IMG/VR virus record: IMGVR_UViG_3300022928_001147
Span: 17,495 to 81,494 of that record
Strand: one strand, 5' to 3'
DNA: 64,000 bases
DNA from: a virus
Shown here: piece after piece, positions 1-64,000 of the stretch
Layout of the letters: every line of letters starts with the position of its first letter
Numbering within the stretch: position 1 is the stretch's first letter
Made by a program: the position numbers and the translations under genes
The notes under the pieces: model-generated
Database searches by the model: none
What the model was told of the DNA's origin: nothing
The model's input: only the letters and a program-made list of their open reading frames with translations

Positions 1-204
1 GCTTTAAAAATAAACTTTGTGCCATTTATGATAGGGTTTGTTCTTGGACCAAAGTTTGAAATTGTATTTCGTAGATCACTAGTACTAAATGATGGAAATT
101 TTAGCATTTTCGTTGATCGTCCAATATCATTAGCACTATTATGCATTTGTGTAATACTGGTGTTAATTGGCATAAATAAGTATATAAGAAACTTCAGGAG
201 TTAA
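1..204 (+). CDS. tctA: Tripartite tricarboxylate transporter permease TctA, C-terminal fragment (5' end outside window)
   Basis: Frame open from base 1; PFMIGFVLGPKFEIVFRRSLVLNDGNFSIFVDRPISLALL matches the TctA C-terminal pattern (GFxLGPxxE..RR.L...G...F..RPIS). Confidence 0.75.
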   Translation, partial: ALKINFVPFMIGFVLGPKFEIVFRRSLVLNDGNFSIFVDRPISLALLCICVILVLIGINKYIRNFRS

Positions 205-206
205 CA

Positions 207-1157
207 ATGAGTAAGAAACTTACATGGGTTATAGCACATGAACCATATCACCTTTTTATTAATGCAGCACAGCAATTTTCAGAAGAAATTTTTACTGAAA
301 CTAACGGAGAATACGAAATTGAAGTATTAGGGTTATCAGATTGGGCTGAACGTCGTGGTATAGATATCAGTGTACATTTTAAAGATCGCGAACGAGTTGT
401 GCAACTTGTAAACGATGGTACAATTGACATTGCTACAACTTATATCGAAACTCTAGGTAAGATTGAAAAAGATTTATATGTACTTGGCATGCCATTCTTG
501 TTTAATGACGACGATCATGCTACTGATGTTTTAGATGGTGTAATTGGTGAATCGTTATTATCAAAGTTAAGTGCTAAAAGTAATATTCAAGGTCTTGCGT
601 TTACATACTCAGGTGGTTTTAGAATTATGCCAGGTAGCCAAGCACTTGAAACTTTTGAAGATTTCTACAATTTGCCTGTAGCATGTAGTCACAGTCCGGT
701 GAGCTTTGATACATTTAAAGCAACAGGTGCTGATCCTAGGCCAATGGCTATTGATGCAGTTAAATCTGCTATTACTAACGGTGATGTGAAGGCAGGTTCT
801 ACTACATATGCTCGTTTCTTTGCAAGTGGTTACAACGATGTTGCTGAAGTAATTAACGATACACAACATAGTTTATTTTTAACTTCAATGATCACTAACT
901 CAAAACTATGGAACGAGATGAGTTCAAAGACTAGAGCAATTTTTAAACAGGCTGCACTAAGTGCTGCTAAGTTAGAACGTGAAGAAAGTGTACGTGACAA
1001 TACACGAGTTCAAGCAGAAGCTGCTAAGTCTGGAATTCCAACAATTATTATGCCAAGCAAGGAAAAGATTAAACTTGTTAATGCTACTAAATCAATTTAT
1101 GACAAGTATTATACTTACTTTAGTAGCGGCCTTTTATCAAGTATTGAACGACATTGA
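207..1157 (+). CDS. dctP: TRAP transporter substrate-binding protein, DctP family (no signal peptide)
   Basis: DctP motifs: TNGEYEIEV, GTIDIA, MPFLF, GGFR, TFKATGADPRPM, WNEMS...IFKQAA; RBS AGGAG just upstream. Confidence 0.85.
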   Translation: MSKKLTWVIAHEPYHLFINAAQQFSEEIFTETNGEYEIEVLGLSDWAERRGIDISVHFKDRERVVQLVNDGTIDIATTYIETLGKIEKDLYVLGMPFLFNDDDHATDVLDGVIGESLLSKLSAKSNIQGLAFTYSGGFRIMPGSQALETFEDFYNLPVACSHSPVSFDTFKATGADPRPMAIDAVKSAITNGDVKAGSTTYARFFASGYNDVAEVINDTQHSLFLTSMITNSKLWNEMSSKTRAIFKQAALSAAKLEREESVRDNTRVQAEAAKSGIPTIIMPSKEKIKLVNATKSIYDKYYTYFSSGLLSSIERH

Positions 1158-1170
1158 AAATTTAGACATT

Positions 1171-1198
1171 AAAAAAAGGCGCATTATGCGCCTTTTTT
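1171..1198. terminator. Bidirectional intrinsic terminator between convergent dctP and tctC
   Basis: aaaaaaaggcgca-tta-tgcgcctttttt: perfect inverted repeat with a U-tract on each strand. Confidence 0.9.
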
Positions 1199-1218
1199 AT
1201 TGAAGTTGATATAACTTC

Positions 1219-2190
1219 TTATTTTTTAGATCCGTACATTTCCATGTATGTCTTTTCCCAAGTTTTTCTATTAGCAATGTAATAAGTTCTCTGACCTTCT
1301 GGTCCGATAAATGCATTATCTAAATTCAAGAACACTTTATCTCTTGCTTGCTTGGCAGCTTCTGTTTTTACAGCTTTAGTTATGGCAGCAACATACCAAT
1401 CAACTGCTTCTTGCGGAGTACCTGCTTTTACGCTAATACCCATATCTACTGTCATAACAAAGTTTGGTATAACGCTAGACAATGTAGGAACATCTGGTAA
1501 GAATTCTAAACGTTCTGTTCCTGTAGTAGCTAAAAAGCGAACTTTTCCTGCCTGTTGTAAAGGAATAGCTGGACTTAGTCCACTAACAAATACGTCAGCC
1601 GAACCACCAACTACGTCAGTAAGTGCTGCGGCTGGGTTTTTGTATTTTACAAATTTAATGTTTGATCCATCTGAGCCTACGCTTTGTGCAAGCAAACGTA
1701 CAATTGCTTCTGAGTTAGGATACGTAGTAGCAATAACTACCTTTTCACCTGTTGCAATTGCATTTGCAAGATCATTAATTGTTTTAAATCGGCCAGCTTC
1801 AGAAACAGTTACAGCAGTAGTGCTGTGCGCAATGCCTGAAATGTATACAAAGTCTTTGTCCCAATCCCATTTTGCAATCTCTGGAGATGAAATATCTGAC
1901 AATACAAGACTTAAACTAGCAGTCAATGTAATGTTTTGTCCATCTGCTGGTAACGACAAGAAATGATTAGTTCCTTTAACACTAGCTGCGCCTGGTTTGT
2001 AATCAATAATAAAATCTACACCAGTTTGTTCTTCTAATGTTGGAAGAATTGTTTTGAAAGTAGTATCATGTAGGCTTCCAGCAGGTGCAGTAATAGTAAC
2101 TGTTACTGGTCCATTAGGTTCCCATGCATGTGCAGATGATGCAAATGCAGCAATTGCAAAGGATGCAATCAATCCGTATAGTTTACTCAT
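1219..2190 (-). CDS. tctC: Tripartite tricarboxylate transporter substrate-binding protein (TctC/Bug family)
   Basis: Signal peptide ending AHA-W; motifs PAGS.HD, YKPGA, PADG, ALTDVVGG..D, GKVRFLA, LPDVPTL, GTPQE; RBS AGGAG. Confidence 0.85.
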   Translation of the reverse strand: MSKLYGLIASFAIAAFASSAHAWEPNGPVTVTITAPAGSLHDTTFKTILPTLEEQTGVDFIIDYKPGAASVKGTNHFLSLPADGQNITLTASLSLVLSDISSPEIAKWDWDKDFVYISGIAHSTTAVTVSEAGRFKTINDLANAIATGEKVVIATTYPNSEAIVRLLAQSVGSDGSNIKFVKYKNPAAALTDVVGGSADVFVSGLSPAIPLQQAGKVRFLATTGTERLEFLPDVPTLSSVIPNFVMTVDMGISVKAGTPQEAVDWYVAAITKAVKTEAAKQARDKVFLNLDNAFIGPEGQRTYYIANRKTWEKTYMEMYGSKK

Positions 2191-2221
2191 TTATTTCTCC
2201 TATAGTTGTGTGAGTATGTAT

Positions 2222-2250
2222 ATATTAACACAGTTAACAATATTTGTCAA
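2222..2250 (-). promoter_or_regulatory. sigma70-type promoter for tctC
   Basis: TTGACA-17 nt-TAATAT with TG extension; the -35 contains the TGA stop of the upstream gene. Confidence 0.65.
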
Positions 2251-2960
2251 CCATGTTCGTCATCGTCTAGTACCCAATTGTGACCGTCTTGTGGATTTCC
2301 TTTAATAACAGGATAATTGTCCTTTGCTAACGGAACTTCAAACGGGGCAATTCGATCAAACACTTCTTGATCTGTTAAGTACGATGTCATGCAGATATGA
2401 TATCGATCATATCCGCTGCCGTTAATAGCAGTATGTGCAATACGAGTATCAATAAAATAGTTGTCACCTGTTAACGGTGTATGCAAACTGTGATTTACAT
2501 TATGTGCAGGAAACACCCACATATTCATTGTATTTGTAATAATAGGAAGATGGAACTTATAGTCAATGTCTCGATGTATTCGAAAACAATGTTTAGGTTT
2601 AAGTTTAAATATCCTTGTACGAATATACGGCACTGGAGATTCTTCTAACAGCTCTTCAAAGATTGTATTTTGAAACATGGGAGTTGTTTTTATAAAATCT
2701 GCTTCAATGCGAGGATTGTCAGTGCGATCTTTGTGTAAGCTCGGCGTTGGGCCGCACCCGCTGTGATATACATTCACATCTGGTTTATCAAAATCATCAG
2801 GATGCGCTTGTATAGCAAACTGATCTTGAAAGCCGATAGTAAACCATCCCGCTTCTTCAATTTGCGGAATCATAGCATCCATTGCTTCCTTTAAATGTTT
2901 AGGATTTTTTCCTGTACTAAATCGCTTTACATATTTTGTTATAGGTTCTTGCATTACCAT
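2247..2960 (-). CDS. Fe(II)/2-oxoglutarate oxygenase, aspartyl/asparaginyl beta-hydroxylase-like
   Basis: RTRIFKLKP...IHRD (HxD)...FHLPIITN...HTAING...RYH, the AspH-like cupin pattern. Confidence 0.7.
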   Translation of the reverse strand: MVMQEPITKYVKRFSTGKNPKHLKEAMDAMIPQIEEAGWFTIGFQDQFAIQAHPDDFDKPDVNVYHSGCGPTPSLHKDRTDNPRIEADFIKTTPMFQNTIFEELLEESPVPYIRTRIFKLKPKHCFRIHRDIDYKFHLPIITNTMNMWVFPAHNVNHSLHTPLTGDNYFIDTRIAHTAINGSGYDRYHICMTSYLTDQEVFDRIAPFEVPLAKDNYPVIKGNPQDGHNWVLDDDEHG

Positions 2961-3517
2961 ATATCCTTATTTGCACTTAGTTGAAATGCTGTTCTAACTC
3001 CTGTAACATTTTCAACGCCGTGTAGTATAAGTGTATTTAATGCTACCCACGTATTAGTAGGAAACTTTATGGTTTCAACTACGTCTAGATTACTAAAATC
3101 GTTTGCATGAACTTGACGACCTCTTACTAAATCTTTTCCATGTTCTTGGTACCATACTGTTTTAGCATCTTCGCCGCCTGGATCTAACAAGTACATTATA
3201 GCAATATCTCGTTTAATATCAGTGTGAGGTGCTAGGTACGGTCCACGGTCTCCGTCACAAAATCGAATACCACAATCAAATGCTTCAGGATGAATATTTT
3301 CATGGCACCAATTTGTAAAATCTTCATTAAGTGCTTGATAGTAATGAAACGTAAATCCTACTTGTTTTCCATCTTTAAGTACAACACGATCTTCGTATTT
3401 TTTGTGCAATCCGTGTAAGTCTACACCCCAAGATTTTTCTTGTATATGTTTGTTTGCTAGATCAAAAAATCTATCTGGTGGTGTTGGTAGGTCTTCTAAA
3501 ATTTTATAAATCCACAT
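2954..3517 (-). CDS. Putative Fe(II)/2OG-dependent oxygenase
   Basis: PHTD (HxD)...LHGVEN...R; start moved to ATG 3517, which overlaps the end of the upstream gene. Confidence 0.6.
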   Translation of the reverse strand: MWIYKILEDLPTPPDRFFDLANKHIQEKSWGVDLHGLHKKYEDRVVLKDGKQVGFTFHYYQALNEDFTNWCHENIHPEAFDCGIRFCDGDRGPYLAPHTDIKRDIAIMYLLDPGGEDAKTVWYQEHGKDLVRGRQVHANDFSNLDVVETIKFPTNTWVALNTLILHGVENVTGVRTAFQLSANKDIW

Positions 3518-4628
3518 TAATTTTCCTCTTGGGTATTTTGCTGTCTGCACTGCTTACACAACTATTTGTTATACAAGGCATTGGAGAATCAAATAGTTTA
3601 AACCCTGTTTCGATATTGCCAAGAGGAACATCATGACATGAATATGATCGCTTAACGCTGCCGTCCGGCTCTCGTATTATAATACCACTGTATCCAGCAT
3701 TACAACTCCAACCTTTAAAATTGTTAAAGTTGAACGCATTAAATCGTTCCGCTTGATCCATGTACCATTTTTCGCCTTTTGAGTCTTTTAACTCAACTTG
3801 CATATGCCACGGTACGCTAGCATCATTTTTTCCCATAATATCTTTAGGTACTTGAAATGTTGGCTTAGGCCTATCTGCCCACTTACGCTTACTTTCTGTG
3901 TACGCACGTTGTGGCATACCGTTATGCAAACGTTTTAAATTTTCTTCCGTGTAACCATCAACCACGCGGCTCGCAGTAGGATCTGATTGCGGCTTAAGAG
4001 TAACATTGATTCCTTGTTCGTGAAAGAACAATGCGTTTTCCCAGTCTCTTTCAAACCAGTCCGGAACCATAACCATATTAATCGTAACTTGTACATCGTG
4101 CTCCTGACAGAAGATTAACTTGTCTGCAAAGTCTTGCATCTTCTCACGTGTATTTAAATGTTCTGTATGTAGACTTGCTGTAATGCTTGCACGATGGAAT
4201 GGTTTAACTGCTTCTACGTATTCTTCAAACCAACTCATTGATCGACTACAGTTTGATGTCATATGAACACTTGTATAGTTAGTATTGTCAACATCATCAG
4301 CAAGATGTTTTAGTATGTCCAAGTATCCAGGATGGAAAGTAGGCTCTCCTCCCGACAAGGAGAAGTGGAAAGAGTTGAAGCCGTTGTCTCTGGCTTGACG
4401 TTTGATTTCATCCACTGTACGCAAGCAGAGCTCGGTAGGACGGTGGTCTTTACGATCGCTTCTCGCATATGGCCAACAGTAGGAGCAACGGTAGTTGCAG
4501 AATCTTCCAAGTAACCACGATACAGTAAAAAGATCGCGATAAAGCAGAGTACGTTGACCCACACTGACAATGTCATCAAAGGGAATCTTAGTAAAATCGT
4601 AGTTGCTCCATTTTAAATCTTCATTCAT
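3504..4628 (-). CDS. Radical SAM protein, class B (C-terminal SPASM/twitch-like domain)
   Basis: CNYRCSYC, SGGEPT; C-terminal WSCNAG...DGS...SC...PCITNSC. Confidence 0.9.
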   Translation of the reverse strand: MNEDLKWSNYDFTKIPFDDIVSVGQRTLLYRDLFTVSWLLGRFCNYRCSYCWPYARSDRKDHRPTELCLRTVDEIKRQARDNGFNSFHFSLSGGEPTFHPGYLDILKHLADDVDNTNYTSVHMTSNCSRSMSWFEEYVEAVKPFHRASITASLHTEHLNTREKMQDFADKLIFCQEHDVQVTINMVMVPDWFERDWENALFFHEQGINVTLKPQSDPTASRVVDGYTEENLKRLHNGMPQRAYTESKRKWADRPKPTFQVPKDIMGKNDASVPWHMQVELKDSKGEKWYMDQAERFNAFNFNNFKGWSCNAGYSGIIIREPDGSVKRSYSCHDVPLGNIETGFKLFDSPMPCITNSCVSSADSKIPKRKINVDL

Positions 4629-4633
4629 AACTT

Positions 4634-4662
4634 ATAATAACATCATTATTATTAATTGTCAA
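4634..4662 (-). promoter_or_regulatory. sigma70-type promoter, probably leaderless, for the rSAM gene starting at 4628
   Basis: TTGACA-17 nt-TATTAT with TG extension; ATG lies 5 nt after the -10; no SD sequence. Confidence 0.65.
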
Positions 4663-5324
4663 ATAATAATTCTTCGTTGTCCTATTTTGTCATAAGTGTT
4701 GCTAGTGTTAATTCCATCAGTGTGTAATGTGTGTGTGTCGTACAAGGGATATCCTATTCCTAACATTAACAGCAAATTGTATCTATTTAATTTATGTGCC
4801 TTAAGTACCTTTTTAGGAAATGCGTCTTCCCAAAAACACTTACAAAAACCAGACTTTAATCCTAAACTATTTGCAGCTATTGCTATTGCCCCTGCAGATA
4901 ATCCAACTTCTAAGGATGTTAGCACTCTATACGAACCTTTAGATAATGCGTTTCCATGATCTCTATAAAATTTAGTACTACTATCTCTATCTTCTTCTCT
5001 CATAAAAAATAAAAATAGTATATTAGAGTTAGTTTGAGGATTTTGCATTCTTCCTTGTTTTATAGCACTGCTGAGACTCTTAGATATTTGAGAAAGTTCA
5101 TCGTCACTATTCCGTGCTGCGTTAGCAAATTGTTGTATAACATCTCTATCTTTAATACATACAATATCAAAACTATTCAAGTTTTGTTTGGTAGGTGTAT
5201 TATAACCAACATCTATGAGCCAATTAATAGTTTCAAGATCTATTTCTTTAGAGAGGTCCCAATTGCGTTGACAACGCTGACTACTATTTACAGCAGATAA
5301 AAACTCATCCTGATCTAAACTCAT
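4659..5324 (-). CDS. Nitroreductase-family flavoprotein
   Basis: SQRCQRNW, TPTKQN, AIAANSLGLKSGFC, LMLGIGYP; RBS AGGAG. Confidence 0.75.
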   Translation of the reverse strand: MSLDQDEFLSAVNSSQRCQRNWDLSKEIDLETINWLIDVGYNTPTKQNLNSFDIVCIKDRDVIQQFANAARNSDDELSQISKSLSSAIKQGRMQNPQTNSNILFLFFMREEDRDSSTKFYRDHGNALSKGSYRVLTSLEVGLSAGAIAIAANSLGLKSGFCKCFWEDAFPKKVLKAHKLNRYNLLLMLGIGYPLYDTHTLHTDGINTSNTYDKIGQRRIII

Positions 5325-5334
5325 ATACTATCTC

Positions 5335-6099
5335 CTATTGTGTTTTACAATTAACCATTTTTAAATATATTTCCGCAAATGTAGCATGTGCAGATTTTCC
5401 GGGATGTAATAAGTCCCTTGCAGTTGCGTCGTTTACTACTGTTTTTTCTGTCTCTGTATCATTAAGATCTAGAACATACAATGGAATATTATTACTCTGA
5501 CATAAAAATTTAATAGCATCTAAATTTCTAAGTTTATTTATATATGCTTCTTCTCTAGTAAAGAATCCAGATATAATATCTCTATGAGAAAAAACGCTGC
5601 TATTAGCTTTAACTTGAGACCATTGTTTACAGTAATAAAGTTCTCGCCTATCACTAAGGGGAAGCAAAAGGAACACTCTTTTTATATTTGCAAAGTTAAT
5701 AAATCCTTTTAATACTCTATAACAAGTTTCGGGGCCGGCGCCTGGCACACCTAAGTTATAAAGTTTATAATCATTTAATTTTTTATTAACCAATGTCGGC
5801 CATATATCTTTATAATTAACTTCTTCGCCTAATGTATAACTACAGCCTATGTATGCATTACATTCATCACCTTTAACAAAATCTTTATTTGATCTATATC
5901 CAAAGTTATTAAGTTTGTATGTTATACTATCTTCTTGCCAGTCTTTCATCTCGTTAGGTCTAGAAAGTTTGTTTTCATTAAACAGCTCGCGCTGATTTTT
6001 AAATAAAAAGTTAACTTCTTTTTTATAAAATACAGAAGAAACTATTGTATTTTGTCTTAATAAATCGTAGTCAAATGTATGTTCGTTAGGTAATATCAT
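5335..6099 (-). CDS. SGNH/GDSL-like hydrolase or acyltransferase
   Basis: GCSYTLG (block I), NLGVPGAG (block II), DLLHPG (DxxH). Confidence 0.7.
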   Translation of the reverse strand: MILPNEHTFDYDLLRQNTIVSSVFYKKEVNFLFKNQRELFNENKLSRPNEMKDWQEDSITYKLNNFGYRSNKDFVKGDECNAYIGCSYTLGEEVNYKDIWPTLVNKKLNDYKLYNLGVPGAGPETCYRVLKGFINFANIKRVFLLLPLSDRRELYYCKQWSQVKANSSVFSHRDIISGFFTREEAYINKLRNLDAIKFLCQSNNIPLYVLDLNDTETEKTVVNDATARDLLHPGKSAHATFAEIYLKMVNCKTQ

Positions 6100-7160
6100 T
6101 TTATTTCCTGCAAATGCGGTATTAGTTCTTTTAATTGTTGATTTCGCATATTATCTAATTCATAAGTGTATTTGTAGAATTTATCTAATAGCAAAGGATC
6201 AAATTTAGTTTGTATTATCTTTGACAATCTACTATTTTTCATAATTTCTAGTACATAGTCTTTGGCAGATTCTGATAATATATTTATTGCTAGAAAACTA
6301 GGTCGGACAACTAAATTTGTACTCCAGGTGCAGTTGTGTTCATTAGCAAACTCTGTTAATTTATAATACTGGTGTATGTTATAATTTTGCAAAGTAGTGT
6401 GTAATACAATTTTATTACTAATATGTTTTTTAAAAATGTTTAAATTTTCTACAAAGGTTTCCCAACTAGAGTTTCTTATGTAAGTGTATACTTCTTCAAT
6501 TCCGTCAAAACTTAGCACAAGATTAAATTCTTTAAATTTACTAACTTTATTGATCCAACGGGGTATGCGAGTGCCGTTACTTACTACTTCTATTGAAATT
6601 TTATTAGCGTTGGGTAATTCAAGTAATTGCTCTATAAAATATTCTGTGCGAGGCATTATAAAAGGCTCGCCTCCTTTTAATTCTATAAAAAATTCTTTAT
6701 TGCTAGCACGAATAAAAGATAATATTTTTTCTATATCTTCTTTTGATAATTCATGCACTGCGGTTCTTGCTGTTTGAAAATGTATACCTTTAGCTGCTAG
6801 TATCTTTGCTTCAGGTATCCAGCTGGTACTGTTTCCAGGTGTACACATTCTACAATTTAGATTGCAGTGATTACCGCAGTTAATATCTAACCTAAATTGA
6901 TTAGAAGTTATCCATTCGTCATAACTGTCTCGGCGACTAGTACCGTTAGTTTCTTCGTGTGTTTTGCATAAAGAACAATTAGAATGCCACTGTGTTTGCA
7001 TAGTAGTTATAATATCTTTATGTTGTGCTAACTCAAACACATCTTCTAGTCTTTCTAGCTCGCTCACATGAATTAGTTTGTCTGCACTTTGACAACAGAT
7101 ACGAACAAACCCTTGCGGGTCTATTTGTATATTTTGTGTAAGTGCTTTACATGATATCAT
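6096..7160 (-). CDS. Radical SAM protein, class A (N-terminal twitch/SPASM-like domain)
   Basis: N-terminal C...RICC...CSLC; core CNLNCRMC, KGGEP, SNG. Confidence 0.9.
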   Translation of the reverse strand: MISCKALTQNIQIDPQGFVRICCQSADKLIHVSELERLEDVFELAQHKDIITTMQTQWHSNCSLCKTHEETNGTSRRDSYDEWITSNQFRLDINCGNHCNLNCRMCTPGNSTSWIPEAKILAAKGIHFQTARTAVHELSKEDIEKILSFIRASNKEFFIELKGGEPFIMPRTEYFIEQLLELPNANKISIEVVSNGTRIPRWINKVSKFKEFNLVLSFDGIEEVYTYIRNSSWETFVENLNIFKKHISNKIVLHTTLQNYNIHQYYKLTEFANEHNCTWSTNLVVRPSFLAINILSESAKDYVLEIMKNSRLSKIIQTKFDPLLLDKFYKYTYELDNMRNQQLKELIPHLQEIK

Positions 7161-8323
7161 TGTTTAAATATAGGAAATGTTGCAATTAAATTTTCATTGC
7201 GTGATTTGTCTAATGCAGTGTGATGCTGCCAAAACTTATCCCATAACTCCTTAGTGTATTCATCTTGTTTTACAAATGCTAGTATACTACTGATGCAACT
7301 GTAGTCATACTTATCTAACTTATTAACAACTTTATTTTTTAAATCTGTTGGAAGTACACTTGCACTTAGATGTTCTGGATAGCGAACAAATGTAATTTCA
7401 GTTTCAATGCCCATACTATCAAACCATTCTAATGCTTCAGGTATGTAATATACATTAGTGTTTTGTACTGTAATTTTAGCAACAATACGAATGTTAGGAT
7501 ATTTTTTAAGTTGTAATATATTGTCTTGTATTTGCTGCCATTTACTACCGCAGCGAATATAATCGTTTTGTTCCTTGTTCCCGTCAAGACTTACTGCAAG
7601 TTTTACTGCTTTAAATTTACTCCAGTAATCTAATACGTTATATTTTTTAAATTTTAACATGCTTAAATTAGTAGCATAACTTAAAAATATTTCGTCTGCT
7701 CTGTCAATTACTTTATCTAGAACCATATAATGTTTTTCGTCAAATAACGGCTCGCCACCTGCGAAATTTAATTCTAACACTTCAGTTAGATCAAGCCCTT
7801 CTATAAATGCATCTTCATAGCCTAAATAAGGTTTTTTAGTAAGACCGAGATTGACTATATGTTCTTGCCAGTCTATAGGTTGCAAGTCACTAATCTTGTC
7901 CCATTCTTTAAACCAACTGGTACTATCATGAACGCTGCACATACGGCAAGCAAAGTTGCACAAGTTGCTTAGTTTAAGTTCAAGCCATTTTACTCCTGTT
8001 GACAAACTGCCGTCTGGCGACATTATAGAAACTGCATGCTCATATTCGTCGAGCATTTTCTTACTTCGTTTGTTAAGATATTTTTGTCTTAAACTATCTA
8101 CCCCTGCATCTTCGTCTTTATAACATACTTCACAATGCTTATTTCTGATGCCGTTAACCATATCGAGCCGTACTTGTTTTATAGTATCACAATTCCAAGC
8201 CTCTGTTAATGACATAGAGTTAGTATTTCCGATTCTAGGAAGACTACGACAACACAGTTTTATACTGCCGTCAGTCTTAGTACTTTGATGTACAAACGGT
8301 GCAGGACAGATAGTTTTACTCAT
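7157..8323 (-). CDS. Radical SAM protein, class A
   Basis: CPAPF...KLCC...CEVC; core CNFACRMC, AGGEPL, TN. Confidence 0.9.
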   Translation of the reverse strand: MSKTICPAPFVHQSTKTDGSIKLCCRSLPRIGNTNSMSLTEAWNCDTIKQVRLDMVNGIRNKHCEVCYKDEDAGVDSLRQKYLNKRSKKMLDEYEHAVSIMSPDGSLSTGVKWLELKLSNLCNFACRMCSVHDSTSWFKEWDKISDLQPIDWQEHIVNLGLTKKPYLGYEDAFIEGLDLTEVLELNFAGGEPLFDEKHYMVLDKVIDRADEIFLSYATNLSMLKFKKYNVLDYWSKFKAVKLAVSLDGNKEQNDYIRCGSKWQQIQDNILQLKKYPNIRIVAKITVQNTNVYYIPEALEWFDSMGIETEITFVRYPEHLSASVLPTDLKNKVVNKLDKYDYSCISSILAFVKQDEYTKELWDKFWQHHTALDKSRNENLIATFPIFKQ

Positions 8324-8916
8324 GTGTTCTCCATATACAATTGCTTGTTTTTAGGACGCAAAGGATCATTCTCGTTCCATCTATCACTTACTCGTAATTT
8401 AAATGTTATTCCATAAGTTTTAGCTAATGCTTGTGCTGCTTCTATTTGATGTTCATTAAAACTAAAAGGTATAAATTGCCAAACAATATCTTTGCCTAAT
8501 ATTGCACCTAATTTCATTGCTGCCATACTGCTATCAAAGTCTATATTTTTTCTATACATATGTGCAGTATTTTTCAGGCCATCTACGCCAAATACAACTT
8601 TACCATGTGTATAACTATTATAAAATTCTTTCCACCAGTCTAATTTTTTACCACTTCCATTAGTTGCCATAATAAAAAATACATTTTGTGTGTCAAAGAA
8701 TTTTATTATATCAATCAACTTTGGATGATATATCGGATCTCCTAGATTGCCGCTTAACAATACTTTTTTATAATTACCAGACTGAATAACTGTTTTGATA
8801 ACATCAACAGGTAAATCAGTTATTTGTATATTGCCTTTAAGATCTGTGCGCGGACACTTAGGACATTCTAACAAACATCTACGTGTTAATTCAAAATGCA
8901 CTTTTTCACTATACAT
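8320..8916 (-). CDS. Radical SAM protein, class C, core only (no C-terminal SPASM)
   Basis: CLLECPKCPR, GNLGDPIYHP, TNG, DGL, WQFIPF.FNEHQ; start moved to ATG 8916, which overlaps the upstream stop. Confidence 0.85.
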   Translation of the reverse strand: MYSEKVHFELTRRCLLECPKCPRTDLKGNIQITDLPVDVIKTVIQSGNYKKVLLSGNLGDPIYHPKLIDIIKFFDTQNVFFIMATNGSGKKLDWWKEFYNSYTHGKVVFGVDGLKNTAHMYRKNIDFDSSMAAMKLGAILGKDIVWQFIPFSFNEHQIEAAQALAKTYGITFKLRVSDRWNENDPLRPKNKQLYMENT

Positions 8917-9205
8917 CTTCGACAACCTTTGTTAACGGATTCTTTAAATTATCTGCAATTGCTCCGCAATGTGTTTTACAAGTAGGTCCAGCAGATTCAG
9001 GATTAGCTATTAAATTGTCTATCCAGTTTTTTAAATGTACATTAACAATTTCATCATAGGGCGTTTTTGTTATATCAAATTTATCACATTCAAACTGTTG
9101 ATATTCGTTACGCTCAGGCCTATCACTGAGAAAACAACAAGGACGCACATGCCCTGTTGCAGTAATAAACTGATCTTTCCCTCTTGCACATTTAGGATAA
9201 ATCAT
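8909..9205 (-). CDS. Stand-alone SPASM/twitch-like Fe-S domain protein
   Basis: PKC...FITATGHVRPCCF...CKTHCG aligns with the C-termini of 21582..22619 and 22619..23683. Confidence 0.75.
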   Translation of the reverse strand: MIYPKCARGKDQFITATGHVRPCCFLSDRPERNEYQQFECDKFDITKTPYDEIVNVHLKNWIDNLIANPESAGPTCKTHCGAIADNLKNPLTKVVEDV

Positions 9206-9828
9206 TGTTTCTCCAATATAAAAAACAAATTTTCAGGATATTCAGTAAGTTTGAAATTATAATTTTTAGCAAATTCTTTCACAGCAATTTCAAGTTCGGG
9301 CCAATCCTTGTTTTTATAGTCGTCGCCACATATAACTTTCGTATCTTTAAAATATTCTAAAACTTTTTTTGTGTGTTCGTAGGTGTGTTCCGAATCGAGA
9401 TATATAGCATCATATGTCGAACAATACTTTTTATAAATGTACTGGTGTGTAGACATCGACGTAACATTAGATAACAATTTATATTTAGGATGATGCTCCA
9501 TTACAAAATTCCAGACTTCTTTATGAGACATATTTTTTAACATATTAACTATGTTCGACCAGATATCCAAATTTTTGCCAAATTTGGGCATTCTATCAGA
9601 ACGAACAAAATCAGGAATTTCTGATGCATCAACATTAAAGGAATCTAACACGTCGTATGTGGTATCGTCAGGCAAAACGTCTAACCACGCCCAAGTACTC
9701 CTTCCAAAAAGCACACCAATTTCTAAAAACTTTGCATTTTTAGGTAGTAGTTTTGCAACTTCTGCGTATCGCTGATGCTGATATATACTTGTAAATCCAG
9801 GGACTTGTCTTGCTTGAATTATTTCCAT
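9202..9828 (-). CDS. Class I SAM-dependent methyltransferase (Methyltransf_24-like), copy 2
   Basis: FLEIGVLFGRST, YDAIYLDSEHTY, ICGDDY. Confidence 0.8.
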   Translation of the reverse strand: MEIIQARQVPGFTSIYQHQRYAEVAKLLPKNAKFLEIGVLFGRSTWAWLDVLPDDTTYDVLDSFNVDASEIPDFVRSDRMPKFGKNLDIWSNIVNMLKNMSHKEVWNFVMEHHPKYKLLSNVTSMSTHQYIYKKYCSTYDAIYLDSEHTYEHTKKVLEYFKDTKVICGDDYKNKDWPELEIAVKEFAKNYNFKLTEYPENLFFILEKQ

Positions 9829-9944
9829 TTAGTAGTCCTCACGTCACTATCAGCTCCGCCGCTTAAACGAATTCCTATTCCTTTATGCTGTGCAGCATCT
9901 AAAGGAATATTAATAGTAGAATTATTATAACGATACACAGTCAT
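9819..9944 (-). pseudogene. 41-aa chimeric mini-ORF: QueC-like N-terminus fused to a class B rSAM C-terminus
   Basis: Hand translation MTVYRYNNSTINIPLDAAQHKGIGIRLSGGADSDVRTTKWK*; RLSGGADS resembles RLSGGFDS (13791 gene) and DVRTTKWK* resembles DVRATKWR* (10564 gene). Confidence 0.75.
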
Positions 9945-10573
9945 TGATTTTCCAATATAAAAAATAAATTTTTACGATGTTCAGTAAGTTTAAAATTATA
10001 TTTTTTAGCAAATTCTTTTACAGCTTTTTCTACGCCTGGCCAATCTGGATTACCATAATCGTCCCCACATATAACTTTAGTATTTTTAAAGTGCTCTAGA
10101 GTTTGCATTACACCGTCATAAGATTGATTAGCATCTATAAATATAGCATCGTAATTAACTCCGTATTCGTCTTGAATATACTGCTGAAGACGCATTGTCA
10201 ATACAAATTTAACTATATGAAACTTAGGATGATGTTGTAATACAAAATTCCAAACTTCTCTATGAGACATCGTTTTTAATAAATTAGCTATACCTTCCCA
10301 GCAATCTAAATGATTTCCAGGAGTTGACGGTTTTCTACCAGCATTTTTATTAAATTCTGGTATATCTTCTGGTCCAATATCAAATTTGTCCAATGCATCA
10401 TAGTGTGCATCTCCAGGCAATGCATCTAACCACGCCCAAGAGCTCCTACCAAGGGAAACTCCTATTTCTAAAAATCTAGGTTTCTCAGGTAATAAGTCAA
10501 CTACATCTTTATATAATTTGTGTTGATACATGCTAGTAAACCCAGGCACATATCGTGCTAAAGTTATCTCCAT
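9941..10573 (-). CDS. Class I SAM-dependent methyltransferase (Methyltransf_24-like), copy 1
   Basis: FLEIGVSLGRSS, YDAIFIDA, ICGDDY; co-linear paralog of 9202..9828. Confidence 0.8.
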   Translation of the reverse strand: MEITLARYVPGFTSMYQHKLYKDVVDLLPEKPRFLEIGVSLGRSSWAWLDALPGDAHYDALDKFDIGPEDIPEFNKNAGRKPSTPGNHLDCWEGIANLLKTMSHREVWNFVLQHHPKFHIVKFVLTMRLQQYIQDEYGVNYDAIFIDANQSYDGVMQTLEHFKNTKVICGDDYGNPDWPGVEKAVKEFAKKYNFKLTEHRKNLFFILENQ

Positions 10574-11610
10574 TTTGTTGCCCTTACATCATGGCTACAG
10601 AAACAATGCTTGACTTTGCACACTGTGGGTTCTACAGTCCAATCAAAAGTTGTACAATTATCAGTTAAATAATTGCCAAACACTTTTCCCTGTCTACAAC
10701 TAGCATCGGCACTAACCATTCCATTAGAACCTATATAGAGAACATCTATACCTACATTACACTTCCAGCCAGTCCAAGAATTTTCACCCGATGCGGCCAT
10801 TGCTTCAGGTATAGATTTAATATAATCTGTTTCATTATATCGAAATGTAATACCACTGCCCATACTTGTAGACTGTTTGCGTATAATAGTGTTGTCTTGG
10901 CGCAACCATTCTAACTGTTCTTGAGTATAAGTCACCATCCTTAAATGACTTCCTATATCGTCACTTTTATAATTTTCTCTAATTGGTTTTTTAGCAAGTA
11001 CAGCAAACGTACCTTTTTCTTTTAGCAATTCGTATGTTTCAACAACATACTCCCATTTACTAGCAAGTGCAAGAACAAGAGCTCCTGTTTTAACACCTTT
11101 CGAATCTAATAGATTACACACTTCTAAACAATGATCTTTGTCTGCAAATTCAGGATGAAAGCTATATACGATATCAGAAAACATTCCGCCATACTGGTCC
11201 CACCAACGCACTGACCTTGCTCCGTTGGTAACTAGTCTTACATAATTGTTATCGTACTTTTTAAGTTCTGTAACAAATTTCTCAATGTCTTTCCATACTG
11301 TAACTTCACCGCCTATAAGTTCCCATACTATAGAAGTCTTGTGTTCTTTGTATACTCGATTAATTTCAGCAACAATTTCTAGTGCCTTTTCTACAGGGGG
11401 CCAAGGATTAGTAGCACCGTAGTGCTCAGGTGTACAATAGCTACATTTATAAGTGCAAGTATTTCCTAGCGCCCAATTAATACTAAGTGTATTTGACTTT
11501 CTGTTATAACTTTTAATTACATCAACAGGAAGCTCGCCAGCAGCAACTCTTGTTCTAAAATCGTCACGCTGATCTCCCCACAATGTTATTAAGTTGTTAT
11601 ATTCCATCAA
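10564..11610 (-). CDS. Radical SAM protein, class B
   Basis: CTYKCSYC, IGGEVT, TNG; C-terminal WKCNVG...SC...CKVKHCFC. Confidence 0.9.
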   Translation of the reverse strand: MMEYNNLITLWGDQRDDFRTRVAAGELPVDVIKSYNRKSNTLSINWALGNTCTYKCSYCTPEHYGATNPWPPVEKALEIVAEINRVYKEHKTSIVWELIGGEVTVWKDIEKFVTELKKYDNNYVRLVTNGARSVRWWDQYGGMFSDIVYSFHPEFADKDHCLEVCNLLDSKGVKTGALVLALASKWEYVVETYELLKEKGTFAVLAKKPIRENYKSDDIGSHLRMVTYTQEQLEWLRQDNTIIRKQSTSMGSGITFRYNETDYIKSIPEAMAASGENSWTGWKCNVGIDVLYIGSNGMVSADASCRQGKVFGNYLTDNCTTFDWTVEPTVCKVKHCFCSHDVRATKWR

Positions 11611-13006
11611 AAATACCCTTCATTTCTGGAAAAGTTTCATAAAAACTATTTCCTCTATGTGCATCGTTGAGTTCTAAGAATTCTTTCATTTCAGGTAGTC
11701 GAACACTCCAGTCCTCGCTTTCCATAAATTTTAACATGCCTTCTAAACGACTGATGCCATAACTTGCTGCGAGCCAATCGTCTTTAGTAACTTTGCCTTT
11801 ATGCCATTCAGGAATACCTTTTTCCCAGTTAGCTTCCCACCATGGATAAAATTCTTCATACTTTTTGCGACATGCTGCTTTAAATTCTTTAGGCAAGACT
11901 TTAACATTAAGATGAGGTGGATGATAAACAAAGTGATAATTTACCGCACCTGCACCAAACGGCCACATGTTGATTTTCTTGAATCCTTCTTCTAACTTCC
12001 AACGAATAAAATCAGGAATGTAATAGATGTTTAATGCTTGTACTGCACATGCAATTGTAATTTCAGTGTTTGACGGCGTTTGTGTGTCTAAAATGTGAAA
12101 CACTTCTTTAGTTCGTTCCCATTTACTAGGATAGCGTATATAGTCATTCATTTCGTGTATACTGTCTACACTATAATGGAACCGCACAAGTTTAAACTCT
12201 TTCCAGAGATCAAACAAATCTTCACGCCATTCTACACCATTTGAGTTGTAGCGTAATTCAAGGTTTTTAGCATAGCCCATTTTAATAGCATGTTCAAGAA
12301 TCTCATAGTGTTCTTCAATAATAAGACTTTCGCCGCCAGCAAAATAAATTTGTTGCATGCTTGGCATCTGTTCATAGAACTGTTTCCAAAATGTAGGATT
12401 TTGTTTATGCCAATTGTAACTACTACCATTGTAGCTGCCTTTGTCCTGCCATTGCATTGTTTCTTTTAGACTTGCATTTTCTACAGCAGGAAAGATTGCT
12501 TTATAATCTTTGATCCATCCCGAGCTGTCGTGCGGGCTACACATAATACATGCTAATTGGCACTTAGTTCCGAATCGCAAATCAATATATGCAAGCTGGG
12601 GAGGAACACTTCCGTCTTCTTTAGTATCAGCAATTAATTTATCAACATCAACACGCTGACTCCAATACTTAGTTTCCCACATACGCTTTGAATTATGTCC
12701 AGCAGCTTCTTCTTTGTAGCATTTTAAACAACTAGGCGGTTTTTCTCCTGCAAGCATTTGCTTACGCACGTTTTTCATATATGTGCTGTTCCAAGCAGTT
12801 TCAAAATCGCTTACGTTTAAGTTGTTAGGTTTGCCGTCTTCTGTTTTAAGAATACCAACTTGGCCGCCGTGTTCTTTGTCATTAGTTGCACCTACACTGC
12901 TTGCATTTGCAGTACAGCATACTCGCATACTACCATCTGGTCGAGTACTAAGATGCACCCACGGCAATAAACAAAATGTGTTAGAGGGTAATTTGTGATC
13001 AGACAT
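11597..13006 (-). CDS. Radical SAM protein, class A
   Basis: CLLPW...RVCC...CLKC; core CQLACIMC, AGGES, NSNG. Confidence 0.9.
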   Translation of the reverse strand: MSDHKLPSNTFCLLPWVHLSTRPDGSMRVCCTANASSVGATNDKEHGGQVGILKTEDGKPNNLNVSDFETAWNSTYMKNVRKQMLAGEKPPSCLKCYKEEAAGHNSKRMWETKYWSQRVDVDKLIADTKEDGSVPPQLAYIDLRFGTKCQLACIMCSPHDSSGWIKDYKAIFPAVENASLKETMQWQDKGSYNGSSYNWHKQNPTFWKQFYEQMPSMQQIYFAGGESLIIEEHYEILEHAIKMGYAKNLELRYNSNGVEWREDLFDLWKEFKLVRFHYSVDSIHEMNDYIRYPSKWERTKEVFHILDTQTPSNTEITIACAVQALNIYYIPDFIRWKLEEGFKKINMWPFGAGAVNYHFVYHPPHLNVKVLPKEFKAACRKKYEEFYPWWEANWEKGIPEWHKGKVTKDDWLAASYGISRLEGMLKFMESEDWSVRLPEMKEFLELNDAHRGNSFYETFPEMKGIFDGI

Positions 13007-13091
13007 ATTTTTTAAACCTTTTATTTAAATTTAGTAAGTTGGTTTTTCTAATGTTATCTACTGTATTGTAACATAATGGCGGTTTATTCAT
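12999..13091 (-). pseudogene. 30-aa mini-ORF: internally deleted class A radical SAM gene
   Basis: MNKPPLCY+NTVDNIRKTNLLNLNKRFKKYV* resembles the start (DKPLCY) and end (SLDAVRQTNLVDIDERFKDYV*) of 18377..19519; overlaps both neighbours. Confidence 0.75.
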
Positions 13092-13692
13092 TAATTCTCT
13101 CTTTGATTTCTTGATAAAGGAGTCGCCCAAACTCTTTATGACCAGCTGGTCCTGGGTGGCTATTATCCAATGCTTTCGGATGCTCTCGACGTATTTTATT
13201 AATACTTGTTCTACACAATTGAACATCATTCCAATTAAAATCGTGTTTATACATCCCAGATCCAAAAGCATGAAAATTTAATATGTTTCGTTTAGTTAAA
13301 AAATAATGAGCATAATTAAGTCTAGTGTACATGTCTACCTTCATATCATAAAAATCATGGACATTGCGGTAAAAAAATCTAGATGTTTTGTCGGTTTGCC
13401 AAGCATTAATATGTTTTATACCATCTTCAGTTATAATACAATACCTGTCAAAATGAGACCATAATACAACTACCATGTCTTCATCTTGATAATTAAAATT
13501 TTGTAGGTTGTATAAAATTTCTTTATTACTTGATCCAGATACTGCACAATTAACAAGTTCTCTGTTAAGACGATTTGCAACTTCATTCGGCCATGCAAAC
13601 TTGCTTGGCAGACTTCCATTATGGCCATTTTCCCAACAATCTTCTAAACCAGTGCCGTATGTTAAACTGCATCCAAATGTAATTAACCTCAT
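13084..13692 (-). CDS. SGNH/GDSL-like hydrolase or acyltransferase
   Basis: FGCSLTYG, NCAVSGSSN, DNSHPG; ATG 13692 preferred over TTG 13707. Confidence 0.7.
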   Translation of the reverse strand: MRLITFGCSLTYGTGLEDCWENGHNGSLPSKFAWPNEVANRLNRELVNCAVSGSSNKEILYNLQNFNYQDEDMVVVLWSHFDRYCIITEDGIKHINAWQTDKTSRFFYRNVHDFYDMKVDMYTRLNYAHYFLTKRNILNFHAFGSGMYKHDFNWNDVQLCRTSINKIRREHPKALDNSHPGPAGHKEFGRLLYQEIKERINE

Positions 13693-13696
13693 AAAT

Positions 13697-13801
13697 TTAC
13701 TCTTCAAATAATTCTTTATATTCGGACACTATGTCAAGTATAGTTTGATTTCTATTTTTGTCTTTCGATGGTAATTTTCTATCAGCTATATTATTTTTCA
13801 T
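13697..13801 (-). pseudogene. 34-aa mini-ORF: internally deleted class A radical SAM gene
   Basis: MKNNIADRKLPSK+DKNRNQTILDIVSEYKELFEE*; DRKLPS resembles DHKLPS (start of 11597 gene) and the tail resembles DNLRNQNILDIVPEYKGLF (end of 14533 gene). Confidence 0.75.
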
Positions 13802-14546
13802 AGTTTTTATTTGCCCATTCTCTTTCGTAACACCACCAACATATAGGAGATGTCTTACAAGTTGTTGTAAAATTATCTGTTGCTTCTCTAAGTCCTTCGC
13901 AGCTTCTTGTAATAGATAACATATCTTGCAAAATGCCAAATCGATCTGCTAAGGAAAATACTATTCTTTTATCAAAATTTCTAAAAGGTTCTATTTCATG
14001 ACCAAACTGTTTAGTGTTATGATACACTGACCTTGAATTAGCTATTGCTCCAATTATTAGAGGTACTTGTCTATTTTTTTCAGGATTATGTTTTTCTTCG
14101 CCTATATGTACATCTGGATTTTTTGTTACTCCGTTATACGAAACAACATCAGTGTCTAAATTATAATCTTTAATAATTTTTAATAATAACTCATCCTGTG
14201 CGTTACTATAAATTTTTCCAGTATCGTTATCTAACCACCAATTGTCAACGTCGAGTCGTTGTGTAGGTTTTACATCTAAATTAGGAAATTTGTCTTTGAC
14301 ATAATCTAATATAGTGTCAACTACAGGATACGGATTTGCTTTATCCATAGCTGGATCATTATTAGGATTGTTTATCTTTCTCACAGTTAAAGGATAAATC
14401 GACGGTGATAAGTTATTTTCGTTCAACAGAAATGCAATAGTGTATAACATTACTGCACTATCAAATCCGCCACTTAGCCGTACGATTATATTAGAACAAT
14501 CAAGTTTAAAGGCCACCTTTCCATAAGCAGTTTTATAAAAATTCAT
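13791..14546 (-). CDS. QueC-like PP-loop ATP pyrophosphatase with Cys-rich Zn site
   Basis: RLSGGFDS PP-loop; TRSC...CKTSPICWWCYER; start moved to ATG 14546. Confidence 0.75.
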   Translation of the reverse strand: MNFYKTAYGKVAFKLDCSNIIVRLSGGFDSAVMLYTIAFLLNENNLSPSIYPLTVRKINNPNNDPAMDKANPYPVVDTILDYVKDKFPNLDVKPTQRLDVDNWWLDNDTGKIYSNAQDELLLKIIKDYNLDTDVVSYNGVTKNPDVHIGEEKHNPEKNRQVPLIIGAIANSRSVYHNTKQFGHEIEPFRNFDKRIVFSLADRFGILQDMLSITRSCEGLREATDNFTTTCKTSPICWWCYEREWANKNYEK

Positions 14547-15840
14547 TAAATAATCCTTTATATTCTGGAACAATATCCAAAATATTTTGGTTTCTTAAAT
14601 TGTCTAATTTAACTGTGTAATCAATAAAGTTTGACAATTTGTCGCTTTCGTCTTTCCCTTGCATGTAGTTACTTATACTATCAAGTATCTTGCAAGCACG
14701 TTTATTGGTAGCATCGTCAAAATTATCAAATGTTGTCTTACATTTTTCATAATGTGCAACTATGTCATCTTTAATATCCTGAGGCAATACTCTTACACTG
14801 CTGTACCAAGGCTTGTGACACATATGATGTGACATAATTTTAATATTCTTTCCTGCTCCTATGCGTTTGAATTCTTGTTTGACTATCCAGTTAATAAATT
14901 CTGGAATGTGATATACGTTTAAGTTTGTAACAGTACACGCTATCCAAGCATCTACATTAGGAAGAGTATCAACTATTTTTAAATTCTTTTCTATTGCACT
15001 CCATTTAGCAGGGTAACGTTGGTATTCTAATACTTTCCCCATACCGTCGATGCTTGCACCAATTTTTATTCTTTTAAACTTTTCCCATAACACTAATACC
15101 TTAGTAGGAATGTTAGTTAAATTAGTATTGTATTCTATAGTTATGCGATGAGCATTATTACTATCAATACACTTTTGTAAAAACTCATAATGGCGTTCTA
15201 TCATTAGAGGTTCGCCACCTGCCATGTAAACATGTTCAATGTTTTTTATGTTCGATTCAATATGTTCCCAGAAAGTTGTACTATAGTGCCAATCATACGC
15301 ATCTGTAACCCATCTGCCATTCTCATTTTTCTCAAGTGTAACCTTGCCATGTGTGTCATCCCATTTATTACCGTACATGTTAACCCAGTCTTTATACCAA
15401 GTATGGCTATCTTCAGGGCCGCACATTCGACAAGCTAAATTACATAAATTTCCAAAGCGTAAATCGTAATACACTAACGGATTTTTATCAATATTAATTT
15501 CTCCGTCTACTGTTGTCGAATCAATAATTGAATCAATTGATGTATTCCATATATCATTTTCGTACATCCGTCTACTTCTTAGTCCGCTCTCTTCTTCTTG
15601 TTGACAGCGTGTACAATCGGGGTGCCATTTGCCTTCAAGCATTGTCTTGCGAACGTCTTTAATCAATGCTGCATTGCGGGCTTCGTCTAAAGAATCTGAA
15701 CCTGCGTTATAAGGAACGCCATTGTCTTTCTTTAATGTACCACGGCCGGGTGTAGAGTTCATTTGACAGCAGACTCTTACTGTTCCGTTATTTTGTACTG
15801 CTTGAAAGTTCCAAGGAATAGGACAAAATGTTTTAGGCAT
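14533..15840 (-). CDS. Radical SAM protein, class A
   Basis: CPIPW...RVCC...CTRC; core CNLACRMC, AGGEPL, NTN. Confidence 0.9.
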   Translation of the reverse strand: MPKTFCPIPWNFQAVQNNGTVRVCCQMNSTPGRGTLKKDNGVPYNAGSDSLDEARNAALIKDVRKTMLEGKWHPDCTRCQQEEESGLRSRRMYENDIWNTSIDSIIDSTTVDGEINIDKNPLVYYDLRFGNLCNLACRMCGPEDSHTWYKDWVNMYGNKWDDTHGKVTLEKNENGRWVTDAYDWHYSTTFWEHIESNIKNIEHVYMAGGEPLMIERHYEFLQKCIDSNNAHRITIEYNTNLTNIPTKVLVLWEKFKRIKIGASIDGMGKVLEYQRYPAKWSAIEKNLKIVDTLPNVDAWIACTVTNLNVYHIPEFINWIVKQEFKRIGAGKNIKIMSHHMCHKPWYSSVRVLPQDIKDDIVAHYEKCKTTFDNFDDATNKRACKILDSISNYMQGKDESDKLSNFIDYTVKLDNLRNQNILDIVPEYKGLFNEFL

Positions 15841-17113
15841 TCCAATATTCCTTAAATTCAGGATAGTAATCTAATACATTTGTATTGTTATACGCATCTT
15901 GAACTTGCATATTGCGAATAAAAGAGTCCCAATCTTTATCATATAGGTCTTCTGCATTCATATAATTAATTAATTTTTTTCCTATCACAGGAATTCTACG
16001 CTGATAGTAGTCTATTAAAGAATGCTTTTGCGTATATTGCAGTGCAATTGTTTCTAAATTTTCAATAAACTCATTGTACTCTTGAGTAATTTGTTCTTTA
16101 AGTGCTTTAGGCAATATTCTCGGATTTAATGATGACGGATATTGCACTAAACTTGCATGTACTCTAACATTAAGTTGCATAAAGTATTTAAATACGTCAA
16201 CAATTCTCGTCATATTTAATACACTGGTAGTACATGTTGCTTGCAAGAATACATTATCAAGTGTTTTGTTTATTTGTTTAATGTTTTCTTCAACTTTATC
16301 AATGTTTCCGTTAACTCGAATATACGGATATATGTCAGGTGTAGCATCAATACTAACTAACACTCCTACATTTTTAAATTTTTTCCATAACGGCAATACG
16401 TTATTACCTTTATGTTCTAATGTCGATAAGTTGCTGTTGTAGTTTAATACAATATTTTCTGCATAGTCTTCTAAACCTTCTAAAAATTTATAATGTTTTT
16501 CATGATATAAAGGTTCGCCGCCTGTGATTAGAATTTCTTGTAAGTGAGGTGCTAATATTTCTATTTCATCAATAATGTCAGTATTCAATTTTACAGAAGG
16601 TTTATTAGAATCCTTAACTAATTCGGCCATTTCAGGAGACCTTGCTGCTGCTTTACTCCATAATGAACTGTATACTGGGCTGCAATGCCTACACATTAGA
16701 TTGCAAGTATTATCAAACCGTATTTCAACACTTTTTAGTTGTTCAATTGAGTACGAAAAATCATCATTAATAGTACTTCTAACATAAGTTTCTAATTGCT
16801 TAGGCACTACATCATTTTTTGATTCGTTAAATACAATTTGATCATTTTCAATTTTCCAAGATTGTAGGGTTTCCTGTCTTGTACTCATTACTCCGCTCGA
16901 TTCTAAGTCCCAACAGCTTCTGCATCCTTCTGATTTAATACCCGAAAGTAATTCTTGTCTTAACTTTTTTGTTTCATCGTTATTGAAAATTTCAGTTAAT
17001 GAAGATGTTGTGCTGTTTCCAAGTGTAGTCTGGCCGCGCCAACATGCACACACTCTTCCTTCGTGTTTTAAATTTTGATGTACAAACGGCATTATACAAA
17101 ACGTATCACTCAT
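15833..17113 (-). CDS. Radical SAM protein, class A
   Basis: CIMPF...CAC...CRSC; core CNLMCRHC, TGGEPL. Confidence 0.9.
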   Translation of the reverse strand: MSDTFCIMPFVHQNLKHEGRVCACWRGQTTLGNSTTSSLTEIFNNDETKKLRQELLSGIKSEGCRSCWDLESSGVMSTRQETLQSWKIENDQIVFNESKNDVVPKQLETYVRSTINDDFSYSIEQLKSVEIRFDNTCNLMCRHCSPVYSSLWSKAAARSPEMAELVKDSNKPSVKLNTDIIDEIEILAPHLQEILITGGEPLYHEKHYKFLEGLEDYAENIVLNYNSNLSTLEHKGNNVLPLWKKFKNVGVLVSIDATPDIYPYIRVNGNIDKVEENIKQINKTLDNVFLQATCTTSVLNMTRIVDVFKYFMQLNVRVHASLVQYPSSLNPRILPKALKEQITQEYNEFIENLETIALQYTQKHSLIDYYQRRIPVIGKKLINYMNAEDLYDKDWDSFIRNMQVQDAYNNTNVLDYYPEFKEYWNA

Positions 17114-18384
17114 TTAATATTTCCTTTAATTTCATTGTACTTATATCCTAAATTTTTCTCTAAGTATTGATATAACTCAGGAATTTGTTTTTCTAAACTT
17201 TGAGATCTTAATAAATCTACATCTTTGGTATATTTTATAAACACATCTGTTTCTTTATTTGAAGTACTACCATTTAAATATTGTATAATCTTGTTGTGAT
17301 GTCTCCTAATAATCTTTTGTTCGTTGATAGGTCTATTGATACTATCTATATACGATTTAAACTTTTCAACTATTAAATGTTTAGCAGGTAATATATCTAT
17401 CGCAATGTAACTTGGTGAATATACCGTGTTCATAACAACTTTTCCCGGACCATCATTAATTGTAATTAATCCTTTATTTGAACGTTGATCTATCCAATAT
17501 TCTAATAACGTGGACATATTAAAAATATTATATGCGCAAAGTGTAGGTGTTAATATAACTGCAACATTATCATGATTACATTCAAAATCTAACCAACTAT
17601 CAATGCTCGATTGTACATCTAGCCAATTTGAATTTTGTCTTACATAATCATTAACTTCACCAGTGCCGTCGATTGACATCCATATTTCTGCTTTTTTAAA
17701 TTTAGCTAATGTAGACATTAATTTTTCTTTCGGAGACCAACTTGAGTTTGTAAAGATTTCAAGAGTAATTTGTTTATGGTGCCCGCCTTCTATTATAACA
17801 TCTAAGAATTTTACAAAATCAGGGTGTAGCATAGGTTCGCCACCTGTAAATTTTATATGCACTGTGTTTTTAAAATCTTCAGGCTTCCAATTAAATCCTA
17901 TATTAAATCGTTGAGAATACAATTCTCTATCGGGATAGTGTTTTACTAATTCCTTATCATCTTCAAACCAAGATGTTGATAGTTGAGAATTGCAAGTACG
18001 GCATGCTAAATTACAATAATTACCAAATGTAACTTCAAGAAATTTTAATGAAATAGTGTCTTCGTTTACAGTAGAATCAACATTGTAATCATCATTATAT
18101 CCTGTTCGCATACTTTGATTTGTAATTAAATCTTCTTTGTAGCATTTTGCACACCCTGACAATTTTTCTCCATTTAGCATAGCCTGTCGTAATTGTTCGA
18201 ACGGCTGTGATGCTAAAATGTCGTCAACATTTTTAAAATCACTTAATTTTTTATTAGAAAAATCAATAAATTTATCTTCGCCTGTATCATGCATGAGAAA
18301 TCGGCAACACGGTTTAACTAATCCGTTTGGTTTTACTGAAAAATGCATCCACGGAAGTACACACAATGTATCCTTTTTAGACAT
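17110..18384 (-). CDS. Radical SAM protein, class A
   Basis: CVLPW...KPCC...CAKC; core CNLACRTC, TGGEPM. Confidence 0.9.
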   Translation of the reverse strand: MSKKDTLCVLPWMHFSVKPNGLVKPCCRFLMHDTGEDKFIDFSNKKLSDFKNVDDILASQPFEQLRQAMLNGEKLSGCAKCYKEDLITNQSMRTGYNDDYNVDSTVNEDTISLKFLEVTFGNYCNLACRTCNSQLSTSWFEDDKELVKHYPDRELYSQRFNIGFNWKPEDFKNTVHIKFTGGEPMLHPDFVKFLDVIIEGGHHKQITLEIFTNSSWSPKEKLMSTLAKFKKAEIWMSIDGTGEVNDYVRQNSNWLDVQSSIDSWLDFECNHDNVAVILTPTLCAYNIFNMSTLLEYWIDQRSNKGLITINDGPGKVVMNTVYSPSYIAIDILPAKHLIVEKFKSYIDSINRPINEQKIIRRHHNKIIQYLNGSTSNKETDVFIKYTKDVDLLRSQSLEKQIPELYQYLEKNLGYKYNEIKGNIK

Positions 18385-19519
18385 AATCTTTAAACCTCTC
18401 GTCGATATCTACTAAGTTAGTTTGGCGGACAGCATCTAAACTGTTATTAAATTCTTTAAATGCATTATACGCTTCCTCACTGTAGCTAACAGAATTAAGA
18501 AGCGACATAATATCATTTACATCATAATTATTATTATTTCCCCAAGCAGTTATATCAGCTTTTGCTTGCTCAAGATGTGCAGGAAGTACTGCACTTACTT
18601 CTGAAGTATAAGATTCACTTAGATCAAACATGGTACCAAAACTGTATCCGTTATCTTGTAATTCTTTAAACCAAGCCAACAAGTCAGTTATATGAAATAT
18701 ATTATATGGCATTAATACAATGTTAAAACCGTAATGTTTTGCCATGTCCTTTTTAAATATTTCTTCAATAGTTTTCTTTGTTTTGCTCCAATTTGCATTT
18801 GTTCTAACATATTCATAAGCTGCGCCAACAGCATCAATACTAAAGACTACATGGATGTCATCAAATTGTTCCATTATCTTTCTAAATTTAGAATTAAGAT
18901 TTGTACCATTAGTAGTAAAGCGCAATGATGGCAATTCAGTATAATTTTCTAAAATTGCCTCAAGAAATTCTACAACTAACGGATCAATAGTAGGTTCTCC
19001 ACCTAATATTTTAATCTGTTTTAATTGTATAGAACTTGTAAAATTTTTAAACTCGTCAAAGTTTTTTACAATTTTCTCCGGAGCAGTAAACCATTTTTGT
19101 AAATGAGCGTGTTGTTGAAATTCAGTAGTTATTTGACTACTTGCATTAGGCACACACATTCTGCATTTTAAGTTACAATGATTGCTGGGACGGTAGTCTA
19201 AAAACATTGGGCCCTTTGTTGTATTACCAAATTCAATATCAAGCTCTACATCAACTTTGCTGAAATGTTTATCCCATATCCATGTTTCGTCTTTAAGATT
19301 TTTTTCTACCTTATTTTTACAAAACTTACACTTATCAGGCCACTGCTGTGCAAGAAGTTGTTTGCGCATATCTTGCATCTCGTCACTTACCCAGTACTCA
19401 TCAGGAGTAAGTGTTTTATACTTTTCTTTTTTAGCTACACAACAGGGTGCATACTCATTATAGCCTGTCGAATACATTCCAATAAACGGAGCGTAGCATA
19501 GTGGCTTATCTTGGATCAT
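18377..19519 (-). CDS. Radical SAM protein, class A
   Basis: CYAPF...APCC...CKFC; core CNLKCRMC, LGGEPT, TTNG. Confidence 0.9.
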   Translation of the reverse strand: MIQDKPLCYAPFIGMYSTGYNEYAPCCVAKKEKYKTLTPDEYWVSDEMQDMRKQLLAQQWPDKCKFCKNKVEKNLKDETWIWDKHFSKVDVELDIEFGNTTKGPMFLDYRPSNHCNLKCRMCVPNASSQITTEFQQHAHLQKWFTAPEKIVKNFDEFKNFTSSIQLKQIKILGGEPTIDPLVVEFLEAILENYTELPSLRFTTNGTNLNSKFRKIMEQFDDIHVVFSIDAVGAAYEYVRTNANWSKTKKTIEEIFKKDMAKHYGFNIVLMPYNIFHITDLLAWFKELQDNGYSFGTMFDLSESYTSEVSAVLPAHLEQAKADITAWGNNNNYDVNDIMSLLNSVSYSEEAYNAFKEFNNSLDAVRQTNLVDIDERFKDYV

Positions 19520-20693
19520 ACTTGTCGAGTCCCATTTCTTGGAAACTATACTTCCAGTCTATTTTTCTTACAGCATCTAAGTCATCTAAATATTGCATTA
19601 ATGTTGTACCGTGCTCTTCCCACAAATCTTTTTCCATCATATGATTAATATAAAAAGGAAAATCTTCGCGGTCTCGCTCTTTAAAGTCATAATTATTAAT
19701 CTTGTTTAGTATAACATCTTTTATGTCTTTGGGCAAGTTCTGTGCGCTCATATGTATAGGCCATTCTACATGATTACAGAATAAAAACTTGATATTTGGA
19801 AATTCTTTTCGAATTATGTCATAAGTTTCTACAAGATAGAACATACTTACATTAGAACAAGTCCATTGTACACCTACATCGAAGTTAGGTTTTCCTTTAA
19901 TAAACTTATCTATTAATCGTAGCTGTTCAACATACACATCCCACTTAATTGGAAATCTAAAATATTCGCCTGCTCGCTCTAGTGCATCAACGCTTAAACG
20001 TAATACTACTGATTTAAACTTGCTCAACTGTTCCAATCTGTCTTCTGTAATTAATGTACCATTACTAACATATGCTAAATTTACATCTTTAGCATATTCT
20101 GTTTCAGATAAATCTTTTAAAAATTCATTATGTCGTTTATTAGCAAAACTTTCGCCGCCAAGAAAATTATAGCGTTTTGTTTGATGCCATGTATTCCGTA
20201 AATGGTTCCAAAAGCCGTGTTCTTGTTCGATCCATTTATTGTTAATTTGATAATTTTCAGTGTTAGGATACTTGTCTAATAGCGCCTTGTCTTCTTGCCA
20301 CTTGCTGCTTGCTCCTGTGCCACAGTGGATACATTTTAGATTACAAATCATACCAGTACGAACATCGATGTGAGGTGGCTCATATGGCACGCTTCCGTCA
20401 TCTGCTGTTTGATCTATAAGATGCTTATATTGATCATACCAAAATCCGTTTTCATCCATACGTTTACTAATGCCATCAAGACTTTCTACGTACTTACATC
20501 GCTTACAATTTTCAGGCCATTCGCCGTTTAAGAAATCTTTTCTAATTTCTTTAAAATATTCGCTGTTCCATTCAGTTGATATGTCACTGTCTTTAAGTTT
20601 TGTTGGAGTTTTTACGCCGCTGTAACCACATACTCGAGGTCGACCAAACGTATTAGTACTAAAATTTATCCAGGGAAGTATGCATGGTTTCAT
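19506..20693 (-). CDS. Radical SAM protein, class A (first gene of the long minus-strand operon)
   Basis: CILPW...RVC...CKRC; core CNLKCIHC, LGGES, SNG. Confidence 0.9.
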   Translation of the reverse strand: MKPCILPWINFSTNTFGRPRVCGYSGVKTPTKLKDSDISTEWNSEYFKEIRKDFLNGEWPENCKRCKYVESLDGISKRMDENGFWYDQYKHLIDQTADDGSVPYEPPHIDVRTGMICNLKCIHCGTGASSKWQEDKALLDKYPNTENYQINNKWIEQEHGFWNHLRNTWHQTKRYNFLGGESFANKRHNEFLKDLSETEYAKDVNLAYVSNGTLITEDRLEQLSKFKSVVLRLSVDALERAGEYFRFPIKWDVYVEQLRLIDKFIKGKPNFDVGVQWTCSNVSMFYLVETYDIIRKEFPNIKFLFCNHVEWPIHMSAQNLPKDIKDVILNKINNYDFKERDREDFPFYINHMMEKDLWEEHGTTLMQYLDDLDAVRKIDWKYSFQEMGLDKYDPR

Positions 20694-20698
20694 AATGA

Positions 20699-20727
20699 TA
20701 TTTATATGCGTAGTTTATATATAAGTA
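20699..20727. promoter_or_regulatory. Divergent T4-late-like promoter boxes
   Basis: Minus strand TATAAATA (20699-20706) 5 nt before ATG 20693; plus strand TATAAGTA (20720-20727) 5 nt before ATG 20733. Confidence 0.55.
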
Positions 20728-20732
20728 GTATT

Positions 20733-21587
20733 ATGAGAGACAGTGTAAACAGAGAATATACCGCAGAATGGTTGCAACATGAGCGACCGCAACCAATGTA
20801 TGATAGTGATATCAATAAATTTTATGATAATTTTTATCAAAATAATCCAGTACACACTCAAGACTTAGACAATATTTTTAAGTCTAAATTTACGCAATGG
20901 ATTAGTGATCACAAATTTAGTAAATTTGAAGGTCTAGATGCGTTTCCTAGACTAGATATTATAAATGGCTGTACACAATTCATTGACGATCTATATCAGC
21001 GATGCGGAACATTACAAATATTCGAAAACGATTACAAATATCACTGGCGATTAAATCCTAATATAGTATATACTACTATTGAGACATTAGATCCGTCTAA
21101 AGAATTGCTTATTTCAATGCCGTTTCCGTATTACGGAGACGAACACCCTGACATGCAAGCAATATTAAATGAATGCCAGCGACTGCATATTCCTGTACAC
21201 ATCGACGGTGCATGGATAAGTTGTATCCGCGACATTCATTTTAATTTTGATCATCCGGCTATTAAAACTGTAGGTATTAGTTTGAGTAAAGGTGGCATGG
21301 GCGGCAATCGTATAGGTGTAAGATATGCTAGAAACACGCCCGAAGGTGCTGTAACTATCATGAATGACTTTAATATGAACAGTCAGGCACTTGTTAGCAT
21401 GGGAATTAAGTTTATCGACGAGATAGGTCCTGAATACTTCTGGAGAAAGTATGAATTAGAGTATAAACAAATATTAGTTGACTTCAATCTAGAAGGTACA
21501 AAAGCAATACACTTAGCTAAATCTAAAGACGGAAAGCCAATTGGTGTTAGACCGTTGTTACGAGCATTAAAAACTAAAAAATTATAG
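20733..21587 (+). CDS. PLP-dependent enzyme, fold type I (aminotransferase/decarboxylase-like), compact
   Basis: VHIDGAW (PLP-binding Asp), SLSKG (Schiff-base Lys), RIG; ATG 20733 preferred. Confidence 0.7.
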   Translation: MRDSVNREYTAEWLQHERPQPMYDSDINKFYDNFYQNNPVHTQDLDNIFKSKFTQWISDHKFSKFEGLDAFPRLDIINGCTQFIDDLYQRCGTLQIFENDYKYHWRLNPNIVYTTIETLDPSKELLISMPFPYYGDEHPDMQAILNECQRLHIPVHIDGAWISCIRDIHFNFDHPAIKTVGISLSKGGMGGNRIGVRYARNTPEGAVTIMNDFNMNSQALVSMGIKFIDEIGPEYFWRKYELEYKQILVDFNLEGTKAIHLAKSKDGKPIGVRPLLRALKTKKL

Positions 21588-22619
21588 TTTCTCTACGGTG
21601 TGGTTTCCTATCGAAATACTATTTTTTGTGCAAGTCTGTGAACAACGTAGTAATCTATCTTTGCATCCCGTACCGTGTATTTCTGTTTGCCAGCTATCAT
21701 ACAAATCTTCAGTATAAAATTTAGAATTTAAAATATCGCTAAATGTATAATAGTGTACATTATTCCAATTCTTACCGTAGTTACCTTCAAACCGTTGCTT
21801 AGTTTCATCTAATGTTCCTAAATGTATCCAACTCGAATTATGTAAAAAACAGCACGGCCAGACGTTGCCGTTAAATCCAATAAAGTACATTGCAGATTCT
21901 CGAGAAAAACATTCTATCTTATTACCTGCACTTTTTTGTTCGGCTTTCACTATTAGTCGTTGCCAAGTTGGTTTCCATTCTGGACGTACAAAACCGTTAT
22001 CAATTTCTATTGCACTTACTGACTGTGCCCTATCATGTCTATATTTAAATGACCTAAAATTCATTTCTGCTGCTAATTCTTTTGCTTCTTCGATTTGATG
22101 TGCATTCCAATCGAATACAATATATTGCCACGCTGCATTGCCTCCTGCTGCTATAAAAGCAGCAGCATTTTCCATAATTTTGTTCCAGTTAGATCCCCGA
22201 CGGTATAAATGGTTAGTGTCAGACAATCCGTCTATATTAAATTTTACTTTAGAATGTGGTATATCTTTAGTTAGTTTTGCAACTTCTTTCCAAAATTCAG
22301 GAGTACGCAAACTTCCATTAGTATGTACATCTGCAGGTATTTCTTTTTTTCGTAAAAATTTTAACATATCTAAGAACTGAGGATGCATAGCAGGATCATC
22401 TATTGTTCCACAAAATTCTATTATTTCTAATTCATTACATACAGGGTCTTCAATTATGTCTTTAAACTTTTCTAAAGTCAAGAATTCGTTTTTAGGAATA
22501 AGAGGATTACCTTTCATGCTGTACGTTTGTTCGTCAGTTCTTGAACAGCCTGTACAGTTTAAATTACAGTTAGAACTAATTTCAAACTGCAATACTTTTG
22601 GTTTTCTTACATAATGCAT
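21582..22619 (-). CDS. Radical SAM protein, class C (C-terminal SPASM)
   Basis: CNLNCTGCSR, DDPAMHP, TNG, DGL..T...YR, WQYIVF.WN.HQ; C-terminal EC...WPCC...CSQTC. Confidence 0.9.
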   Translation of the reverse strand: MHYVRKPKVLQFEISSNCNLNCTGCSRTDEQTYSMKGNPLIPKNEFLTLEKFKDIIEDPVCNELEIIEFCGTIDDPAMHPQFLDMLKFLRKKEIPADVHTNGSLRTPEFWKEVAKLTKDIPHSKVKFNIDGLSDTNHLYRRGSNWNKIMENAAAFIAAGGNAAWQYIVFDWNAHQIEEAKELAAEMNFRSFKYRHDRAQSVSAIEIDNGFVRPEWKPTWQRLIVKAEQKSAGNKIECFSRESAMYFIGFNGNVWPCCFLHNSSWIHLGTLDETKQRFEGNYGKNWNNVHYYTFSDILNSKFYTEDLYDSWQTEIHGTGCKDRLLRCSQTCTKNSISIGNHTVEKL

Positions 22620-23683
22620 TATTTAAATTGCTCCGCAAACGGATCAAACTCAGCGCCGCATTTCATAGCACAGACTTTTAGTTTGCCATCACTGCAACTT
22701 GGTTTATTCCAACTGTCTTGTATCCTATCAAACACACCTGTAGCAAATACTTGTTCAAGACCGTTACGTGCATCGAGTGCTTCTTTGTCAATAAAGTTCC
22801 AAATCTGTTCTACTTTAGGATCCTTATGCCACCATTTGTACATGCGGCCAGCAGTCCAACAACATGGCATTGCAAGTCCTTCTGCTGTGATAAACAAACT
22901 GTTGTCTTTTTTAACTTTACAAATGACAGGAGCAGCATCATAATATGCATCCATGCTGCCGTATTTGTTAATAATTACGTCTTGTTTTTTTAATGCAGCA
23001 TTTTGATATTTTTCATCAGGTTTTTTAAGTTCAGCTGTATCATTACCTTTACGATCTTTAGCTTGATGATTATCTTTAGGATCAACTTTAGATGTTACAA
23101 AGCGACCTGTTTTCTTTTTTATAAACTTTTCGCAGCCCCATTCAGTAGCAAGGGCTTCTGCTTCTTCTACTTGATGCTGATTGTGTTCAAATATTAAAAA
23201 GTCCCAACGTGCTCTACCGCCAGCATCGATAAACGCTCGCATATTGCGTTCTACGTTGTCCCAATTAACACCTTGGCGATAGATGTGATTAGTATCCCTG
23301 AGGCCGTCAACGCTGAAAATAACAGCACCCATTCTACCAAAAGTAGCAGCCAATTCTCTCCACCATGTTTCATTTTTTGCTCCTGCATTTGTATTCATCG
23401 AGAGCCACATGTTAGGATTGTGTTCTCTAAAATATTTGAATATTTCAAGCGTATCACGAGCAACAATAGGATCACCTAAGTTACCGCACATATACATAGT
23501 ATTAAGTTGTTGTATAAACTCAGGAAGAAATATCTTTTTACAATCTTCTAGTGTAAGTTCATCTAAATTAATATGTGGATTTAATCCTTCTCCGTTCATA
23601 TTACGATCGCACATAGGACAACTAGCCTGACAATTTTGTGTAACTTCTAAGTGAATTGATCTTATGTCTTCGTAGTTATACAT
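22619..23683 (-). CDS. Radical SAM protein, class C
   Basis: CQASCPMCDR, GNLGDP, DGL..T...YR, WDFLIFEHNQHQ; C-terminal IC...MPCC...CAMKCG. Confidence 0.9.
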   Translation of the reverse strand: MYNYEDIRSIHLEVTQNCQASCPMCDRNMNGEGLNPHINLDELTLEDCKKIFLPEFIQQLNTMYMCGNLGDPIVARDTLEIFKYFREHNPNMWLSMNTNAGAKNETWWRELAATFGRMGAVIFSVDGLRDTNHIYRQGVNWDNVERNMRAFIDAGGRARWDFLIFEHNQHQVEEAEALATEWGCEKFIKKKTGRFVTSKVDPKDNHQAKDRKGNDTAELKKPDEKYQNAALKKQDVIINKYGSMDAYYDAAPVICKVKKDNSLFITAEGLAMPCCWTAGRMYKWWHKDPKVEQIWNFIDKEALDARNGLEQVFATGVFDRIQDSWNKPSCSDGKLKVCAMKCGAEFDPFAEQFK

Positions 23684-23713
23684 TCAGAACCTTCGTATTA
23701 AATAATATGCGCA

Positions 23714-23727
23714 CATAAATATTTATA
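23714..23727. promoter_or_regulatory. Palindromic back-to-back late-like promoter boxes
   Basis: ATAAATATTTAT (23715-23726) is a perfect palindrome giving CATAAATA on + and TATAAATA on -, between divergent genes. Confidence 0.55.
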
Positions 23728-23753
23728 GAAAACAAGTAGGATTTCAATTCATT

Positions 23754-24074
23754 ATGAATATATACACAATTTATGCTGACATAGTCGAAGGTAGTGATCC
23801 GAAGACTTTTGTGTTGAACATGAAAACGTTTTTAGATGCATTGCCTACTCTACAAGCATACAGAATTACTAGAATGAAACTAGGGTTCCGTAGTATGGAC
23901 TTACCTGAATTTAGAATTGATATGGAATTTTTAAATATGCAGGATCTAGACGATGCAATGACACATGTAATACGCAACGACAATGACATAGAAACCCATC
24001 ATGTAGCATTTAACAGTATGGTAGATATGGAAACTATTCAACATTTTTTATATAGGGATTATCCAGATGAGTAA
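23754..24074 (+). CDS. Small alpha/beta protein, DUF6614-like
   Basis: YRITRMKLGF...PEFRIDMEF...LDDA resembles that family from memory; function unknown. Confidence 0.5.
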   Translation: MNIYTIYADIVEGSDPKTFVLNMKTFLDALPTLQAYRITRMKLGFRSMDLPEFRIDMEFLNMQDLDDAMTHVIRNDNDIETHHVAFNSMVDMETIQHFLYRDYPDE

Positions 24075-25275
24075 AGTTAACAGTTGGGACGAGTTTCAAC
24101 CTTTACAAGAATTATTAGTAGGTAGCGTATACGACAGTTCATTCTTTGACGAGGTTAAAAATGTTAGAGCACGAGATGCTCTTAAAAAAATTATCGACGA
24201 CACGCAAGAAGATATTGATAACTTTATCGAAACTATGCACAGTCATAACATAAAAACTTATCAAGCAAGTCCTAAAGAATTGGGATATAAAGATAGTATT
24301 ATGGACTATGTTAACGAAGATGGAGAATTAGGGTACAAAAGAAACGTCGGTGATAGCAGTGAAGAAAAAGATGGATTTTGGAAAACTGGTGTGACACCTA
24401 GTTTAATTCCAAATCCTCCATTGCAGCCACGCGATGATGCAATCGTAATGGGCAATAAGTTAGTAGTAACAGATCCGTATACCTTTGCTACTAAAAAACT
24501 TATACCTAAATATATTGAGTGGTTTGGTGAAGAAAGTTTAGACTTGTCAATTGCAAATCAACAATATTCGTTTAAGCGCAGTGATAAAAATATGCGCAAT
24601 CTATTGTTAAGAAATAATATAGAGCCTACAGCAGAAAATATTTTAAAATACCAAAGCGAGCAAGACTGCCAATTAGGGTCCTTTTGCAGTCCAAACTTAA
24701 CAAGAATAGGCAAAACTTGTTTAGTTGATACTTGGCAGGTACCAGGAGTCATTGACGAATTTTTATCAATCGAACATCCAGAATTTAATTATAAACCTAT
24801 TTCAATTGGTGGCCATAATGATGCAGTGTTCAGTGTTATTAAACCTGGATTAGTTGTAGCAACACAGTATCTCGAACCGTACAAAGACATTTTTAAAGGC
24901 TGGGATATTATTTGGTTTGACGATCCGAGATGGGACCATGTTAAAAATTGGCTAAGACTTAAACACAAGAATCAAGGAAAATGGTGGGTGCCAGGAGAGG
25001 AAAGCAACGACGAGTTTACGCACTTCGTCGAAAGTTTCTTGCCTAATTGGACAGGCATGGTCGAAGAAACAATTTTCGATGTTAACTGTCTTGTAGTAGA
25101 CGATAAGCATGTTGTAGTAAACAGCGACAACCCTTACTTGTTAGAAAATTTACGCAAGCACAATATGGAACCTATTGTTTGTCCATTACGTCATAGATTT
25201 TTCTGGGACGGTGGATGGCACTGCTTAACCCTTGACATTAAACGTAAAGGTGGGCAAACTGACTATGGAGTCTGA
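24067..25275 (+). CDS. Amidinotransferase (glycine/inosamine-phosphate amidinotransferase-like, pentein fold)
   Basis: VNSWDEFQPLQELLVG, PRD, GHND, C-terminal GGWHCLT with the catalytic Cys. Confidence 0.85.
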   Translation: MSKVNSWDEFQPLQELLVGSVYDSSFFDEVKNVRARDALKKIIDDTQEDIDNFIETMHSHNIKTYQASPKELGYKDSIMDYVNEDGELGYKRNVGDSSEEKDGFWKTGVTPSLIPNPPLQPRDDAIVMGNKLVVTDPYTFATKKLIPKYIEWFGEESLDLSIANQQYSFKRSDKNMRNLLLRNNIEPTAENILKYQSEQDCQLGSFCSPNLTRIGKTCLVDTWQVPGVIDEFLSIEHPEFNYKPISIGGHNDAVFSVIKPGLVVATQYLEPYKDIFKGWDIIWFDDPRWDHVKNWLRLKHKNQGKWWVPGEESNDEFTHFVESFLPNWTGMVEETIFDVNCLVVDDKHVVVNSDNPYLLENLRKHNMEPIVCPLRHRFFWDGGWHCLTLDIKRKGGQTDYGV

Positions 25276-25750
25276 TATTTCATCATGGATTATAGATCGA
25301 CTGTCTGTTTCTCTTCCTACTTTTAATAACATGCCTGCTTGCCCATTTGCAAAGCAGGCATTATTAAGAAATCGAGTTAAAATTATTCAGCTTGATAATA
25401 AACATGATTTTGAAGCGCAGTTAGATAAATTAACAACTATGTGGCCTGAAGATATCGAAGTAGTAGTATTAGGCACGGCTCCAAATAACATTTCTTCAGA
25501 AGAATTAACAGAACTCACTGAAACAGCAAATTCTACATTTCTTAAACAAAGAGGGTATCTTGCATTAGAAGATCATCCTCAAGAATTAGAATATGTTGAA
25601 GACTTTTGTGTAAATGAAGGAAACTGGGCTCTTATATTATTGCAAGCAAGCTCTAAGATAACCGAAGCTCGAGAAGTGTTATCGAGTCGCGGATATTACA
25701 AGAATTGGGACGACGACTATTACAAGCAAGTTGTTTTAGAGAGGGCCTAA
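25265..25750 (+). CDS. Hypothetical protein, DUF1415-like
   Basis: PACPFAK and EDHP motifs; ATG 25265 overlaps the end of the amidinotransferase. Confidence 0.5.
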   Translation: MESDISSWIIDRLSVSLPTFNNMPACPFAKQALLRNRVKIIQLDNKHDFEAQLDKLTTMWPEDIEVVVLGTAPNNISSEELTELTETANSTFLKQRGYLALEDHPQELEYVEDFCVNEGNWALILLQASSKITEAREVLSSRGYYKNWDDDYYKQVVLERA

Positions 25751-26161
25751 TTCTTCATACCCTTGTATCATTGTCTTATAGTGTGCAACCTCTCCTAAGT
25801 ACAAGTATTCAACTCCCTTACTCTTGTAATATGCACATTCATGTTCTATACTTTTAATACCTAAATATAAATTCGGATTATGATAGGTCCAAGCAAATTG
25901 ATAGTCTTCTACATGTTTATCATTGTATATTCCAATCATGTTAAATGCTACTAATTCATTATTATCGTAATAGGCAATAATATCATTATTAAAATATTCT
26001 TTGTCGAAAATAGGCATAACACTCTCAAAGTTTTTATATTGACAGTATTTTTTATAGATGTTATTAAGCTGAACAACATCAATTTCATCTTTGCTTAAAA
26101 GTTTTGCGTTAGGCAAAAGGCTATAAGATGTTTCTTTTAAATTTATTCTACAGTATTTCAT
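25736..26161 (-). CDS. Arginyl/aminoacyl-tRNA-protein transferase C-terminal-like (GNAT fold)
   Basis: YYDNNELVAF...LGIKSIEHEC..YK..G..YLYLG...YK resembles the ATE_C/Bpt motif. Confidence 0.6.
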   Translation of the reverse strand: MKYCRINLKETSYSLLPNAKLLSKDEIDVVQLNNIYKKYCQYKNFESVMPIFDKEYFNNDIIAYYDNNELVAFNMIGIYNDKHVEDYQFAWTYHNPNLYLGIKSIEHECAYYKSKGVEYLYLGEVAHYKTMIQGYEELGPL

Positions 26162-27057
26162 TTATTTGTTTTGTAAATTTGAACATCTGTTCCACAAACA
26201 CAAGATGTTTTAGTGCAAATTTCAGGCGCAGTAGGTAATTTATAAGTCGAGTATATATTTCCATATGGTTTTACAATTTTACAAGTTGCTCCGTAAATGT
26301 TTCCATTTGGTTCAATATTTAAATTGTCTAATCCCATATTACATTTCCATCCAAAATAATTATTTGAACTGTTTATTAAATGTTCGCTTGTTGTTGTTTT
26401 TTCTCCATCGACAAGGAAATCGTATCTAATAATAGATCTAATTTTAGATCGCGAAAACTTGATTTTAGCAAACTCTAACATTTCCGTAGTATAAGTAGGC
26501 AATATGCCAGTTCCATTGTGCCAGTCAGCTATCAGTTTTATTCTAACATTTATAAGCAATTTAGATTCTAATAATCTATTATAAAACTTTTTAATTTTTT
26601 CAAATTGACTCGGTGGCATCATTAGTACACATGAAATTCTGTACCGTGTATGGAGTTCTTCAAATACTTCTATAAAATGATCTTCGCTTGCAGTTTCTGT
26701 ATGAAAACTAAATCCTAATTCGTCAATAGGAGCATTAAATTTTTTCCAATAGTTTAAAGTACGACTACCGTTAGTAGTAAAAATAATTGCAGTAGGTTGC
26801 TTACTTGAGTTTACAAGATCATCACAAAACTCATGCAGTTTAGGCCATAGTGTAGGTTCGCCGCCCATAATATCAAATATTAACGGACGATATTTTCTAA
26901 ATTCATTAGACAAGTTTAAAAGAGAAGTATAATCTTCTGTCCATCTATACTTTCCGTTGTAATGGTACTCTGTGCAATAACTACAAGAATAATTACAAAC
27001 TGTAGTGCAAGTGTAAGTAATACGCTTCCATTGAGGAATTATCTTAAGTTCATTCAT
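26158..27057 (-). CDS. Radical SAM protein, class B
   Basis: CNYSCSYC, MGGEPT, TTNGSR; C-terminal WKCNMG...TC...CTKTSCVC. Confidence 0.9.
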   Translation of the reverse strand: MNELKIIPQWKRITYTCTTVCNYSCSYCTEYHYNGKYRWTEDYTSLLNLSNEFRKYRPLIFDIMGGEPTLWPKLHEFCDDLVNSSKQPTAIIFTTNGSRTLNYWKKFNAPIDELGFSFHTETASEDHFIEVFEELHTRYRISCVLMMPPSQFEKIKKFYNRLLESKLLINVRIKLIADWHNGTGILPTYTTEMLEFAKIKFSRSKIRSIIRYDFLVDGEKTTTSEHLINSSNNYFGWKCNMGLDNLNIEPNGNIYGATCKIVKPYGNIYSTYKLPTAPEICTKTSCVCGTDVQIYKTNK

Positions 27058-27274
27058 CGAGTATTAACTTTATGTCTTTTCCTGGTCCAGTTTTGCTAGG
27101 CAAGTCACCGTATTGATCTACATACCAGCTAATAACAGCTTTGTACCAGTTTTGACTATTATGGTGTGCTTGTTTATTAAACTGCCAAATATTATTGTTT
27201 GTAGCTTGCATTGTACTTAGCGCTCTTGCACTTTCCTTTTGCAATTCTCGAAGTGTTAAATTACTTGTATCCAA
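27050..27274 (-). CDS. Small hypothetical protein (74 aa)
   Basis: Overlaps both neighbours in the operon; no recognisable motif. Confidence 0.7.
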   Translation of the reverse strand: MDTSNLTLRELQKESARALSTMQATNNNIWQFNKQAHHNSQNWYKAVISWYVDQYGDLPSKTGPGKDIKLILDE

Positions 27275-29870
27275 TTAACATAAACCTCTTATATTTTTCA
27301 AGTTGTAATTCTCCAGAATATAACAAGTTAGTCATAGGTGCTATACTGTTAAATTCTTCAATGTCTTTAACACAGTTTACGTGTTCTTCTATTTCATAAT
27401 AATTATTACTTTGTAGTATAACTAGCTTACCAGACGGTATCATATTATACCATTCTACAAATTTTTCAATATGTTCGCAGCTTGTGTTGATAATAGTATC
27501 TGGGCTATCTTTTAATTCTTCAATACTACCATTACTTTTAACTGTATTATAGATATGTCTGCTGTAATCGATATCCATAATATCTTTAGTCTGTGCTTTA
27601 AATTTCCAGTTATCTAATACTAGCAGTTTATTAAATGTTTCTGCAATAGTCCAGACAGTAGGATCAATGTCAAAACTGCGAACAGAGTTGAATTTAATAT
27701 TGTTTTCTACAAACATTGGGATAATTGTTGCATACCAACCGGCGCAAAGATATATAAGACCTAAGTCTAAATCTAAGTCATTTAATGTATCAGTTAACCA
27801 TTTTTTACTTAACAGTTGACCTCTACTTAAACAGTCTTTATCAAAGTTAGGAACTGTTTCGTACAACGTTTTTAATGGTTTTACAAATAAACTGTTAGTA
27901 TGGTTATCTAAAACTTTCCACAATGAATTTATATCATTGTTAAGAAGTTTAAACTCAGACGACACTTCCGGTAATAATCTTGCAAGACTATATAAATTTT
28001 TCTCAAGTACTGCTTTACGTAAGTCGTCATCTGCATTTACTAATCTAAAAATGCTATGTAAATTTTCCTCAAGTACTGCTTTTCTAAGTTCTTCATTATT
28101 TGCTAATTTAAAAATACTAGACAAATCTTTATCATTATACATACGGCGTACATTTGAAATGTCACCTTCGTATAATAATTCAAATCTATCTAATAAGTCT
28201 ATTATGTCGTTGTTAGCAGTAGTTGATTCTATGGGAGTTATGTTAGTTTCGTTATCAAGTAGCTGCGATGATTGTTTAAATTGCTCTTCTAGCCATTCAA
28301 AGTCATTTATTTTTTTAAGAGCTTCAATGTCACCTTGACTTTCTCTTCCGTAAGCAGTTCCTGCTGTTGCTCCCTTAATAGCCCATTCTCCGTAAGGACG
28401 CTCTTTTCCAACTGTTTGCCACACATGTAATCTTTTTTCTGTTTCTTCATTCTTTTGTCTGTCAATTACTTTACTGCTTAATTTAGCACATTCTCTAAAT
28501 GCACTACGCCAAGTACTAAACTCGTCTGTATTAAATGCTGTGATGTTGCTTACAACTTTAATAGGTTTAAAATGACGACTAATACTTGTAGTCATATCAG
28601 GCTTACTTATATCCATGTTAATAGTTAGTGTCCTTGGAAGAAGTTTAATTCCGCCGTAGCCGTATTCTAAATCATTAATCGGATTTTTACTACGCCAAAC
28701 TTTCACATATTCTTTTTCATCTACAGGACTTACGTAATCAAAATTAAAGTCGTCTGTTATTTGTGCATCACCGTCTACAATCCAGATCATTTCTGTAGTA
28801 CATATCTTTGCAGCTTCAATATGTGCCTGATGAATTCCCTTTACTCCGTCGACACGTTTTGCTCGAGGAAATTTTTCTTTTAAGGCATTATAATTTTCCT
28901 CTGCGTTGGACTCGTTATATGTTATCATTACAATATCATATTCTTTTGTAGCTTCAATTTCGGACTTTAAAAAGTCTTGAACGACCCTGACTGGAGGAAT
29001 ATACATACTCTTAAAGAATTTACTATGACTAGGAAGATACGGATCAATTGGAATATCTATACCTAATTCGTTATTAAGCAATGTGCCTAAACGAGAAATT
29101 TCTTGCGGAAGCATTTCTTCAGTAATTTTAGAATACTTATCTTCCCACATCTTATTAAGATATTCAAAGTCACGTACATTGACAAAGTCCCAATCAGTAC
29201 AGTTAGTTAAATAACAACCTTCACGAGCACCATAAATTGCCCATAGACCGTTCTCAACATCTGTTCCAATTGTTTGCCAAATTTTAAGTCGTTCAAAATT
29301 TTTCTTATGCACACGTTTCGTAAATTCTTGTCCTGAAAGTTTTTCGCCCTCGTAAAGACTCATCTTTACACCTTCGCGAAATCCTGCTCTCCAAGCCTGC
29401 CACGGTGTTGCATTATTATACACAGAACTATATGTTTTGTTAACTTGTAAATATTGTAAATCCCAACAAAAGTCAACTTGTGATTGAGGGTTTGATGATT
29501 CTGCATTTTCATGTGTTTTCATGTTTAAAACAATGTGCTTCGGCCAACATTTAATTCCGCCGTTGCCGTATGTTAATCCATTTACAACATTATATCCGCT
29601 CCAGCTAATTACACAATTTTCTACATCAACATCGTCTCTAAAATGCAACTCTTCATTAATAAAGTTTTGGTGTACAATATTGTCACCGTCTATAGTAATA
29701 AATCGATCAGTTTCACTTAGATTTGCACAAGCCTTATGTGCAGCGTCACTACCTTCTACACCATGTACACGTTTTGCCCAGGGCACTTTAGTAAGCAAGT
29801 CAGCATAATTTTTTTCAGCGTTTGGTTCATCGTAACTCAAATATATAATATCGTAATCAATAATTTTCAT
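27261..29870 (-). CDS. Multidomain protein: two tandem GT-A-like glycosyltransferase domains plus a C-terminal methyltransferase-like domain
   Basis: Duplicated YD...SY.E.NAE.NY...AKRV.GV.G...AH...DGD...GGIK..P...WR..FRE; C-terminal LCAGWY, SFDIDP, INTSCEH. Confidence 0.7.
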   Translation of the reverse strand: MKIIDYDIIYLSYDEPNAEKNYADLLTKVPWAKRVHGVEGSDAAHKACANLSETDRFITIDGDNIVHQNFINEELHFRDDVDVENCVISWSGYNVVNGLTYGNGGIKCWPKHIVLNMKTHENAESSNPQSQVDFCWDLQYLQVNKTYSSVYNNATPWQAWRAGFREGVKMSLYEGEKLSGQEFTKRVHKKNFERLKIWQTIGTDVENGLWAIYGAREGCYLTNCTDWDFVNVRDFEYLNKMWEDKYSKITEEMLPQEISRLGTLLNNELGIDIPIDPYLPSHSKFFKSMYIPPVRVVQDFLKSEIEATKEYDIVMITYNESNAEENYNALKEKFPRAKRVDGVKGIHQAHIEAAKICTTEMIWIVDGDAQITDDFNFDYVSPVDEKEYVKVWRSKNPINDLEYGYGGIKLLPRTLTINMDISKPDMTTSISRHFKPIKVVSNITAFNTDEFSTWRSAFRECAKLSSKVIDRQKNEETEKRLHVWQTVGKERPYGEWAIKGATAGTAYGRESQGDIEALKKINDFEWLEEQFKQSSQLLDNETNITPIESTTANNDIIDLLDRFELLYEGDISNVRRMYNDKDLSSIFKLANNEELRKAVLEENLHSIFRLVNADDDLRKAVLEKNLYSLARLLPEVSSEFKLLNNDINSLWKVLDNHTNSLFVKPLKTLYETVPNFDKDCLSRGQLLSKKWLTDTLNDLDLDLGLIYLCAGWYATIIPMFVENNIKFNSVRSFDIDPTVWTIAETFNKLLVLDNWKFKAQTKDIMDIDYSRHIYNTVKSNGSIEELKDSPDTIINTSCEHIEKFVEWYNMIPSGKLVILQSNNYYEIEEHVNCVKDIEEFNSIAPMTNLLYSGELQLEKYKRFMLIGYK
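28002..28082. repeat. 66-bp-period coding tandem repeat (22-aa LRKAVLE.NL.S unit)
   Basis: ctcaagtactgcttt at 28002 and 28068. Confidence 0.8.
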
Positions 29871-29873
29871 GCA

Positions 29874-30428
29874 TTACTCCTGTACATTATGTATGTGTTT
29901 AACATGATGAGAGTTACATAAAAGGCTTACAGACATTTTACTGACTTCTTTATTATAACTTTTTAATTTAAGTTCGTTGTGTAATACAACTAATTTTAAA
30001 TCAACACTTAACGTATCTAGCAATATAAATCTATTAGTAGGATCAACTACGTAATAAGTTTTTATAGTGTTATTGCTTTGTGCAAATAAAGAACACAACT
30101 CAGAGTCCATAGTATTAGTAATTGTCCAGCTACCATTAGATAAATCTTGATTTATAATTATTGCGTTTTCAGCAGTAGATTGTTTAGCAATAATTCCTTT
30201 AGGTTGAGTTATGTCTAAAGATAAATCTAAATCTCTTGGAACAATTTGTTTTTTACCTTTTATTTTTATATTATCAATTACAATGTAATCAAAAAATTGT
30301 TTTGTTAAGTTAGAAAATTCTTCATAAGTTTTTAAATCAACTTCAAAATAATTGGGGCCGAACGAATTATCAATTATATTAGTAACCGAAAGGACGCTTC
30401 CACTATCATCGTAATACATGTAAAACAT
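29874..30428 (-). CDS. Hypothetical protein
   Basis: In-operon ORF; ATG 30428 overlaps the upstream stop. Confidence 0.65.
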   Translation of the reverse strand: MFYMYYDDSGSVLSVTNIIDNSFGPNYFEVDLKTYEEFSNLTKQFFDYIVIDNIKIKGKKQIVPRDLDLSLDITQPKGIIAKQSTAENAIIINQDLSNGSWTITNTMDSELCSLFAQSNNTIKTYYVVDPTNRFILLDTLSVDLKLVVLHNELKLKSYNKEVSKMSVSLLCNSHHVKHIHNVQE

Positions 30429-31222
30429 TAAACACGCTCCTCTAACCATTTTAACATTTCTAAAGTTAAAAACTCATCTTCTACATAATGTAATACACCT
30501 GATTGTTTAAAACCGTTAATGTAAATATTATCTCCAAAATCAACTGATAGATCATTAGTCCATTTCGAAGGCACTGGTTCTATATTTTGTACATGCGGCT
30601 TCATGTGTGTAAATATTAAATTACTAGTATAATCAATATCTAAAATCTTTAATGCAATAGCTGCACTAACATCAACACTATTCCACGCTTGCATGCTTAA
30701 AGGAGTATACGTTTTATAAAATACTTCCCAATTATTCATTATTACTTCTAGTAAATTAAAAAATGCTGTTGTATTGCTAGACTTTTTAAATTGATACATG
30801 CCAGTATATATGTTTGGTAAATTATTATCGTCAAAAGTCTTTCGATAGTATCTACTTGTTACTGTAGTATTTCGGTATGTATTAACTGTTGTTGTAAATG
30901 CAAGTTCATTTGTAGAAAAATTAATAGGATCTAATACTAACATATCTGCATCAAATACTGTAGTATTACTATACGGAGTTAATTGAGATAACTTCCACCT
31001 GTTATCAATTTTCCAATTTTTATTTTCCGCTAAATCAACACCAGGTATAGATATAACTTGATCAAACACATTTTTATATTTTGACGATATTTTATCGTTG
31101 GTTATAATACTAATGTTTGTGTTAGGAGAATGTGAAAGAACACTAAGTGCTAATGCATACGCCTGTTCTACATAATTTGTAGTATCATTGTTTTGTGCAA
31201 GTACGCATATTCCATTACTCAT
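30428..31222 (-). CDS. GT-A fold glycosyltransferase (GT8-like)
   Basis: YVEQAYALALS, TPYSNTTVFDADML (DxD), FTHMK; start moved to ATG 31222. Confidence 0.7.
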   Translation of the reverse strand: MSNGICVLAQNNDTTNYVEQAYALALSVLSHSPNTNISIITNDKISSKYKNVFDQVISIPGVDLAENKNWKIDNRWKLSQLTPYSNTTVFDADMLVLDPINFSTNELAFTTTVNTYRNTTVTSRYYRKTFDDNNLPNIYTGMYQFKKSSNTTAFFNLLEVIMNNWEVFYKTYTPLSMQAWNSVDVSAAIALKILDIDYTSNLIFTHMKPHVQNIEPVPSKWTNDLSVDFGDNIYINGFKQSGVLHYVEDEFLTLEMLKWLEERV

Positions 31223-32063
31223 GTGTAAACTCCTTATCAATAAAAGAGTTTAAACTAAATTTATTCATTACATGCACTGTTGCATCAGTAAGTTTTACTG
31301 GAATGTAATCATACGACTTATGTGCTAAGAGTTTAATAACATTATTATCGACGTTTACTAATACATCTTGATCAGTTGAAACCCACATATCACTAGGTAA
31401 TTGTTTAGGCCACTCAGTGCTATTTTCAAATCCTCGCATCATATGTACTGCAATACTAAATGCAAAATCATTTCTAAATTTAGTCTCAGTTATATCATAC
31501 ACTGTTCTATAATAATTATAGTTATCTTTAATATGACTCACTAAATCAAATACTGTTTTTGCTGCGTTACTTTTTGTAAAATATAATATAGTAGCCCAGT
31601 ACATAGAAATAGATCTATTACTCACTCTATCAAAACTAGGTTCAACTCCTTGATTAATTAGATTATAATGATTAGCAATCATAAAATCTTCAGCAGTATC
31701 AAAGCATGATAATAGTTTGTTATTTGAGATTAATAAATCCGTGTCGATTACAATTGTTTTATCAAAAGCACTTAACGCATATGCACTATTGCGCGAAGAA
31801 TTTTTCCATTCTAACCGTTTACTAGAATATAGTCCATCGTTAAATGTTTTGGTTGCATTATTAGAAGGAGCAGGAACATACGTTACAATATCAATATAAT
31901 TTTTATAAAAAGGATATGCAGATTCAATGTAATCAACTGCATCTGTAATTAATTGTACTGGAAGGTTTAAATATTGTTTTACACGCTTTGCACAATATAT
32001 TGCTTGTTTTACATAATCAATATTTTTATTATTAAACGCAAAGAGTACTACGCCGTTGGTCAT
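31215..32063 (-). CDS. GT-A fold glycosyltransferase (GT8-like)
   Basis: DYVKQA, SAFDKTIVIDTDLL (DxD), FRND, VHVMNK; paralog of the downstream gene. Confidence 0.7.
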   Translation of the reverse strand: MTNGVVLFAFNNKNIDYVKQAIYCAKRVKQYLNLPVQLITDAVDYIESAYPFYKNYIDIVTYVPAPSNNATKTFNDGLYSSKRLEWKNSSRNSAYALSAFDKTIVIDTDLLISNNKLLSCFDTAEDFMIANHYNLINQGVEPSFDRVSNRSISMYWATILYFTKSNAAKTVFDLVSHIKDNYNYYRTVYDITETKFRNDFAFSIAVHMMRGFENSTEWPKQLPSDMWVSTDQDVLVNVDNNVIKLLAHKSYDYIPVKLTDATVHVMNKFSLNSFIDKEFTHE

Positions 32064-32407
32064 AAGTCAACTAATCCTTGAACAGACTTATTCTTTCTAA
32101 TTGTTTCATAATCAGTGGCGTACTTGTGCGATGCAGATGTGTATACACTTAGTAATTCTTTTACAAATTCATCAATGTTGCTTATAACAAAAGGAATGTC
32201 ATTATCGTCTAATACTACTAGACCTTCATCTTGTATCTCTGATAACAAATGACAAAAGTTAATTAATTCTCGAGTTACTGTAAACTTATGTCCATGAGTA
32301 TAATGTACAAGATTCTCCTTATACTGTGCAAGAAAAATACGTTTTTGATTGTTTTGTGTTTCTAAAAAGTTAGAAAACTCTAATGCTTTAGCTAATCGTT
32401 GGTCCAT
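32060..32407 (-). CDS. Hypothetical protein, first gene of the glycosyltransferase operon
   Basis: Strong RBS GAGGAG and consensus promoter upstream. Confidence 0.75.
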   Translation of the reverse strand: MDQRLAKALEFSNFLETQNNQKRIFLAQYKENLVHYTHGHKFTVTRELINFCHLLSEIQDEGLVVLDDNDIPFVISNIDEFVKELLSVYTSASHKYATDYETIRKNKSVQGLVDL

Positions 32408-32428
32408 GGAGACTCCTCATATAGTAGT

Positions 32429-32457
32429 ATTATATACTATATTTTAGAGTCTGTCAA
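32429..32457 (-). promoter_or_regulatory. Perfect sigma70 consensus promoter
   Basis: TTGACA-gactctaaaatatagta (17 nt)-TATAAT, followed by GAGGAG and ATG 32407. Confidence 0.85.
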
Positions 32458-32463
32458 GTAAAA

Positions 32464-33396
32464 TTAGAAAGTGTTAGAAGCAGTATTAATAGCAACAGTA
32501 GGTGCTGCTACTTGGACGTTTGTACCAGTTGGACGAATATAGCTCATTGAACTTGTTAGTGTACCTTTGACAGTTTCGTCAACTGCTGCCCCAGCTGGAC
32601 CAGCACCGACTACAGGTTTTACATCGCCGGCATCGTCGTCTCTGTATATCATACGAATACGAACACCATTGGTAATAGATCGAGCTTCAATTTGATAGTC
32701 GTTTTCTGCGTATGGTGTAGTACCTGTTCGGGCTAAAATATATCTTGCAGTTGTATCAAGATCATAATATCCATCACTTGTGATTGTTCCGTTAGCTCCT
32801 GTTTTAGTAACGTTTACATAATCCATTGTAACAGTACCTACTGTAGACACCATTGTTTGCCAGTCTAGAGTTTTTGCTTCAGTTCCAGTGTATGCTAAAC
32901 TACTTACAAATACAAGTTTGCCGCCCGCATTAAAAAATGCCTTTACATCATTTGCAGATGCCCAAGTAAAGTTTACATCATGTATCTGAGTACCTTGCCA
33001 TCCAGATGCTTTAGTTTTACTACTTCCACTAACAGTTGTAAATTGTCCTGTTCCTAAAGTAAATCTATTGCCTGCATCTTTTATAAAATTAACTACTGTT
33101 TCAAGCGCATCATGAACACTCTTAGTTATGTTTTCGCCTACACTAACTGTAACAAGTGCGGGATCCGGAGCACTACCGACTTGGTGAGTGTATGCTTTAG
33201 TAGCATCAGTTTTAAGTGCATTCCAGGCAGTCGCAGTAATTTTATCACCTGGACTTATTGCAGGTGCAGTAATTGCCTGATTGTATCCTGCTGCGGTGGT
33301 GCCGGTTCCTGTAGGGGTTCCCATAACAAGGTTAATACCTGATCTTAACGTTGTATATTCTGCTTCAGTAATTAACTGGCCTACATTTACTGTCAT
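32464..33396 (-). CDS. Putative virion (tail-associated) structural protein
   Basis: Thr/Gly/Ala-rich; three G.xIT...L repeats at the N-terminus; last gene of the tail module; late-like box upstream. Confidence 0.55.
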   Translation of the reverse strand: MTVNVGQLITEAEYTTLRSGINLVMGTPTGTGTTAAGYNQAITAPAISPGDKITATAWNALKTDATKAYTHQVGSAPDPALVTVSVGENITKSVHDALETVVNFIKDAGNRFTLGTGQFTTVSGSSKTKASGWQGTQIHDVNFTWASANDVKAFFNAGGKLVFVSSLAYTGTEAKTLDWQTMVSTVGTVTMDYVNVTKTGANGTITSDGYYDLDTTARYILARTGTTPYAENDYQIEARSITNGVRIRMIYRDDDAGDVKPVVGAGPAGAAVDETVKGTLTSSMSYIRPTGTNVQVAAPTVAINTASNTF

Positions 33397-33418
33397 GGAT
33401 ATTCCTCTTTATTGTACT

Positions 33419-33426
33419 TATTTATA
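33419..33426 (-). promoter_or_regulatory. T4-late-like promoter box TATAAATA
   Basis: Exact T4 late consensus overlapping the stop of the upstream gene, followed by RBS GAGGA. Confidence 0.55.
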
Positions 33427-34933
33427 CTTTTAAAACACACTCAACTAACTTTTCAGATTCTTCTAAGTTAGATTCTAGAGCAACACCTACTAATGATCCT
33501 CCGTTAATTGCTGTACTTGCACAACCGTTATTGTCAACATATACTGCCTGACCTTTTTTAACAGCGCCAATAACACGAACAGGTAAACGTCCTTTAAGAC
33601 CGATATACTGGCCTTCTGCGTCACTGTTCATCATAACAGCAGGATCTGTAGAAACTACACCGATAGCAATATCGCCTACGTTTGCTGCTTCAACATCATG
33701 GTCATCATGAGAGCATACTGTAACTACAGTACCGGGTACTAATTCTTCAGCAGTTGAATATTTTTCTGCTAAGTCAGCATATCGAGCACTTGTTGCTGTA
33801 CCTTGGAAAAGTACCGCATTTAAGTTTCCGCTTGCATCACGCACAGCAACGCTATTAGCTGTTCCTGTACCGATTGTGTCAACTGCTCCAACTCGTACAT
33901 TGCCGCCGACGATAAGTGCAGAAGCCTTTTCAGAAGTTCCGTATATATTAGTTGCATACACTGCACTAAATTTTTCAGTAGCACTACCTATTGCAACATT
34001 TTCTACTGTAGTTCCTGTTAATATTCCTGGCTTAACTAAACCAGGTTCTAAAGTAATAATATTTTTGTTAGTGCCGCCAGTTTGTTTTGTTCTAAAACGA
34101 ATTTCATCGCCCTGTGCATTTTGGATAACTGCTTGGTTATCGTTTTCTACATATAGTTTAAGATCTAAACCTGCGCCAATTGCAATACCTGCATCAGTTT
34201 GAAAGTTAGTAATTTCTGTAAATACGCTAGGCTGTCCTGGAGTTGCAGTAACGTATTCACTTGCAGATTTTCCGTTTAATTTGTCAGCGTTAGACGCAGT
34301 ACCATAAAAACGTGTCGAATCACTAGTAATTCCGCCCGTTGCGCTAAGAGTATTTTTAAGAGTTACACCTGATCGTATTACATCAAACCCTGATATAGCA
34401 TTTTCAGCATCATTACTGTCAATTGTAAATTCACTTGGACTAATAACAAATATTACTTCATCATTAACTGTAGCAGCAATTATGCTTCTACTAACTGCAA
34501 GAGTGTCGCGAACTGTTCTACTTTGCATTTGTGTAATGCCAGAACCTGCGTCTTGTGGACCAATTAGTACAAAATCAGATCCGTTATATGAATATAACTG
34601 TTCATTAATTGTATCCCACCAAAAGTCGCCAGTAGCAAGACCTGCCGGAGCAGTAGCACTAATTTCTGCGCCACCAGTTGTGCGCCACTTTGTACCGTCA
34701 TTAAATTTTAATTTGCTGTTTGCACTATCAAACCAAATTTGACCTGTAATTGCCCTCGGAGGCTGATTAGCTCCTGCAAAGTTTTCAAGCAAGAATACAA
34801 AATTTTCGTTTTGTATCTCACCGTAGCCTGCATAATTTTTACCAACTAGTTTAAGATCAGTTGTTTGATCTAATGTACCATCTTGTACAATTGTTAACTG
34901 GTTAGTGTTGTATTTGTTAATTGTATACGCCAT
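33422..34933 (-). CDS. Tail fibre-like protein with C-terminal intramolecular chaperone/peptidase G2-like domain
   Basis: Shared N-terminal module (LVGKNY.GYGE..NENF..LLENFA...GQIWFD); C-terminal ARYADLAEKY...GVVSTDPA.MMN...GRLPVRV. Confidence 0.65.
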   Translation of the reverse strand: MAYTINKYNTNQLTIVQDGTLDQTTDLKLVGKNYAGYGEIQNENFVFLLENFAGANQPPRAITGQIWFDSANSKLKFNDGTKWRTTGGAEISATAPAGLATGDFWWDTINEQLYSYNGSDFVLIGPQDAGSGITQMQSRTVRDTLAVSRSIIAATVNDEVIFVISPSEFTIDSNDAENAISGFDVIRSGVTLKNTLSATGGITSDSTRFYGTASNADKLNGKSASEYVTATPGQPSVFTEITNFQTDAGIAIGAGLDLKLYVENDNQAVIQNAQGDEIRFRTKQTGGTNKNIITLEPGLVKPGILTGTTVENVAIGSATEKFSAVYATNIYGTSEKASALIVGGNVRVGAVDTIGTGTANSVAVRDASGNLNAVLFQGTATSARYADLAEKYSTAEELVPGTVVTVCSHDDHDVEAANVGDIAIGVVSTDPAVMMNSDAEGQYIGLKGRLPVRVIGAVKKGQAVYVDNNGCASTAINGGSLVGVALESNLEESEKLVECVLKV

Positions 34934-34958
34934 AATTTAAATAACCCCTTGCTATTAG

Positions 34959-34966
34959 TATTTATC
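34959..34966 (-). promoter_or_regulatory. Late-like promoter box GATAAATA
   Basis: Intergenic, upstream of 34933; same GCGATAAATAC context as at 39605. Confidence 0.5.
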
Positions 34967-34971
34967 GCAAG

Positions 34972-36864
34972 TTACGGATAACTGTTCGTACTGACAAATG
35001 TCCACACCGAACCTGTAACTGTAAACTCCATTGTGTATCTTGCTGGTGTTAACACCACTGACCCTGTTGCTGGATTTGCAGCAACAATATCCTGTATAAC
35101 TGATTCATTTTGTGTGCCTGCACTATCAACTGCTATATTAGACTTTTGTAATACTCCAGTTCCATTTGTAGTTACAGTTACATTAATACCTGTAACTGTT
35201 GCGCCTGCATAACTAGTACAATGAATTTTAGCAACTGTTCCTTCTCTTGCACTGCTTGCAGGACTAATGCTTTCTAATATGTTTCGCACGTCTGCAATAG
35301 GACCATTTCCAAATCCTGCTGGATTTGGGCTAGTTAATCCTGTAATATCTAAAGTAAGCGCCACAGGTGCTGTTAATATCTCAGTATCAACATATTCTTT
35401 ATTTGTAACATCAGTAGCATCAGTCGGAGTTGCTACTCCAGCAATTTTTTGATTGTTGATTGTAATAGTGCCTGTAGAATTAATATCTAACGGCACTGTT
35501 GAAGAAATACTACCTAAACTTGCATCTCCAGAAACCGTTAACGCACCTAATGTACCAATTGAAGTCAGACCAGCGGCTGTTGCAACTGTATCACCTAGTC
35601 GTGTTTTAGAAAGTACTTGTGTATTTTCGATTCTGTATTCTTTACCAGTAGTTAAATCAACATCTTGATTAAATGTCCAATTTCCTGTTGATTGTAACCA
35701 AGATAACGTTTTATCAGTTGCACCTTTTAATGTAATGCCGCCGCCGTTTGCAGTAGTATCTGTTGGCGTATCCGTTGTTCCTAATTCTATGTTAGGATCT
35801 TCTACTGTCATTGTTGCTGTATTAACAGTAGTAGTAGTTCCTTCAATAACTAAATTGCCTTCTACTGTAAGATCACCAGTAAATTTTCCTGACCCTGTAA
35901 CATCAAGTTCAACAGTAGGAGTATCTTGATATAAACCAAATCTACGTGTGCTAGTGTCTAATGTAAATGCATCAATAAAATCACTTCCTTGAGGGACTCT
36001 AATTGAAAAATCGTAATTTAATTGTTTAAGTTCTATAGCTGTAGTAGTGCCGCTATTTACTGTTCTAAAAGCAGCATATTGCGAATCTCCGTATCCTACT
36101 ATAACACCTTCATCACCTTTAACAAATAAACCGCCTTCCATTTGCTGATCAACTGCATTATTGTCTACATCACGTTCGTTAGTTGCAACAAATGCCGAAG
36201 GCAAATACGAGTTTCCTTGACTGTCAATTAAGTTTTCTGCGTTTAATGCAGTACCTTGATACTTAAAATCAGCAATTTCAGTTGGATTAAAACCAACATT
36301 AATTTTTCTACCATACGCATATGGTAAAATAACTGATGCTGTATTAGGAGTAAATTCAAATCGACTATATATTCCTGCAAGTATTCCGCCTATATACAAT
36401 GTCAAAACAGTTCTAATTTGGTTACTAGTATCTACCATTGTAACTGCTTCTACACCGGTTTTTCCTTGTGTTGAGTTATACTGCGGACCAACTAATACTA
36501 AGTCCGAACCGTCCCAAAAGTACAATTTATTTTCAGCATTGTCAATCCATAGATCACCTGATACTAAGTTTGTAGGTTGATTACTACTTACTGTAGGAGA
36601 CCCTGCTGTTCTAAAACTCGAACCGTCATATATTTTTAATCTATTTTCGCCAGTATCGTACCATAGTTGTCCCTTTAAAGGATTACTAGGAGCACTAGTT
36701 GCTGCAAAATTTTCAATTATTTTAACAAAATTTTCGTTAAATGCTTCGCCAAACCCTTTATAATTTCGACCTACTAATGTAATATCTGTAGATACTGTAT
36801 CAATTACACCGTCTGTAAGTTCTACTAGCAACTCGCCGTTTGTTTTGTTTATTTTATAGCTCAT
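34972..36864 (-). CDS. Tail fibre/baseplate-associated structural protein
   Basis: Same N-terminal module as its neighbours; G.LTV.G beta repeats, DPNIELG, PT...D.TNK.YVD fibre motif. Confidence 0.65.
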   Translation of the reverse strand: MSYKINKTNGELLVELTDGVIDTVSTDITLVGRNYKGFGEAFNENFVKIIENFAATSAPSNPLKGQLWYDTGENRLKIYDGSSFRTAGSPTVSSNQPTNLVSGDLWIDNAENKLYFWDGSDLVLVGPQYNSTQGKTGVEAVTMVDTSNQIRTVLTLYIGGILAGIYSRFEFTPNTASVILPYAYGRKINVGFNPTEIADFKYQGTALNAENLIDSQGNSYLPSAFVATNERDVDNNAVDQQMEGGLFVKGDEGVIVGYGDSQYAAFRTVNSGTTTAIELKQLNYDFSIRVPQGSDFIDAFTLDTSTRRFGLYQDTPTVELDVTGSGKFTGDLTVEGNLVIEGTTTTVNTATMTVEDPNIELGTTDTPTDTTANGGGITLKGATDKTLSWLQSTGNWTFNQDVDLTTGKEYRIENTQVLSKTRLGDTVATAAGLTSIGTLGALTVSGDASLGSISSTVPLDINSTGTITINNQKIAGVATPTDATDVTNKEYVDTEILTAPVALTLDITGLTSPNPAGFGNGPIADVRNILESISPASSAREGTVAKIHCTSYAGATVTGINVTVTTNGTGVLQKSNIAVDSAGTQNESVIQDIVAANPATGSVVLTPARYTMEFTVTGSVWTFVSTNSYP

Positions 36865-38966
36865 GCTACGACTCCTGTGTAGATAATATAATTAATAGTT
36901 TGGAATGGGTTCATAATGTCAATAGGTGCACCAACTTCACTAAAATCACTACCTGCAGGAACAAGCACATCGCCACTGTTAGGCAATCTCTGTGATAAGT
37001 CTTCTGGACCAGTCTGTAAAGTTGATCCTTGAACCCCTGTCGGTAACTCGTCTCGACCGTCTACTTCTCTGTGTGCATAGAATTGCTGACCAGTAGCCGA
37101 CTTCATATCGTGTTGGTGTTCTGGTAAGTTTTCTAAATCTATTGTAGTTGTATCAGTGCCATCAACAGCGCCTAGTACGCTTGCATTTGATCCTCTATTT
37201 CTAGTATCCGGATCATCAACCGGCGGAGTAAGGCCGCCCATTAACAAGTTACCTAGTGGGAATCTGCCTCTTAGATCAGGAAGATTAAAGTATCCAGCGC
37301 TTGGAGTAGGACCGTAATTTAAATCAATTAATACAAATAAATCGTTATATGTGCCTTGAGAAAGTTCTTGCCCGTTACAGAATTTCCATCCTGGAGGTTC
37401 TGAAAGACCAGCGTAAGGCATAATGCTGCCTATAGGTGTTAATCCTACAATGCTATTAAACAATGTTGATCTTGATATACGTTTTAAACCTTTATCTGAC
37501 CCAGTTGTTCTGTCAATTAAAAATTCATCGCTAGACAAACTATTAGGTTCAGATGTTTTTTCACTAATAACTGTATTTTTTAATCTTAAAGTAAACTCTT
37601 TTACGCCGCCGCCTGTTTGTCCGTCAAATGCTTTTTCAACAGTTTCAACATCACCTTGCATTCTAAATGTAGTTGAACTTGTTAATTTGTCAGCGCTTCC
37701 AGCTTTGCCGCTAACGTTACCACTAACTTGGCCTTCTAAGTTTCCTAAGAAAGTAGTTGCATAAATTTTACGCCATCTTAAATCACTTCTACCAATGTTT
37801 CTAGTGTTGTTAAGATCAGGTAATATCAAATCACTAGCAGTAGTATCAACAACTAAATCATTATTACCTAATGTAATACTTTTTTGTACTCTAATCGAAT
37901 CTCCGACATTAATTGACTTAGCAATGCCTGCACCACCTTTGACAACTAATGCACCATTGCTAATTGTAGTACTCTGTGTAACGTCATTTGTTGTAACAAT
38001 TCCGCTAATTTTAACATTACCTGTAACATCTAGTGCTTCATCAGGAGCTTCGTTATTAATACCAACTCTTAAACTTGAATCCACTCGCAGTACAGTATTA
38101 CTATTTCCTGCGTTTCTAACTCTAAAGTCAATATTTGAGCCTTCGATGTTATGCTGTATAACGCCTGCGCTACCTTCAACTCCGATATTAAGTTCTGCAT
38201 TAATACCATATGCAATACCGCTGTTATTTTGTACATTTAATGGAAATACAGTAGTCGATTCTACGTCACTTCTTAAGAAATTAGCGGCCGGTATTGGTAA
38301 ATTACTAACAATTAAACTTTCTGCCTTCTCAGCAGTACCATAGAATTTAACATTGTTAACGCCGTCGGCGTCAGTATCTCTATTTGCTAAGTTAATTCCA
38401 GGACGAATTTGCACGCCTGCAAATCCATTAATTGTTGCTTTAGGTGTAAATGTATCAAATGCAATAATAGCAACAATGTTAGCATTAACTTGAATTTCAA
38501 TGATTGTATATTCTGCATTATCTTGGCCAACAACAGTATTAGGTTGTGCACCAGTTGTTAATCCTTGACTAAAACTTGGACCAACAAGTATCCAGTTAGA
38601 ACCAGTAAACAAGTACAATTGCTGATTGTCGGTGTCTGCCCATAGATCACCTGCTAATGCTTGGGTAGTATCAGGCTCTGTAGTGCTCTTTTTAAGTCCG
38701 CTTGCTGATATCCAGATTGTTCCATCGTATATTAGCAATTGTTCTGTACTATTATTGTACCATAATTGACCTTCGATCGCATTTGACGGTTCTGTAGGAC
38801 TTGCGAAGTTTTCTAATAAATGTAGTAAATCTTCGGCAATTGCAGCACCGTAACCTGTACTGTTTCTGCCAGGTAATTTAATACTAGTGTCAGTGTTAAT
38901 TGTCTGATCTTCGACTACAATAGGGTCTTTTTCAGCACTATCAGTAAATTGTATTGTATATGCCAT
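36861..38966 (-). CDS. Tail fibre protein with tail-collar domain
   Basis: TPIGSIMPYAG...PPGWKFCNG...FNLPDLRGRFP...PFQTINYIIY (collar domain); shared N-terminal module. Confidence 0.8.
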   Translation of the reverse strand: MAYTIQFTDSAEKDPIVVEDQTINTDTSIKLPGRNSTGYGAAIAEDLLHLLENFASPTEPSNAIEGQLWYNNSTEQLLIYDGTIWISASGLKKSTTEPDTTQALAGDLWADTDNQQLYLFTGSNWILVGPSFSQGLTTGAQPNTVVGQDNAEYTIIEIQVNANIVAIIAFDTFTPKATINGFAGVQIRPGINLANRDTDADGVNNVKFYGTAEKAESLIVSNLPIPAANFLRSDVESTTVFPLNVQNNSGIAYGINAELNIGVEGSAGVIQHNIEGSNIDFRVRNAGNSNTVLRVDSSLRVGINNEAPDEALDVTGNVKISGIVTTNDVTQSTTISNGALVVKGGAGIAKSINVGDSIRVQKSITLGNNDLVVDTTASDLILPDLNNTRNIGRSDLRWRKIYATTFLGNLEGQVSGNVSGKAGSADKLTSSTTFRMQGDVETVEKAFDGQTGGGVKEFTLRLKNTVISEKTSEPNSLSSDEFLIDRTTGSDKGLKRISRSTLFNSIVGLTPIGSIMPYAGLSEPPGWKFCNGQELSQGTYNDLFVLIDLNYGPTPSAGYFNLPDLRGRFPLGNLLMGGLTPPVDDPDTRNRGSNASVLGAVDGTDTTTIDLENLPEHQHDMKSATGQQFYAHREVDGRDELPTGVQGSTLQTGPEDLSQRLPNSGDVLVPAGSDFSEVGAPIDIMNPFQTINYIIYTGVVA

Positions 38967-38970
38967 CTAA

Positions 38971-39585
38971 TTATGCCCCATTAAAACCAGTTAAACTCTG
39001 TACCCTAACTGTATAATCAATTTGAATCAATCTATTGAGTGACTTTTGTACAGGATGGAATACAACGTGTGTTAGTAACCTGCCGTTGCCGTCAGCACTA
39101 TATGCTTTTAACCCTAATTCGTCAAATACATAAAGGCTATCAGCATTAGTAGCAGTATCAAACGCATCTTGTCCATTAGGTTCACCGTAATCTAGCAAGC
39201 AAGTTACTAAAATATCAGTATAATTTGTGCCGCTAACGTGGCGAGTTTCAATTTTATTACGTGCAGGATCAAGATTATTTACACTTCGATCATCTACTAC
39301 TTTAGTAAATGTTTCGTTGTACAAACTAGCATTTGTACCAGTACTATTAGGTGTCAAATATGTAATAATACCAGTAGGGTCAACACTAGTGCCGCCGTTT
39401 CCAAAGCCCATTTGATAAATCCATCCTGTACCAGCATTGCCTAAACTTTCTGCAAGGCTAATACTCATATTTTCATAATGAATAGCATTGCGTTTGTCTA
39501 CAATTACTTCACCAGTTTCTGGATTGTGTATTTTAATGTGTCCTTGTAGCAGCACACCGCTTTGTTCGTTTAATTTATCTGTCAT
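38971..39585 (-). CDS. Putative tail/baseplate structural protein
   Basis: GHIKI...NAIH...FGNGG...FDELGL...THVVFHPVQKS; start moved to ATG 39585 (RBS and late-like box). Confidence 0.55.
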   Translation of the reverse strand: MTDKLNEQSGVLLQGHIKIHNPETGEVIVDKRNAIHYENMSISLAESLGNAGTGWIYQMGFGNGGTSVDPTGIITYLTPNSTGTNASLYNETFTKVVDDRSVNNLDPARNKIETRHVSGTNYTDILVTCLLDYGEPNGQDAFDTATNADSLYVFDELGLKAYSADGNGRLLTHVVFHPVQKSLNRLIQIDYTVRVQSLTGFNGA

Positions 39586-39604
39586 AGTTCCTATCCTGCT
39601 GTTG

Positions 39605-39612
39605 TATTTATC
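39605..39612 (-). promoter_or_regulatory. Late-like promoter box GATAAATA
   Basis: Overlaps the TAA stop of the giant gene, upstream of 39585. Confidence 0.5.
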
Positions 39613-42600
39613 GCGGCAGGTCAACTGTTGCTGCACGTAAGAATCTACTGATGTCAGAATCTGATTCACCTAATGGTGTTCCAGGTACATTCCATAGTAT
39701 TCCTTGACGTCTAACAACAATAACCTTAACGTTTTCGGTCGGTGTTTCTGTTAATGTTAATGTAGTACCGTCTACACTAAATTCCGCTGGCAATGTAACA
39801 TCGCCTTCTGGGCTATCTTGCGCAGTAAGAGTAGTAAAATTGTAGCTACTAATTGCGTTTTTACGCAAACGTCTGCCACCTACAAATACTTCAAACTCGT
39901 TTATACTACTTGGCTCAAAGTCTAGTGTGTAGTCTGCCGTTGTACCATTTGCTAAGAATTGTGTAGTTAATGTTTCGTCTTTGTATGGCATAGTTGCTGT
40001 AGGACCTTGGTTGTAAACATTTTCACCTGCTAAGTAAATTGCTTTAACACCAGTACCTAACGTACCTCTGCGTAATTGACTCAATACATTTCCATTTCTT
40101 ACAAAATATTCGATACGCTCGCCTGCAATAAACAATATTCCAGGAACACTACTTGTTGGACTTGGTTCAGGAAGATTAGATCCATCTGTTACTGTAATAC
40201 TTTGATCGTACCAGTTTAGATCAGCAGCAAGCATAACACCATTTCTATCGTCAAGACGCTTGTAATGTGTTCTATTAAGCATATCTTTAAACTGACTCCA
40301 TCCATACTTGTCAACTAATATAGGATCTGCAAAATGTAGCAATTCAATTACATCATTTTCTTCAATGCCTATATCAATTTTAACATAACGTTTGTTATCA
40401 GTTACATAATAATGTACACTTGGTATTAGTAATTCGCCGTTTAGTGTAACCCATACATATTGTGCATCAAGTGCAGGCTTTGATAATTCAATTAGTCCAG
40501 CAGTTAAATGATTATATCTATACCAGTCGTCTGTCCCAACTGTTAGAGATACTCTGTCTACAACATCATACTGCTGTCTATCAAAGCCTTGCGAGTCATG
40601 GTTGCTAAACTGATACACTGTTATGATATCGCCTTCGTTGTATGCGCTATCAAGATGTAATATGCCAGGTGTTGATACAAACTCGTTATTTGTATCAAAA
40701 TATCCATAACGGTATTCGCCATCATTAGTAACATACACATTTAATATGTCACCGTCTTGTTGATTAACTCTAGCCTTTAGTCTAATAGTACTACCTGTGC
40801 TGTTTGATTTTGATCCGGTAAACGTCCATTCAGTATTATAAGTTAATTCTACGTTATTTAAAAATACTTTTATTTGCCTGTTATCGATCGTTCCTGCTGG
40901 AATTTGGAATTCTTCTAACTGATATTCACGCTTAGATGCCGTTGTTACAAATCGGCGTGTATACCCTGCATTAAGGATTTTGTTGTTAACTTTCACAACA
41001 CTAAACCAAGCACTTGGTTCATTATTAAATGGTGTTTGGTTTAGTGCAAATTCTACAGTGCTGCCATCAGCAGTAAATGTATCAATTGACACTTCACTAA
41101 AGTTTTGTGTTTCGCCTTTAAAGAATGCATAACTTATTACACTACCTGCTTCTGGCGGTGTAGCTAATGATATTACAGCATTATTAGGATAATCATAAGT
41201 ATCATCACTTTGTTCAACTACATTATTTAATGCTTCACCATTTACAGTAATAAAGTACTGTAGCTCAGTATCAAATCTTACATTAGTTAAGAATTTATTA
41301 GTTGTACCGTCAGCAATAATATTATCAATATCAAGGATGTCAGTACCGCTTACTCCTAGTACTGCTAGATGTACTTTTGCGTTTAATGCAGGTGCAGTAT
41401 TGAATGTAATAGTCTTAGCAGCATAATCTACAGTATATGCATCAGCTGATATAATATTAAATCCTACTTTTACAAACAAACTATTTGCTTGCAGTGGCGT
41501 AGTGTCTAAACTAAACGTTGTAGTTACACCATCACCTGTATAATTTCTTGACGTAATCTGACTGCTACCAGCTTGCGGTCTTTCATAAACTTTAATATCA
41601 ACTGTGTCGAGCAGTTGTCCTGGTACTAATTCTTCCGGGCCTGCACTTGTAGTTTGTGTTACAAATCCGTCACCGTCGATAGTAATGTCTTCAGCTCTTA
41701 GACCAGTTGCAGTTGAATAATTTAATGCTCCGCCTGTCAATATAGTATCGTAGCTGTTAGGATCAGGCAAATATGTACCATCACTAGTTGTCTTTCTAAT
41801 GATGATAATATCACCTGCTTGGTTAGCAAGATCAAGGCCATCATTATCAAGGAACACTACTTGTGTTACACCATCGCCTGTAATACTCTGACATATTGCG
41901 TTCGGATTTGTTACAGGGTTAACTGTACCGTAGTTAATATCATCTACTCTTACACCATTTTTATAAACGTTATAAACAACTCCACTTGCTAATGGCGCTG
42001 CAAGATCAAGACTTATAGTCGAACCGTCAAGTTCGAATATTTCATCTTCAAACGATGTGTCATAGCTATCCCAAGTTTCTTCATACCATCCTTCAGAATC
42101 CCATCCTCGGCCGCCGCTAAAGTCAAAGCTCTTAACTTCTACTCCGCCATAATCAAGACCAGTCATAAGTTGATTTAAATCGTTACCAGGCATTCCTGTA
42201 GTAGGTGTATAATAATTATTAATTCTGTCTTGAGCTTGCATTAAGTTGATAGATTTTTTATATTCAACTCTTATTAGTTTATTAGCTTCTGGAGCATTAG
42301 TAAATTCAATTTGCCCGTAATAACGATCATACCCTTTGGTAGTATCAAGTACATTAGTATAAGTGTACTCGCTATTTAATGCCTCTTGATTGCTAACAAA
42401 TACCTTTACATTTGATTTTAATAAATCCATTGGCCAAACTAAATCAAACTCAAATTTATTGCCACTTGCTGTAAATGTCTCAGTATGATTCAATACTGTA
42501 TAAACATATGTTCCTGTAGTCCTGTCAAACTTAACAATAGTGTGCATTCCTCTAACAGGACTTTCGCCTATTTGAACACTGTAAGTAGCAGCTTCGCCAT

Positions 42601-45600
42601 CATCTTCAATATTGTTTAATTCTGATATCGTAGGAGCAGTGTAATAACCATTACCTGAACTTATTACATCAACTTTAGTTACTGTGCCGTTAGTTCCAAT
42701 ATGTGCTTTTAATATTGCGCCCGAGCCGCTATCACTTGACAACAACAGCACAGGAGCACTCCTATATCCGCTACCAGGATTAACTACTTCAACTTTTACA
42801 ACTTTGTATCCATTATTGTCTAACCAATTTTTATTTGGATATGTTTCAATATTAGCATTTACTCCAACTAAAACACCGTCTTGCACTTTTACAGATTGTG
42901 GAAGAATTTTTCCTTCAACTGTATCGTATGCCGGAGGTAAGTCAAAATCAGTAACTACAGTACTTGTGTTGTCAAGTCCTTGATATGCGCTTAGGTACTC
43001 TCTAATTTTAGTGCCAAACGGTTTAACTTCTTTAATGTATGATTCGTAGCTTGGAAGATTATCGTTGTTAAACGTGATATCTTCTCGTAGCATTCCAACA
43101 TTATGTTTAGCTTTAATAAAACTAGTTTTAAACGCCCAGTCAATATAAGTCTGTTCGCTAAATGCATAGCGCAGGCTTGCAAAGAATAATGCATTAAAGT
43201 CAACTAATAAATCATCAATGAACAAATCATTTTTAATAGATTCTAAAATAGTTCTAAGTTCAATAACTGGCTCACTATCGTAAATTTTTGTATCAAAACT
43301 TATAGTATCAAACCCTGTAGACGATTCAGCTGAATCATACAATGTAGATTTAAATTGAATTGTTCCGTCTTGTCTGCCTACTGTTTTATAATTTATAGTA
43401 TAATCTTCAGTATCTTGACTATCTATTTTCTCCAACAATAGCCATCCGCCTGAACCTATTGTAGATATTTTAATAACATCACCAATAGCGTCATTTAATG
43501 CAGTAAGCTCATAGCTATTATCAATTAGATAATCAATTTCAGTTAACTCGCTATATCCAGTAGCATACCAGTCTGCATAATCCCAATACAATCTTACATT
43601 ATAGCTTTGACTTTTTATTCTGTTCCATGATCTTGATTCACTAATTCTTTCGTAAATTGCCCATTTACCTTGAATCGTAGTATCACTGTTAACTAATACA
43701 GTAAATCTTCTTACAGTTAACGTAGGAGTATCATTATAATTTTCTCCAGATTGAATAACATTAACTCCATTTACTCGACCTAAATTATCAATAGTCGTTT
43801 GTAGTTCTGCTCCCGAACCCTCGCCAGTAATAGTTACAGTAGGTGGAACTCTATAACCTCTACCTGGGTCTACAATATTAACTGTTATAATTTTACCATT
43901 AACTACTACAGGCGTTAACACAGCTTGTGTTGCCTTTGCAACACCAACAAATGCTAAATCATCTATTGTATCAACTTCTGCATCCCATTGCGCAGAAACT
44001 GCTGTTGGAGCAGGGTCGGCATTAAACAATGTGGTAAAGATCTTGTCATCTACAATTAAGTTTTCCTTAAGAATAAGATTAGTTCTTTCAACAAACTGTT
44101 TTAATGCTTCGGCTCTATTAATAAACCAACTCTGTCTCGGTTTGTTAAGTGAACCGTACTTTTGCTTAGTGCTTAAACTTGGATCAGGAACAACACGATA
44201 TTGTTCGTCATATCCAATTAAACTATCGTACCATTTTCTAATAATATCTCTGTTAGGCTGACTTGTTTCTAGTCCTTCTGATATAATCTGATATTGATTA
44301 TGAACGTTTTGATTTTGATTATCAATAGTCCAGAATTGTGTACTTAACGCAACGTCAGTTCCCTTGATAAATCTTTCAACATTATACATTACAAAGCTGC
44401 TCGGACTAATTAAGCCAACAAATGTATATCCTTTAGCAACTGGATCAGCAATATAATCAGCAACATCACTGATATTAATATTTCTAAATTCTACATCTGG
44501 AATAGTTTTCTTGTTAGCGACCCAGAAATAATAAGTTGTCTTAAATGTACCTGCTATACTGTCGTACTTGCGCTTAGTACTGTAAGTACTATCTCCATAT
44601 AAACTTGTTCCGCTATAACCTTTTGCGAATCCATTTTCAGTATCAGCTTGAGCATCCCATACGCTAGGTAACACGGTTGATTCTACCCACTCGAAGACAT
44701 CGATACTATTACCTTGGAATAATTTACTCCAGTTTTGTGTGCTATAAATTACATCTCCTTGATACGGGTTGTAGAATTTAGCGTTAGTTAGATTCCACCA
44801 TACTTCGCCTACGTGTTCACTGCCCCAACTATTAGTTACATCAATAGTAGTACCAGAAACAGTAGAAGTGTCATATAATGCAGGATCGTAATATGTTTTA
44901 AATGTTAATTCTTGTTCAGCAACCCCTGCAACTTTTCCTTGAATTGGATCAATATAATCTAAGTAAGTTAATAACTGATTGTCCTTTGTATCGTATAGGA
45001 ACATCTTTTTAATTTTATCAATATCAACTGTTGGTTTAGCAACTCTATGCGTAGTCCACATTGTACTAAATTTGTTGTTAGAAAAATCTAATACTTGTCC
45101 AATTCTAGATCCATCAATTTTATTAGGTAATCCAACATATAAGTGATTATTTTTAGCAAGTATATTTCTGCCAAAGTAATTTACGTCAGCATCTGCTATT
45201 TGTACTGTTTGTGCAAGTATCATCGCTGACGATACTTTTTCGTAAACATATACAACTCCTACGTCAGCAATTATATTTTTAAAACTTGTAAAATTGCCGT
45301 CAAACACAGTTTGGTAATTGTCAAAATATGTCTTAGCATCTGAATCTGCATTTCTAGCAGAGATATGTAGTTTCTCACCGTCAAACTGTAATTTCCAGCC
45401 AAACATCTCTGCACGCTCATTTTTAGGACTATTTAATATTTGTGATAATTCAAATACTCCATTAACTTGCTTGTATATATAAACTACACCTTGATCAGCA
45501 AGGAGGTCATCATTTAACGGAGCACTAATTGCAATCACAGTTCCGTCGTCTGATATTGCTATTGCTTGACCAAATGCCGATGTTTTATCAGGTGCTTCTA

Positions 45601-48600
45601 ACTCTTGTGACTTTTCAAACTGCCCATTGTTTGATCTGTAAACTACAACTTGATTAGGTTTAGTAACATCATATAATGCATTTACAATTAATACTTCTCC
45701 AGATGTTGCAACATCAAATTGCGATGCAATTTCTTCTAAACCTGTTTGATCTAATACTACATTGCTATTTGATCCTACACGCAAACCTGTAGAATTTGGA
45801 ATGTATCCAACGTAATCAACTAAGTCTGGCGTTAATATCCAATCGTTAGAATTAAATGCTCCCGCAGCAAGATTAGTTTTTGCAATATATAAATTATTAT
45901 TTAGATATACTATATCATTTGTAAAGTAGTTAGCTCCTGTACTAAATGTACCTTTAAAAGTTTTATTCTTTGCATAATCCCAGTTGTATGTTAATCCGTT
46001 TTCTTCACCTTTCTTAATGAAGTACAATCTGCCCGGTAAGCTGGTGCTTTTAGTACCTTCGGCATGAACAAATCCTCTATACAAATCGTTGTATTTGGTA
46101 ATCTTTACACTACTACCAAGTTTAAGGTTAGATTGCTTTTCAGGAACTGTATAGCTTGCTACAGGATTGTATCTACCAGGAGCAGCTCTTGAATAAAGTG
46201 TATATAATCCTTCATTAGTAAGACTACTAGGAGTCCCAGTTGCTTCGGCAGTGATTTGGTATACTTGAGTCCATTCATTATTAGATGCACTTGGAGTATT
46301 AGCTAGTCTAGGAATACCTAATACTGTTCCAGAAGTATAGAACCAATATTCTATATCTAATAATCTTGAAGTTAAAGTTATTGCTATATCTGCGCCGGCA
46401 TCAAATACTAACAGTTTACCTATGCCTTCGCTCGGTAATCCTAAACTTACATATTGTACTTGGCCTATTGTTCTGTCGGCTTGATATGTAGGGCTAGGAT
46501 CTCCTGGAATTGCTAAGAATTCAATTTCAGTATTATCAGCATATACATCGCCGTTACTCCACGTACCAGATACATTCTTAACAAATAATGTTGCATTAAG
46601 GTTGTTTCTCTGATAATATGCGACTATAGCAGTTGCACCAGTTTTTAAATCTCTTACTGTTTGACCAACTTTAGGTTCATACGGGTTATTGCCTGCATCA
46701 AATTTTGTAAAATTGAGGTTAATATAACCGTCCCACACATCGTACACTGTTTGCAATTTATTAGTAACAGTTGTCGATAGTCCAATAGTTGTTAAGTCAC
46801 GAACAATGCCACTGTCGTATATTGGTAATTGATTAACATATAAATTAAGTGTAGATCCCGGAGTTACACTAACTGCACTAGGAGCTCTAACTACATATAA
46901 ACTACTTAAGAAATCGTCGTTTGATCCTCCAGGTCCTGGAAGTCCTCGAAAACTTAATTTTTCGATATACGCATTATAAGTATTTTGACTGCTTATTATA
47001 TTAGGCTTGTAATCTAAAGAATTAACAAATAGTCTATTAGTATCTATACCGTCTGGAATAACATCATATACTACAAGGGCTCTAGCTTGATCTACATTTT
47101 CTGTAAATATTGTAGGAGTATAAGACGGAGTATTAATAAACCAGAAGCCGCCAAGCTCAGTACCTGTATCGATACTGTCAGTAGGTCCTTGCTTAATATA
47201 TTCTCCAATAAAGTCGCCGTCGTCTCTAAACAAACTGTCATTGGTTTCAAAACTACCATTAACATTTGTTAAGTATATTATTGTTTCAGCACCACTTAAA
47301 TACACATAATCAACTGTACCGAACGCAGTTTGTGTTTGTAATATATCACCAATTTCTGGTTGATTAGTCGAAGCATTAATATATAACACTACATCAATTT
47401 TCTTTTGTATAGTGTGTGTCTGTTGTAAAAACGTTGCATCAATTTCTGCAAATGACCCGTTAAACGGCTCACGAGATTCGAGCGGCGCTAATGATTGGTT
47501 AGCATATGTTATTTGATTCCATGCTAATTTAATTTGGTCATTAATTCCACTACCTTGATATTGCTCAAAAGGTGCTCTAACCAACAAGTGATTTGTAGGA
47601 ATAGTTGTAAATGCTAATGCTCCAGTATTTGGATTAATTGCATAATTACCTACTAATAACCCTTGTATAGTGGATGTAGCATTAGACTCGATGTCTAAAT
47701 TATCTACAATATTGGCCATCGAATTAAAACTATTAAATTCAATGTTTGCAGTAGCACCTTGAATACTAACTAATGATTTCCACAACTGCTCACCTTGAGA
47801 AACAACTGATCCTTTAACATAATCATCGCCTGCGACAAATTCGCCTGCATATTTTGTTTTTACGTTAGAAGCATTAGGTGAACCAACTATTACATACGCA
47901 CCGTCTGGACTAATTGCTACTGCTGCGCCGAAGCGTTCTAAATCATCACCATATTTAAATGGTTCTATTACTTGTGTTTGCACAAAGGCTAACGAATCAG
48001 CAGCACGATTGTAAACATAAACTCTGCCGTCGCCTTCATCAGGTGAACCAACAATTAATGTAGTATTTCTATCATCAACACTTAATGCAGTACCAAACGA
48101 GATATCTAAAGAATTAGACGGTTTAGTTAATCGTAACTTCTCTATAAACGAATTTTCATTTTTAAGTACTGCCCATTTACCAACACCATTAACATCATCG
48201 ATCCATATATAATCACTAGGTGTTAGACTTTTTTGTACAATTGTATTTGCTTCCGTTATATTAGAAGCACGTACTTTCAAGAAGCGGGTAATAGATCCAA
48301 CGCACTCTGGTATTTCAGTTTGTGCTGCTGACGTTGTTACTGCAATCTTGCTACCAGTTATAGAAGCTACAGTATAAAATCCTTCTAAATCAAATTTTTC
48401 TGTAGTCGATGCTGCTGTTGAATCTTCAGCATTATACTCAACATAATTGCTAAAACTATGTAATCCAATAACATCGCCAACTGCAATATCAGTCGGAGTT
48501 TTAGTAAGTGTTAGTGTAAACTGAGTAGTTCCTTCTGATACCGATTCAACTATATAATCAGTGTCAATGTGCTTGTAAACATTCCAATCAAGATTATCAT

Positions 48601-51600
48601 TGCCGATCCAGATATAATCATTTTGTCTAATATCTGAAAACGCAAAGTCGGCAATATTACTATATGACGTAGCAATACCGCGGACATCTTGAGGATTTAC
48701 GTACCCTGCATTTTTTACATAACTTGTATCTACATATTTTTCTGGAAACGGCTTATGATCATAATTAGGAGTTTTCTGATAAACTTCGTATGGAAGAATT
48801 CTGTAAACTAGATCAGTTTCAGTACCGGTAGTGCTTGTTACAAGGTCAATAGGCTGCGGAGTAAGTCTAAACTTACTTTCATCTAATAATAATTCAAATT
48901 CTTCAAATCCGTCGCTGGCTCCATATTGACCATCTTTGATTGCCCATTCTTCGTAGAACTCTAAGCTATCTTTATCGTTACTACTTAATACGTCAAATAG
49001 TTTTGTTAGGGAGTTCTTAGTTCCCTTGTCCTGCAACATGCCTTGATAGAATTTATATTGACTTACATCGTCATTAATAATATTTTCAAGGTATTGACGC
49101 TTTTGGTAACCAATTAGATGCTGAGCCATGCGCTGTTGTTCAGTATCAAAATTATCCGAGTCTAAGTCGTAAAAATCTGCAAATTGATTTGTCTTGTATT
49201 CAAAGTTTGCATATAATCCAGCTTCTGGTTTTGCCTCTAAACGATTCCAATCAGATGCATTAAAGTTTTCTGTTCCAGATAACTTAGTTGATGCACTGTA
49301 ATAAAATTCTTTATATTTTACAATACTTCCTATTGCATAATCGGTCCAACTTTCCCAATTAGTAACTGTAGCATCGTCATATACAAAACCAGGAATGTTT
49401 AAGCTACCGTCCCATTCTTGTGTAACATAGCCAAGAACTTTAATTCTCTCTTGTCTATAACCAGGCTGTGTATCATAAATTACATCGCCGAAAACAGTTT
49501 TGTTATCAATTAATAAAACATGTTCTTTTTGTACAAGTGGAAGTTTAACAGCAAATACTCCGTCTGCTGTATTTCTTGGTCTGATAACAAACTCATTAGG
49601 AGAACGGCCTAGTGATGAAAATTCCTGCACTAACGGAGTGCCATCTGATTTTAATAACGTATATCCGTATGTGCCATCAAAGATGTTATCTACCATAGAA
49701 TATTCTGTTACAAATTTTAATTGTGTAGACGCAGGACTTAATGTAATAACACTACCTTCGCCCCAATTTTGTGTAGTCCAGAATAAAAATTCATTTACAC
49801 TATGTCGCCAGTTTAGTACAACTTTTGCATCACCTTCGTAGTAATCAAACACAAATCCTTGATCCATTAGGTATTCGCCGTAACCTAATAAGAAGTCAAC
49901 TACATCTTGAATAGTAACAAATAATTGACCATAATCTGCTTCTAGAACAATATTCTTGTTAAACTTTTTTCTTACAAATGCGTTTCTACCACCAATTAAC
50001 GGCAACGATGCAAGTTTACTGAGGTTAGTTGTATCAAATTCTGTACTGCTTGTAAAATTAGATTTTGCTCGGTAGTAAGAACCTTGATATTCAATATTTT
50101 GGCCAGCAATGTATTGTTTACCAGCAGCCCATGTTAGGTAGCTTTCGCTTATTCCGCCGATGTTGATACTAGGATCAGCTTGGGTAGAAATTGCTGCATA
50201 ATATTTAAACGATGCAATACTAGTGTCATATCCTTTAATAACATAACCGTCGCTTCTGCGTTCAATAATAACACCGCTGTACGAAACAGTTTTAATAGGA
50301 GTACTTGTGTTTAAGAAAATTTTGTAGTTTTCATCTGGAACAAATACATTGCCTTCATTTAAAGGAGTGCGACTATCTAATATTAATCTAAACTTATCTT
50401 TATCAGTAAATCCTGCTAGTTTGTATCCTAGTTGATTTTTAATAGATGTAATATTTGATTTGTACTTAGTGTACGATGCTGTTACATCAGAAGCTAGATA
50501 GTTTGCAATATAATTTATTATACCGCTAGTATAAACTTGAGTAGTATCTTCATATGTGTTAGGAAATACTATGTCAGCTAATTGGATTCTTGTACCAGTT
50601 GTAGCATAAACTAACTCATTTGAATTATTACGAACTTGATGAATTCTGTCAAAACCATTAGCAAATAACATATGAGGTTTATTAATTGCAAATGCTGTAA
50701 TTACACTAAATGGATATTGACTACTTGATCTCCATGCGGTTTCAACTGGGGCGCCGTCACCGAATACAAAACTTTCGTCTAATAATTGATTATCAAAGTA
50801 ATTAATAAATCCCGATTCAATCGGAGACATTAAATTGCCTTCGCTGTCAACTGGAATATGACGCAATAGTCCTGGACGCTTATAATTGTTGCGTATTACA
50901 TACTTCACGCCTGGCTGTCTTACAATACCTGCTTCAAGATCTTGCCATAGCAACAAGTTTTCTTTAGTATAAGGAGCAGGACCGTATTGTGTTTCCCACC
51001 ACGCAGGCATAATTGTAAAACCAAGCATTTCCCACGGATGAGTATGCGGGCGATCAGTATCATATGCTTGCTGATAAATTTGTCTCCAGAATCCTGGAAG
51101 TGTAGCACCTGTAGGACTTGTGCTACCGGCATAGTTAAATGTAAACGAATTTGATCTGTCAAAGAAATCATGCAACGTATAATCTTGATCGATAAGTTTT
51201 GACCACTGTAGGAAGTCAGCTAACATAACTCTGTCAATCTGCGTTTTAGTAACCTGTGTGTTTCTATAGTTACCGCCTATTAAGCTATGAATATCTAAGA
51301 AATTAGTATCGTAAGATACTTTAATATTATTAAATATACGTTTTTCAAGCTCAAGTATTAACTCATCACGGTAGTCATTAAATGCTGCAATTTTGCTGCC
51401 ATCGTGTCCTTGGATAATTTCTCTAGGTACTAGATACGTGTTATCTAAATACTTTGTAGGCTCGTATGCAGGGTATAATCCTAGTTTACTAGGAGTAGGA
51501 GGTACAAAACTACCGTTAGTTGTTTCATACTCGTAAATATCAACAACATCGTCAGGCTGCTTAGTTGCAGTTAATAATATGTAACCTTCGCTATTAAATG

Positions 51601-54457
51601 TATAATCTTTCCCGTGTATCATCTGAACATCGTTAAGGTATACTTGTACTGCTACTCTTGACGGTGTAGATAACGAGAATGCTTTAGATAATGGATAAAA
51701 TACTTCGTCGGCATCAATAACTACCGTTGTTAATTTTCTAGTTGCTCCAGTAGGCACCATGTCACTGAAATAGAACGGCTGTGACGAAGTTTTATCTTTA
51801 TTAATTTCTGTTAAAATTAAATCAACTTGATTTTTAATATTACCACTTAGTTCGATATCTTCTGCTAATTGCAAGAACAGACGCTTAAAAGTTGAATACT
51901 GATTCATTGCAAACTTTAAGCCTTTAACGACATTTGCATCATCATCTAACATATGATACAATGCTAAGTTCATCGGCGAACTATGTTGTACAAATCTTCG
52001 ACCATATTCTGTAACATTTCCCAAGTCGCGCAAATTACTAGGTCCTGGATATGTTCCTACAAAGTTATCTGATTGTTCTATAATTGTAGCAACATGATCA
52101 TTAACTTCGCCTAATGTAAATTCTGTAATATTTTCGTTAGACGGATTTCTTTCTAACGAGGCTGGTATTTCATAATATCCGTTATCATTTTTAACTGTTG
52201 CAGAACGTGTCTTAATAATAACTACATCATTTAATGTAAGAGAATTAGTAAATGTTACAACTGCATTATTATTAATGTCATTACTAATTATGTAATCAAC
52301 ATCTTCAAACTGTAGTTTATTGTTTAAGTAAACTCGTGTCCATAGATCAGACAATAGACCACTATTATCATAAACATCAATAGTAAACCCTGTGCTAGTA
52401 TTATCAAATACATACTGTCTAATTACCAACTGCTCGCTCGGCGTATTGACTTTCTTCCAACCTGTTAACGTAGTATATGTTTCTAAACTTGAATATTTTC
52501 TTAAGAATCCAATATCAGTATTCTTAGTAAAAGAATCATTATTAACTGTATATGTAAACGCTCCACTTAATAAGTTAAAGTCAAATACAATATCACCTAC
52601 GTTGTTAATATTTCTATAAGAGATAGGAAATCCTAATTCACTATCAACTGCTGTACCTGTTCCGGTCTTATAACTGAATACTTTGTTTCCTGTAAATGTT
52701 GAGGATTCATAAACTGTAATGTCAGAATATGAATTGCCGTCACCATCAAATATATCAAATAATGGCGGTTGATTAGCTTGTGTTTTGTCTTGTGTAAGTT
52801 TCCATTCTGTGCCAGTATAGTACAACATTTTACCTTTGTACGTTGTACCATTTAATACTAATACTACTTCGTTAGTTTGTGGAATAGAATCTGTTTCTGG
52901 AACTAGAGTAATTTGTCTATTAGTTGCCGAACCACTTGAAAAATTAATATATGTTACTTTAAAAATTCTGCCTGCTACTAACGTGTCAGTATCAGCAGTA
53001 AACATAATACGCATGCCATCAGCAAGATCAACTCCGTCGACATTGTAGCCCGGTGATCCTTCAATAGTAGAAAATACATCAGTTGTAAAATCATCAACTA
53101 CGTCAACATCTACTTTTGCAAAAGTACCAAAGTTGTTTAATTTTAAATTTGCTTCAAATTCAATAATAGGACGTTTTGCACGCTGCAACTGATCAAGTTC
53201 AACTTCTTGTCCATTTGCTGCTGCACTTGCTTCAACAACACTTTTGTGGAACCAGCGATTATAACGACTCCATAGGTTTCCGTCATTACTTGAACGGTTG
53301 ATTACAATGTAATCTTTATCTTCAGGATAACCAATTGCAACACTGTAAGGTAATCTATCAAATCCTTGTGCATCAAATTCTACATCGATATCAGCAGTGA
53401 ATGCAGTAGGAACATTTAAACTAGCTTCAGCAATTAGTTTAATTTTGTCGCCAACTCCTTCAACATAGTATGTACCTTCAGAATAAGACACAGGCTCTAC
53501 TTCGCCCGTAAATTCAATCTTCATTCCATTTGATAGTTCTACACCGTTGCTACTTTTATAAAAACGCTTGCCTAAAACTTCTTTTTCAACATCAATAAAT
53601 GTTGCTTCACTGATATCCTTAACAATAATAGTTCCGCTAGCTTCTAAATCATTTGCTGCTACATAATATAGTACGTCAGGAGTATCTGTTCCTAATTGTA
53701 ATGTACTGATTCCTTTTTCTAAACCTTGAACGCTTACTCCTTCGAGCACAAGAATACTTGAACTATCTAATTCAAATCCAGCTTCAAGAGTTTTCTTAGT
53801 TTTAATTGTAAATGGTAAATTTGGAGTGTCAATATCAAACTTATAAGTAATTCCCCTATATAGAGTAATTGTAGGATTTTGTGTTAACCCGTCTGGACTA
53901 AAGATATAAGTGTTATTATCAACGTTGTCGCCGACACGAACTGTGTATGTACTTTCAACATCAATTGTATTACCTGCAACACCAACAGTTTGCGGACCTA
54001 ATGGCAACCAGTAATATTCACGGAAATTACTAAACTTATCCCAGTCAATACTAGGATTCCATGCATAATATTCTTGCTGGTTGAATACGCTATGGTTATC
54101 GTTAGCTTTATTAAAATTGTTTAATTGATTTACAAAGTCATTATAATCTTTATAAAAAGTAACATTATCTAAGTTGTCTTTAATAACTGCTGCTGGCTCA
54201 AGCTGATAGTTAAATCTATCAGCTGATATATCGCCAATATAATTGTCAGTTGCAGTGTACGCTTTTGCAGTTTCTCTACCAACATATCCGTTAAGTTTTT
54301 CAACAACACCTGGTTGTATTAGTTGGTCAAGTGTGCTATTTAAAAACTTCTTGTTAGGAGAGGTTCTAAAGAATCTCGGAAGGAAAGATTCACTTTTGCG
54401 TTTATTATTTCCATCTGCTGGCAACGCTTGTTCATTTTGATCGTTATCGTAAGACAT
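39608..54457 (-). CDS. Giant 4949-aa virion structural protein (baseplate wedge/tail-associated)
   Basis: Uninterrupted ORF directly after the gp6-like gene; FG-GAP-like blades, PGxGY..P repeats, GDG.T..F.L repeats. Confidence 0.7.
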   Translation of the reverse strand: MSYDNDQNEQALPADGNNKRKSESFLPRFFRTSPNKKFLNSTLDQLIQPGVVEKLNGYVGRETAKAYTATDNYIGDISADRFNYQLEPAAVIKDNLDNVTFYKDYNDFVNQLNNFNKANDNHSVFNQQEYYAWNPSIDWDKFSNFREYYWLPLGPQTVGVAGNTIDVESTYTVRVGDNVDNNTYIFSPDGLTQNPTITLYRGITYKFDIDTPNLPFTIKTKKTLEAGFELDSSSILVLEGVSVQGLEKGISTLQLGTDTPDVLYYVAANDLEASGTIIVKDISEATFIDVEKEVLGKRFYKSSNGVELSNGMKIEFTGEVEPVSYSEGTYYVEGVGDKIKLIAEASLNVPTAFTADIDVEFDAQGFDRLPYSVAIGYPEDKDYIVINRSSNDGNLWSRYNRWFHKSVVEASAAANGQEVELDQLQRAKRPIIEFEANLKLNNFGTFAKVDVDVVDDFTTDVFSTIEGSPGYNVDGVDLADGMRIMFTADTDTLVAGRIFKVTYINFSSGSATNRQITLVPETDSIPQTNEVVLVLNGTTYKGKMLYYTGTEWKLTQDKTQANQPPLFDIFDGDGNSYSDITVYESSTFTGNKVFSYKTGTGTAVDSELGFPISYRNINNVGDIVFDFNLLSGAFTYTVNNDSFTKNTDIGFLRKYSSLETYTTLTGWKKVNTPSEQLVIRQYVFDNTSTGFTIDVYDNSGLLSDLWTRVYLNNKLQFEDVDYIISNDINNNAVVTFTNSLTLNDVVIIKTRSATVKNDNGYYEIPASLERNPSNENITEFTLGEVNDHVATIIEQSDNFVGTYPGPSNLRDLGNVTEYGRRFVQHSSPMNLALYHMLDDDANVVKGLKFAMNQYSTFKRLFLQLAEDIELSGNIKNQVDLILTEINKDKTSSQPFYFSDMVPTGATRKLTTVVIDADEVFYPLSKAFSLSTPSRVAVQVYLNDVQMIHGKDYTFNSEGYILLTATKQPDDVVDIYEYETTNGSFVPPTPSKLGLYPAYEPTKYLDNTYLVPREIIQGHDGSKIAAFNDYRDELILELEKRIFNNIKVSYDTNFLDIHSLIGGNYRNTQVTKTQIDRVMLADFLQWSKLIDQDYTLHDFFDRSNSFTFNYAGSTSPTGATLPGFWRQIYQQAYDTDRPHTHPWEMLGFTIMPAWWETQYGPAPYTKENLLLWQDLEAGIVRQPGVKYVIRNNYKRPGLLRHIPVDSEGNLMSPIESGFINYFDNQLLDESFVFGDGAPVETAWRSSSQYPFSVITAFAINKPHMLFANGFDRIHQVRNNSNELVYATTGTRIQLADIVFPNTYEDTTQVYTSGIINYIANYLASDVTASYTKYKSNITSIKNQLGYKLAGFTDKDKFRLILDSRTPLNEGNVFVPDENYKIFLNTSTPIKTVSYSGVIIERRSDGYVIKGYDTSIASFKYYAAISTQADPSINIGGISESYLTWAAGKQYIAGQNIEYQGSYYRAKSNFTSSTEFDTTNLSKLASLPLIGGRNAFVRKKFNKNIVLEADYGQLFVTIQDVVDFLLGYGEYLMDQGFVFDYYEGDAKVVLNWRHSVNEFLFWTTQNWGEGSVITLSPASTQLKFVTEYSMVDNIFDGTYGYTLLKSDGTPLVQEFSSLGRSPNEFVIRPRNTADGVFAVKLPLVQKEHVLLIDNKTVFGDVIYDTQPGYRQERIKVLGYVTQEWDGSLNIPGFVYDDATVTNWESWTDYAIGSIVKYKEFYYSASTKLSGTENFNASDWNRLEAKPEAGLYANFEYKTNQFADFYDLDSDNFDTEQQRMAQHLIGYQKRQYLENIINDDVSQYKFYQGMLQDKGTKNSLTKLFDVLSSNDKDSLEFYEEWAIKDGQYGASDGFEEFELLLDESKFRLTPQPIDLVTSTTGTETDLVYRILPYEVYQKTPNYDHKPFPEKYVDTSYVKNAGYVNPQDVRGIATSYSNIADFAFSDIRQNDYIWIGNDNLDWNVYKHIDTDYIVESVSEGTTQFTLTLTKTPTDIAVGDVIGLHSFSNYVEYNAEDSTAASTTEKFDLEGFYTVASITGSKIAVTTSAAQTEIPECVGSITRFLKVRASNITEANTIVQKSLTPSDYIWIDDVNGVGKWAVLKNENSFIEKLRLTKPSNSLDISFGTALSVDDRNTTLIVGSPDEGDGRVYVYNRAADSLAFVQTQVIEPFKYGDDLERFGAAVAISPDGAYVIVGSPNASNVKTKYAGEFVAGDDYVKGSVVSQGEQLWKSLVSIQGATANIEFNSFNSMANIVDNLDIESNATSTIQGLLVGNYAINPNTGALAFTTIPTNHLLVRAPFEQYQGSGINDQIKLAWNQITYANQSLAPLESREPFNGSFAEIDATFLQQTHTIQKKIDVVLYINASTNQPEIGDILQTQTAFGTVDYVYLSGAETIIYLTNVNGSFETNDSLFRDDGDFIGEYIKQGPTDSIDTGTELGGFWFINTPSYTPTIFTENVDQARALVVYDVIPDGIDTNRLFVNSLDYKPNIISSQNTYNAYIEKLSFRGLPGPGGSNDDFLSSLYVVRAPSAVSVTPGSTLNLYVNQLPIYDSGIVRDLTTIGLSTTVTNKLQTVYDVWDGYINLNFTKFDAGNNPYEPKVGQTVRDLKTGATAIVAYYQRNNLNATLFVKNVSGTWSNGDVYADNTEIEFLAIPGDPSPTYQADRTIGQVQYVSLGLPSEGIGKLLVFDAGADIAITLTSRLLDIEYWFYTSGTVLGIPRLANTPSASNNEWTQVYQITAEATGTPSSLTNEGLYTLYSRAAPGRYNPVASYTVPEKQSNLKLGSSVKITKYNDLYRGFVHAEGTKSTSLPGRLYFIKKGEENGLTYNWDYAKNKTFKGTFSTGANYFTNDIVYLNNNLYIAKTNLAAGAFNSNDWILTPDLVDYVGYIPNSTGLRVGSNSNVVLDQTGLEEIASQFDVATSGEVLIVNALYDVTKPNQVVVYRSNNGQFEKSQELEAPDKTSAFGQAIAISDDGTVIAISAPLNDDLLADQGVVYIYKQVNGVFELSQILNSPKNERAEMFGWKLQFDGEKLHISARNADSDAKTYFDNYQTVFDGNFTSFKNIIADVGVVYVYEKVSSAMILAQTVQIADADVNYFGRNILAKNNHLYVGLPNKIDGSRIGQVLDFSNNKFSTMWTTHRVAKPTVDIDKIKKMFLYDTKDNQLLTYLDYIDPIQGKVAGVAEQELTFKTYYDPALYDTSTVSGTTIDVTNSWGSEHVGEVWWNLTNAKFYNPYQGDVIYSTQNWSKLFQGNSIDVFEWVESTVLPSVWDAQADTENGFAKGYSGTSLYGDSTYSTKRKYDSIAGTFKTTYYFWVANKKTIPDVEFRNINISDVADYIADPVAKGYTFVGLISPSSFVMYNVERFIKGTDVALSTQFWTIDNQNQNVHNQYQIISEGLETSQPNRDIIRKWYDSLIGYDEQYRVVPDPSLSTKQKYGSLNKPRQSWFINRAEALKQFVERTNLILKENLIVDDKIFTTLFNADPAPTAVSAQWDAEVDTIDDLAFVGVAKATQAVLTPVVVNGKIITVNIVDPGRGYRVPPTVTITGEGSGAELQTTIDNLGRVNGVNVIQSGENYNDTPTLTVRRFTVLVNSDTTIQGKWAIYERISESRSWNRIKSQSYNVRLYWDYADWYATGYSELTEIDYLIDNSYELTALNDAIGDVIKISTIGSGGWLLLEKIDSQDTEDYTINYKTVGRQDGTIQFKSTLYDSAESSTGFDTISFDTKIYDSEPVIELRTILESIKNDLFIDDLLVDFNALFFASLRYAFSEQTYIDWAFKTSFIKAKHNVGMLREDITFNNDNLPSYESYIKEVKPFGTKIREYLSAYQGLDNTSTVVTDFDLPPAYDTVEGKILPQSVKVQDGVLVGVNANIETYPNKNWLDNNGYKVVKVEVVNPGSGYRSAPVLLLSSDSGSGAILKAHIGTNGTVTKVDVISSGNGYYTAPTISELNNIEDDGEAATYSVQIGESPVRGMHTIVKFDRTTGTYVYTVLNHTETFTASGNKFEFDLVWPMDLLKSNVKVFVSNQEALNSEYTYTNVLDTTKGYDRYYGQIEFTNAPEANKLIRVEYKKSINLMQAQDRINNYYTPTTGMPGNDLNQLMTGLDYGGVEVKSFDFSGGRGWDSEGWYEETWDSYDTSFEDEIFELDGSTISLDLAAPLASGVVYNVYKNGVRVDDINYGTVNPVTNPNAICQSITGDGVTQVVFLDNDGLDLANQAGDIIIIRKTTSDGTYLPDPNSYDTILTGGALNYSTATGLRAEDITIDGDGFVTQTTSAGPEELVPGQLLDTVDIKVYERPQAGSSQITSRNYTGDGVTTTFSLDTTPLQANSLFVKVGFNIISADAYTVDYAAKTITFNTAPALNAKVHLAVLGVSGTDILDIDNIIADGTTNKFLTNVRFDTELQYFITVNGEALNNVVEQSDDTYDYPNNAVISLATPPEAGSVISYAFFKGETQNFSEVSIDTFTADGSTVEFALNQTPFNNEPSAWFSVVKVNNKILNAGYTRRFVTTASKREYQLEEFQIPAGTIDNRQIKVFLNNVELTYNTEWTFTGSKSNSTGSTIRLKARVNQQDGDILNVYVTNDGEYRYGYFDTNNEFVSTPGILHLDSAYNEGDIITVYQFSNHDSQGFDRQQYDVVDRVSLTVGTDDWYRYNHLTAGLIELSKPALDAQYVWVTLNGELLIPSVHYYVTDNKRYVKIDIGIEENDVIELLHFADPILVDKYGWSQFKDMLNRTHYKRLDDRNGVMLAADLNWYDQSITVTDGSNLPEPSPTSSVPGILFIAGERIEYFVRNGNVLSQLRRGTLGTGVKAIYLAGENVYNQGPTATMPYKDETLTTQFLANGTTADYTLDFEPSSINEFEVFVGGRRLRKNAISSYNFTTLTAQDSPEGDVTLPAEFSVDGTTLTLTETPTENVKVIVVRRQGILWNVPGTPLGESDSDISRFLRAATVDLPR

Positions 54458-54459
54458 TA

Positions 54460-57400
54460 TTAGTTAGTCCCTCCGGTTGATAGTCCACTGCTTTGTATCC
54501 CTGTATTAACAGACGTAGCGTCTGTTACAATTGATCCAGTTGATCGAAGTCTTGTAGCAGTTATGCTATCAATTAATTCAATGTCGGCAACTGATGCGCC
54601 GCTTATAAACACTTCATCAACTTCTGATTTTATTTCAAACAAACTTCCAAAAGTACTAGAAGCTTGATTTGGAACAATTACAAATGTCACTAAGTTAGGT
54701 GATAGCTGTTGCATAACATAAGTGCTTAGTTCTGTAAAATAAAATGTTTCACCAAATTCCCAATTTTCAAGTGCAAAGAATTCATTAATTGCTGCAATTA
54801 CTCGTGTTTTAACTTCGTTGTCATTAATCACTATATCAGGGTTCTTTACAATTTTAAATTTTGCTTGTAGATCGGAAGGTGCGTTTTCTCCAAATAGTAT
54901 CTTATACTTAACTGGATGATATATAATTTCGTCACTAATTGACTTAATGTTATTAAGCAGTTGTCCGTAATTTAAATATAATTGATCGCTGCTAGGTGCA
55001 AGCGGTTTAGTAGTAACTGTACCTTCAATATATGATCTAAAATCGTTGTCGTATGATTTTGTTAATAGATAAACATCTACTATATTACTTACACTAGGAT
55101 CTATTCTAGTGCTTGCATCCGCTGCATGCACATAATGGAATTTTAGTTTGTCTCTACCAATTTTAGCACGATAGTTTTGTGAAGTAACAAGATTGCCTGT
55201 TGTTTTGTTTAATACTTGGAATAAGTCTTCAGCTATAAAATAAAATATTTGTCCATTATTATAAATTGTCGTATTGCTTAATTGATCTTTAGTCGCAATA
55301 ACTTTGATACTTCCAGTACCATCTGTAAAGGTATACAATCCTTCAGAAGTCGGAACATCTGTCGATATATAATTAAATTCTTCAACGCCGTCGAGTGTAG
55401 TAGACTTTATTTGAAATACATATTTTGTTAAATTATTAACAGTTTCGTTAACAATTTCGTCAAATAGTTCAGGGTTATCAACTACTCCGTCGTCATCATC
55501 GTCAAAGAAACTAACTTGAATCTTACTACTGTCTACATATCCTTCAGCATCTCTATATTCTTCAACAATTTCCCAATCAAAGTCAATTGTAAACGGACTA
55601 GTAGAATCAGGTTGCTTGTTAATATTGAGTACAGAGATTTTATCTTTAATAATTTTTCCAGTTCTGTTATTATAGATCTTATCTGAACTGTCAAAGTAAA
55701 ATCTAATTTCTTCTGCACTTTCAAATACATATCTACTACCTCTATAAGTAATTGTATATGTTTCTCCGTCAGTTTCAAATAATAATAACCAACTTGAATC
55801 TAATTGTTGATTTGAGGTGTCACCAGTTTTACCAATACTAAACGGGCTATCAACATTTAAGTTATTAGTAGTAACTAGGCGCCATTCTCCTAAGTTAACA
55901 TCAAATCTTAAACCAAAGCTATTATATGCAAATACTTGATCAATAACCTGTAAAGATACTGCCGATTGTAGTTCAGTTGCTAATCGAGGGATAATTTGTG
56001 ATAGGATAGATCCTTCTGGGATGTTATCATTTAATAGTACAGGTCCGGTACCATCTGCATTTGTAGCAGTTCCGTCTCCGGCAACACTAATAATCTTAGT
56101 CCATTTGTATGTAACTGCGCCTGCTACATTAGCATCGCCTATTTCTAGGGCATTGTCATTATTACTCTGAAAATAAGATCCTGCGGGTGCAATAAATTTT
56201 ACAAGTGTGCCCGGTTTTAATAATTTTAAAGTACTCGCAGTAAATGTTCCTAACTGTAATCGTGTGCCAACCGAGTTTGTAAAATACCCAGTATTTTGAT
56301 TAGTATCAATTGTTTGACTGTTCCACGCTACTCTTAAATCTGCCACTAGTGTTTTAGGAAAACTATTATAATAATAATTTCTTACTTTTTTATCACTAAG
56401 TATAGGTTCTATAATATTAGCAATAGCACCTTCAATATCTGTTTTAGTAATAAAACTAAATTTAGATTTAGGTGTTAAAAATTCTTTAGTAACAATACCG
56501 TCAATGCCAAACAAATTGGTCTTAGAGTATTTTCCAGTCGCATCAACTAAGTCTAGATAACGACTAATGCCGCTAGCTGTTCTATTAACACTTTTTACTT
56601 TGATGATTTCTTGACTGATACTCAATGGAGCAATTTGATAATCTTCAGCAGTTATCATTCTGTTTTGTGTGTAGTATGTTGCTGGTGCATTTCTTTTAAT
56701 ACTTGCACTTGATTCGCTTGTACTTGCATTGTCAACTGTATATTTTAAACGGAATACCATTGTAAGTTGTTCAGACTTACCTGTTTTGCTGTAATAAGGA
56801 ATCTTAATACTTACACCGCGCATATCTGCTGGCTCAATAATTAATCTTTGATTTTTACTTGTTCTATAATAAACTCTAAAATTACCCTGTGGCAAGTTAC
56901 CAAACGTGCCATCTGAGAATATTAAGCTAATTCTGTCATTAGCTCTTGTAAGTACACTATAGATGTTTCTAATACTCTTGCTTAAACTATTGTAAATTAC
57001 ATTGTTGCCTTCAACCGCATCAACTTTTGACCATAGTTCTTCTTCTAAACCATAGTTGTCAACTTTATAAAGCCATACATCAGAGTTATTAATATTAGTT
57101 GCATCAATTGCAACAACTTGATTAGTGCTTGGATTGTCAACAGTAAATGTACCTTGATCCATTGCACCTTGTCTAAAGTGACAAAAGTAACCAGTATTCG
57201 AGCTTGCAGGTCCGCGGCCGTCATTTCTATAAAGGAATGCAAAATTATTTCCAGGAAATGGCGCTTCTTCTTTAATTTCGCCATTGTCAATGTCAGTTGA
57301 TACAATTTCAAATCTACTAGTAGTACCACCTATTGCTTTGTTAAATCCGTATACTGGGAGGTCACTGTTTGCACTGTTTAGTCTATATTGTTCTGTCGGA

Positions 57401-57945
57401 ACTCCAGAAACAACATCTTTTTTAGCAGGACGACCAATATTAGAATTAACTGGAAGTGCTGCATTTAAAATTTTAGTAAACTGTTCTTGCCAGTTAGGAT
57501 TACTAGGATCATTCCATGTAATCGTTTGATTTTCTAAATTAAGGTTGTTTGAATCTCTAACACTTTCAGTTGTGCTAACTGAGTCAACTTTAAGCAATCC
57601 ATTAGCTGCTTGATTACGTTTAGGATTGTACGACAGCAAACGAGCAAGACGGAGAACTGATTCTCTACGTTCTGCAAGCTCTAAAAAGTTTTCTCTAGCA
57701 TTTAAGTCAGTACGGAATGCAATGTTTTGACCTAGGAAAGCAATTAGATCAATAAGTGCAAGGTATTCTGATGATTCAATATAATCGTTAAAATCTTCTG
57801 GATAGTTTTGACGAATGTAATTGATCATTGTACGACGAAGATTGTCAAAGTCGTATGATTTGAAGTCGGCGTTTCTATAACTCTGATAGATACGTTTCCA
57901 ATCTTCTGCTACTAATAAACGGTTTTGTCTGTCTGTACTTGACAT
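54460..57945 (-). CDS. Baseplate wedge subunit, T4 gp6-like
   Basis: SYDFDNLR, LIDLIAF, ARENFLELAERRESVLRLARLLSYNPKR, ISLIFSDGTFGNLP, ES..SIK.NAP..Y.TQNRMITAEDY. Confidence 0.85.
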   Translation of the reverse strand: MSSTDRQNRLLVAEDWKRIYQSYRNADFKSYDFDNLRRTMINYIRQNYPEDFNDYIESSEYLALIDLIAFLGQNIAFRTDLNARENFLELAERRESVLRLARLLSYNPKRNQAANGLLKVDSVSTTESVRDSNNLNLENQTITWNDPSNPNWQEQFTKILNAALPVNSNIGRPAKKDVVSGVPTEQYRLNSANSDLPVYGFNKAIGGTTSRFEIVSTDIDNGEIKEEAPFPGNNFAFLYRNDGRGPASSNTGYFCHFRQGAMDQGTFTVDNPSTNQVVAIDATNINNSDVWLYKVDNYGLEEELWSKVDAVEGNNVIYNSLSKSIRNIYSVLTRANDRISLIFSDGTFGNLPQGNFRVYYRTSKNQRLIIEPADMRGVSIKIPYYSKTGKSEQLTMVFRLKYTVDNASTSESSASIKRNAPATYYTQNRMITAEDYQIAPLSISQEIIKVKSVNRTASGISRYLDLVDATGKYSKTNLFGIDGIVTKEFLTPKSKFSFITKTDIEGAIANIIEPILSDKKVRNYYYNSFPKTLVADLRVAWNSQTIDTNQNTGYFTNSVGTRLQLGTFTASTLKLLKPGTLVKFIAPAGSYFQSNNDNALEIGDANVAGAVTYKWTKIISVAGDGTATNADGTGPVLLNDNIPEGSILSQIIPRLATELQSAVSLQVIDQVFAYNSFGLRFDVNLGEWRLVTTNNLNVDSPFSIGKTGDTSNQQLDSSWLLLFETDGETYTITYRGSRYVFESAEEIRFYFDSSDKIYNNRTGKIIKDKISVLNINKQPDSTSPFTIDFDWEIVEEYRDAEGYVDSSKIQVSFFDDDDDGVVDNPELFDEIVNETVNNLTKYVFQIKSTTLDGVEEFNYISTDVPTSEGLYTFTDGTGSIKVIATKDQLSNTTIYNNGQIFYFIAEDLFQVLNKTTGNLVTSQNYRAKIGRDKLKFHYVHAADASTRIDPSVSNIVDVYLLTKSYDNDFRSYIEGTVTTKPLAPSSDQLYLNYGQLLNNIKSISDEIIYHPVKYKILFGENAPSDLQAKFKIVKNPDIVINDNEVKTRVIAAINEFFALENWEFGETFYFTELSTYVMQQLSPNLVTFVIVPNQASSTFGSLFEIKSEVDEVFISGASVADIELIDSITATRLRSTGSIVTDATSVNTGIQSSGLSTGGTN

Positions 57946-57972
57946 GGATTTGCTTTCCTCTAACTTATAGTG

Positions 57973-58004
57973 TATTTATTAATTTGAATAAACCACGTAT
58001 ATAA
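57973..58004 (-). promoter_or_regulatory. Late-like box AATAAATA plus upstream 17-bp conserved motif
   Basis: TAAATA box at 57973-57980; motif TTATATACGTGGTTTAT at 57988-58004, 15/17 identical to 20702-20718. Confidence 0.5.
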
Positions 58005-58454
58005 TTAGTTGGCTAAAAATCCGTTGTTTTGGTCAAACGTTAGTCGCATATTTTCAGCGATATTGTAGGGTAAAAATATAAGTGTTGCATCTATTTGTAT
58101 GCCGCTTTCGTACTGATCAACTGTAATACTAGTAACACTAACTCGAGGATCATAGTTAATAATAGTAGTTACATTTTCGGCGATAATCTGCTTAAGGCTT
58201 TCAGTTAATGGTTCATATAAAATGTCCCATATAATTGTTCCAAAGTTAGGATTGCTAAGAAGTTCGCCTTGACGAATGTGAAAGTGGTTAATAATATCTT
58301 GTTTTACAATTTGCAAATCATACAACTGAAACCCGATATTATCAGGATTAACTGTAGAGAATCCTTTATAAGTTTTTTCGCCTATACCGTAGTCAGGGCG
58401 AGTGTTACCTTTTACTGTAATTTCTTTATAAAGTTTTTTCTCTAATGTGCTCAT
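58005..58454 (-). CDS. Baseplate wedge subunit, gp25-like
   Basis: D.QIVKQDIINHF.IRQGE...PNFGT.IWD.LYEP...I..DPRV. Confidence 0.85.
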   Translation of the reverse strand: MSTLEKKLYKEITVKGNTRPDYGIGEKTYKGFSTVNPDNIGFQLYDLQIVKQDIINHFHIRQGELLSNPNFGTIIWDILYEPLTESLKQIIAENVTTIINYDPRVSVTSITVDQYESGIQIDATLIFLPYNIAENMRLTFDQNNGFLAN

Positions 58455-58466
58455 ACTGTATTTACC

Positions 58467-60002
58467 TTAAGGAAGCGGGTCGTCTCTTGACGGTGTACTT
58501 GTAACTGTTGCTGATCCACCTGTTCCTACTGAAGATCCTGGGCCTGAATATATCGGTGGCGGAACAGTAGTAGGTGCCGTTGTTGTAGGTAGTCCAGGAT
58601 CCGCAGTATCTGCACCTGTTCTCGATGGTGTACTCGTAACATTTGCTCTTGCTTCTGCTTCGCCAGCAGTGCCTTCTGAGCTTGCACCAGCTGACGGAGG
58701 AGCAGTCGCTGCTACGCATGCTTCAAATGTATCTTTTATTGCAGCAGGAGTGCTGCCGCCTGATCCTGATCCTGGAGCCGCTGGTGCTGTTGGAGTTCCG
58801 GCAGCTCCACCGCTTTGCAAATGAGGATGTGTTGCTTTTACGTTTACACCACTTACTGTAGATGCTTTTAGTGTTCCACTGACATCTAAATTTCCTGTAA
58901 CTCCAATATTATTTGCATTAGTTGTAGGAGCATTTAGGTTAATAGCACCAGCTGCGCCGATGTTGACATTGCCGCCAGCAGCTAGATTAATATCACCGCC
59001 AGATTTAAAATTAATAGACCCTGATGAATATACGTCAATTGTACCCTGAGGTGTCATTTCTATCCAACTTTGCCCGCTGCCATGTGCAATGTAAATTAAG
59101 TCTTCAGAATTATGCATCAATATTTGATGTCCTGTACGTGTTCTAAGTCTTATCAATTCATTAGCAGGAATCATAGGGTCGCCGCCATCAGCCAATGATG
59201 CATATACACTAGGAGTTGATGCAGCAGGTCCTTTTCTAAATAAACTAGGGTCACCGTCGTCCATTACAAAACTTGATCCCGTAAGTCTTGATGCTGGCAT
59301 ATCTGTTTGTGCATTTTCGCCGCCGACTTTAACTCTAGGTTTACCAGGTCTACGATCTAACGGTCCAGGAGTACTCATACCAAATACCATACTAGGTACT
59401 TCTCGTCTAGCACTCGATGTTGTAGTTCCTCTTATATGATCATTAATTAGACCTGCCCGAGTGAGTTGTGTAACTGCATCATCGTTGACTGGTTTTAAGA
59501 AAGTAGTAGGCTGATTGCCAGATCCAGGTTCATTTCTTTTATTATACTCACCTACTGGTAATACTTTAGCTTGATCTGTTTTATTATTCTTTGTACTACC
59601 GTTGCCTGGTATCATAAAGTTCATAAACTTTTCTTGTACACATCCAAACCAGAAGCCTCGACTTTTATTTCCTTCTGCAAATATAACTAAGACAGTTGAT
59701 CCAACATCTGGCGGAACTGCCCACATACCGTAACTTTTCTGTGTATAATCAAAACCTTCATTGTCACTTGTTCCGCTATACGGTGTAATTCCATAAAAAG
59801 GACTTAGATAACTTACTGTTGCCAATTCTCCAGTAGCATCAGTCGTGTTGCCTTCAGTTGTTGTTTTTAAAAGTTCAACCTCAAGAGATCCCATGTACTC
59901 AGTATCTAAATGATTGCGTACAATTGCCATAAACGGCCCAGGGCCGTCAAATGAACTCGTCTTTGGTTGTGCGTCTGGGGTTCTAGTATCTTGTCCTGCC
60001 AT
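58467..60002 (-). CDS. Baseplate central spike, gp5/VgrG-like (no lysozyme domain evident)
   Basis: OB-fold YGMWAVPPDVGSTVLVIFAEG; RTRTGHQILMH...SWIEM beta-helix; G.IN..A repeats; P/T/A-rich tail. Confidence 0.75.
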   Translation of the reverse strand: MAGQDTRTPDAQPKTSSFDGPGPFMAIVRNHLDTEYMGSLEVELLKTTTEGNTTDATGELATVSYLSPFYGITPYSGTSDNEGFDYTQKSYGMWAVPPDVGSTVLVIFAEGNKSRGFWFGCVQEKFMNFMIPGNGSTKNNKTDQAKVLPVGEYNKRNEPGSGNQPTTFLKPVNDDAVTQLTRAGLINDHIRGTTTSSARREVPSMVFGMSTPGPLDRRPGKPRVKVGGENAQTDMPASRLTGSSFVMDDGDPSLFRKGPAASTPSVYASLADGGDPMIPANELIRLRTRTGHQILMHNSEDLIYIAHGSGQSWIEMTPQGTIDVYSSGSINFKSGGDINLAAGGNVNIGAAGAINLNAPTTNANNIGVTGNLDVSGTLKASTVSGVNVKATHPHLQSGGAAGTPTAPAAPGSGSGGSTPAAIKDTFEACVAATAPPSAGASSEGTAGEAEARANVTSTPSRTGADTADPGLPTTTAPTTVPPPIYSGPGSSVGTGGSATVTSTPSRDDPLP

Positions 60003-60012
60003 TGTTTATTCC

Positions 60013-62709
60013 TTAGAACGGTCCTGATTGTTGTTGTGCAGAGGCATTAGCTGCTTGTCTTGCTCTAAGCGCTCTTAGAGGTGCATCGTCGTATGTGCTG
60101 CCAGCAGATGGACTAGGAGCACTTGCTGGTCTGCTAGGTATAAACCCAGGATCAGCAGTATTAGCGCCATTTACGTTTGCCCTTGCTGCTGCTTCGCCAG
60201 CATCACCTTCCGAATTTGCGCCAACTTGTGGATTAGCTGGGGTTGGTGCTATTTGCGTTCCTGCATTATCAGTATTAAGAATACCGGATTGTGAAGGAGC
60301 AGTAAATGCCGAGTTTTGTCGTTGTCTACGAATTGTCTGGAGTTCTTGTGTAAACTCTCCGTTACTAAACACATTTTTACAAAATAAAACTTGATACAAT
60401 CCACTAAATTCTCCTACAGGAGCAGTTCCGCCACCTGGAAAATCCATATATCCTGTAGGACCATAGTCTAACGGAGTTCTAAAGTTGATTTCTATATCAA
60501 CTTCTCCGTTTTGATAATTCATTGTACCGTCCTTAGTAATATTTAAAATTCCTGGAACTTGAAGTGCGTTATAATTTCCCATTCCGCTATCACAAATGTA
60601 ATACGGATCTCCTAATATTTTTAGATCTACTGCAATTAAGTCTACAGGACTGTTCATTAATGCTTCATTAAAACTTCGAGCAATTTGTGATTCTGGACTT
60701 AAAAATCCAATGCCACCGTCTCGTCTATTTGGACCTGCAACAGCAGATTGCGCTCTTCCTAGTTCACCCGCTTGAGTGTTTCCTGGAGATACTCCTGGAG
60801 ATACATTAGGACCAGTTGCAGTTGTTTCCTGTGTTACTGATTGTTTGCTATCAGAACCCATCTGTCCCATATCGCCATTAATACTTGTAAAAAATGCTGC
60901 ATCAAATTTGATATTGAAATCAATGACGTCTTTATTTTTTCCAGTGTATATATAATTGTATTCTTTTATTGCCTGATTTTTTAACTGCGGAATACCAGGA
61001 CTGCTTTGACTCGGGCTCTGGAATTTACTAATATGAACAAGGTACGGTATTACTCGATAAACAAATATTCTCGAAGGAATACCAGTTGTTGAAACAACTT
61101 CAGCTGTAGAATCTGCATTAAAAACTTGTGATTCGATTCTAAACCACGGAATCATTCCATTCGAGTCAGGTTTCTTTGATGCAATGCTTCTGCCAAATTC
61201 ACTTGTAATAATAATTTCTTCAATTATAGTTTGAATTTTTTTACCTGAAGAAAATGTAGCTTGCCTAATGTCGCCTGTTAAGTTTACTAAACAACAGTTA
61301 ACTTCACCTTTAGTGTCTTCGTTTTCAGCGTTGGTAGGAGTTTGCATTGGACGGGTGCCGCCGTCAGTATTAGCATTAACAATCTTAGATTGTCCTATTT
61401 CATTTATATTAATTGATCGTTCAGCATATTCTCGAATATTTTCGCCAAAACTAGATCTTTTAACTGTTATACCTGCTGCATTAGCTATTTCATTCCTATA
61501 ATCAACAGGAACAGGCCCTTCAGTGTCACCGGTTGTAGATACATAGTATCTTTTTATTTCTTCGTCTGTAAATTCTCTAGTAGTTGCAGTATCGTCAGCT
61601 TGTTCAGGTTGTCCCATCATAAACTGAGTTGATTCTTGTGCAGACGAACTAGTAGTTGGAAACATTATAACGTACTGGTTTCCTTTTTTAACTTTGCCAG
61701 CACGTTCAGCAGCTATTTCTCTATTGTTTAATACACTAGTTAAACTTTTGGCGCCAGTTTGCAACATTTCTGCAACTGTTGCTCCAGCAAAACTTAAATC
61801 AGTGTGAGTATTTTGTGTTTCATCTGTTAATGCAACTTCGTGGTATGGTATTGCTTGTACTGTATATACACTACCGCCTTCTGCTACTTCAAATTCAATA
61901 TTTACAAATTTTAAAGGAAACATTCTACGCAAATTGCTAGCATGGATATAATTATTGCCGTCATCGTATCCTTTAAATTCTACTGAAAGTAAAAACGGTG
62001 CTTCAATATAATTGGGCTGTCCTGCTCTTTTAGCTGCTACTTGTAATGATTGTAAAAATAATCCCATACTGTATGGTTCAGTTACTTTAAAACTTATACT
62101 AGTTGCATTTGTTGATCGTGAATTAGGATTACCTGCTACTATTGTTTCTATTTCTACATCATCTATAAAATATTCTACTTTGCCTGCTGATTCATATAGC
62201 GTAGCACTGCCCGGAGTTGGGCCGCCTCCGCTTCTTAATATTACTACTCCTGGATCTCTTCTTCGATAGGTTAGATCAGGGAAGTTTAATTCAAAATCAC
62301 TTAGACAGCCTAACGTAAACACATAATTGTAACTTGCAAATTGTTCTAAAGGATTTGGCTGTTTGCCGGCACCTCCAAATACACTACCAAATCCGCCGCC
62401 AAAGGCTGCTCCTAAGAACCCACCAATGCCGCCCTTAATACCGTTTACTAAAGATGATCCTATTCCGTTAGCAATATTGCCAACAATACTTTGACCAATC
62501 CCTGGGCCAGTTAAACCGTTTAAACTATTTGCTAAGTTAACTGTTGCACCTTGTAATTCTTGCATAGATCCTGTTACAGAATCTACAACACCGTCTACTG
62601 CTATATTAGCACTTTGACGGAACTGGTTTGCGGCTGAAGCTACTTCAGTTTCTACATCTCTGCCAACTGCTTTTAAACGATTTGATAAATTCTGTGGAAT
62701 TAATGCCAT
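60013..62709 (-). CDS. Baseplate hub/tail protein (gp27/gp44-like)
   Basis: NPLEQFASYNY.FTL, EPYSMGLF, LKILGDPYY, FSGLYQV....N.FSNG.FTQ.L; position upstream of the spike gene. Confidence 0.6.
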   Translation of the reverse strand: MALIPQNLSNRLKAVGRDVETEVASAANQFRQSANIAVDGVVDSVTGSMQELQGATVNLANSLNGLTGPGIGQSIVGNIANGIGSSLVNGIKGGIGGFLGAAFGGGFGSVFGGAGKQPNPLEQFASYNYVFTLGCLSDFELNFPDLTYRRRDPGVVILRSGGGPTPGSATLYESAGKVEYFIDDVEIETIVAGNPNSRSTNATSISFKVTEPYSMGLFLQSLQVAAKRAGQPNYIEAPFLLSVEFKGYDDGNNYIHASNLRRMFPLKFVNIEFEVAEGGSVYTVQAIPYHEVALTDETQNTHTDLSFAGATVAEMLQTGAKSLTSVLNNREIAAERAGKVKKGNQYVIMFPTTSSSAQESTQFMMGQPEQADDTATTREFTDEEIKRYYVSTTGDTEGPVPVDYRNEIANAAGITVKRSSFGENIREYAERSININEIGQSKIVNANTDGGTRPMQTPTNAENEDTKGEVNCCLVNLTGDIRQATFSSGKKIQTIIEEIIITSEFGRSIASKKPDSNGMIPWFRIESQVFNADSTAEVVSTTGIPSRIFVYRVIPYLVHISKFQSPSQSSPGIPQLKNQAIKEYNYIYTGKNKDVIDFNIKFDAAFFTSINGDMGQMGSDSKQSVTQETTATGPNVSPGVSPGNTQAGELGRAQSAVAGPNRRDGGIGFLSPESQIARSFNEALMNSPVDLIAVDLKILGDPYYICDSGMGNYNALQVPGILNITKDGTMNYQNGEVDIEINFRTPLDYGPTGYMDFPGGGTAPVGEFSGLYQVLFCKNVFSNGEFTQELQTIRRQRQNSAFTAPSQSGILNTDNAGTQIAPTPANPQVGANSEGDAGEAAARANVNGANTADPGFIPSRPASAPSPSAGSTYDDAPLRALRARQAANASAQQQSGPF

Positions 62710-62710
62710 A

Positions 62711-63013
62711 TTATATCCCTAGTGTCCTTGTAAGTGCGTCGCCTTTTGGCACATAAATTTGGATACCTGCAATTAAATCAAATATAGGATCTTTAAGTAT
62801 TTCCATATTACGTTGTGCAAAGACCCACCAAAGATCTTTGTCGCCATACAAATCAAAAGCAAGTAAATCAGGGCGATGCGTATACTGAGGCTGTATTGTA
62901 ATTAATACATCATCTGATTCTGCAGGAATTGGACGTATTTTTAATATGTCAAGATACTGTCCGTCTTGAGTAGATGTATTATACCATGGACTGGTTCCGA
63001 TATATGCTGCCAT
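62711..63013 (-). CDS. Baseplate wedge gp53/LysM-like protein
   Basis: Y.HRPDLLAFDLYG...LWWVFAQRN...DPIFD...G..IYVP. Confidence 0.75.
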   Translation of the reverse strand: MAAYIGTSPWYNTSTQDGQYLDILKIRPIPAESDDVLITIQPQYTHRPDLLAFDLYGDKDLWWVFAQRNMEILKDPIFDLIAGIQIYVPKGDALTRTLGI

Positions 63014-63876
63014 TAGATAAATCCTTGTCCGTTGCCTTTAGCATATCCGCCACTGACAAATTTGTCTAAGCTAAATTGCTGCACAGCTCGTCTACTGTAA
63101 GTTGGCATTAACTGTATAGCAACTGAACACTTTGTCGGTGCCCATGTATCTAAAGATTTTACATAAATGTAATCAACATCAGGAGTTAAATCGCAAGTAA
63201 ATTGTGTAACTACTACTGGTACATTTTTAAATACAAAGTCACCATACCCATTAAGTTGTACCACTGGAGGAGGCGAACCTTGATTGCTTGAATTTCCATA
63301 AGACATCTTAGTAACACTTCTTAAGTAATGAATTACGGCAACCCAATATACACCTTCGGCTTCGCTTTCAACAATAAAGTCTCCGCTAATTTGAATAGTG
63401 TCTGGTTGGCTGTTTTGATACACTGGAAACGGATAGTTACTATGTGTAGGTTTAACTTGTGAGTAAGATGCACTATGACTCATAACAATTGCAGGAGTGT
63501 ATGGAAAAATCATTCCACTTGTTTTACCTAATGCTGCTGCAAGAGTTGGTTCTAGACCCATGCCAGGAGGCATTGAAAGCCTGACACGCCAATCATCATT
63601 ATCGGTTCCTTTCCAACTAACATCTGCAAATCCTACTCCGCCAGGCATTCCAAATTTAGGGAGGCCGCCTCCGCGAAGCAAACTCATAAAATTCTTAGCG
63701 GTAAATACATCCTCGGCTATACCTTTTACAGCATCACCAACTTGACCTATTAAACCTTGACCAAAGTTTGCTGCGCTACCCAACAGATTGCTTACCGACT
63801 GCTGGGGCGATATTGCATTACGAGCCTGCGAAGCTGCTGATGAAAGTTGTTGTCCTATGCCGCCAAATAGTGCCAT
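63013..63876 (-). CDS. Tail tube initiator/baseplate protein (gp48/gp54-like)
   Basis: GMIFPYTP.I, THSNY, YLRSVTKM.YG, PPPVV.LNGYG...F.NVPVVV; RBS AGGAG. Confidence 0.6.
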   Translation of the reverse strand: MALFGGIGQQLSSAASQARNAISPQQSVSNLLGSAANFGQGLIGQVGDAVKGIAEDVFTAKNFMSLLRGGGLPKFGMPGGVGFADVSWKGTDNDDWRVRLSMPPGMGLEPTLAAALGKTSGMIFPYTPAIVMSHSASYSQVKPTHSNYPFPVYQNSQPDTIQISGDFIVESEAEGVYWVAVIHYLRSVTKMSYGNSSNQGSPPPVVQLNGYGDFVFKNVPVVVTQFTCDLTPDVDYIYVKSLDTWAPTKCSVAIQLMPTYSRRAVQQFSLDKFVSGGYAKGNGQGFI

Positions 63877-63903
63877 TATTATTGTCTCCTATATGTTATT
63901 TAG

Positions 63904-63932
63904 TTGACAAAATTAACTGTGTATATTATAAT
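63904..63932 (+). promoter_or_regulatory. Perfect sigma70 consensus promoter, divergent from the tail module
   Basis: TTGACA (63904-63909)-17 nt-TATAAT (63927-63932); RBS GGAG at 63947-63950. Confidence 0.85.
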
Positions 63933-63955
63933 GTATTACAACCATTGGAGTTTTT

Positions 63956-64000
63956 ATGAGAAAAGTTAACTATTTAAATAATAAAGATATACTTAAAGAA
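63956..64000 (+). CDS. 5' end of a gene running off the window (MRKVNYLNNKDILKE...)
   Basis: ATG after the promoter and RBS; frame open to the window end. Confidence 0.65.
   Translation, partial: MRKVNYLNNKDILKE

Follow-up and report, generated by a model that had tools for sequence, protein, structure and literature searches.

Directly behind the tail-fibre genes of a salt-marsh jumbo phage lies a real block, about 30 kb long, of soluble enzymes. We read it as the enlarged, hypervariable enzyme part of a fibre cassette, which would assemble a glycan in the cytoplasm and edit it by radical chemistry, the likeliest acceptor being a virion protein; we favor this reading tentatively and with less than even confidence. 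The window analyzed is a stretch of 64,000 nucleotides from the IMG/VR virus record IMGVR_UViG_3300022928_001147 (positions 17,495 to 81,494). The island contains 14 radical SAM (rSAM) genes, four GT-A-fold domains, and tailoring enzymes, with three methyltransferase units in all, and its proteins have no predicted membrane segments (Table 1). A sequence-only reading had counted 14 CxxxCxxC genes in three classes. All 14 are present at the coordinates in Table 1 and match Pfam Radical_SAM, and they divide as proposed into eight class A, three class B (MoaA/viperin-like), and three class C (rSAM-SPASM) genes, one of the last truncated.

Table 1. Genes of the island and the adjoining fibre genes, in window coordinates
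Feature	Coordinates	Strand	Match or remark
Cupin/Asp-Arg beta-hydroxylase-like (weak)	2247..2960	-	E 0.0026, below cut-off
Core class B rSAM	3504..4628	-	Radical_SAM E 8e-16
Nitroreductase-family flavoenzyme	4659..5324	-	E 5e-9; 14 viral loci
Two accessory class A (N-twitch) rSAMs	6096-7160, 7157-8323	-	NF033640 193.7, 339 bits
Truncated class C rSAM, 201 aa	8320-8925	-	Lacks SPASM part; decayed pair with 8909-9205
Orphan N-twitch fragment, 98 aa	8909-9205	-	Half of decayed pair
Two Methyltransf_24 paralogs	9202-9828, 9941-10573	-	Contig-specific; 57% identical
Class B rSAM paralog	10564..11610	-	Radical_SAM
Core class A rSAM, subfamily 1	11597..13006	-	NF033640 419.5 bits
SGNH/GDSL-like (weak)	13084..13707	-	E 7e-5
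PP-loop ATPase (SGGxDS), four-Cys C-terminal motif	13791..14573	-	38 viral loci
Core class A rSAM, subfamily 2	14533..15840	-	Pfam SPASM 6-80, Radical_SAM 129-261
Four accessory class A rSAMs	15833-17113, 17110-18384, 18377-19519, 19506-20693	-	4-14 nt overlaps; NF033640 315 (15833), 232.1 (18377) bits
Short PLP fold-type-I aminotransferase-like, accessory (weak)	20706..21587	+	PDB aminotransferase E 0.011
Class C rSAM-SPASM paralog	21582..22619	-	Radical_SAM E 3.7e-13; SPASM residues 237-307
Core class C rSAM	22619..23683	-	Radical_SAM; C-terminal SPASM-like Cys cluster
DUF6614 protein	23754..24074	+	E 1e-17
Amidinotransferase, accessory	24067..25275	+	SxtG, StrB1, HsvA, AGAT, E 1.8e-30
ATE_C-like, aminoacyl-tRNA transferase fold (weak)	25736..26161	-	E 9e-5, below cut-off
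Class B rSAM paralog	26158..27057	-	Radical_SAM
Core 869-aa protein, two GT-A domains and methyltransferase domain	27261..29870	-	AF2 pLDDT 88
191-aa protein between GT8 genes and GT-A fusion	29874..30449	-	Position as RsoM2USA ORF351
Two paralogous GT8 (glycogenin/LgtC-type, DxD)	30428-31240, 31215-32063	-	Glycogenin E 7.5e-5
Conserved 115-aa protein opening the cassette	32060..32407	-	20 viral loci
Four tail-fibre/collar-fibre genes, upstream, co-oriented	32464..38966	-	PHROG tail-fibre, Pfam Collar

HMM annotation, one of the checks suggested by that reading, assigned all five scanned class A genes to NF033640 (194 to 420 bits, against a curated whole-protein cut-off of 170 bits); the genes at 14533, 17110, and 19506 lay outside the NCBIfam scan and were placed by full-length alignment and tree. 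NF033640 (N_Twi_rSAM, "twitch domain-containing radical SAM protein") has the same N-twitch layout and is a named family for which we found no characterized member, whereas a single phage island here holds eight diverged paralogs, mutually only 21 to 31% identical and scattered over the family tree. All eight share an N-terminal four-Cys motif followed by CxxxCxxC. Positions 1 to 67 of the Pfam SPASM model fall on residues ~6 to 80, and Radical_SAM begins at about residue 115; in the alignment C24, C64, and C67 are invariant, and C6 and C25 reach 90% conservation or more. Judged from these motifs, the auxiliary Fe-S twitch domain is N terminal in class A and is predicted to bind a cluster.

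An AF2 model of one accessory class A protein (7157-8323; pLDDT 94) found BlsE as its top PDB match (Z 13.6, rmsd 3.4 over 206 residues), with DesII and AprD4 also listed. The sugar-acting enzymes BlsE, BtrN, DesII, and AprD4 have the SPASM/twitch-clade core fold in common with the model, but their auxiliary-cluster domain is C terminal rather than N terminal and identity is 16 to 19%. Their carbohydrate substrates may offer a parallel for the island enzymes; the class A substrate cannot be read from the BlsE match, because anSME, viperin, EpeE, and SkfB are effectively tied with it. The core class B protein has the motif CNYRCSYC and C-terminal Cys309/331/352/357, and the solved structures closest to the class B profile are anSME (1e-5) and viperin (2e-3). 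For the core class C protein, the profile reached only NifB/MoaA in the PDB (E 7e-4); the truncated class C protein is 33% identical to it.

The best-known activity of SPASM/twitch rSAMs is on peptides and proteins, and the island enzymes might instead act directly on side chains of virion proteins or of a precursor peptide (cross-links, epimerization, oxidation), with the glycosyltransferases (GTs) secondary. The top Foldseek matches are CteB, SuiB, and SkfB; that such modifiers, with anSME, are among the structures nearest the three classes counts against a glycan. We nevertheless consider direct peptide modification very unlikely. No island protein matched an RRE/PqqD-like leader-recognition domain in Pfam or NCBIfam; in class C the CxxxCxxC motif starts already at residue 18, and in class A the N terminus is the Cys-rich twitch. 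Among ORFs of at least 60 aa, the loci shared no conserved one, small ones included, beyond shadow ORFs, and they showed neither a protease nor an exporter. The bacterial neighbors, moreover, are glycan genes: the 146 ORFs sampled within 2.5 kb of cellular N-twitch rSAM genes include GT2 (5, plus 4 GT2_3), GT1 (3), DegT sugar aminotransferases (3), CMP-sugar-type cytidylyltransferases (2), ABC-2 exporter permeases (2), B12-rSAM (5), and an NDP-hexose 2,3-dehydratase, and no peptide-maturation family is among the families most often matched.

The three GT genes claimed earlier were all recovered, two as GT8 and one with two GT-A domains. The latter encodes an 869-aa protein in which a GT-A domain (D1, residues 1 to 300) is followed by a paralogous GT-A domain with a DGD motif (D2, 310 to 535), a helical linker, and a class I SAM methyltransferase domain (D3, about 672 to 869) that matches NodS and other methyltransferases (VIA Z 16). 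D1 and D2 together match LH3 and the chondroitin polymerase K4CP, which likewise carries two tandem GT-A domains per chain; over 577 alignment columns the K4CP match is weak (TM about 0.12 to 0.16, Foldseek E 3.9e-5). WbdD is a terminal methyltransferase of ABC-dependent O-antigen pathways. As in WbdD-type systems, a methyltransferase is attached to a glycan builder, here without a kinase domain or exporter, and by these analogies the 869-aa protein may have a polymerase or capping role. Of 80 viral loci, 77 have this protein, and in Bdellovibrionota and in the Ralstonia phage RsoM2USA its parts are separate genes. The GT8 profile (32 sequences) matched glycogenin-1 and -2 in the PDB (E 7.5e-5) over profile positions 5 to 101, that is, the N-terminal half only, with D97 and D99 of the DxD motif invariant.

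At least 246 IMG/VR stretches, as well as chromosomes of Bdellovibrionota, carry a recurrent core of two N-twitch rSAMs, one class B and one class C rSAM, GT-A, and methyltransferase. Orthologs of subfamily 1 (clade support 100) are 83 to 90% identical in 80 viral loci and ~60% identical in Bdellovibrionota; those of subfamily 2 are 44 to 54% identical in phages and 45 to 48% in Bdellovibrionota. The core class B gene has Bdellovibrionota orthologs of 60 to 68% identity (mean column identity of the alignment, 71%), and the core class C gene has orthologs there of 43 to 49% adjoining other core genes. The Bdellovibrionota loci have neither GT8 nor phage fibre genes, which counts against the favored reading. 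Genes outside the core differ between relatives: among loci with the core gene at 83 to 90% identity, rSAM genes number 5 to 12 per 21 kb (median, 9). Such strong variation in gene content at this core identity is the pattern expected of surface-glycan loci.

The sequence-only reading had proposed a comparison with related jumbo phages. The order of baseplate wedge, giant protein, fibre, GT, and rSAM genes on one strand is kept in the relatives G001 to G004 and in RsoM2USA (MG752970.1), a culturable Ralstonia jumbo phage, and the position and orientation of the island behind the fibre genes are conserved across five marine contigs and RsoM2USA. The adjoining fibre and baseplate genes are as described earlier. 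In five related contigs, conserved phage genes stand on both sides of the island, which excludes a chimera of bacterial and phage DNA. For the baseplate hub, the closest matches are those of PA5oct, Atu_ph07, and RsoM2USA-type jumbo phages (38% identity), with no T4-like phage among the matches listed. RsoM2USA carries a one-rSAM version of the cassette in the same order and with the same baseplate and giant-protein neighbors upstream. Its fibre-like ORF355 is followed by ORF354 to ORF347, encoding a small protein (31% identical to the 115-aa protein), two GT8 proteins (ORF353 and ORF352, homologs of the island pair in the same order), ORF351, a GT-A protein, an N-twitch rSAM, a second GT-A protein, and a methyltransferase. 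The GT-A genes are 46% and 43% identical to the island's. Where the island has 14 rSAM genes, RsoM2USA has a single one, and class B genes, class C genes, and tailoring extras are all missing from that locus. The RsoM2USA paper (PMC8504454) does not take up ORF347 to ORF354, each of which is annotated "hypothetical."

A comparable layout has been described as the host recognition cluster (HRC) of pelagimyophages and cyanomyophages, a large hypervariable island (Zaragoza-Solas et al. 2020, PMC7029224). In T4-like (Tevenvirinae-type) genomes the HRC lies between VrlC and the neck gene gp14, and in pelagimyophages it is rich in GT8 and LPS genes. As in the HRC, the island lies in the structural module with fibre genes, GTs (GT8 being commonest in the HRC), an Asp/Asn beta-hydroxylase, and rSAM cassettes that vary between close relatives; the HRC carriers are T4-like, whereas this phage belongs to a different lineage and has far more rSAM genes. 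The HRC paper proposes a change of the host O-chain and defines no conserved rSAM/GT core (PMC7029224). The same kind of product could be aimed at the infected cell, where the enzymes would alter an envelope glycan, such as O-antigen or capsule, at the cytoplasmic membrane face and so block adsorption of rival phages or loss of progeny on debris, which we regard as an unlikely, if published, interpretation of such islands. GT8 enzymes are typical of lipopolysaccharide synthesis, and the bacterial N-twitch family sits beside an ABC-2 exporter and GT2, where an envelope polysaccharide is made. On the other side, the island encodes no membrane protein, flippase, polyprenyl-phosphate transferase, or exporter. 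The cassette is also fixed behind the fibres in phages of very different cultured or likely hosts (Ralstonia, marine bacteria), and the chemistry would need to suit an unrelated host glycan each time. Adjacency to fibre genes is explained also by the HRC type of host-surface change, a point that counts against a virion target.

Most of the accessory enzymes named in the sequence-only reading were also recognized. The nitroreductase, the two methyltransferases, and the amidinotransferase were confirmed; the PLP enzyme (SxSK lysine invariant, DxA motif) and the ATE-like transferase found weak support. One of two claimed Fe/2OG oxygenases persisted as the weak cupin-like protein and one of two SGNH proteins as a weak match, and the second of each was not found. 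The amidinotransferase (E 1.8e-30 to 4e-28; H385 and C386 invariant in a three-sequence alignment) is predicted to be of the small-amine/aminocyclitol type, and its only other occurrences are in a single viral locus and a single Bdellovibrionota locus. Together with twitch rSAMs, an aminotransferase, methyltransferases, and GTs, this StrB1/SxtG-type enzyme gives a mix like that of aminoglycoside and nucleoside-antibiotic clusters, for which a constant core with variable tailoring is typical. A free small molecule (aminoglycoside-, aminocyclitol-, or nucleoside-like, directed for example against competitors or host defenses) is nonetheless quite improbable. Neither an exporter nor a self-resistance gene was found in the island, the amidinotransferase and most tailoring genes are missing in most relatives while the GT-A and GT8 pairs are constant, and the fixed place in the fibre cassette would go unexplained.

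The supposed QueC-like ATPase is a PP-loop ATPase with SGGxDS and four C-terminal Cys residues but is not specifically QueC. Its similarity extends to AsnB, ThiI, NadE, and QueC tails; a true QueC was rejected, as NCBIfam returned only NAD synthase N termini (E 0.0017), and in the PDB profile search QueC matched over the Cys tail only (E 0.08). Known DNA-modification pathways include PP-loop ATPases, rSAMs, amidinotransferases, and GTs, and the QueC-like Cys tail could hint at hypermodified phage DNA (glycosylated or 7-deazaguanine-type bases) that resists restriction. We judge this highly improbable, since the protein reaches no QueC model and the core is chromosomal in Bdellovibrionota, among glycan-type neighbors. 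In addition, G001 (383 kb, rated complete) has no match to the ThyA-family dNMP hydroxymethylases (PF00303) or to the TGT family (DpdA; PF01702), although divergent DpdA types could escape the latter search and the window's own contig is a fragment. The amidinotransferase, PLP, and PP-loop enzymes appear to be of sugar or small-amine type, which supports a glycan.

The sequence-only reading had proposed a tailored glycan on virion proteins. Its glycan half is independently supported by the four GT-A-fold domains, the glycan genes beside bacterial relatives, and the accessory enzyme types, and no hallmarks of peptide maturation or of known DNA-hypermodification routes were found. Attachment to fibre or other virion proteins, as the putative acceptor, is most plausibly suggested by the conserved position and orientation, the solubility of the proteins, late-promoter-like boxes, and RNA-library contigs. 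The box TATAAATA precedes three minus-strand gene starts (20699, 23720, and 33419). Contigs from four salt-marsh RNA libraries, which may include carried-over DNA, cover window positions 20001 to 40000 at at least 99% identity, a span that takes in the island's right part together with the fibre genes, with a depth that is uneven alike in the four runs.

What was already known comprises the family name NF033640 and the existence of rSAM-rich marine phages and fibre-adjacent GT/rSAM islands, without function (PMC5332604, PMC7029224). The T4-like environmental genome TARA_ERS488813_N000010, also marine, has 12 radical SAM genes (Nishimura et al. 2017, PMC5332604), which were discussed only as Fe-S cluster demand, without a pathway; it encodes an A-type Fe-S carrier, and G001 likewise has two. 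Within the literature searched, the earlier statement that no characterized pathway has this composition holds.

In the virion-glycan reading that we favor, sugars from host nucleotide-sugars would be transferred to the acceptor by the GT8 pair and by both GT-A domains of the 869-aa protein. That no nucleotide-sugar synthesis gene was recognized within the island counts against this reading. The fused methyltransferase domain would methylate the chain and possibly cap it. The four core rSAMs would make C-H-activating edits on the sugar or nucleotide-sugar, candidates being epimerization, oxidation, deoxygenation, C-C bond formation, and ring contraction. The acceptor would most likely be a virion protein at the fibre/baseplate periphery. 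The swappable extras (six N-twitch rSAMs, the class B and C rSAMs outside the core, and the amidinotransferase, PLP, PP-loop, nitroreductase, methyltransferase, and SGNH-like proteins) may diversify the product among close phages.

The island contains 14 open reading frames (ORFs) with a CxxxCxxC motif, spanning 3504-27057, and all of them matched the Pfam Radical_SAM model. They fall into the three classes recognized in the sequence-only reading. In the eight class A genes, the SPASM model was matched over its full length at approximately residues 6 to 80, and the SAM core began only at approximately residue 115. Five of these eight were scanned against NCBIfam, and all five passed the curated cutoff (170 bits) of NF033640, "N_Twi_rSAM," with scores of 194 to 420 bits. 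The three class B genes (CNYxCSYC) showed a weak resemblance to MoaA, viperin, and STM4011. Two of the three class C genes encode ordinary radical SAM proteins with a C-terminal SPASM domain; the third lacks the SPASM part. Homology of the class A and class C Cys domains is drawn from the Pfam SPASM model; pairwise BLAST of the class A N terminus against the class C C terminus gave no significant similarity. The nearest structures to class A were BlsE (Z score, 13.6), anSME (12.6), and viperin (12.4), while profile searches placed class B nearest to anSME (1e-5) and class C nearest to NifB (7e-4) among solved structures. Since all three classes are remote from any characterized enzyme in structure and profile searches, their chemistry cannot be read from homology.

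Coordinates of features in the window and in related phages (window positions unless a contig or accession is named)
Coordinates	Feature	Observation
207-2190	Left island edge: DctP-family TRAP solute-binding protein gene and, convergent with it, a TctC-family TTT receptor gene	E 7e-45 (DctP), 8e-21 (TctC); apparent phage-borne auxiliary genes of transporter type
2954-3550, 5335-6099, 25232-25750, 32464-33396	Segments	No Pfam match at E <= 5
3504-4628	Class B core gene	Bdellovibrionota orthologs 60-68% identical
8320-8925	Class C gene without SPASM part	201 aa; 33% identity to 22619-23683
8320-9205	98-aa orphan N-twitch fragment immediately before the truncated class C gene	Resembles a scar of recombination or deletion at which two different radical SAM classes were joined
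11597-13006	Class A core gene	Bdellovibrionota orthologs ~60% identical
12999-13271, 13697-13939	Short ORFs	Final 21-22 residues 50% and 71% identical (E ~1e-5) to the C-terminal ends of class A paralogs; apparent remnants of deleted radical SAM genes with the stop-start junctions retained
14533-15840	Class A core gene	Bdellovibrionota orthologs ~45% identical
22619-23683	Class C core gene	Bdellovibrionota orthologs ~46% identical
27261-29870	GT-A/GT-A/methyltransferase core gene	869 aa
30428-31240, 31215-32063	GT8-like genes
32464-63876	Large-myovirus genes	Four fibre/collar-fibre genes, 4949-aa ORF, baseplate wedge and hub, virion proteins
39608-54457	Single 4949-aa ORF between fibre genes and baseplate wedge	Sole Pfam match, FG-GAP repeat; positional counterpart of RsoM2USA ORF361 (virion protein, >288 kDa)
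G000:C1:8064-9347	Gene left of the island on the window's own contig	Orthologs 67-82% identical in G001-G004
G001:C1:16117-16425, 324451-324753	A-type Fe-S carriers
MG752970.1 126846-128228	RsoM2USA ORF202 (L159)	Second, lone N-twitch radical SAM gene

The window covers bases 17495-81494 of a viral contig of 81.5 kb in IMG/VR. The possibility that this contig is a chimera of bacterial and phage DNA was rejected: the gene to the left of the island has orthologs in four related large phage contigs (G001 to G004), each lying beyond the far side of that contig's own radical SAM island; baseplate and fibre genes occupy the near side with order and strand unchanged; and GC content is even (0.29 to 0.41). 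Among the myovirus genes, the baseplate hub was closest to that of Pseudomonas phage PA5oct (38% identity), with Atu_ph07 second. No RNA family was found anywhere in the window with Rfam.

In an IMG/VR scan, at least 246 stretches encoded a relative of the 11597-13006 protein. Recurrence was counted in the best 80 of these (83 to 90% identical), within 10 kb on each side of that gene. The GT-A/GT-A/methyltransferase protein and the 22619-type class C, 14533-type class A, and 3504-type class B genes each occurred in 62 to 80 of the 80 loci. The Methyltransf_24 pair, the DUF6614 gene, and the ATE_C-like gene occurred in none, the SGNH-like gene in two, and the amidinotransferase in one. Full-length radical SAM genes numbered 5 to 12 per 21 kb (median, 9). 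The short ORFs with radical SAM tails and the truncated class C gene point to ongoing gain and loss. Two contigs assigned to bacterial MAGs, one of Gammaproteobacteria (L082, NZGL01000008.1) and one of Neisseriaceae (L122, CANEUJ010000032.1), carry island genes 76 to 87% identical to those of the window and are probably misbinned phage DNA.

Salt-marsh metagenome DNA runs contained 97 to 99% of the window's sampled words, and 42 to 79% of the words of 11597-20693 were present in five salt-marsh metatranscriptome runs. Contigs from four of these five runs covered 20001-40000 at an identity of at least 99%. Their depth was 13 to 29 over the fibre genes and 0 to 16 over the island, with highs and lows alike in all four runs, a pattern that fits transcription better than even DNA carryover, although contigs as evidence fall short of proof. 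Little or no contig cover at ~26.0 to 26.7 kb and ~30.0 to 31.3 kb is no evidence of silence there. The motif TATAAATA is depleted in the window, with 5 copies where shuffled sequence would give 14 (a count of 5 or more in 99 of 100 shuffles). Three of the copies sit a short distance upstream of gene starts on the minus strand. The depletion suggests a functional signal, a T4-type late promoter box. The island is a real, conserved, and expressed-looking feature.

Several tailoring enzymes named from the sequence were borne out, namely, the nitroreductase, two methyltransferases, and an amidinotransferase (E 1.8e-30). In tblastn, the amidinotransferase matched only a marine SAG-associated virus and Synechococcus phage S-SCSM2R; that of Campylobacter phage CP220, a candidate relative, was absent from the matches. 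The presumed QueC-like protein is a genuine PP-loop ATPase but has no specific QueC assignment, and the PLP enzyme is present with weak support. Cupin, SGNH, and ATE_C assignments all fell under Pfam cutoffs, and neither a second oxygenase nor a second SGNH protein was found among the island proteins. All three glycosyltransferase genes held, two being GT8-like and the third encoding the 869-aa protein. Its AF2 model (pLDDT, 88) predicts two GT-A domains followed by a class I methyltransferase domain. These folds were assigned with Foldseek and VIA, the GT-A assignment from Foldseek ranks 44 and 47 only, because hits to the methyltransferase domain took up the whole wide VIA search of the model. 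Profile searches of PDB sequences matched neither the GT-A (A2) nor the methyltransferase (A3) domain alignment.

Bacterial relatives were sought by a scan of genome contigs (one genome per prokaryote species) and local BLAST. Class A relatives in this set were overwhelmingly from Bdellovibrionota, where the core genes are grouped on chromosome-sized contigs (936 kb and 804 kb) and GT-A and methyltransferase are separate genes (~40% identity). Identity among the eight class A paralogs of the window is only 21 to 31%. They are dispersed over the tree of the family, where each has partners from bacteria and from phages, so the set is old rather than the outcome of a recent phage expansion. Deep nodes of the tree (FastTree) are unreliable because of long branches. 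The N-twitch family, the main enzyme family of the island, comprises at least 8,700 clusters at 50% identity (E <= 1e-30); no reaction is known for it, and a literature search found no paper on it. In the representative library (P0101 to P0132), many members of ~800 aa consist of two complete N-twitch units in tandem, and a few family proteins of 1,100 to 1,466 aa bear extra domains. For two such fusions, P0113 and P0207, the extra domains had no PDB match, and the sole atlas lead (0.84) was to viral proteins bearing Asp_Arg_Hydrox.

The neighbors of bacterial family members point to sugars. Among 146 ORFs sampled within 2.5 kb, the commonest families were GT2, B12-rSAM, GT2_3, DegT sugar aminotransferase, and GT1, followed by cytidylyltransferase, ABC-2 permease, GDSL, and one NDP-hexose 2,3-dehydratase; GT2 and ABC ATPase families occurred at nine loci each. 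No peptide maturation family was among the listed neighbors, and the island proteins have neither a leader recognition domain nor a predicted membrane segment. We consider sugar chemistry overall to be likely. DNA modification, raised earlier as an alternative, is opposed by G001 (383 kb, rated complete), in which no ThyA-family or TGT/DpdA match was found. Most likely, the island belongs to the fibre cassette and encodes cytoplasmic machinery for assembling a glycan and editing it by radical chemistry. A virion protein as the acceptor is a serious possibility that falls somewhat short of even chances. In pelagimyophages, a fibre-adjacent "host recognition cluster" with GT8, LPS genes, and radical SAM cassettes was proposed to alter the host O-chain (Zaragoza-Solas et al. 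2020, PMC7029224); a product directed at the host surface is unlikely here, and a free metabolite is more improbable still. A marine T4-like genome of 183 kb has 12 radical SAM genes and an Fe-S carrier (Nishimura et al. 2017, PMC5332604). Two A-type carriers are encoded by G001 as well, which fits a heavy phage-borne Fe-S demand.

The cultured Ralstonia phage RsoM2USA (343.8 kb) matched the GT-A and methyltransferase domain profiles at E 1.9e-83, 2.5e-80, and 1.7e-37, and among 50,697 phage records, the window's GT-A type was found in this one alone. Behind fibre-like ORF355, its ORF354 to ORF347 encode a 32060-like protein, GT8, GT8, ORF351, GT-A, one N-twitch radical SAM enzyme, GT-A, and methyltransferase. 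Upstream lie ORF356, ORF359, and ORF361 (>288 kDa) and then baseplate genes ORF362 to ORF364, and the window is arranged likewise. All three of ORF356, ORF359, and ORF361 were detected in virions, and the cassette genes ORF347 to ORF354 were left unannotated (PMC8504454). ORF202 lies ~90 kb from the fibre cassette among neighbors all annotated as hypothetical. With a version that has one radical SAM gene in a culturable phage, the question is testable at the bench now.

Making one product takes up ~30 kb of this aquatic phage's genome and occupies 14 Fe-S enzymes that are sensitive to oxygen. Should the product turn out to be a glycan carried by virion fibres, no phage would be known to have a more elaborate virion glycosylation system, and a large branch of radical SAM carbohydrate chemistry, so far untouched, would be opened up; should it instead be aimed at the host surface, superinfection exclusion would gain a new mechanism. 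We tentatively suggest, as a reading less likely than not, that N-twitch radical SAM enzymes with GT-A form a widespread uncharacterized system that radically edits receptor-binding-fibre glycans in jumbo phages and possibly in Bdellovibrio-like predators, enzymatically varying the sugar coat of the attachment organelle; the swappable radical SAM genes would then determine host range, stability, or escape from receptor-masking and anti-phage lectins. The tie to fibre-like adhesins in Bdellovibrio is our speculation. If such a fibre-glycan editing system exists, its enzyme family, with members numbering in the thousands, would stand for a new class of radical chemistry on carbohydrates, and the determination of host range in phages would gain a new layer.

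Follow-up and report, generated by a model that had tools for sequence, protein, structure and literature searches.

How do open reading frames of 30-41 codons come to stand between the long enzyme genes of a phage operon? The window, a stretch of 64,000 nt from a large marine myovirus, contains a compact operon in which more than 20 overlapping genes encode paralogous radical SAM (rSAM) and tailoring enzymes; all features described below lie on the minus strand. Three mini-ORFs occur within this array: mini1 (9819..9944, 41 aa), mini2 (12999..13091, 30 aa) and mini3 (13697..13801, 34 aa). Each of them begins with the first 8-33 codons of an array gene and closes with the final 8-22 codons of a radical SAM gene, and all three fusions are in frame, as stated in the original prediction. 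There they were taken to mark sites at which enzyme bodies had been excised from the operon while the start and stop overlaps were kept. We consider it probable, at roughly 0.68, that they are scars of out-of-register (illegitimate) recombination within the packed rSAM operon.

Eight class-A radical SAM genes were identified in the window with an NF033640-type HMM. NF033640 (N_Twi_rSAM) is the NCBIfam model for twitch-domain radical SAM proteins and has a cut-off of 170 bits; the full-length N_Twi_rSAM neighbours of the mini-ORFs score 339-420 bits. The class-A enzymes weakly resemble peptide maturases such as PapB. In the direction of transcription, the relevant part of the array consists of a 435-aa N-twitch radical SAM gene (14533..15840), a 251-aa PP-loop ATPase-like gene (13791..14546), mini3, a GDSL/SGNH hydrolase gene (13084..13692; 202 aa from the ATG at 13692, which is backed by a 202-aa database form, P0042), mini2, a 469-aa N-twitch radical SAM gene (11597..13006), a 348-aa class-B radical SAM gene (10564..11610), a 210-aa Methyltransf_24 gene (9941..10573) that starts within the tail of the 348-aa gene, mini1, and a 208-aa methyltransferase gene (9202-9828), to which the 210-aa gene is a 57% identical paralogue. 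The 469-aa gene is a conserved anchor with 80-86% identity across many viral contigs, and the neighbouring proteins are 66-100% identical on public contigs of 46.7 kb and 104.6 kb. Neither the GDSL protein nor the 210-aa methyltransferase gave a match when scanned singly against IMG/VR, and a tblastn search of cultured phages with the PP-loop and GDSL proteins was likewise without result.

The predicted positioning of the mini-ORFs holds for all three: each starts on the stop of the preceding gene and ends on the next ATG or 4 nt before it. The ATG of mini1 and the stop of the 210-aa methyltransferase gene share the letters ATGA (4-nt overlap), and the mini1 stop lies 10 nt within the 208-aa methyltransferase gene. 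mini2 overlaps the stop of the GDSL gene and the start of the 469-aa gene by 8 nt each. mini3 overlaps the PP-loop stop over 11 nt, and a spacer of 4 nt separates its end from the GDSL ATG. All three thus have the geometry of translational couplers, i.e. a start over the upstream stop and a stop over or abutting the downstream start. If the mini-ORFs are counted, the array has an unbroken series of 18 junctions between 20693 and 5335 at which neighbouring genes either overlap or are separated by 4 nt; taking the mini-ORFs away leaves gaps of 77-112 nt in this series. Shine-Dalgarno sequences of the AAGG/GAGGA type lie in the tails, 8-14 nt upstream of the following ATG, as they do at the other junctions of the array, and each gene downstream of a mini-ORF carries its own. 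The mini3 tail also contains a promoter-like TTGACA-18-AATTAT. Consensus matches in this AT-rich stretch number 42 vs a shuffle mean of 26, and we treat a promoter at this site as unproven. No terminator-like hairpin was seen on the minus strand near the joints.

The homology of the mini-ORFs is chimeric, and in this respect the description as an enzyme head with a radical SAM tail was correct; the heads of mini2 and mini3, however, are themselves of radical SAM origin. The head of mini1 (codons 1-33, 9846-9944) aligns with the N-terminus of the PP-loop ATPase family through the SGGxDS motif and shares 32/33 residues with the N-terminal end of the 231-aa PP-loop protein that is encoded in full length at the related locus L108. 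This intact protein has weak matches to QueC and NAD_synthase, and no relatives beyond ~30% identity in IMG/VR. The mini1 tail (9819-9845) is the end of a class-B radical SAM gene, comprising its last 8 codons and stop. The model for it is the C-terminus of the 348-aa protein with its overlapping methyltransferase start: 6/8 residues and 21/27 nt agree, the embedded methyltransferase start included. mini2 consists of 8 head and 22 tail codons, both with best matches to orthologues of a 380-aa rSAM subfamily, and is the only one of the three with head and tail from a single subfamily. mini3 combines two different genes, with 12 head codons of the 469 type and 22 tail codons of a 435-like type (nearest relative in the window: the 435-aa protein, 71% over 21 aa). 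In a search of 53,876 six-frame ORFs with a tail-only HMM built on 71 class-A C-termini, the tails of mini2 and mini3 were found with i-E values of 0.011 and 0.0012, and they were the only orphan tails away from a locus end. Both retain the conserved LD..R...PE.K motif. Nevertheless mini2 and mini3 are fragments and not members of N_Twi_rSAM, as they align only to the last ~20 positions of the class-A HMM, without its cysteine motifs. Nor is mini1 a PP-loop ATP pyrophosphatase, in which SGGxDS is followed by a nucleotide-binding fold of ~200 residues; it has SGGADS and ends 8 residues later. Since CxxxCxxC and the twitch cysteines are missing from the mini-ORFs, they can have no enzyme function.

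The mini-ORFs are not assembly artefacts. Unbranched contigs of runs X14 and X12 (records 6, 8 and 14) bridge all joints, and at least 13 DNA runs hold the stretch. Contigs from RNA libraries include the region as well; such coverage is no sign of transcription or translation. The exact peptides of mini1 and mini3 are present on 23 public contigs made with several assemblers. Gene finders do call these two, contrary to the expectation that annotation would miss them. When 130 related loci with ~100 full-length class-A genes were scanned in all six frames, no other such relic or orphan tail came up.

Closely related strains differ at exactly these joints, and the claim that the enzyme set varies between lineages is thereby borne out. 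At mini1 the difference is variable block A (9207..9844), which comprises the rSAM-B tail and the 208-aa methyltransferase gene. Here 638 nt stand in place of a 595-nt PP-loop gene body, which joins 9206 to 9845 in the siblings of runs X12, X19 and X21, sampled from three habitats; X19 also contains a more diverged allele with 695 letters. Homology with the sibling contigs stops exactly at 9845. One strain therefore has a PP-loop enzyme at this site and the other a second methyltransferase. In L108 a methyltransferase gene (95% identical) is followed by the full-length 231-aa PP-loop gene and a SPASM gene. Identity to this locus is 98.1% upstream of the joint vs 89% downstream of it, where the first 100 nt reach 76%. 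The diverged downstream flank thus argues that mini1 originated from an out-of-register exchange between diverged arrays. Microhomology at the left joint is 1-3 nt only. At other loci no class-B rSAM gene stands before the methyltransferase homologues, and the proposal that the tail travelled with the methyltransferase therefore rests on the window's own paralogous module.

mini2 and mini3 flank one cassette. Variable block B (12980..13786, 807 nt) consists of the mini3 tail, the GDSL gene as its cargo and mini2; the siblings have 17-21 other letters in its place. Joints without the block run from 12979 to 13787 in X12, X14, X19 and X21, and from 12989 to 13793 in X19; the 21-letter joint was not found in IMG/VR. 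The GDSL hydrolase is accordingly present in one strain and absent from a co-occurring other. In the siblings without block B, the 469-aa rSAM reads in frame from mini3's own ATG, and in the loci L001-L004 and L006 the 469 gene directly follows the PP-loop gene. Compared with the siblings, no differences are seen in the PP-loop gene or in the region 9845-11580, while the 469 allele that follows block B has ~81% identity to theirs. Block B is bracketed by an imperfect 33-nt direct repeat (76%; family D1, spacing 783) with one copy in the head of the 469 gene (12981..13013) and the other in the head of mini3 (13764..13796). Related loci suggest where the mini3 tail came from: L058 has full-length 469, 435-like and GDSL genes next to each other, L102 has a 435-like gene followed by GDSL, and the 435-like tails of both closely resemble that of mini3. 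As the 469 and 435-like genes stand adjacent before GDSL in L058, the loss or bypass at mini3 involved at least two genes. Full-length counterparts, which the original prediction expected at all three positions, thus exist for the mini1 site and the mini3 ATG; no relative has a full-length gene at the mini2 position. Block B may have been gained in this phage or lost from its siblings.

What characterizes gene remnants is found at these sites: homology to gene termini, an intact or scar-free allele in close relatives (mini1 and mini3; for mini2 the siblings lack the whole block) and a step in identity at the joint. From these observations we infer the following direction and order of events. 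Each scar would have formed when the 5' end of a resident gene was fused to the 3' end of a gene that once preceded the present downstream gene. Retention of the 5' end would follow from its overlap with the upstream stop and from its working start site, and that of the 3' tail from the Shine-Dalgarno sequence and the ATG of the next gene, which lie within it. At mini1, the array of a diverged strain with the order rSAM-B, methyltransferase, SPASM gene would have been joined in, so that the resident PP-loop gene was cut at codon 33 and continued from the ninth-from-last codon of the donor rSAM; the outcome would be a second methyltransferase copy and the loss of the PP-loop gene. At mini3, a 469-type rSAM truncated at codon 12 would have acquired the final 22 codons of a 435-type rSAM that stood before GDSL, by which two enzyme bodies were removed or bypassed. 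mini2 would be an internal collapse of a 380-type rSAM. The mini-ORFs are probably translated from their inherited starts, and the peptides presumably have no function of their own. Points against recombination scars, besides the frame and size of the relics (below), the missing full-length gene at mini2 and the two possible histories of block B, are that only one clonal lineage carries the mini-ORFs and that the donors of the GDSL block (best GDSL relative 45% identical) and of the 208-aa methyltransferase block are not among the sampled sequences.

The excision proposed originally implies that enzyme bodies were deleted in place, that only in-frame, joint-keeping deletions survived through gene-to-gene translational coupling, and that the mini-ORFs are selected couplers. 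Several findings fit: the mini-ORFs fill what would otherwise be gaps in the series of 18 overlapping junctions, their start contexts equal those of the intact sibling genes, mini2 with its single-subfamily origin looks collapsed in place, and an analogue is known in comEB, whose translation is required for comEC synthesis (bioRxiv 10.1101/2020.12.30.424838). The remnants do retain start- and stop-overlap joints. However, at mini1 resident sequence was not excised but exchanged for foreign DNA with a diverged flank, mini3 spans two different genes, and every downstream gene has its own Shine-Dalgarno sequence. The joints are in frame in 3/3 cases. The odds of 1 in 27 given for this (nominal p = 0.04) are arithmetically right but presume three independent events, and there are only three joints, two of which flank one cassette; with two events p is 0.11. 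In other frames mini2 and mini3 would end 37-60 nt short of the next ATG, whereas mini1 in either other frame would still stop 1-11 nt from it. No second example is known from the 130 related loci, and a general accordion mechanism is therefore not evident. Taken together, in-place deletion seems unlikely, and nothing yet shows a purpose-built "accordion". Similarly doubtful is a cassette exchange filtered by translation, in which only illegitimate joints that are in frame and feed ribosomes to the next start would be viable; the mini-ORFs would then be selected coupler genes, and homologous recombination between the repeated heads could remove the GDSL cassette again. The in-frame state may help ribosomes to reach the next start. 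In addition all three relics are very small, and random ends in a 400-codon gene usually leave bigger pieces. In-frame joints and small relic size together are a hint of selection on the survivors.

A function as small proteins, either as decoys with the class-A C-terminal motif or as precursor peptides for radical SAM/SPASM-like enzymes, is very improbable. Retention of LD..R...PE.K in the tails, the probable translation of the mini-ORFs and the weak similarity of the class-A enzymes to maturases would agree with it. The sequences, however, are plainly enzyme termini and no distinct peptide family. They are missing from the siblings and from all 130 related loci, and among 5.8 billion proteins (30-43-aa class) the only short homologue of mini3 was mini3 itself. 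A RiPP precursor would be a short conserved ORF beside a maturase and unrelated to an enzyme, which the mini-ORFs are not. The mini1 tail has just 8 residues. In the AF2 model of the 435-aa rSAM (mean pLDDT 93.8) a tail of the mini3 type forms the last helices of the C-terminal helical region, so that it would belong to a folded enzyme. Hardly any weight is left for an assembly chimera or an intron-like intervening sequence in the 469 gene. The De Bruijn graph of X12 does branch exactly at the joints, and block B lies inside the 469 reading frame at its 5' end, bracketed by the repeated head. Yet the unbranched contigs and the 23 public contigs speak against a chimera. An intron or structured RNA in block B was rejected, as no Rfam intron or other RNA family matched at E<=1. 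The 469 copy downstream, furthermore, starts from an ATG of its own with its own Shine-Dalgarno sequence.

Recombination scars of this kind record former gene neighbours, and the locus provides an example, at breakpoint level, of a phage-borne biosynthetic array that changes its enzyme set between co-occurring strains. For annotation it is a warning that short gap-filling ORFs in overlapping operons can be in-frame fused gene termini and not new small proteins. If the in-frame pattern is general, translational coupling would be a constraint on the modular evolution of phage operons; translation-filtered exchange, if true, would provide a rule for the gain and loss of enzymes in phage biosynthetic arrays.

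In tailed phages, truncated gene heads and tails at mosaic boundaries mark segments of differing ancestry. The abrupt change in flank identity found here (98% vs 89%) is alike. Unlike such remnants, all three mini-ORFs are in frame, bridge overlapping start/stop junctions and read as complete mini-genes. An island with multiple radical SAM genes in a marine T4-like phage has been described before, in a viral genome with 12 of them (Nishimura et al. 2017, PMC5332604); remnants and strain-level cassette differences are absent from that account. In Bacillus subtilis, comEB acts as a translational coupler for the downstream comEC, and this coupling was measured (bioRxiv 10.1101/2020.12.30.424838). 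As in comEB, an ORF with a possibly dispensable product ends at the next start and contains the ribosome-binding site of the next gene; in contrast to comEB, the ORFs here are 30-41-codon remnants and coupling is suggested by geometry alone. The hyperplastic regions of T4-type phages with their PeSL cassettes are modular as well, with non-essential genes being shuffled at recurrent junctions (Arbiol et al. 2010, PMC2839356; PMC4122927). Here, too, close relatives differ by insertion, deletion and replacement of genes, and a repeat, in this case the 33-nt gene head, brackets a variable gene. PeSLs, however, consist of a strong intergenic sigma-70-like promoter and a terminator stem-loop. The array has neither intergenic space nor a terminator-like hairpin, and its promoter-like matches are mere consensus in AT-rich DNA. 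Instead, what is retained and repeated is the coding ends of genes, with overlapping stops and starts, and the joints are of the illegitimate and not of the homologous kind.

The enzyme operon runs without interruption on the minus strand, from about 20693 down to 2247, in a virus record of 81.5 kb with a G+C content of 35%. T4-like baseplate and fibre genes are present in the window; for the baseplate wedge protein, identity to the counterparts in large myoviruses, e.g. Atu_ph07 and SCTP-2, is about 35%. The operon contains eight N-twitch radical SAM (rSAM) genes (NF033640; the scored ones gave 339-420 bits) along with other rSAM classes. Also present are two genes each of the Methyltransf_24 and GDSL-like kinds, one for a PP-loop ATPase-like protein, one for a nitroreductase, and 2OG-oxygenase-like genes. 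Multi-rSAM islands have already been reported from marine T4-like genomes (PMC5332604). Directly next to the island (1-2190 and genome upstream) the virus record carries a DctP-like binding protein gene and tctA-like and tctC-like genes of a tripartite tricarboxylate transporter. One 4949-aa ORF (39608-54457, minus strand) has the baseplate wedge gene on one side and the fibre-like genes on the other.

Three short minus-strand ORFs lie in the array: mini1 (9819-9944, 41 aa), mini2 (12999-13091, 30 aa) and mini3 (13697-13801, 34 aa). Their translations agree with the original prediction, which had described enzyme heads fused to rSAM tails, starting on the upstream stop region and ending on the next ATG or within 5 nt of it. 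At their 5' ends they overlap the preceding gene's stop by 4, 8 and 11 nt; at their 3' ends, mini1 and mini2 run 10 and 8 nt into the next gene, and mini3 ends 4 nt short of the next start. With the mini-ORFs included, 18 successive junctions overlap or sit 4 nt apart; with them removed, gaps of 77-112 nt would open. The mini-ORFs are not an artefact: the exact peptides of mini1 and mini3 occur on 23 public contigs of up to 104.6 kb, unbranched contigs bridge every joint, and at least 13 salt-marsh DNA runs contain 96% or more of the words sampled (RNA-library runs, 45-85%).

None of the three carries a catalytic motif. Residues 1-33 of mini1 align with PP-loop proteins through SGGxDS, and its tail of 8 residues, in which the methyltransferase start is embedded, agrees with the 3' end of the 348-aa (class B) rSAM gene at 21 of 27 nt. 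The 380-aa subfamily is the best match for both head and tail of mini2; mini3 joins a 469-type head to a 435-type tail. A tail-only HMM from 71 C-termini of the N-twitch type (class A) was searched against the 53,876 six-frame ORFs of the window plus 107 related loci. Away from the locus ends it detected just two orphan tails, those of mini3 (i-E 0.0012) and mini2 (i-E 0.011), and a further 23 related loci yielded none. The AF2 model for the 435-aa enzyme is confident (pLDDT 93.8) and places the tail in the final helices of the C-terminal helical region; by itself, the tail is unlikely to fold.

An origin for mini1 is suggested by a sibling JGI contig, L108, in which the 210-type methyltransferase (9941-10573 in the window) is present with 95% identity. 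There, a full-length 231-aa PP-loop gene overlaps the methyltransferase stop, and its first 33 residues equal mini1 at 32 positions; a SPASM-only gene and an rSAM core gene follow. The two sequences are 98.1% identical down to 9845, the exact head/tail boundary of mini1, then wholly different over 638 nt in the window versus 595 nt in L108, and similar again from 9206 (89%; 76% in the first 100 nt). This comparison indicates that the PP-loop body gave way to the final 27 nt of a class-B rSAM gene, a methyltransferase (9202-9828) and a diverged downstream flank. That methyltransferase is only 57% identical to its neighbour. The L108-type allele recurs as a joint in salt-marsh, riverine and crustacean metagenome contigs; the dominant allele of the riverine run is more diverged (695 letters). 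The simplest reading is that two diverged arrays, each in the order class-B rSAM, methyltransferase, (PP-loop), SPASM, crossed over out of register. The left joint has 1-3 nt of microhomology and is classed as illegitimate. Over their last 90 nt (9202-9291 and 9941-10030) the two methyltransferase genes are 88% identical, against 68% over the whole length, a pattern pointing either to gene conversion or to a strong constraint on the 3' junction.

Downstream, a 98-aa SPASM/twitch-only ORF (8909-9205, minus strand) overlaps by 8 nt an rSAM core ORF of about 198 aa (8320-8916), and the pair resembles an N-twitch enzyme divided between two genes. Because L108 keeps the same arrangement (1228-1524, 1517-1825), a recent frameshift is an improbable cause.

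Mini2 and mini3 flank a GDSL gene (13084-13692) between the PP-loop gene (13791-14546) and the 469-aa rSAM gene (11597-13006). The latter is by far the most conserved array gene (80-86% amino acid identity in many IMG/VR contigs, against 25-60% for the rest of their arrays) and serves as an anchor whose upstream neighbours vary. In each of the four runs compared, contigs link 12979 to 13787 through 21 other letters; for the dominant riverine strain the link runs from 12989 to 13793, through 17. In both alleles the ATG of mini3 itself reads, on the minus strand, in frame into the 469 gene. Thus the 807-nt block 12980-13786 (mini3 tail, GDSL, mini2 and a second 469-type head) is present in some strains and absent from others. 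In salt-marsh run X12 the two forms agree at every position of the PP-loop gene and of 9845-11580, and in the 469 gene identity is only about 81%, which marks the variable tract as a mosaic block. The relatives L001-L004 and L006 (IMG/VR) have the 469 orthologue directly after the PP-loop gene. In L005 the two are separated by 631 inserted nt (10744-11375) that carry an unrelated ORF of about 150 aa, at the place where the window has the GDSL block; the junction is thus a hot spot for insertion.

A source for mini3 is suggested by L058, where 469, 435-like and GDSL genes are adjacent and full length, and by L102 (435-like, then GDSL); both 435-like tails closely resemble that of mini3. In an L058-type array, a fusion of 469 codon 12 with the final 22 codons of the 435-like gene would give mini3 followed by GDSL exactly. 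The two 469-type heads form a 33-nt direct repeat (76%) bracketing 783 nt, and recombination between them could delete the block again. At the mini2 position no relative has a full-length gene, and a 380-like gene next to 469 was seen in none. The mini3 tail also contains a promoter-like TTGACA-18 nt-AATTAT (13708-13737, minus strand), 16 nt upstream of the GDSL ATG; its -35 hexamer coincides with conserved LDI codons of the rSAM tail, and the match could be due to chance in AT-rich DNA.

All three joints are in frame, for which the nominal probability is 1/27, as originally calculated, or 1/9 if mini2 and mini3 arrived together. The six-frame scan of the window gave no out-of-frame orphan tails, so ascertainment bias is limited. 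Such joints could have been selected for translational coupling, as the accordion model proposed. In other frames mini2 and mini3 would terminate 37-60 nt short of the next ATG, and the small size of all three relics hints at selection or repeated trimming. However, the sample is tiny, and mini1 would stop only 1 or 11 nt before the next ATG in its other frames. From this tally we consider coupling selection doubtful and keep it as a rival hypothesis, not as the finding.

The most likely mechanism is ordinary misaligned recombination with junction signals retained. Because every gene start lies inside or against the preceding gene, a viable rearrangement would have to keep a few head bases overlapping the upstream stop, and 20-30 nt of tail with the Shine-Dalgarno sequence and ATG of the next gene; AAGG/GAGGA motifs are visible in the tails before the next ATG. 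The mini-ORFs would be what remains, and they are probably translated, since their start sites serve intact genes in sibling strains. Of the accordion model, the kept joints stand, but the PP-loop body at mini1 was exchanged for other DNA and not simply excised. The predicted variation in enzyme content is real at strain level (PP-loop/methyltransferase and GDSL block alleles).

Functionally, the closest analogue of the mini-ORFs may be translational coupler ORFs such as comEB, coupling being only hypothesised here. The closest described process is the modular shuffling of T4-type hyperplastic regions through PeSL cassettes (PMC2839356). A search for promoter/terminator cassettes at the window joints found none; unlike PeSL shuffling, these joints are illegitimate fusions of coding termini.
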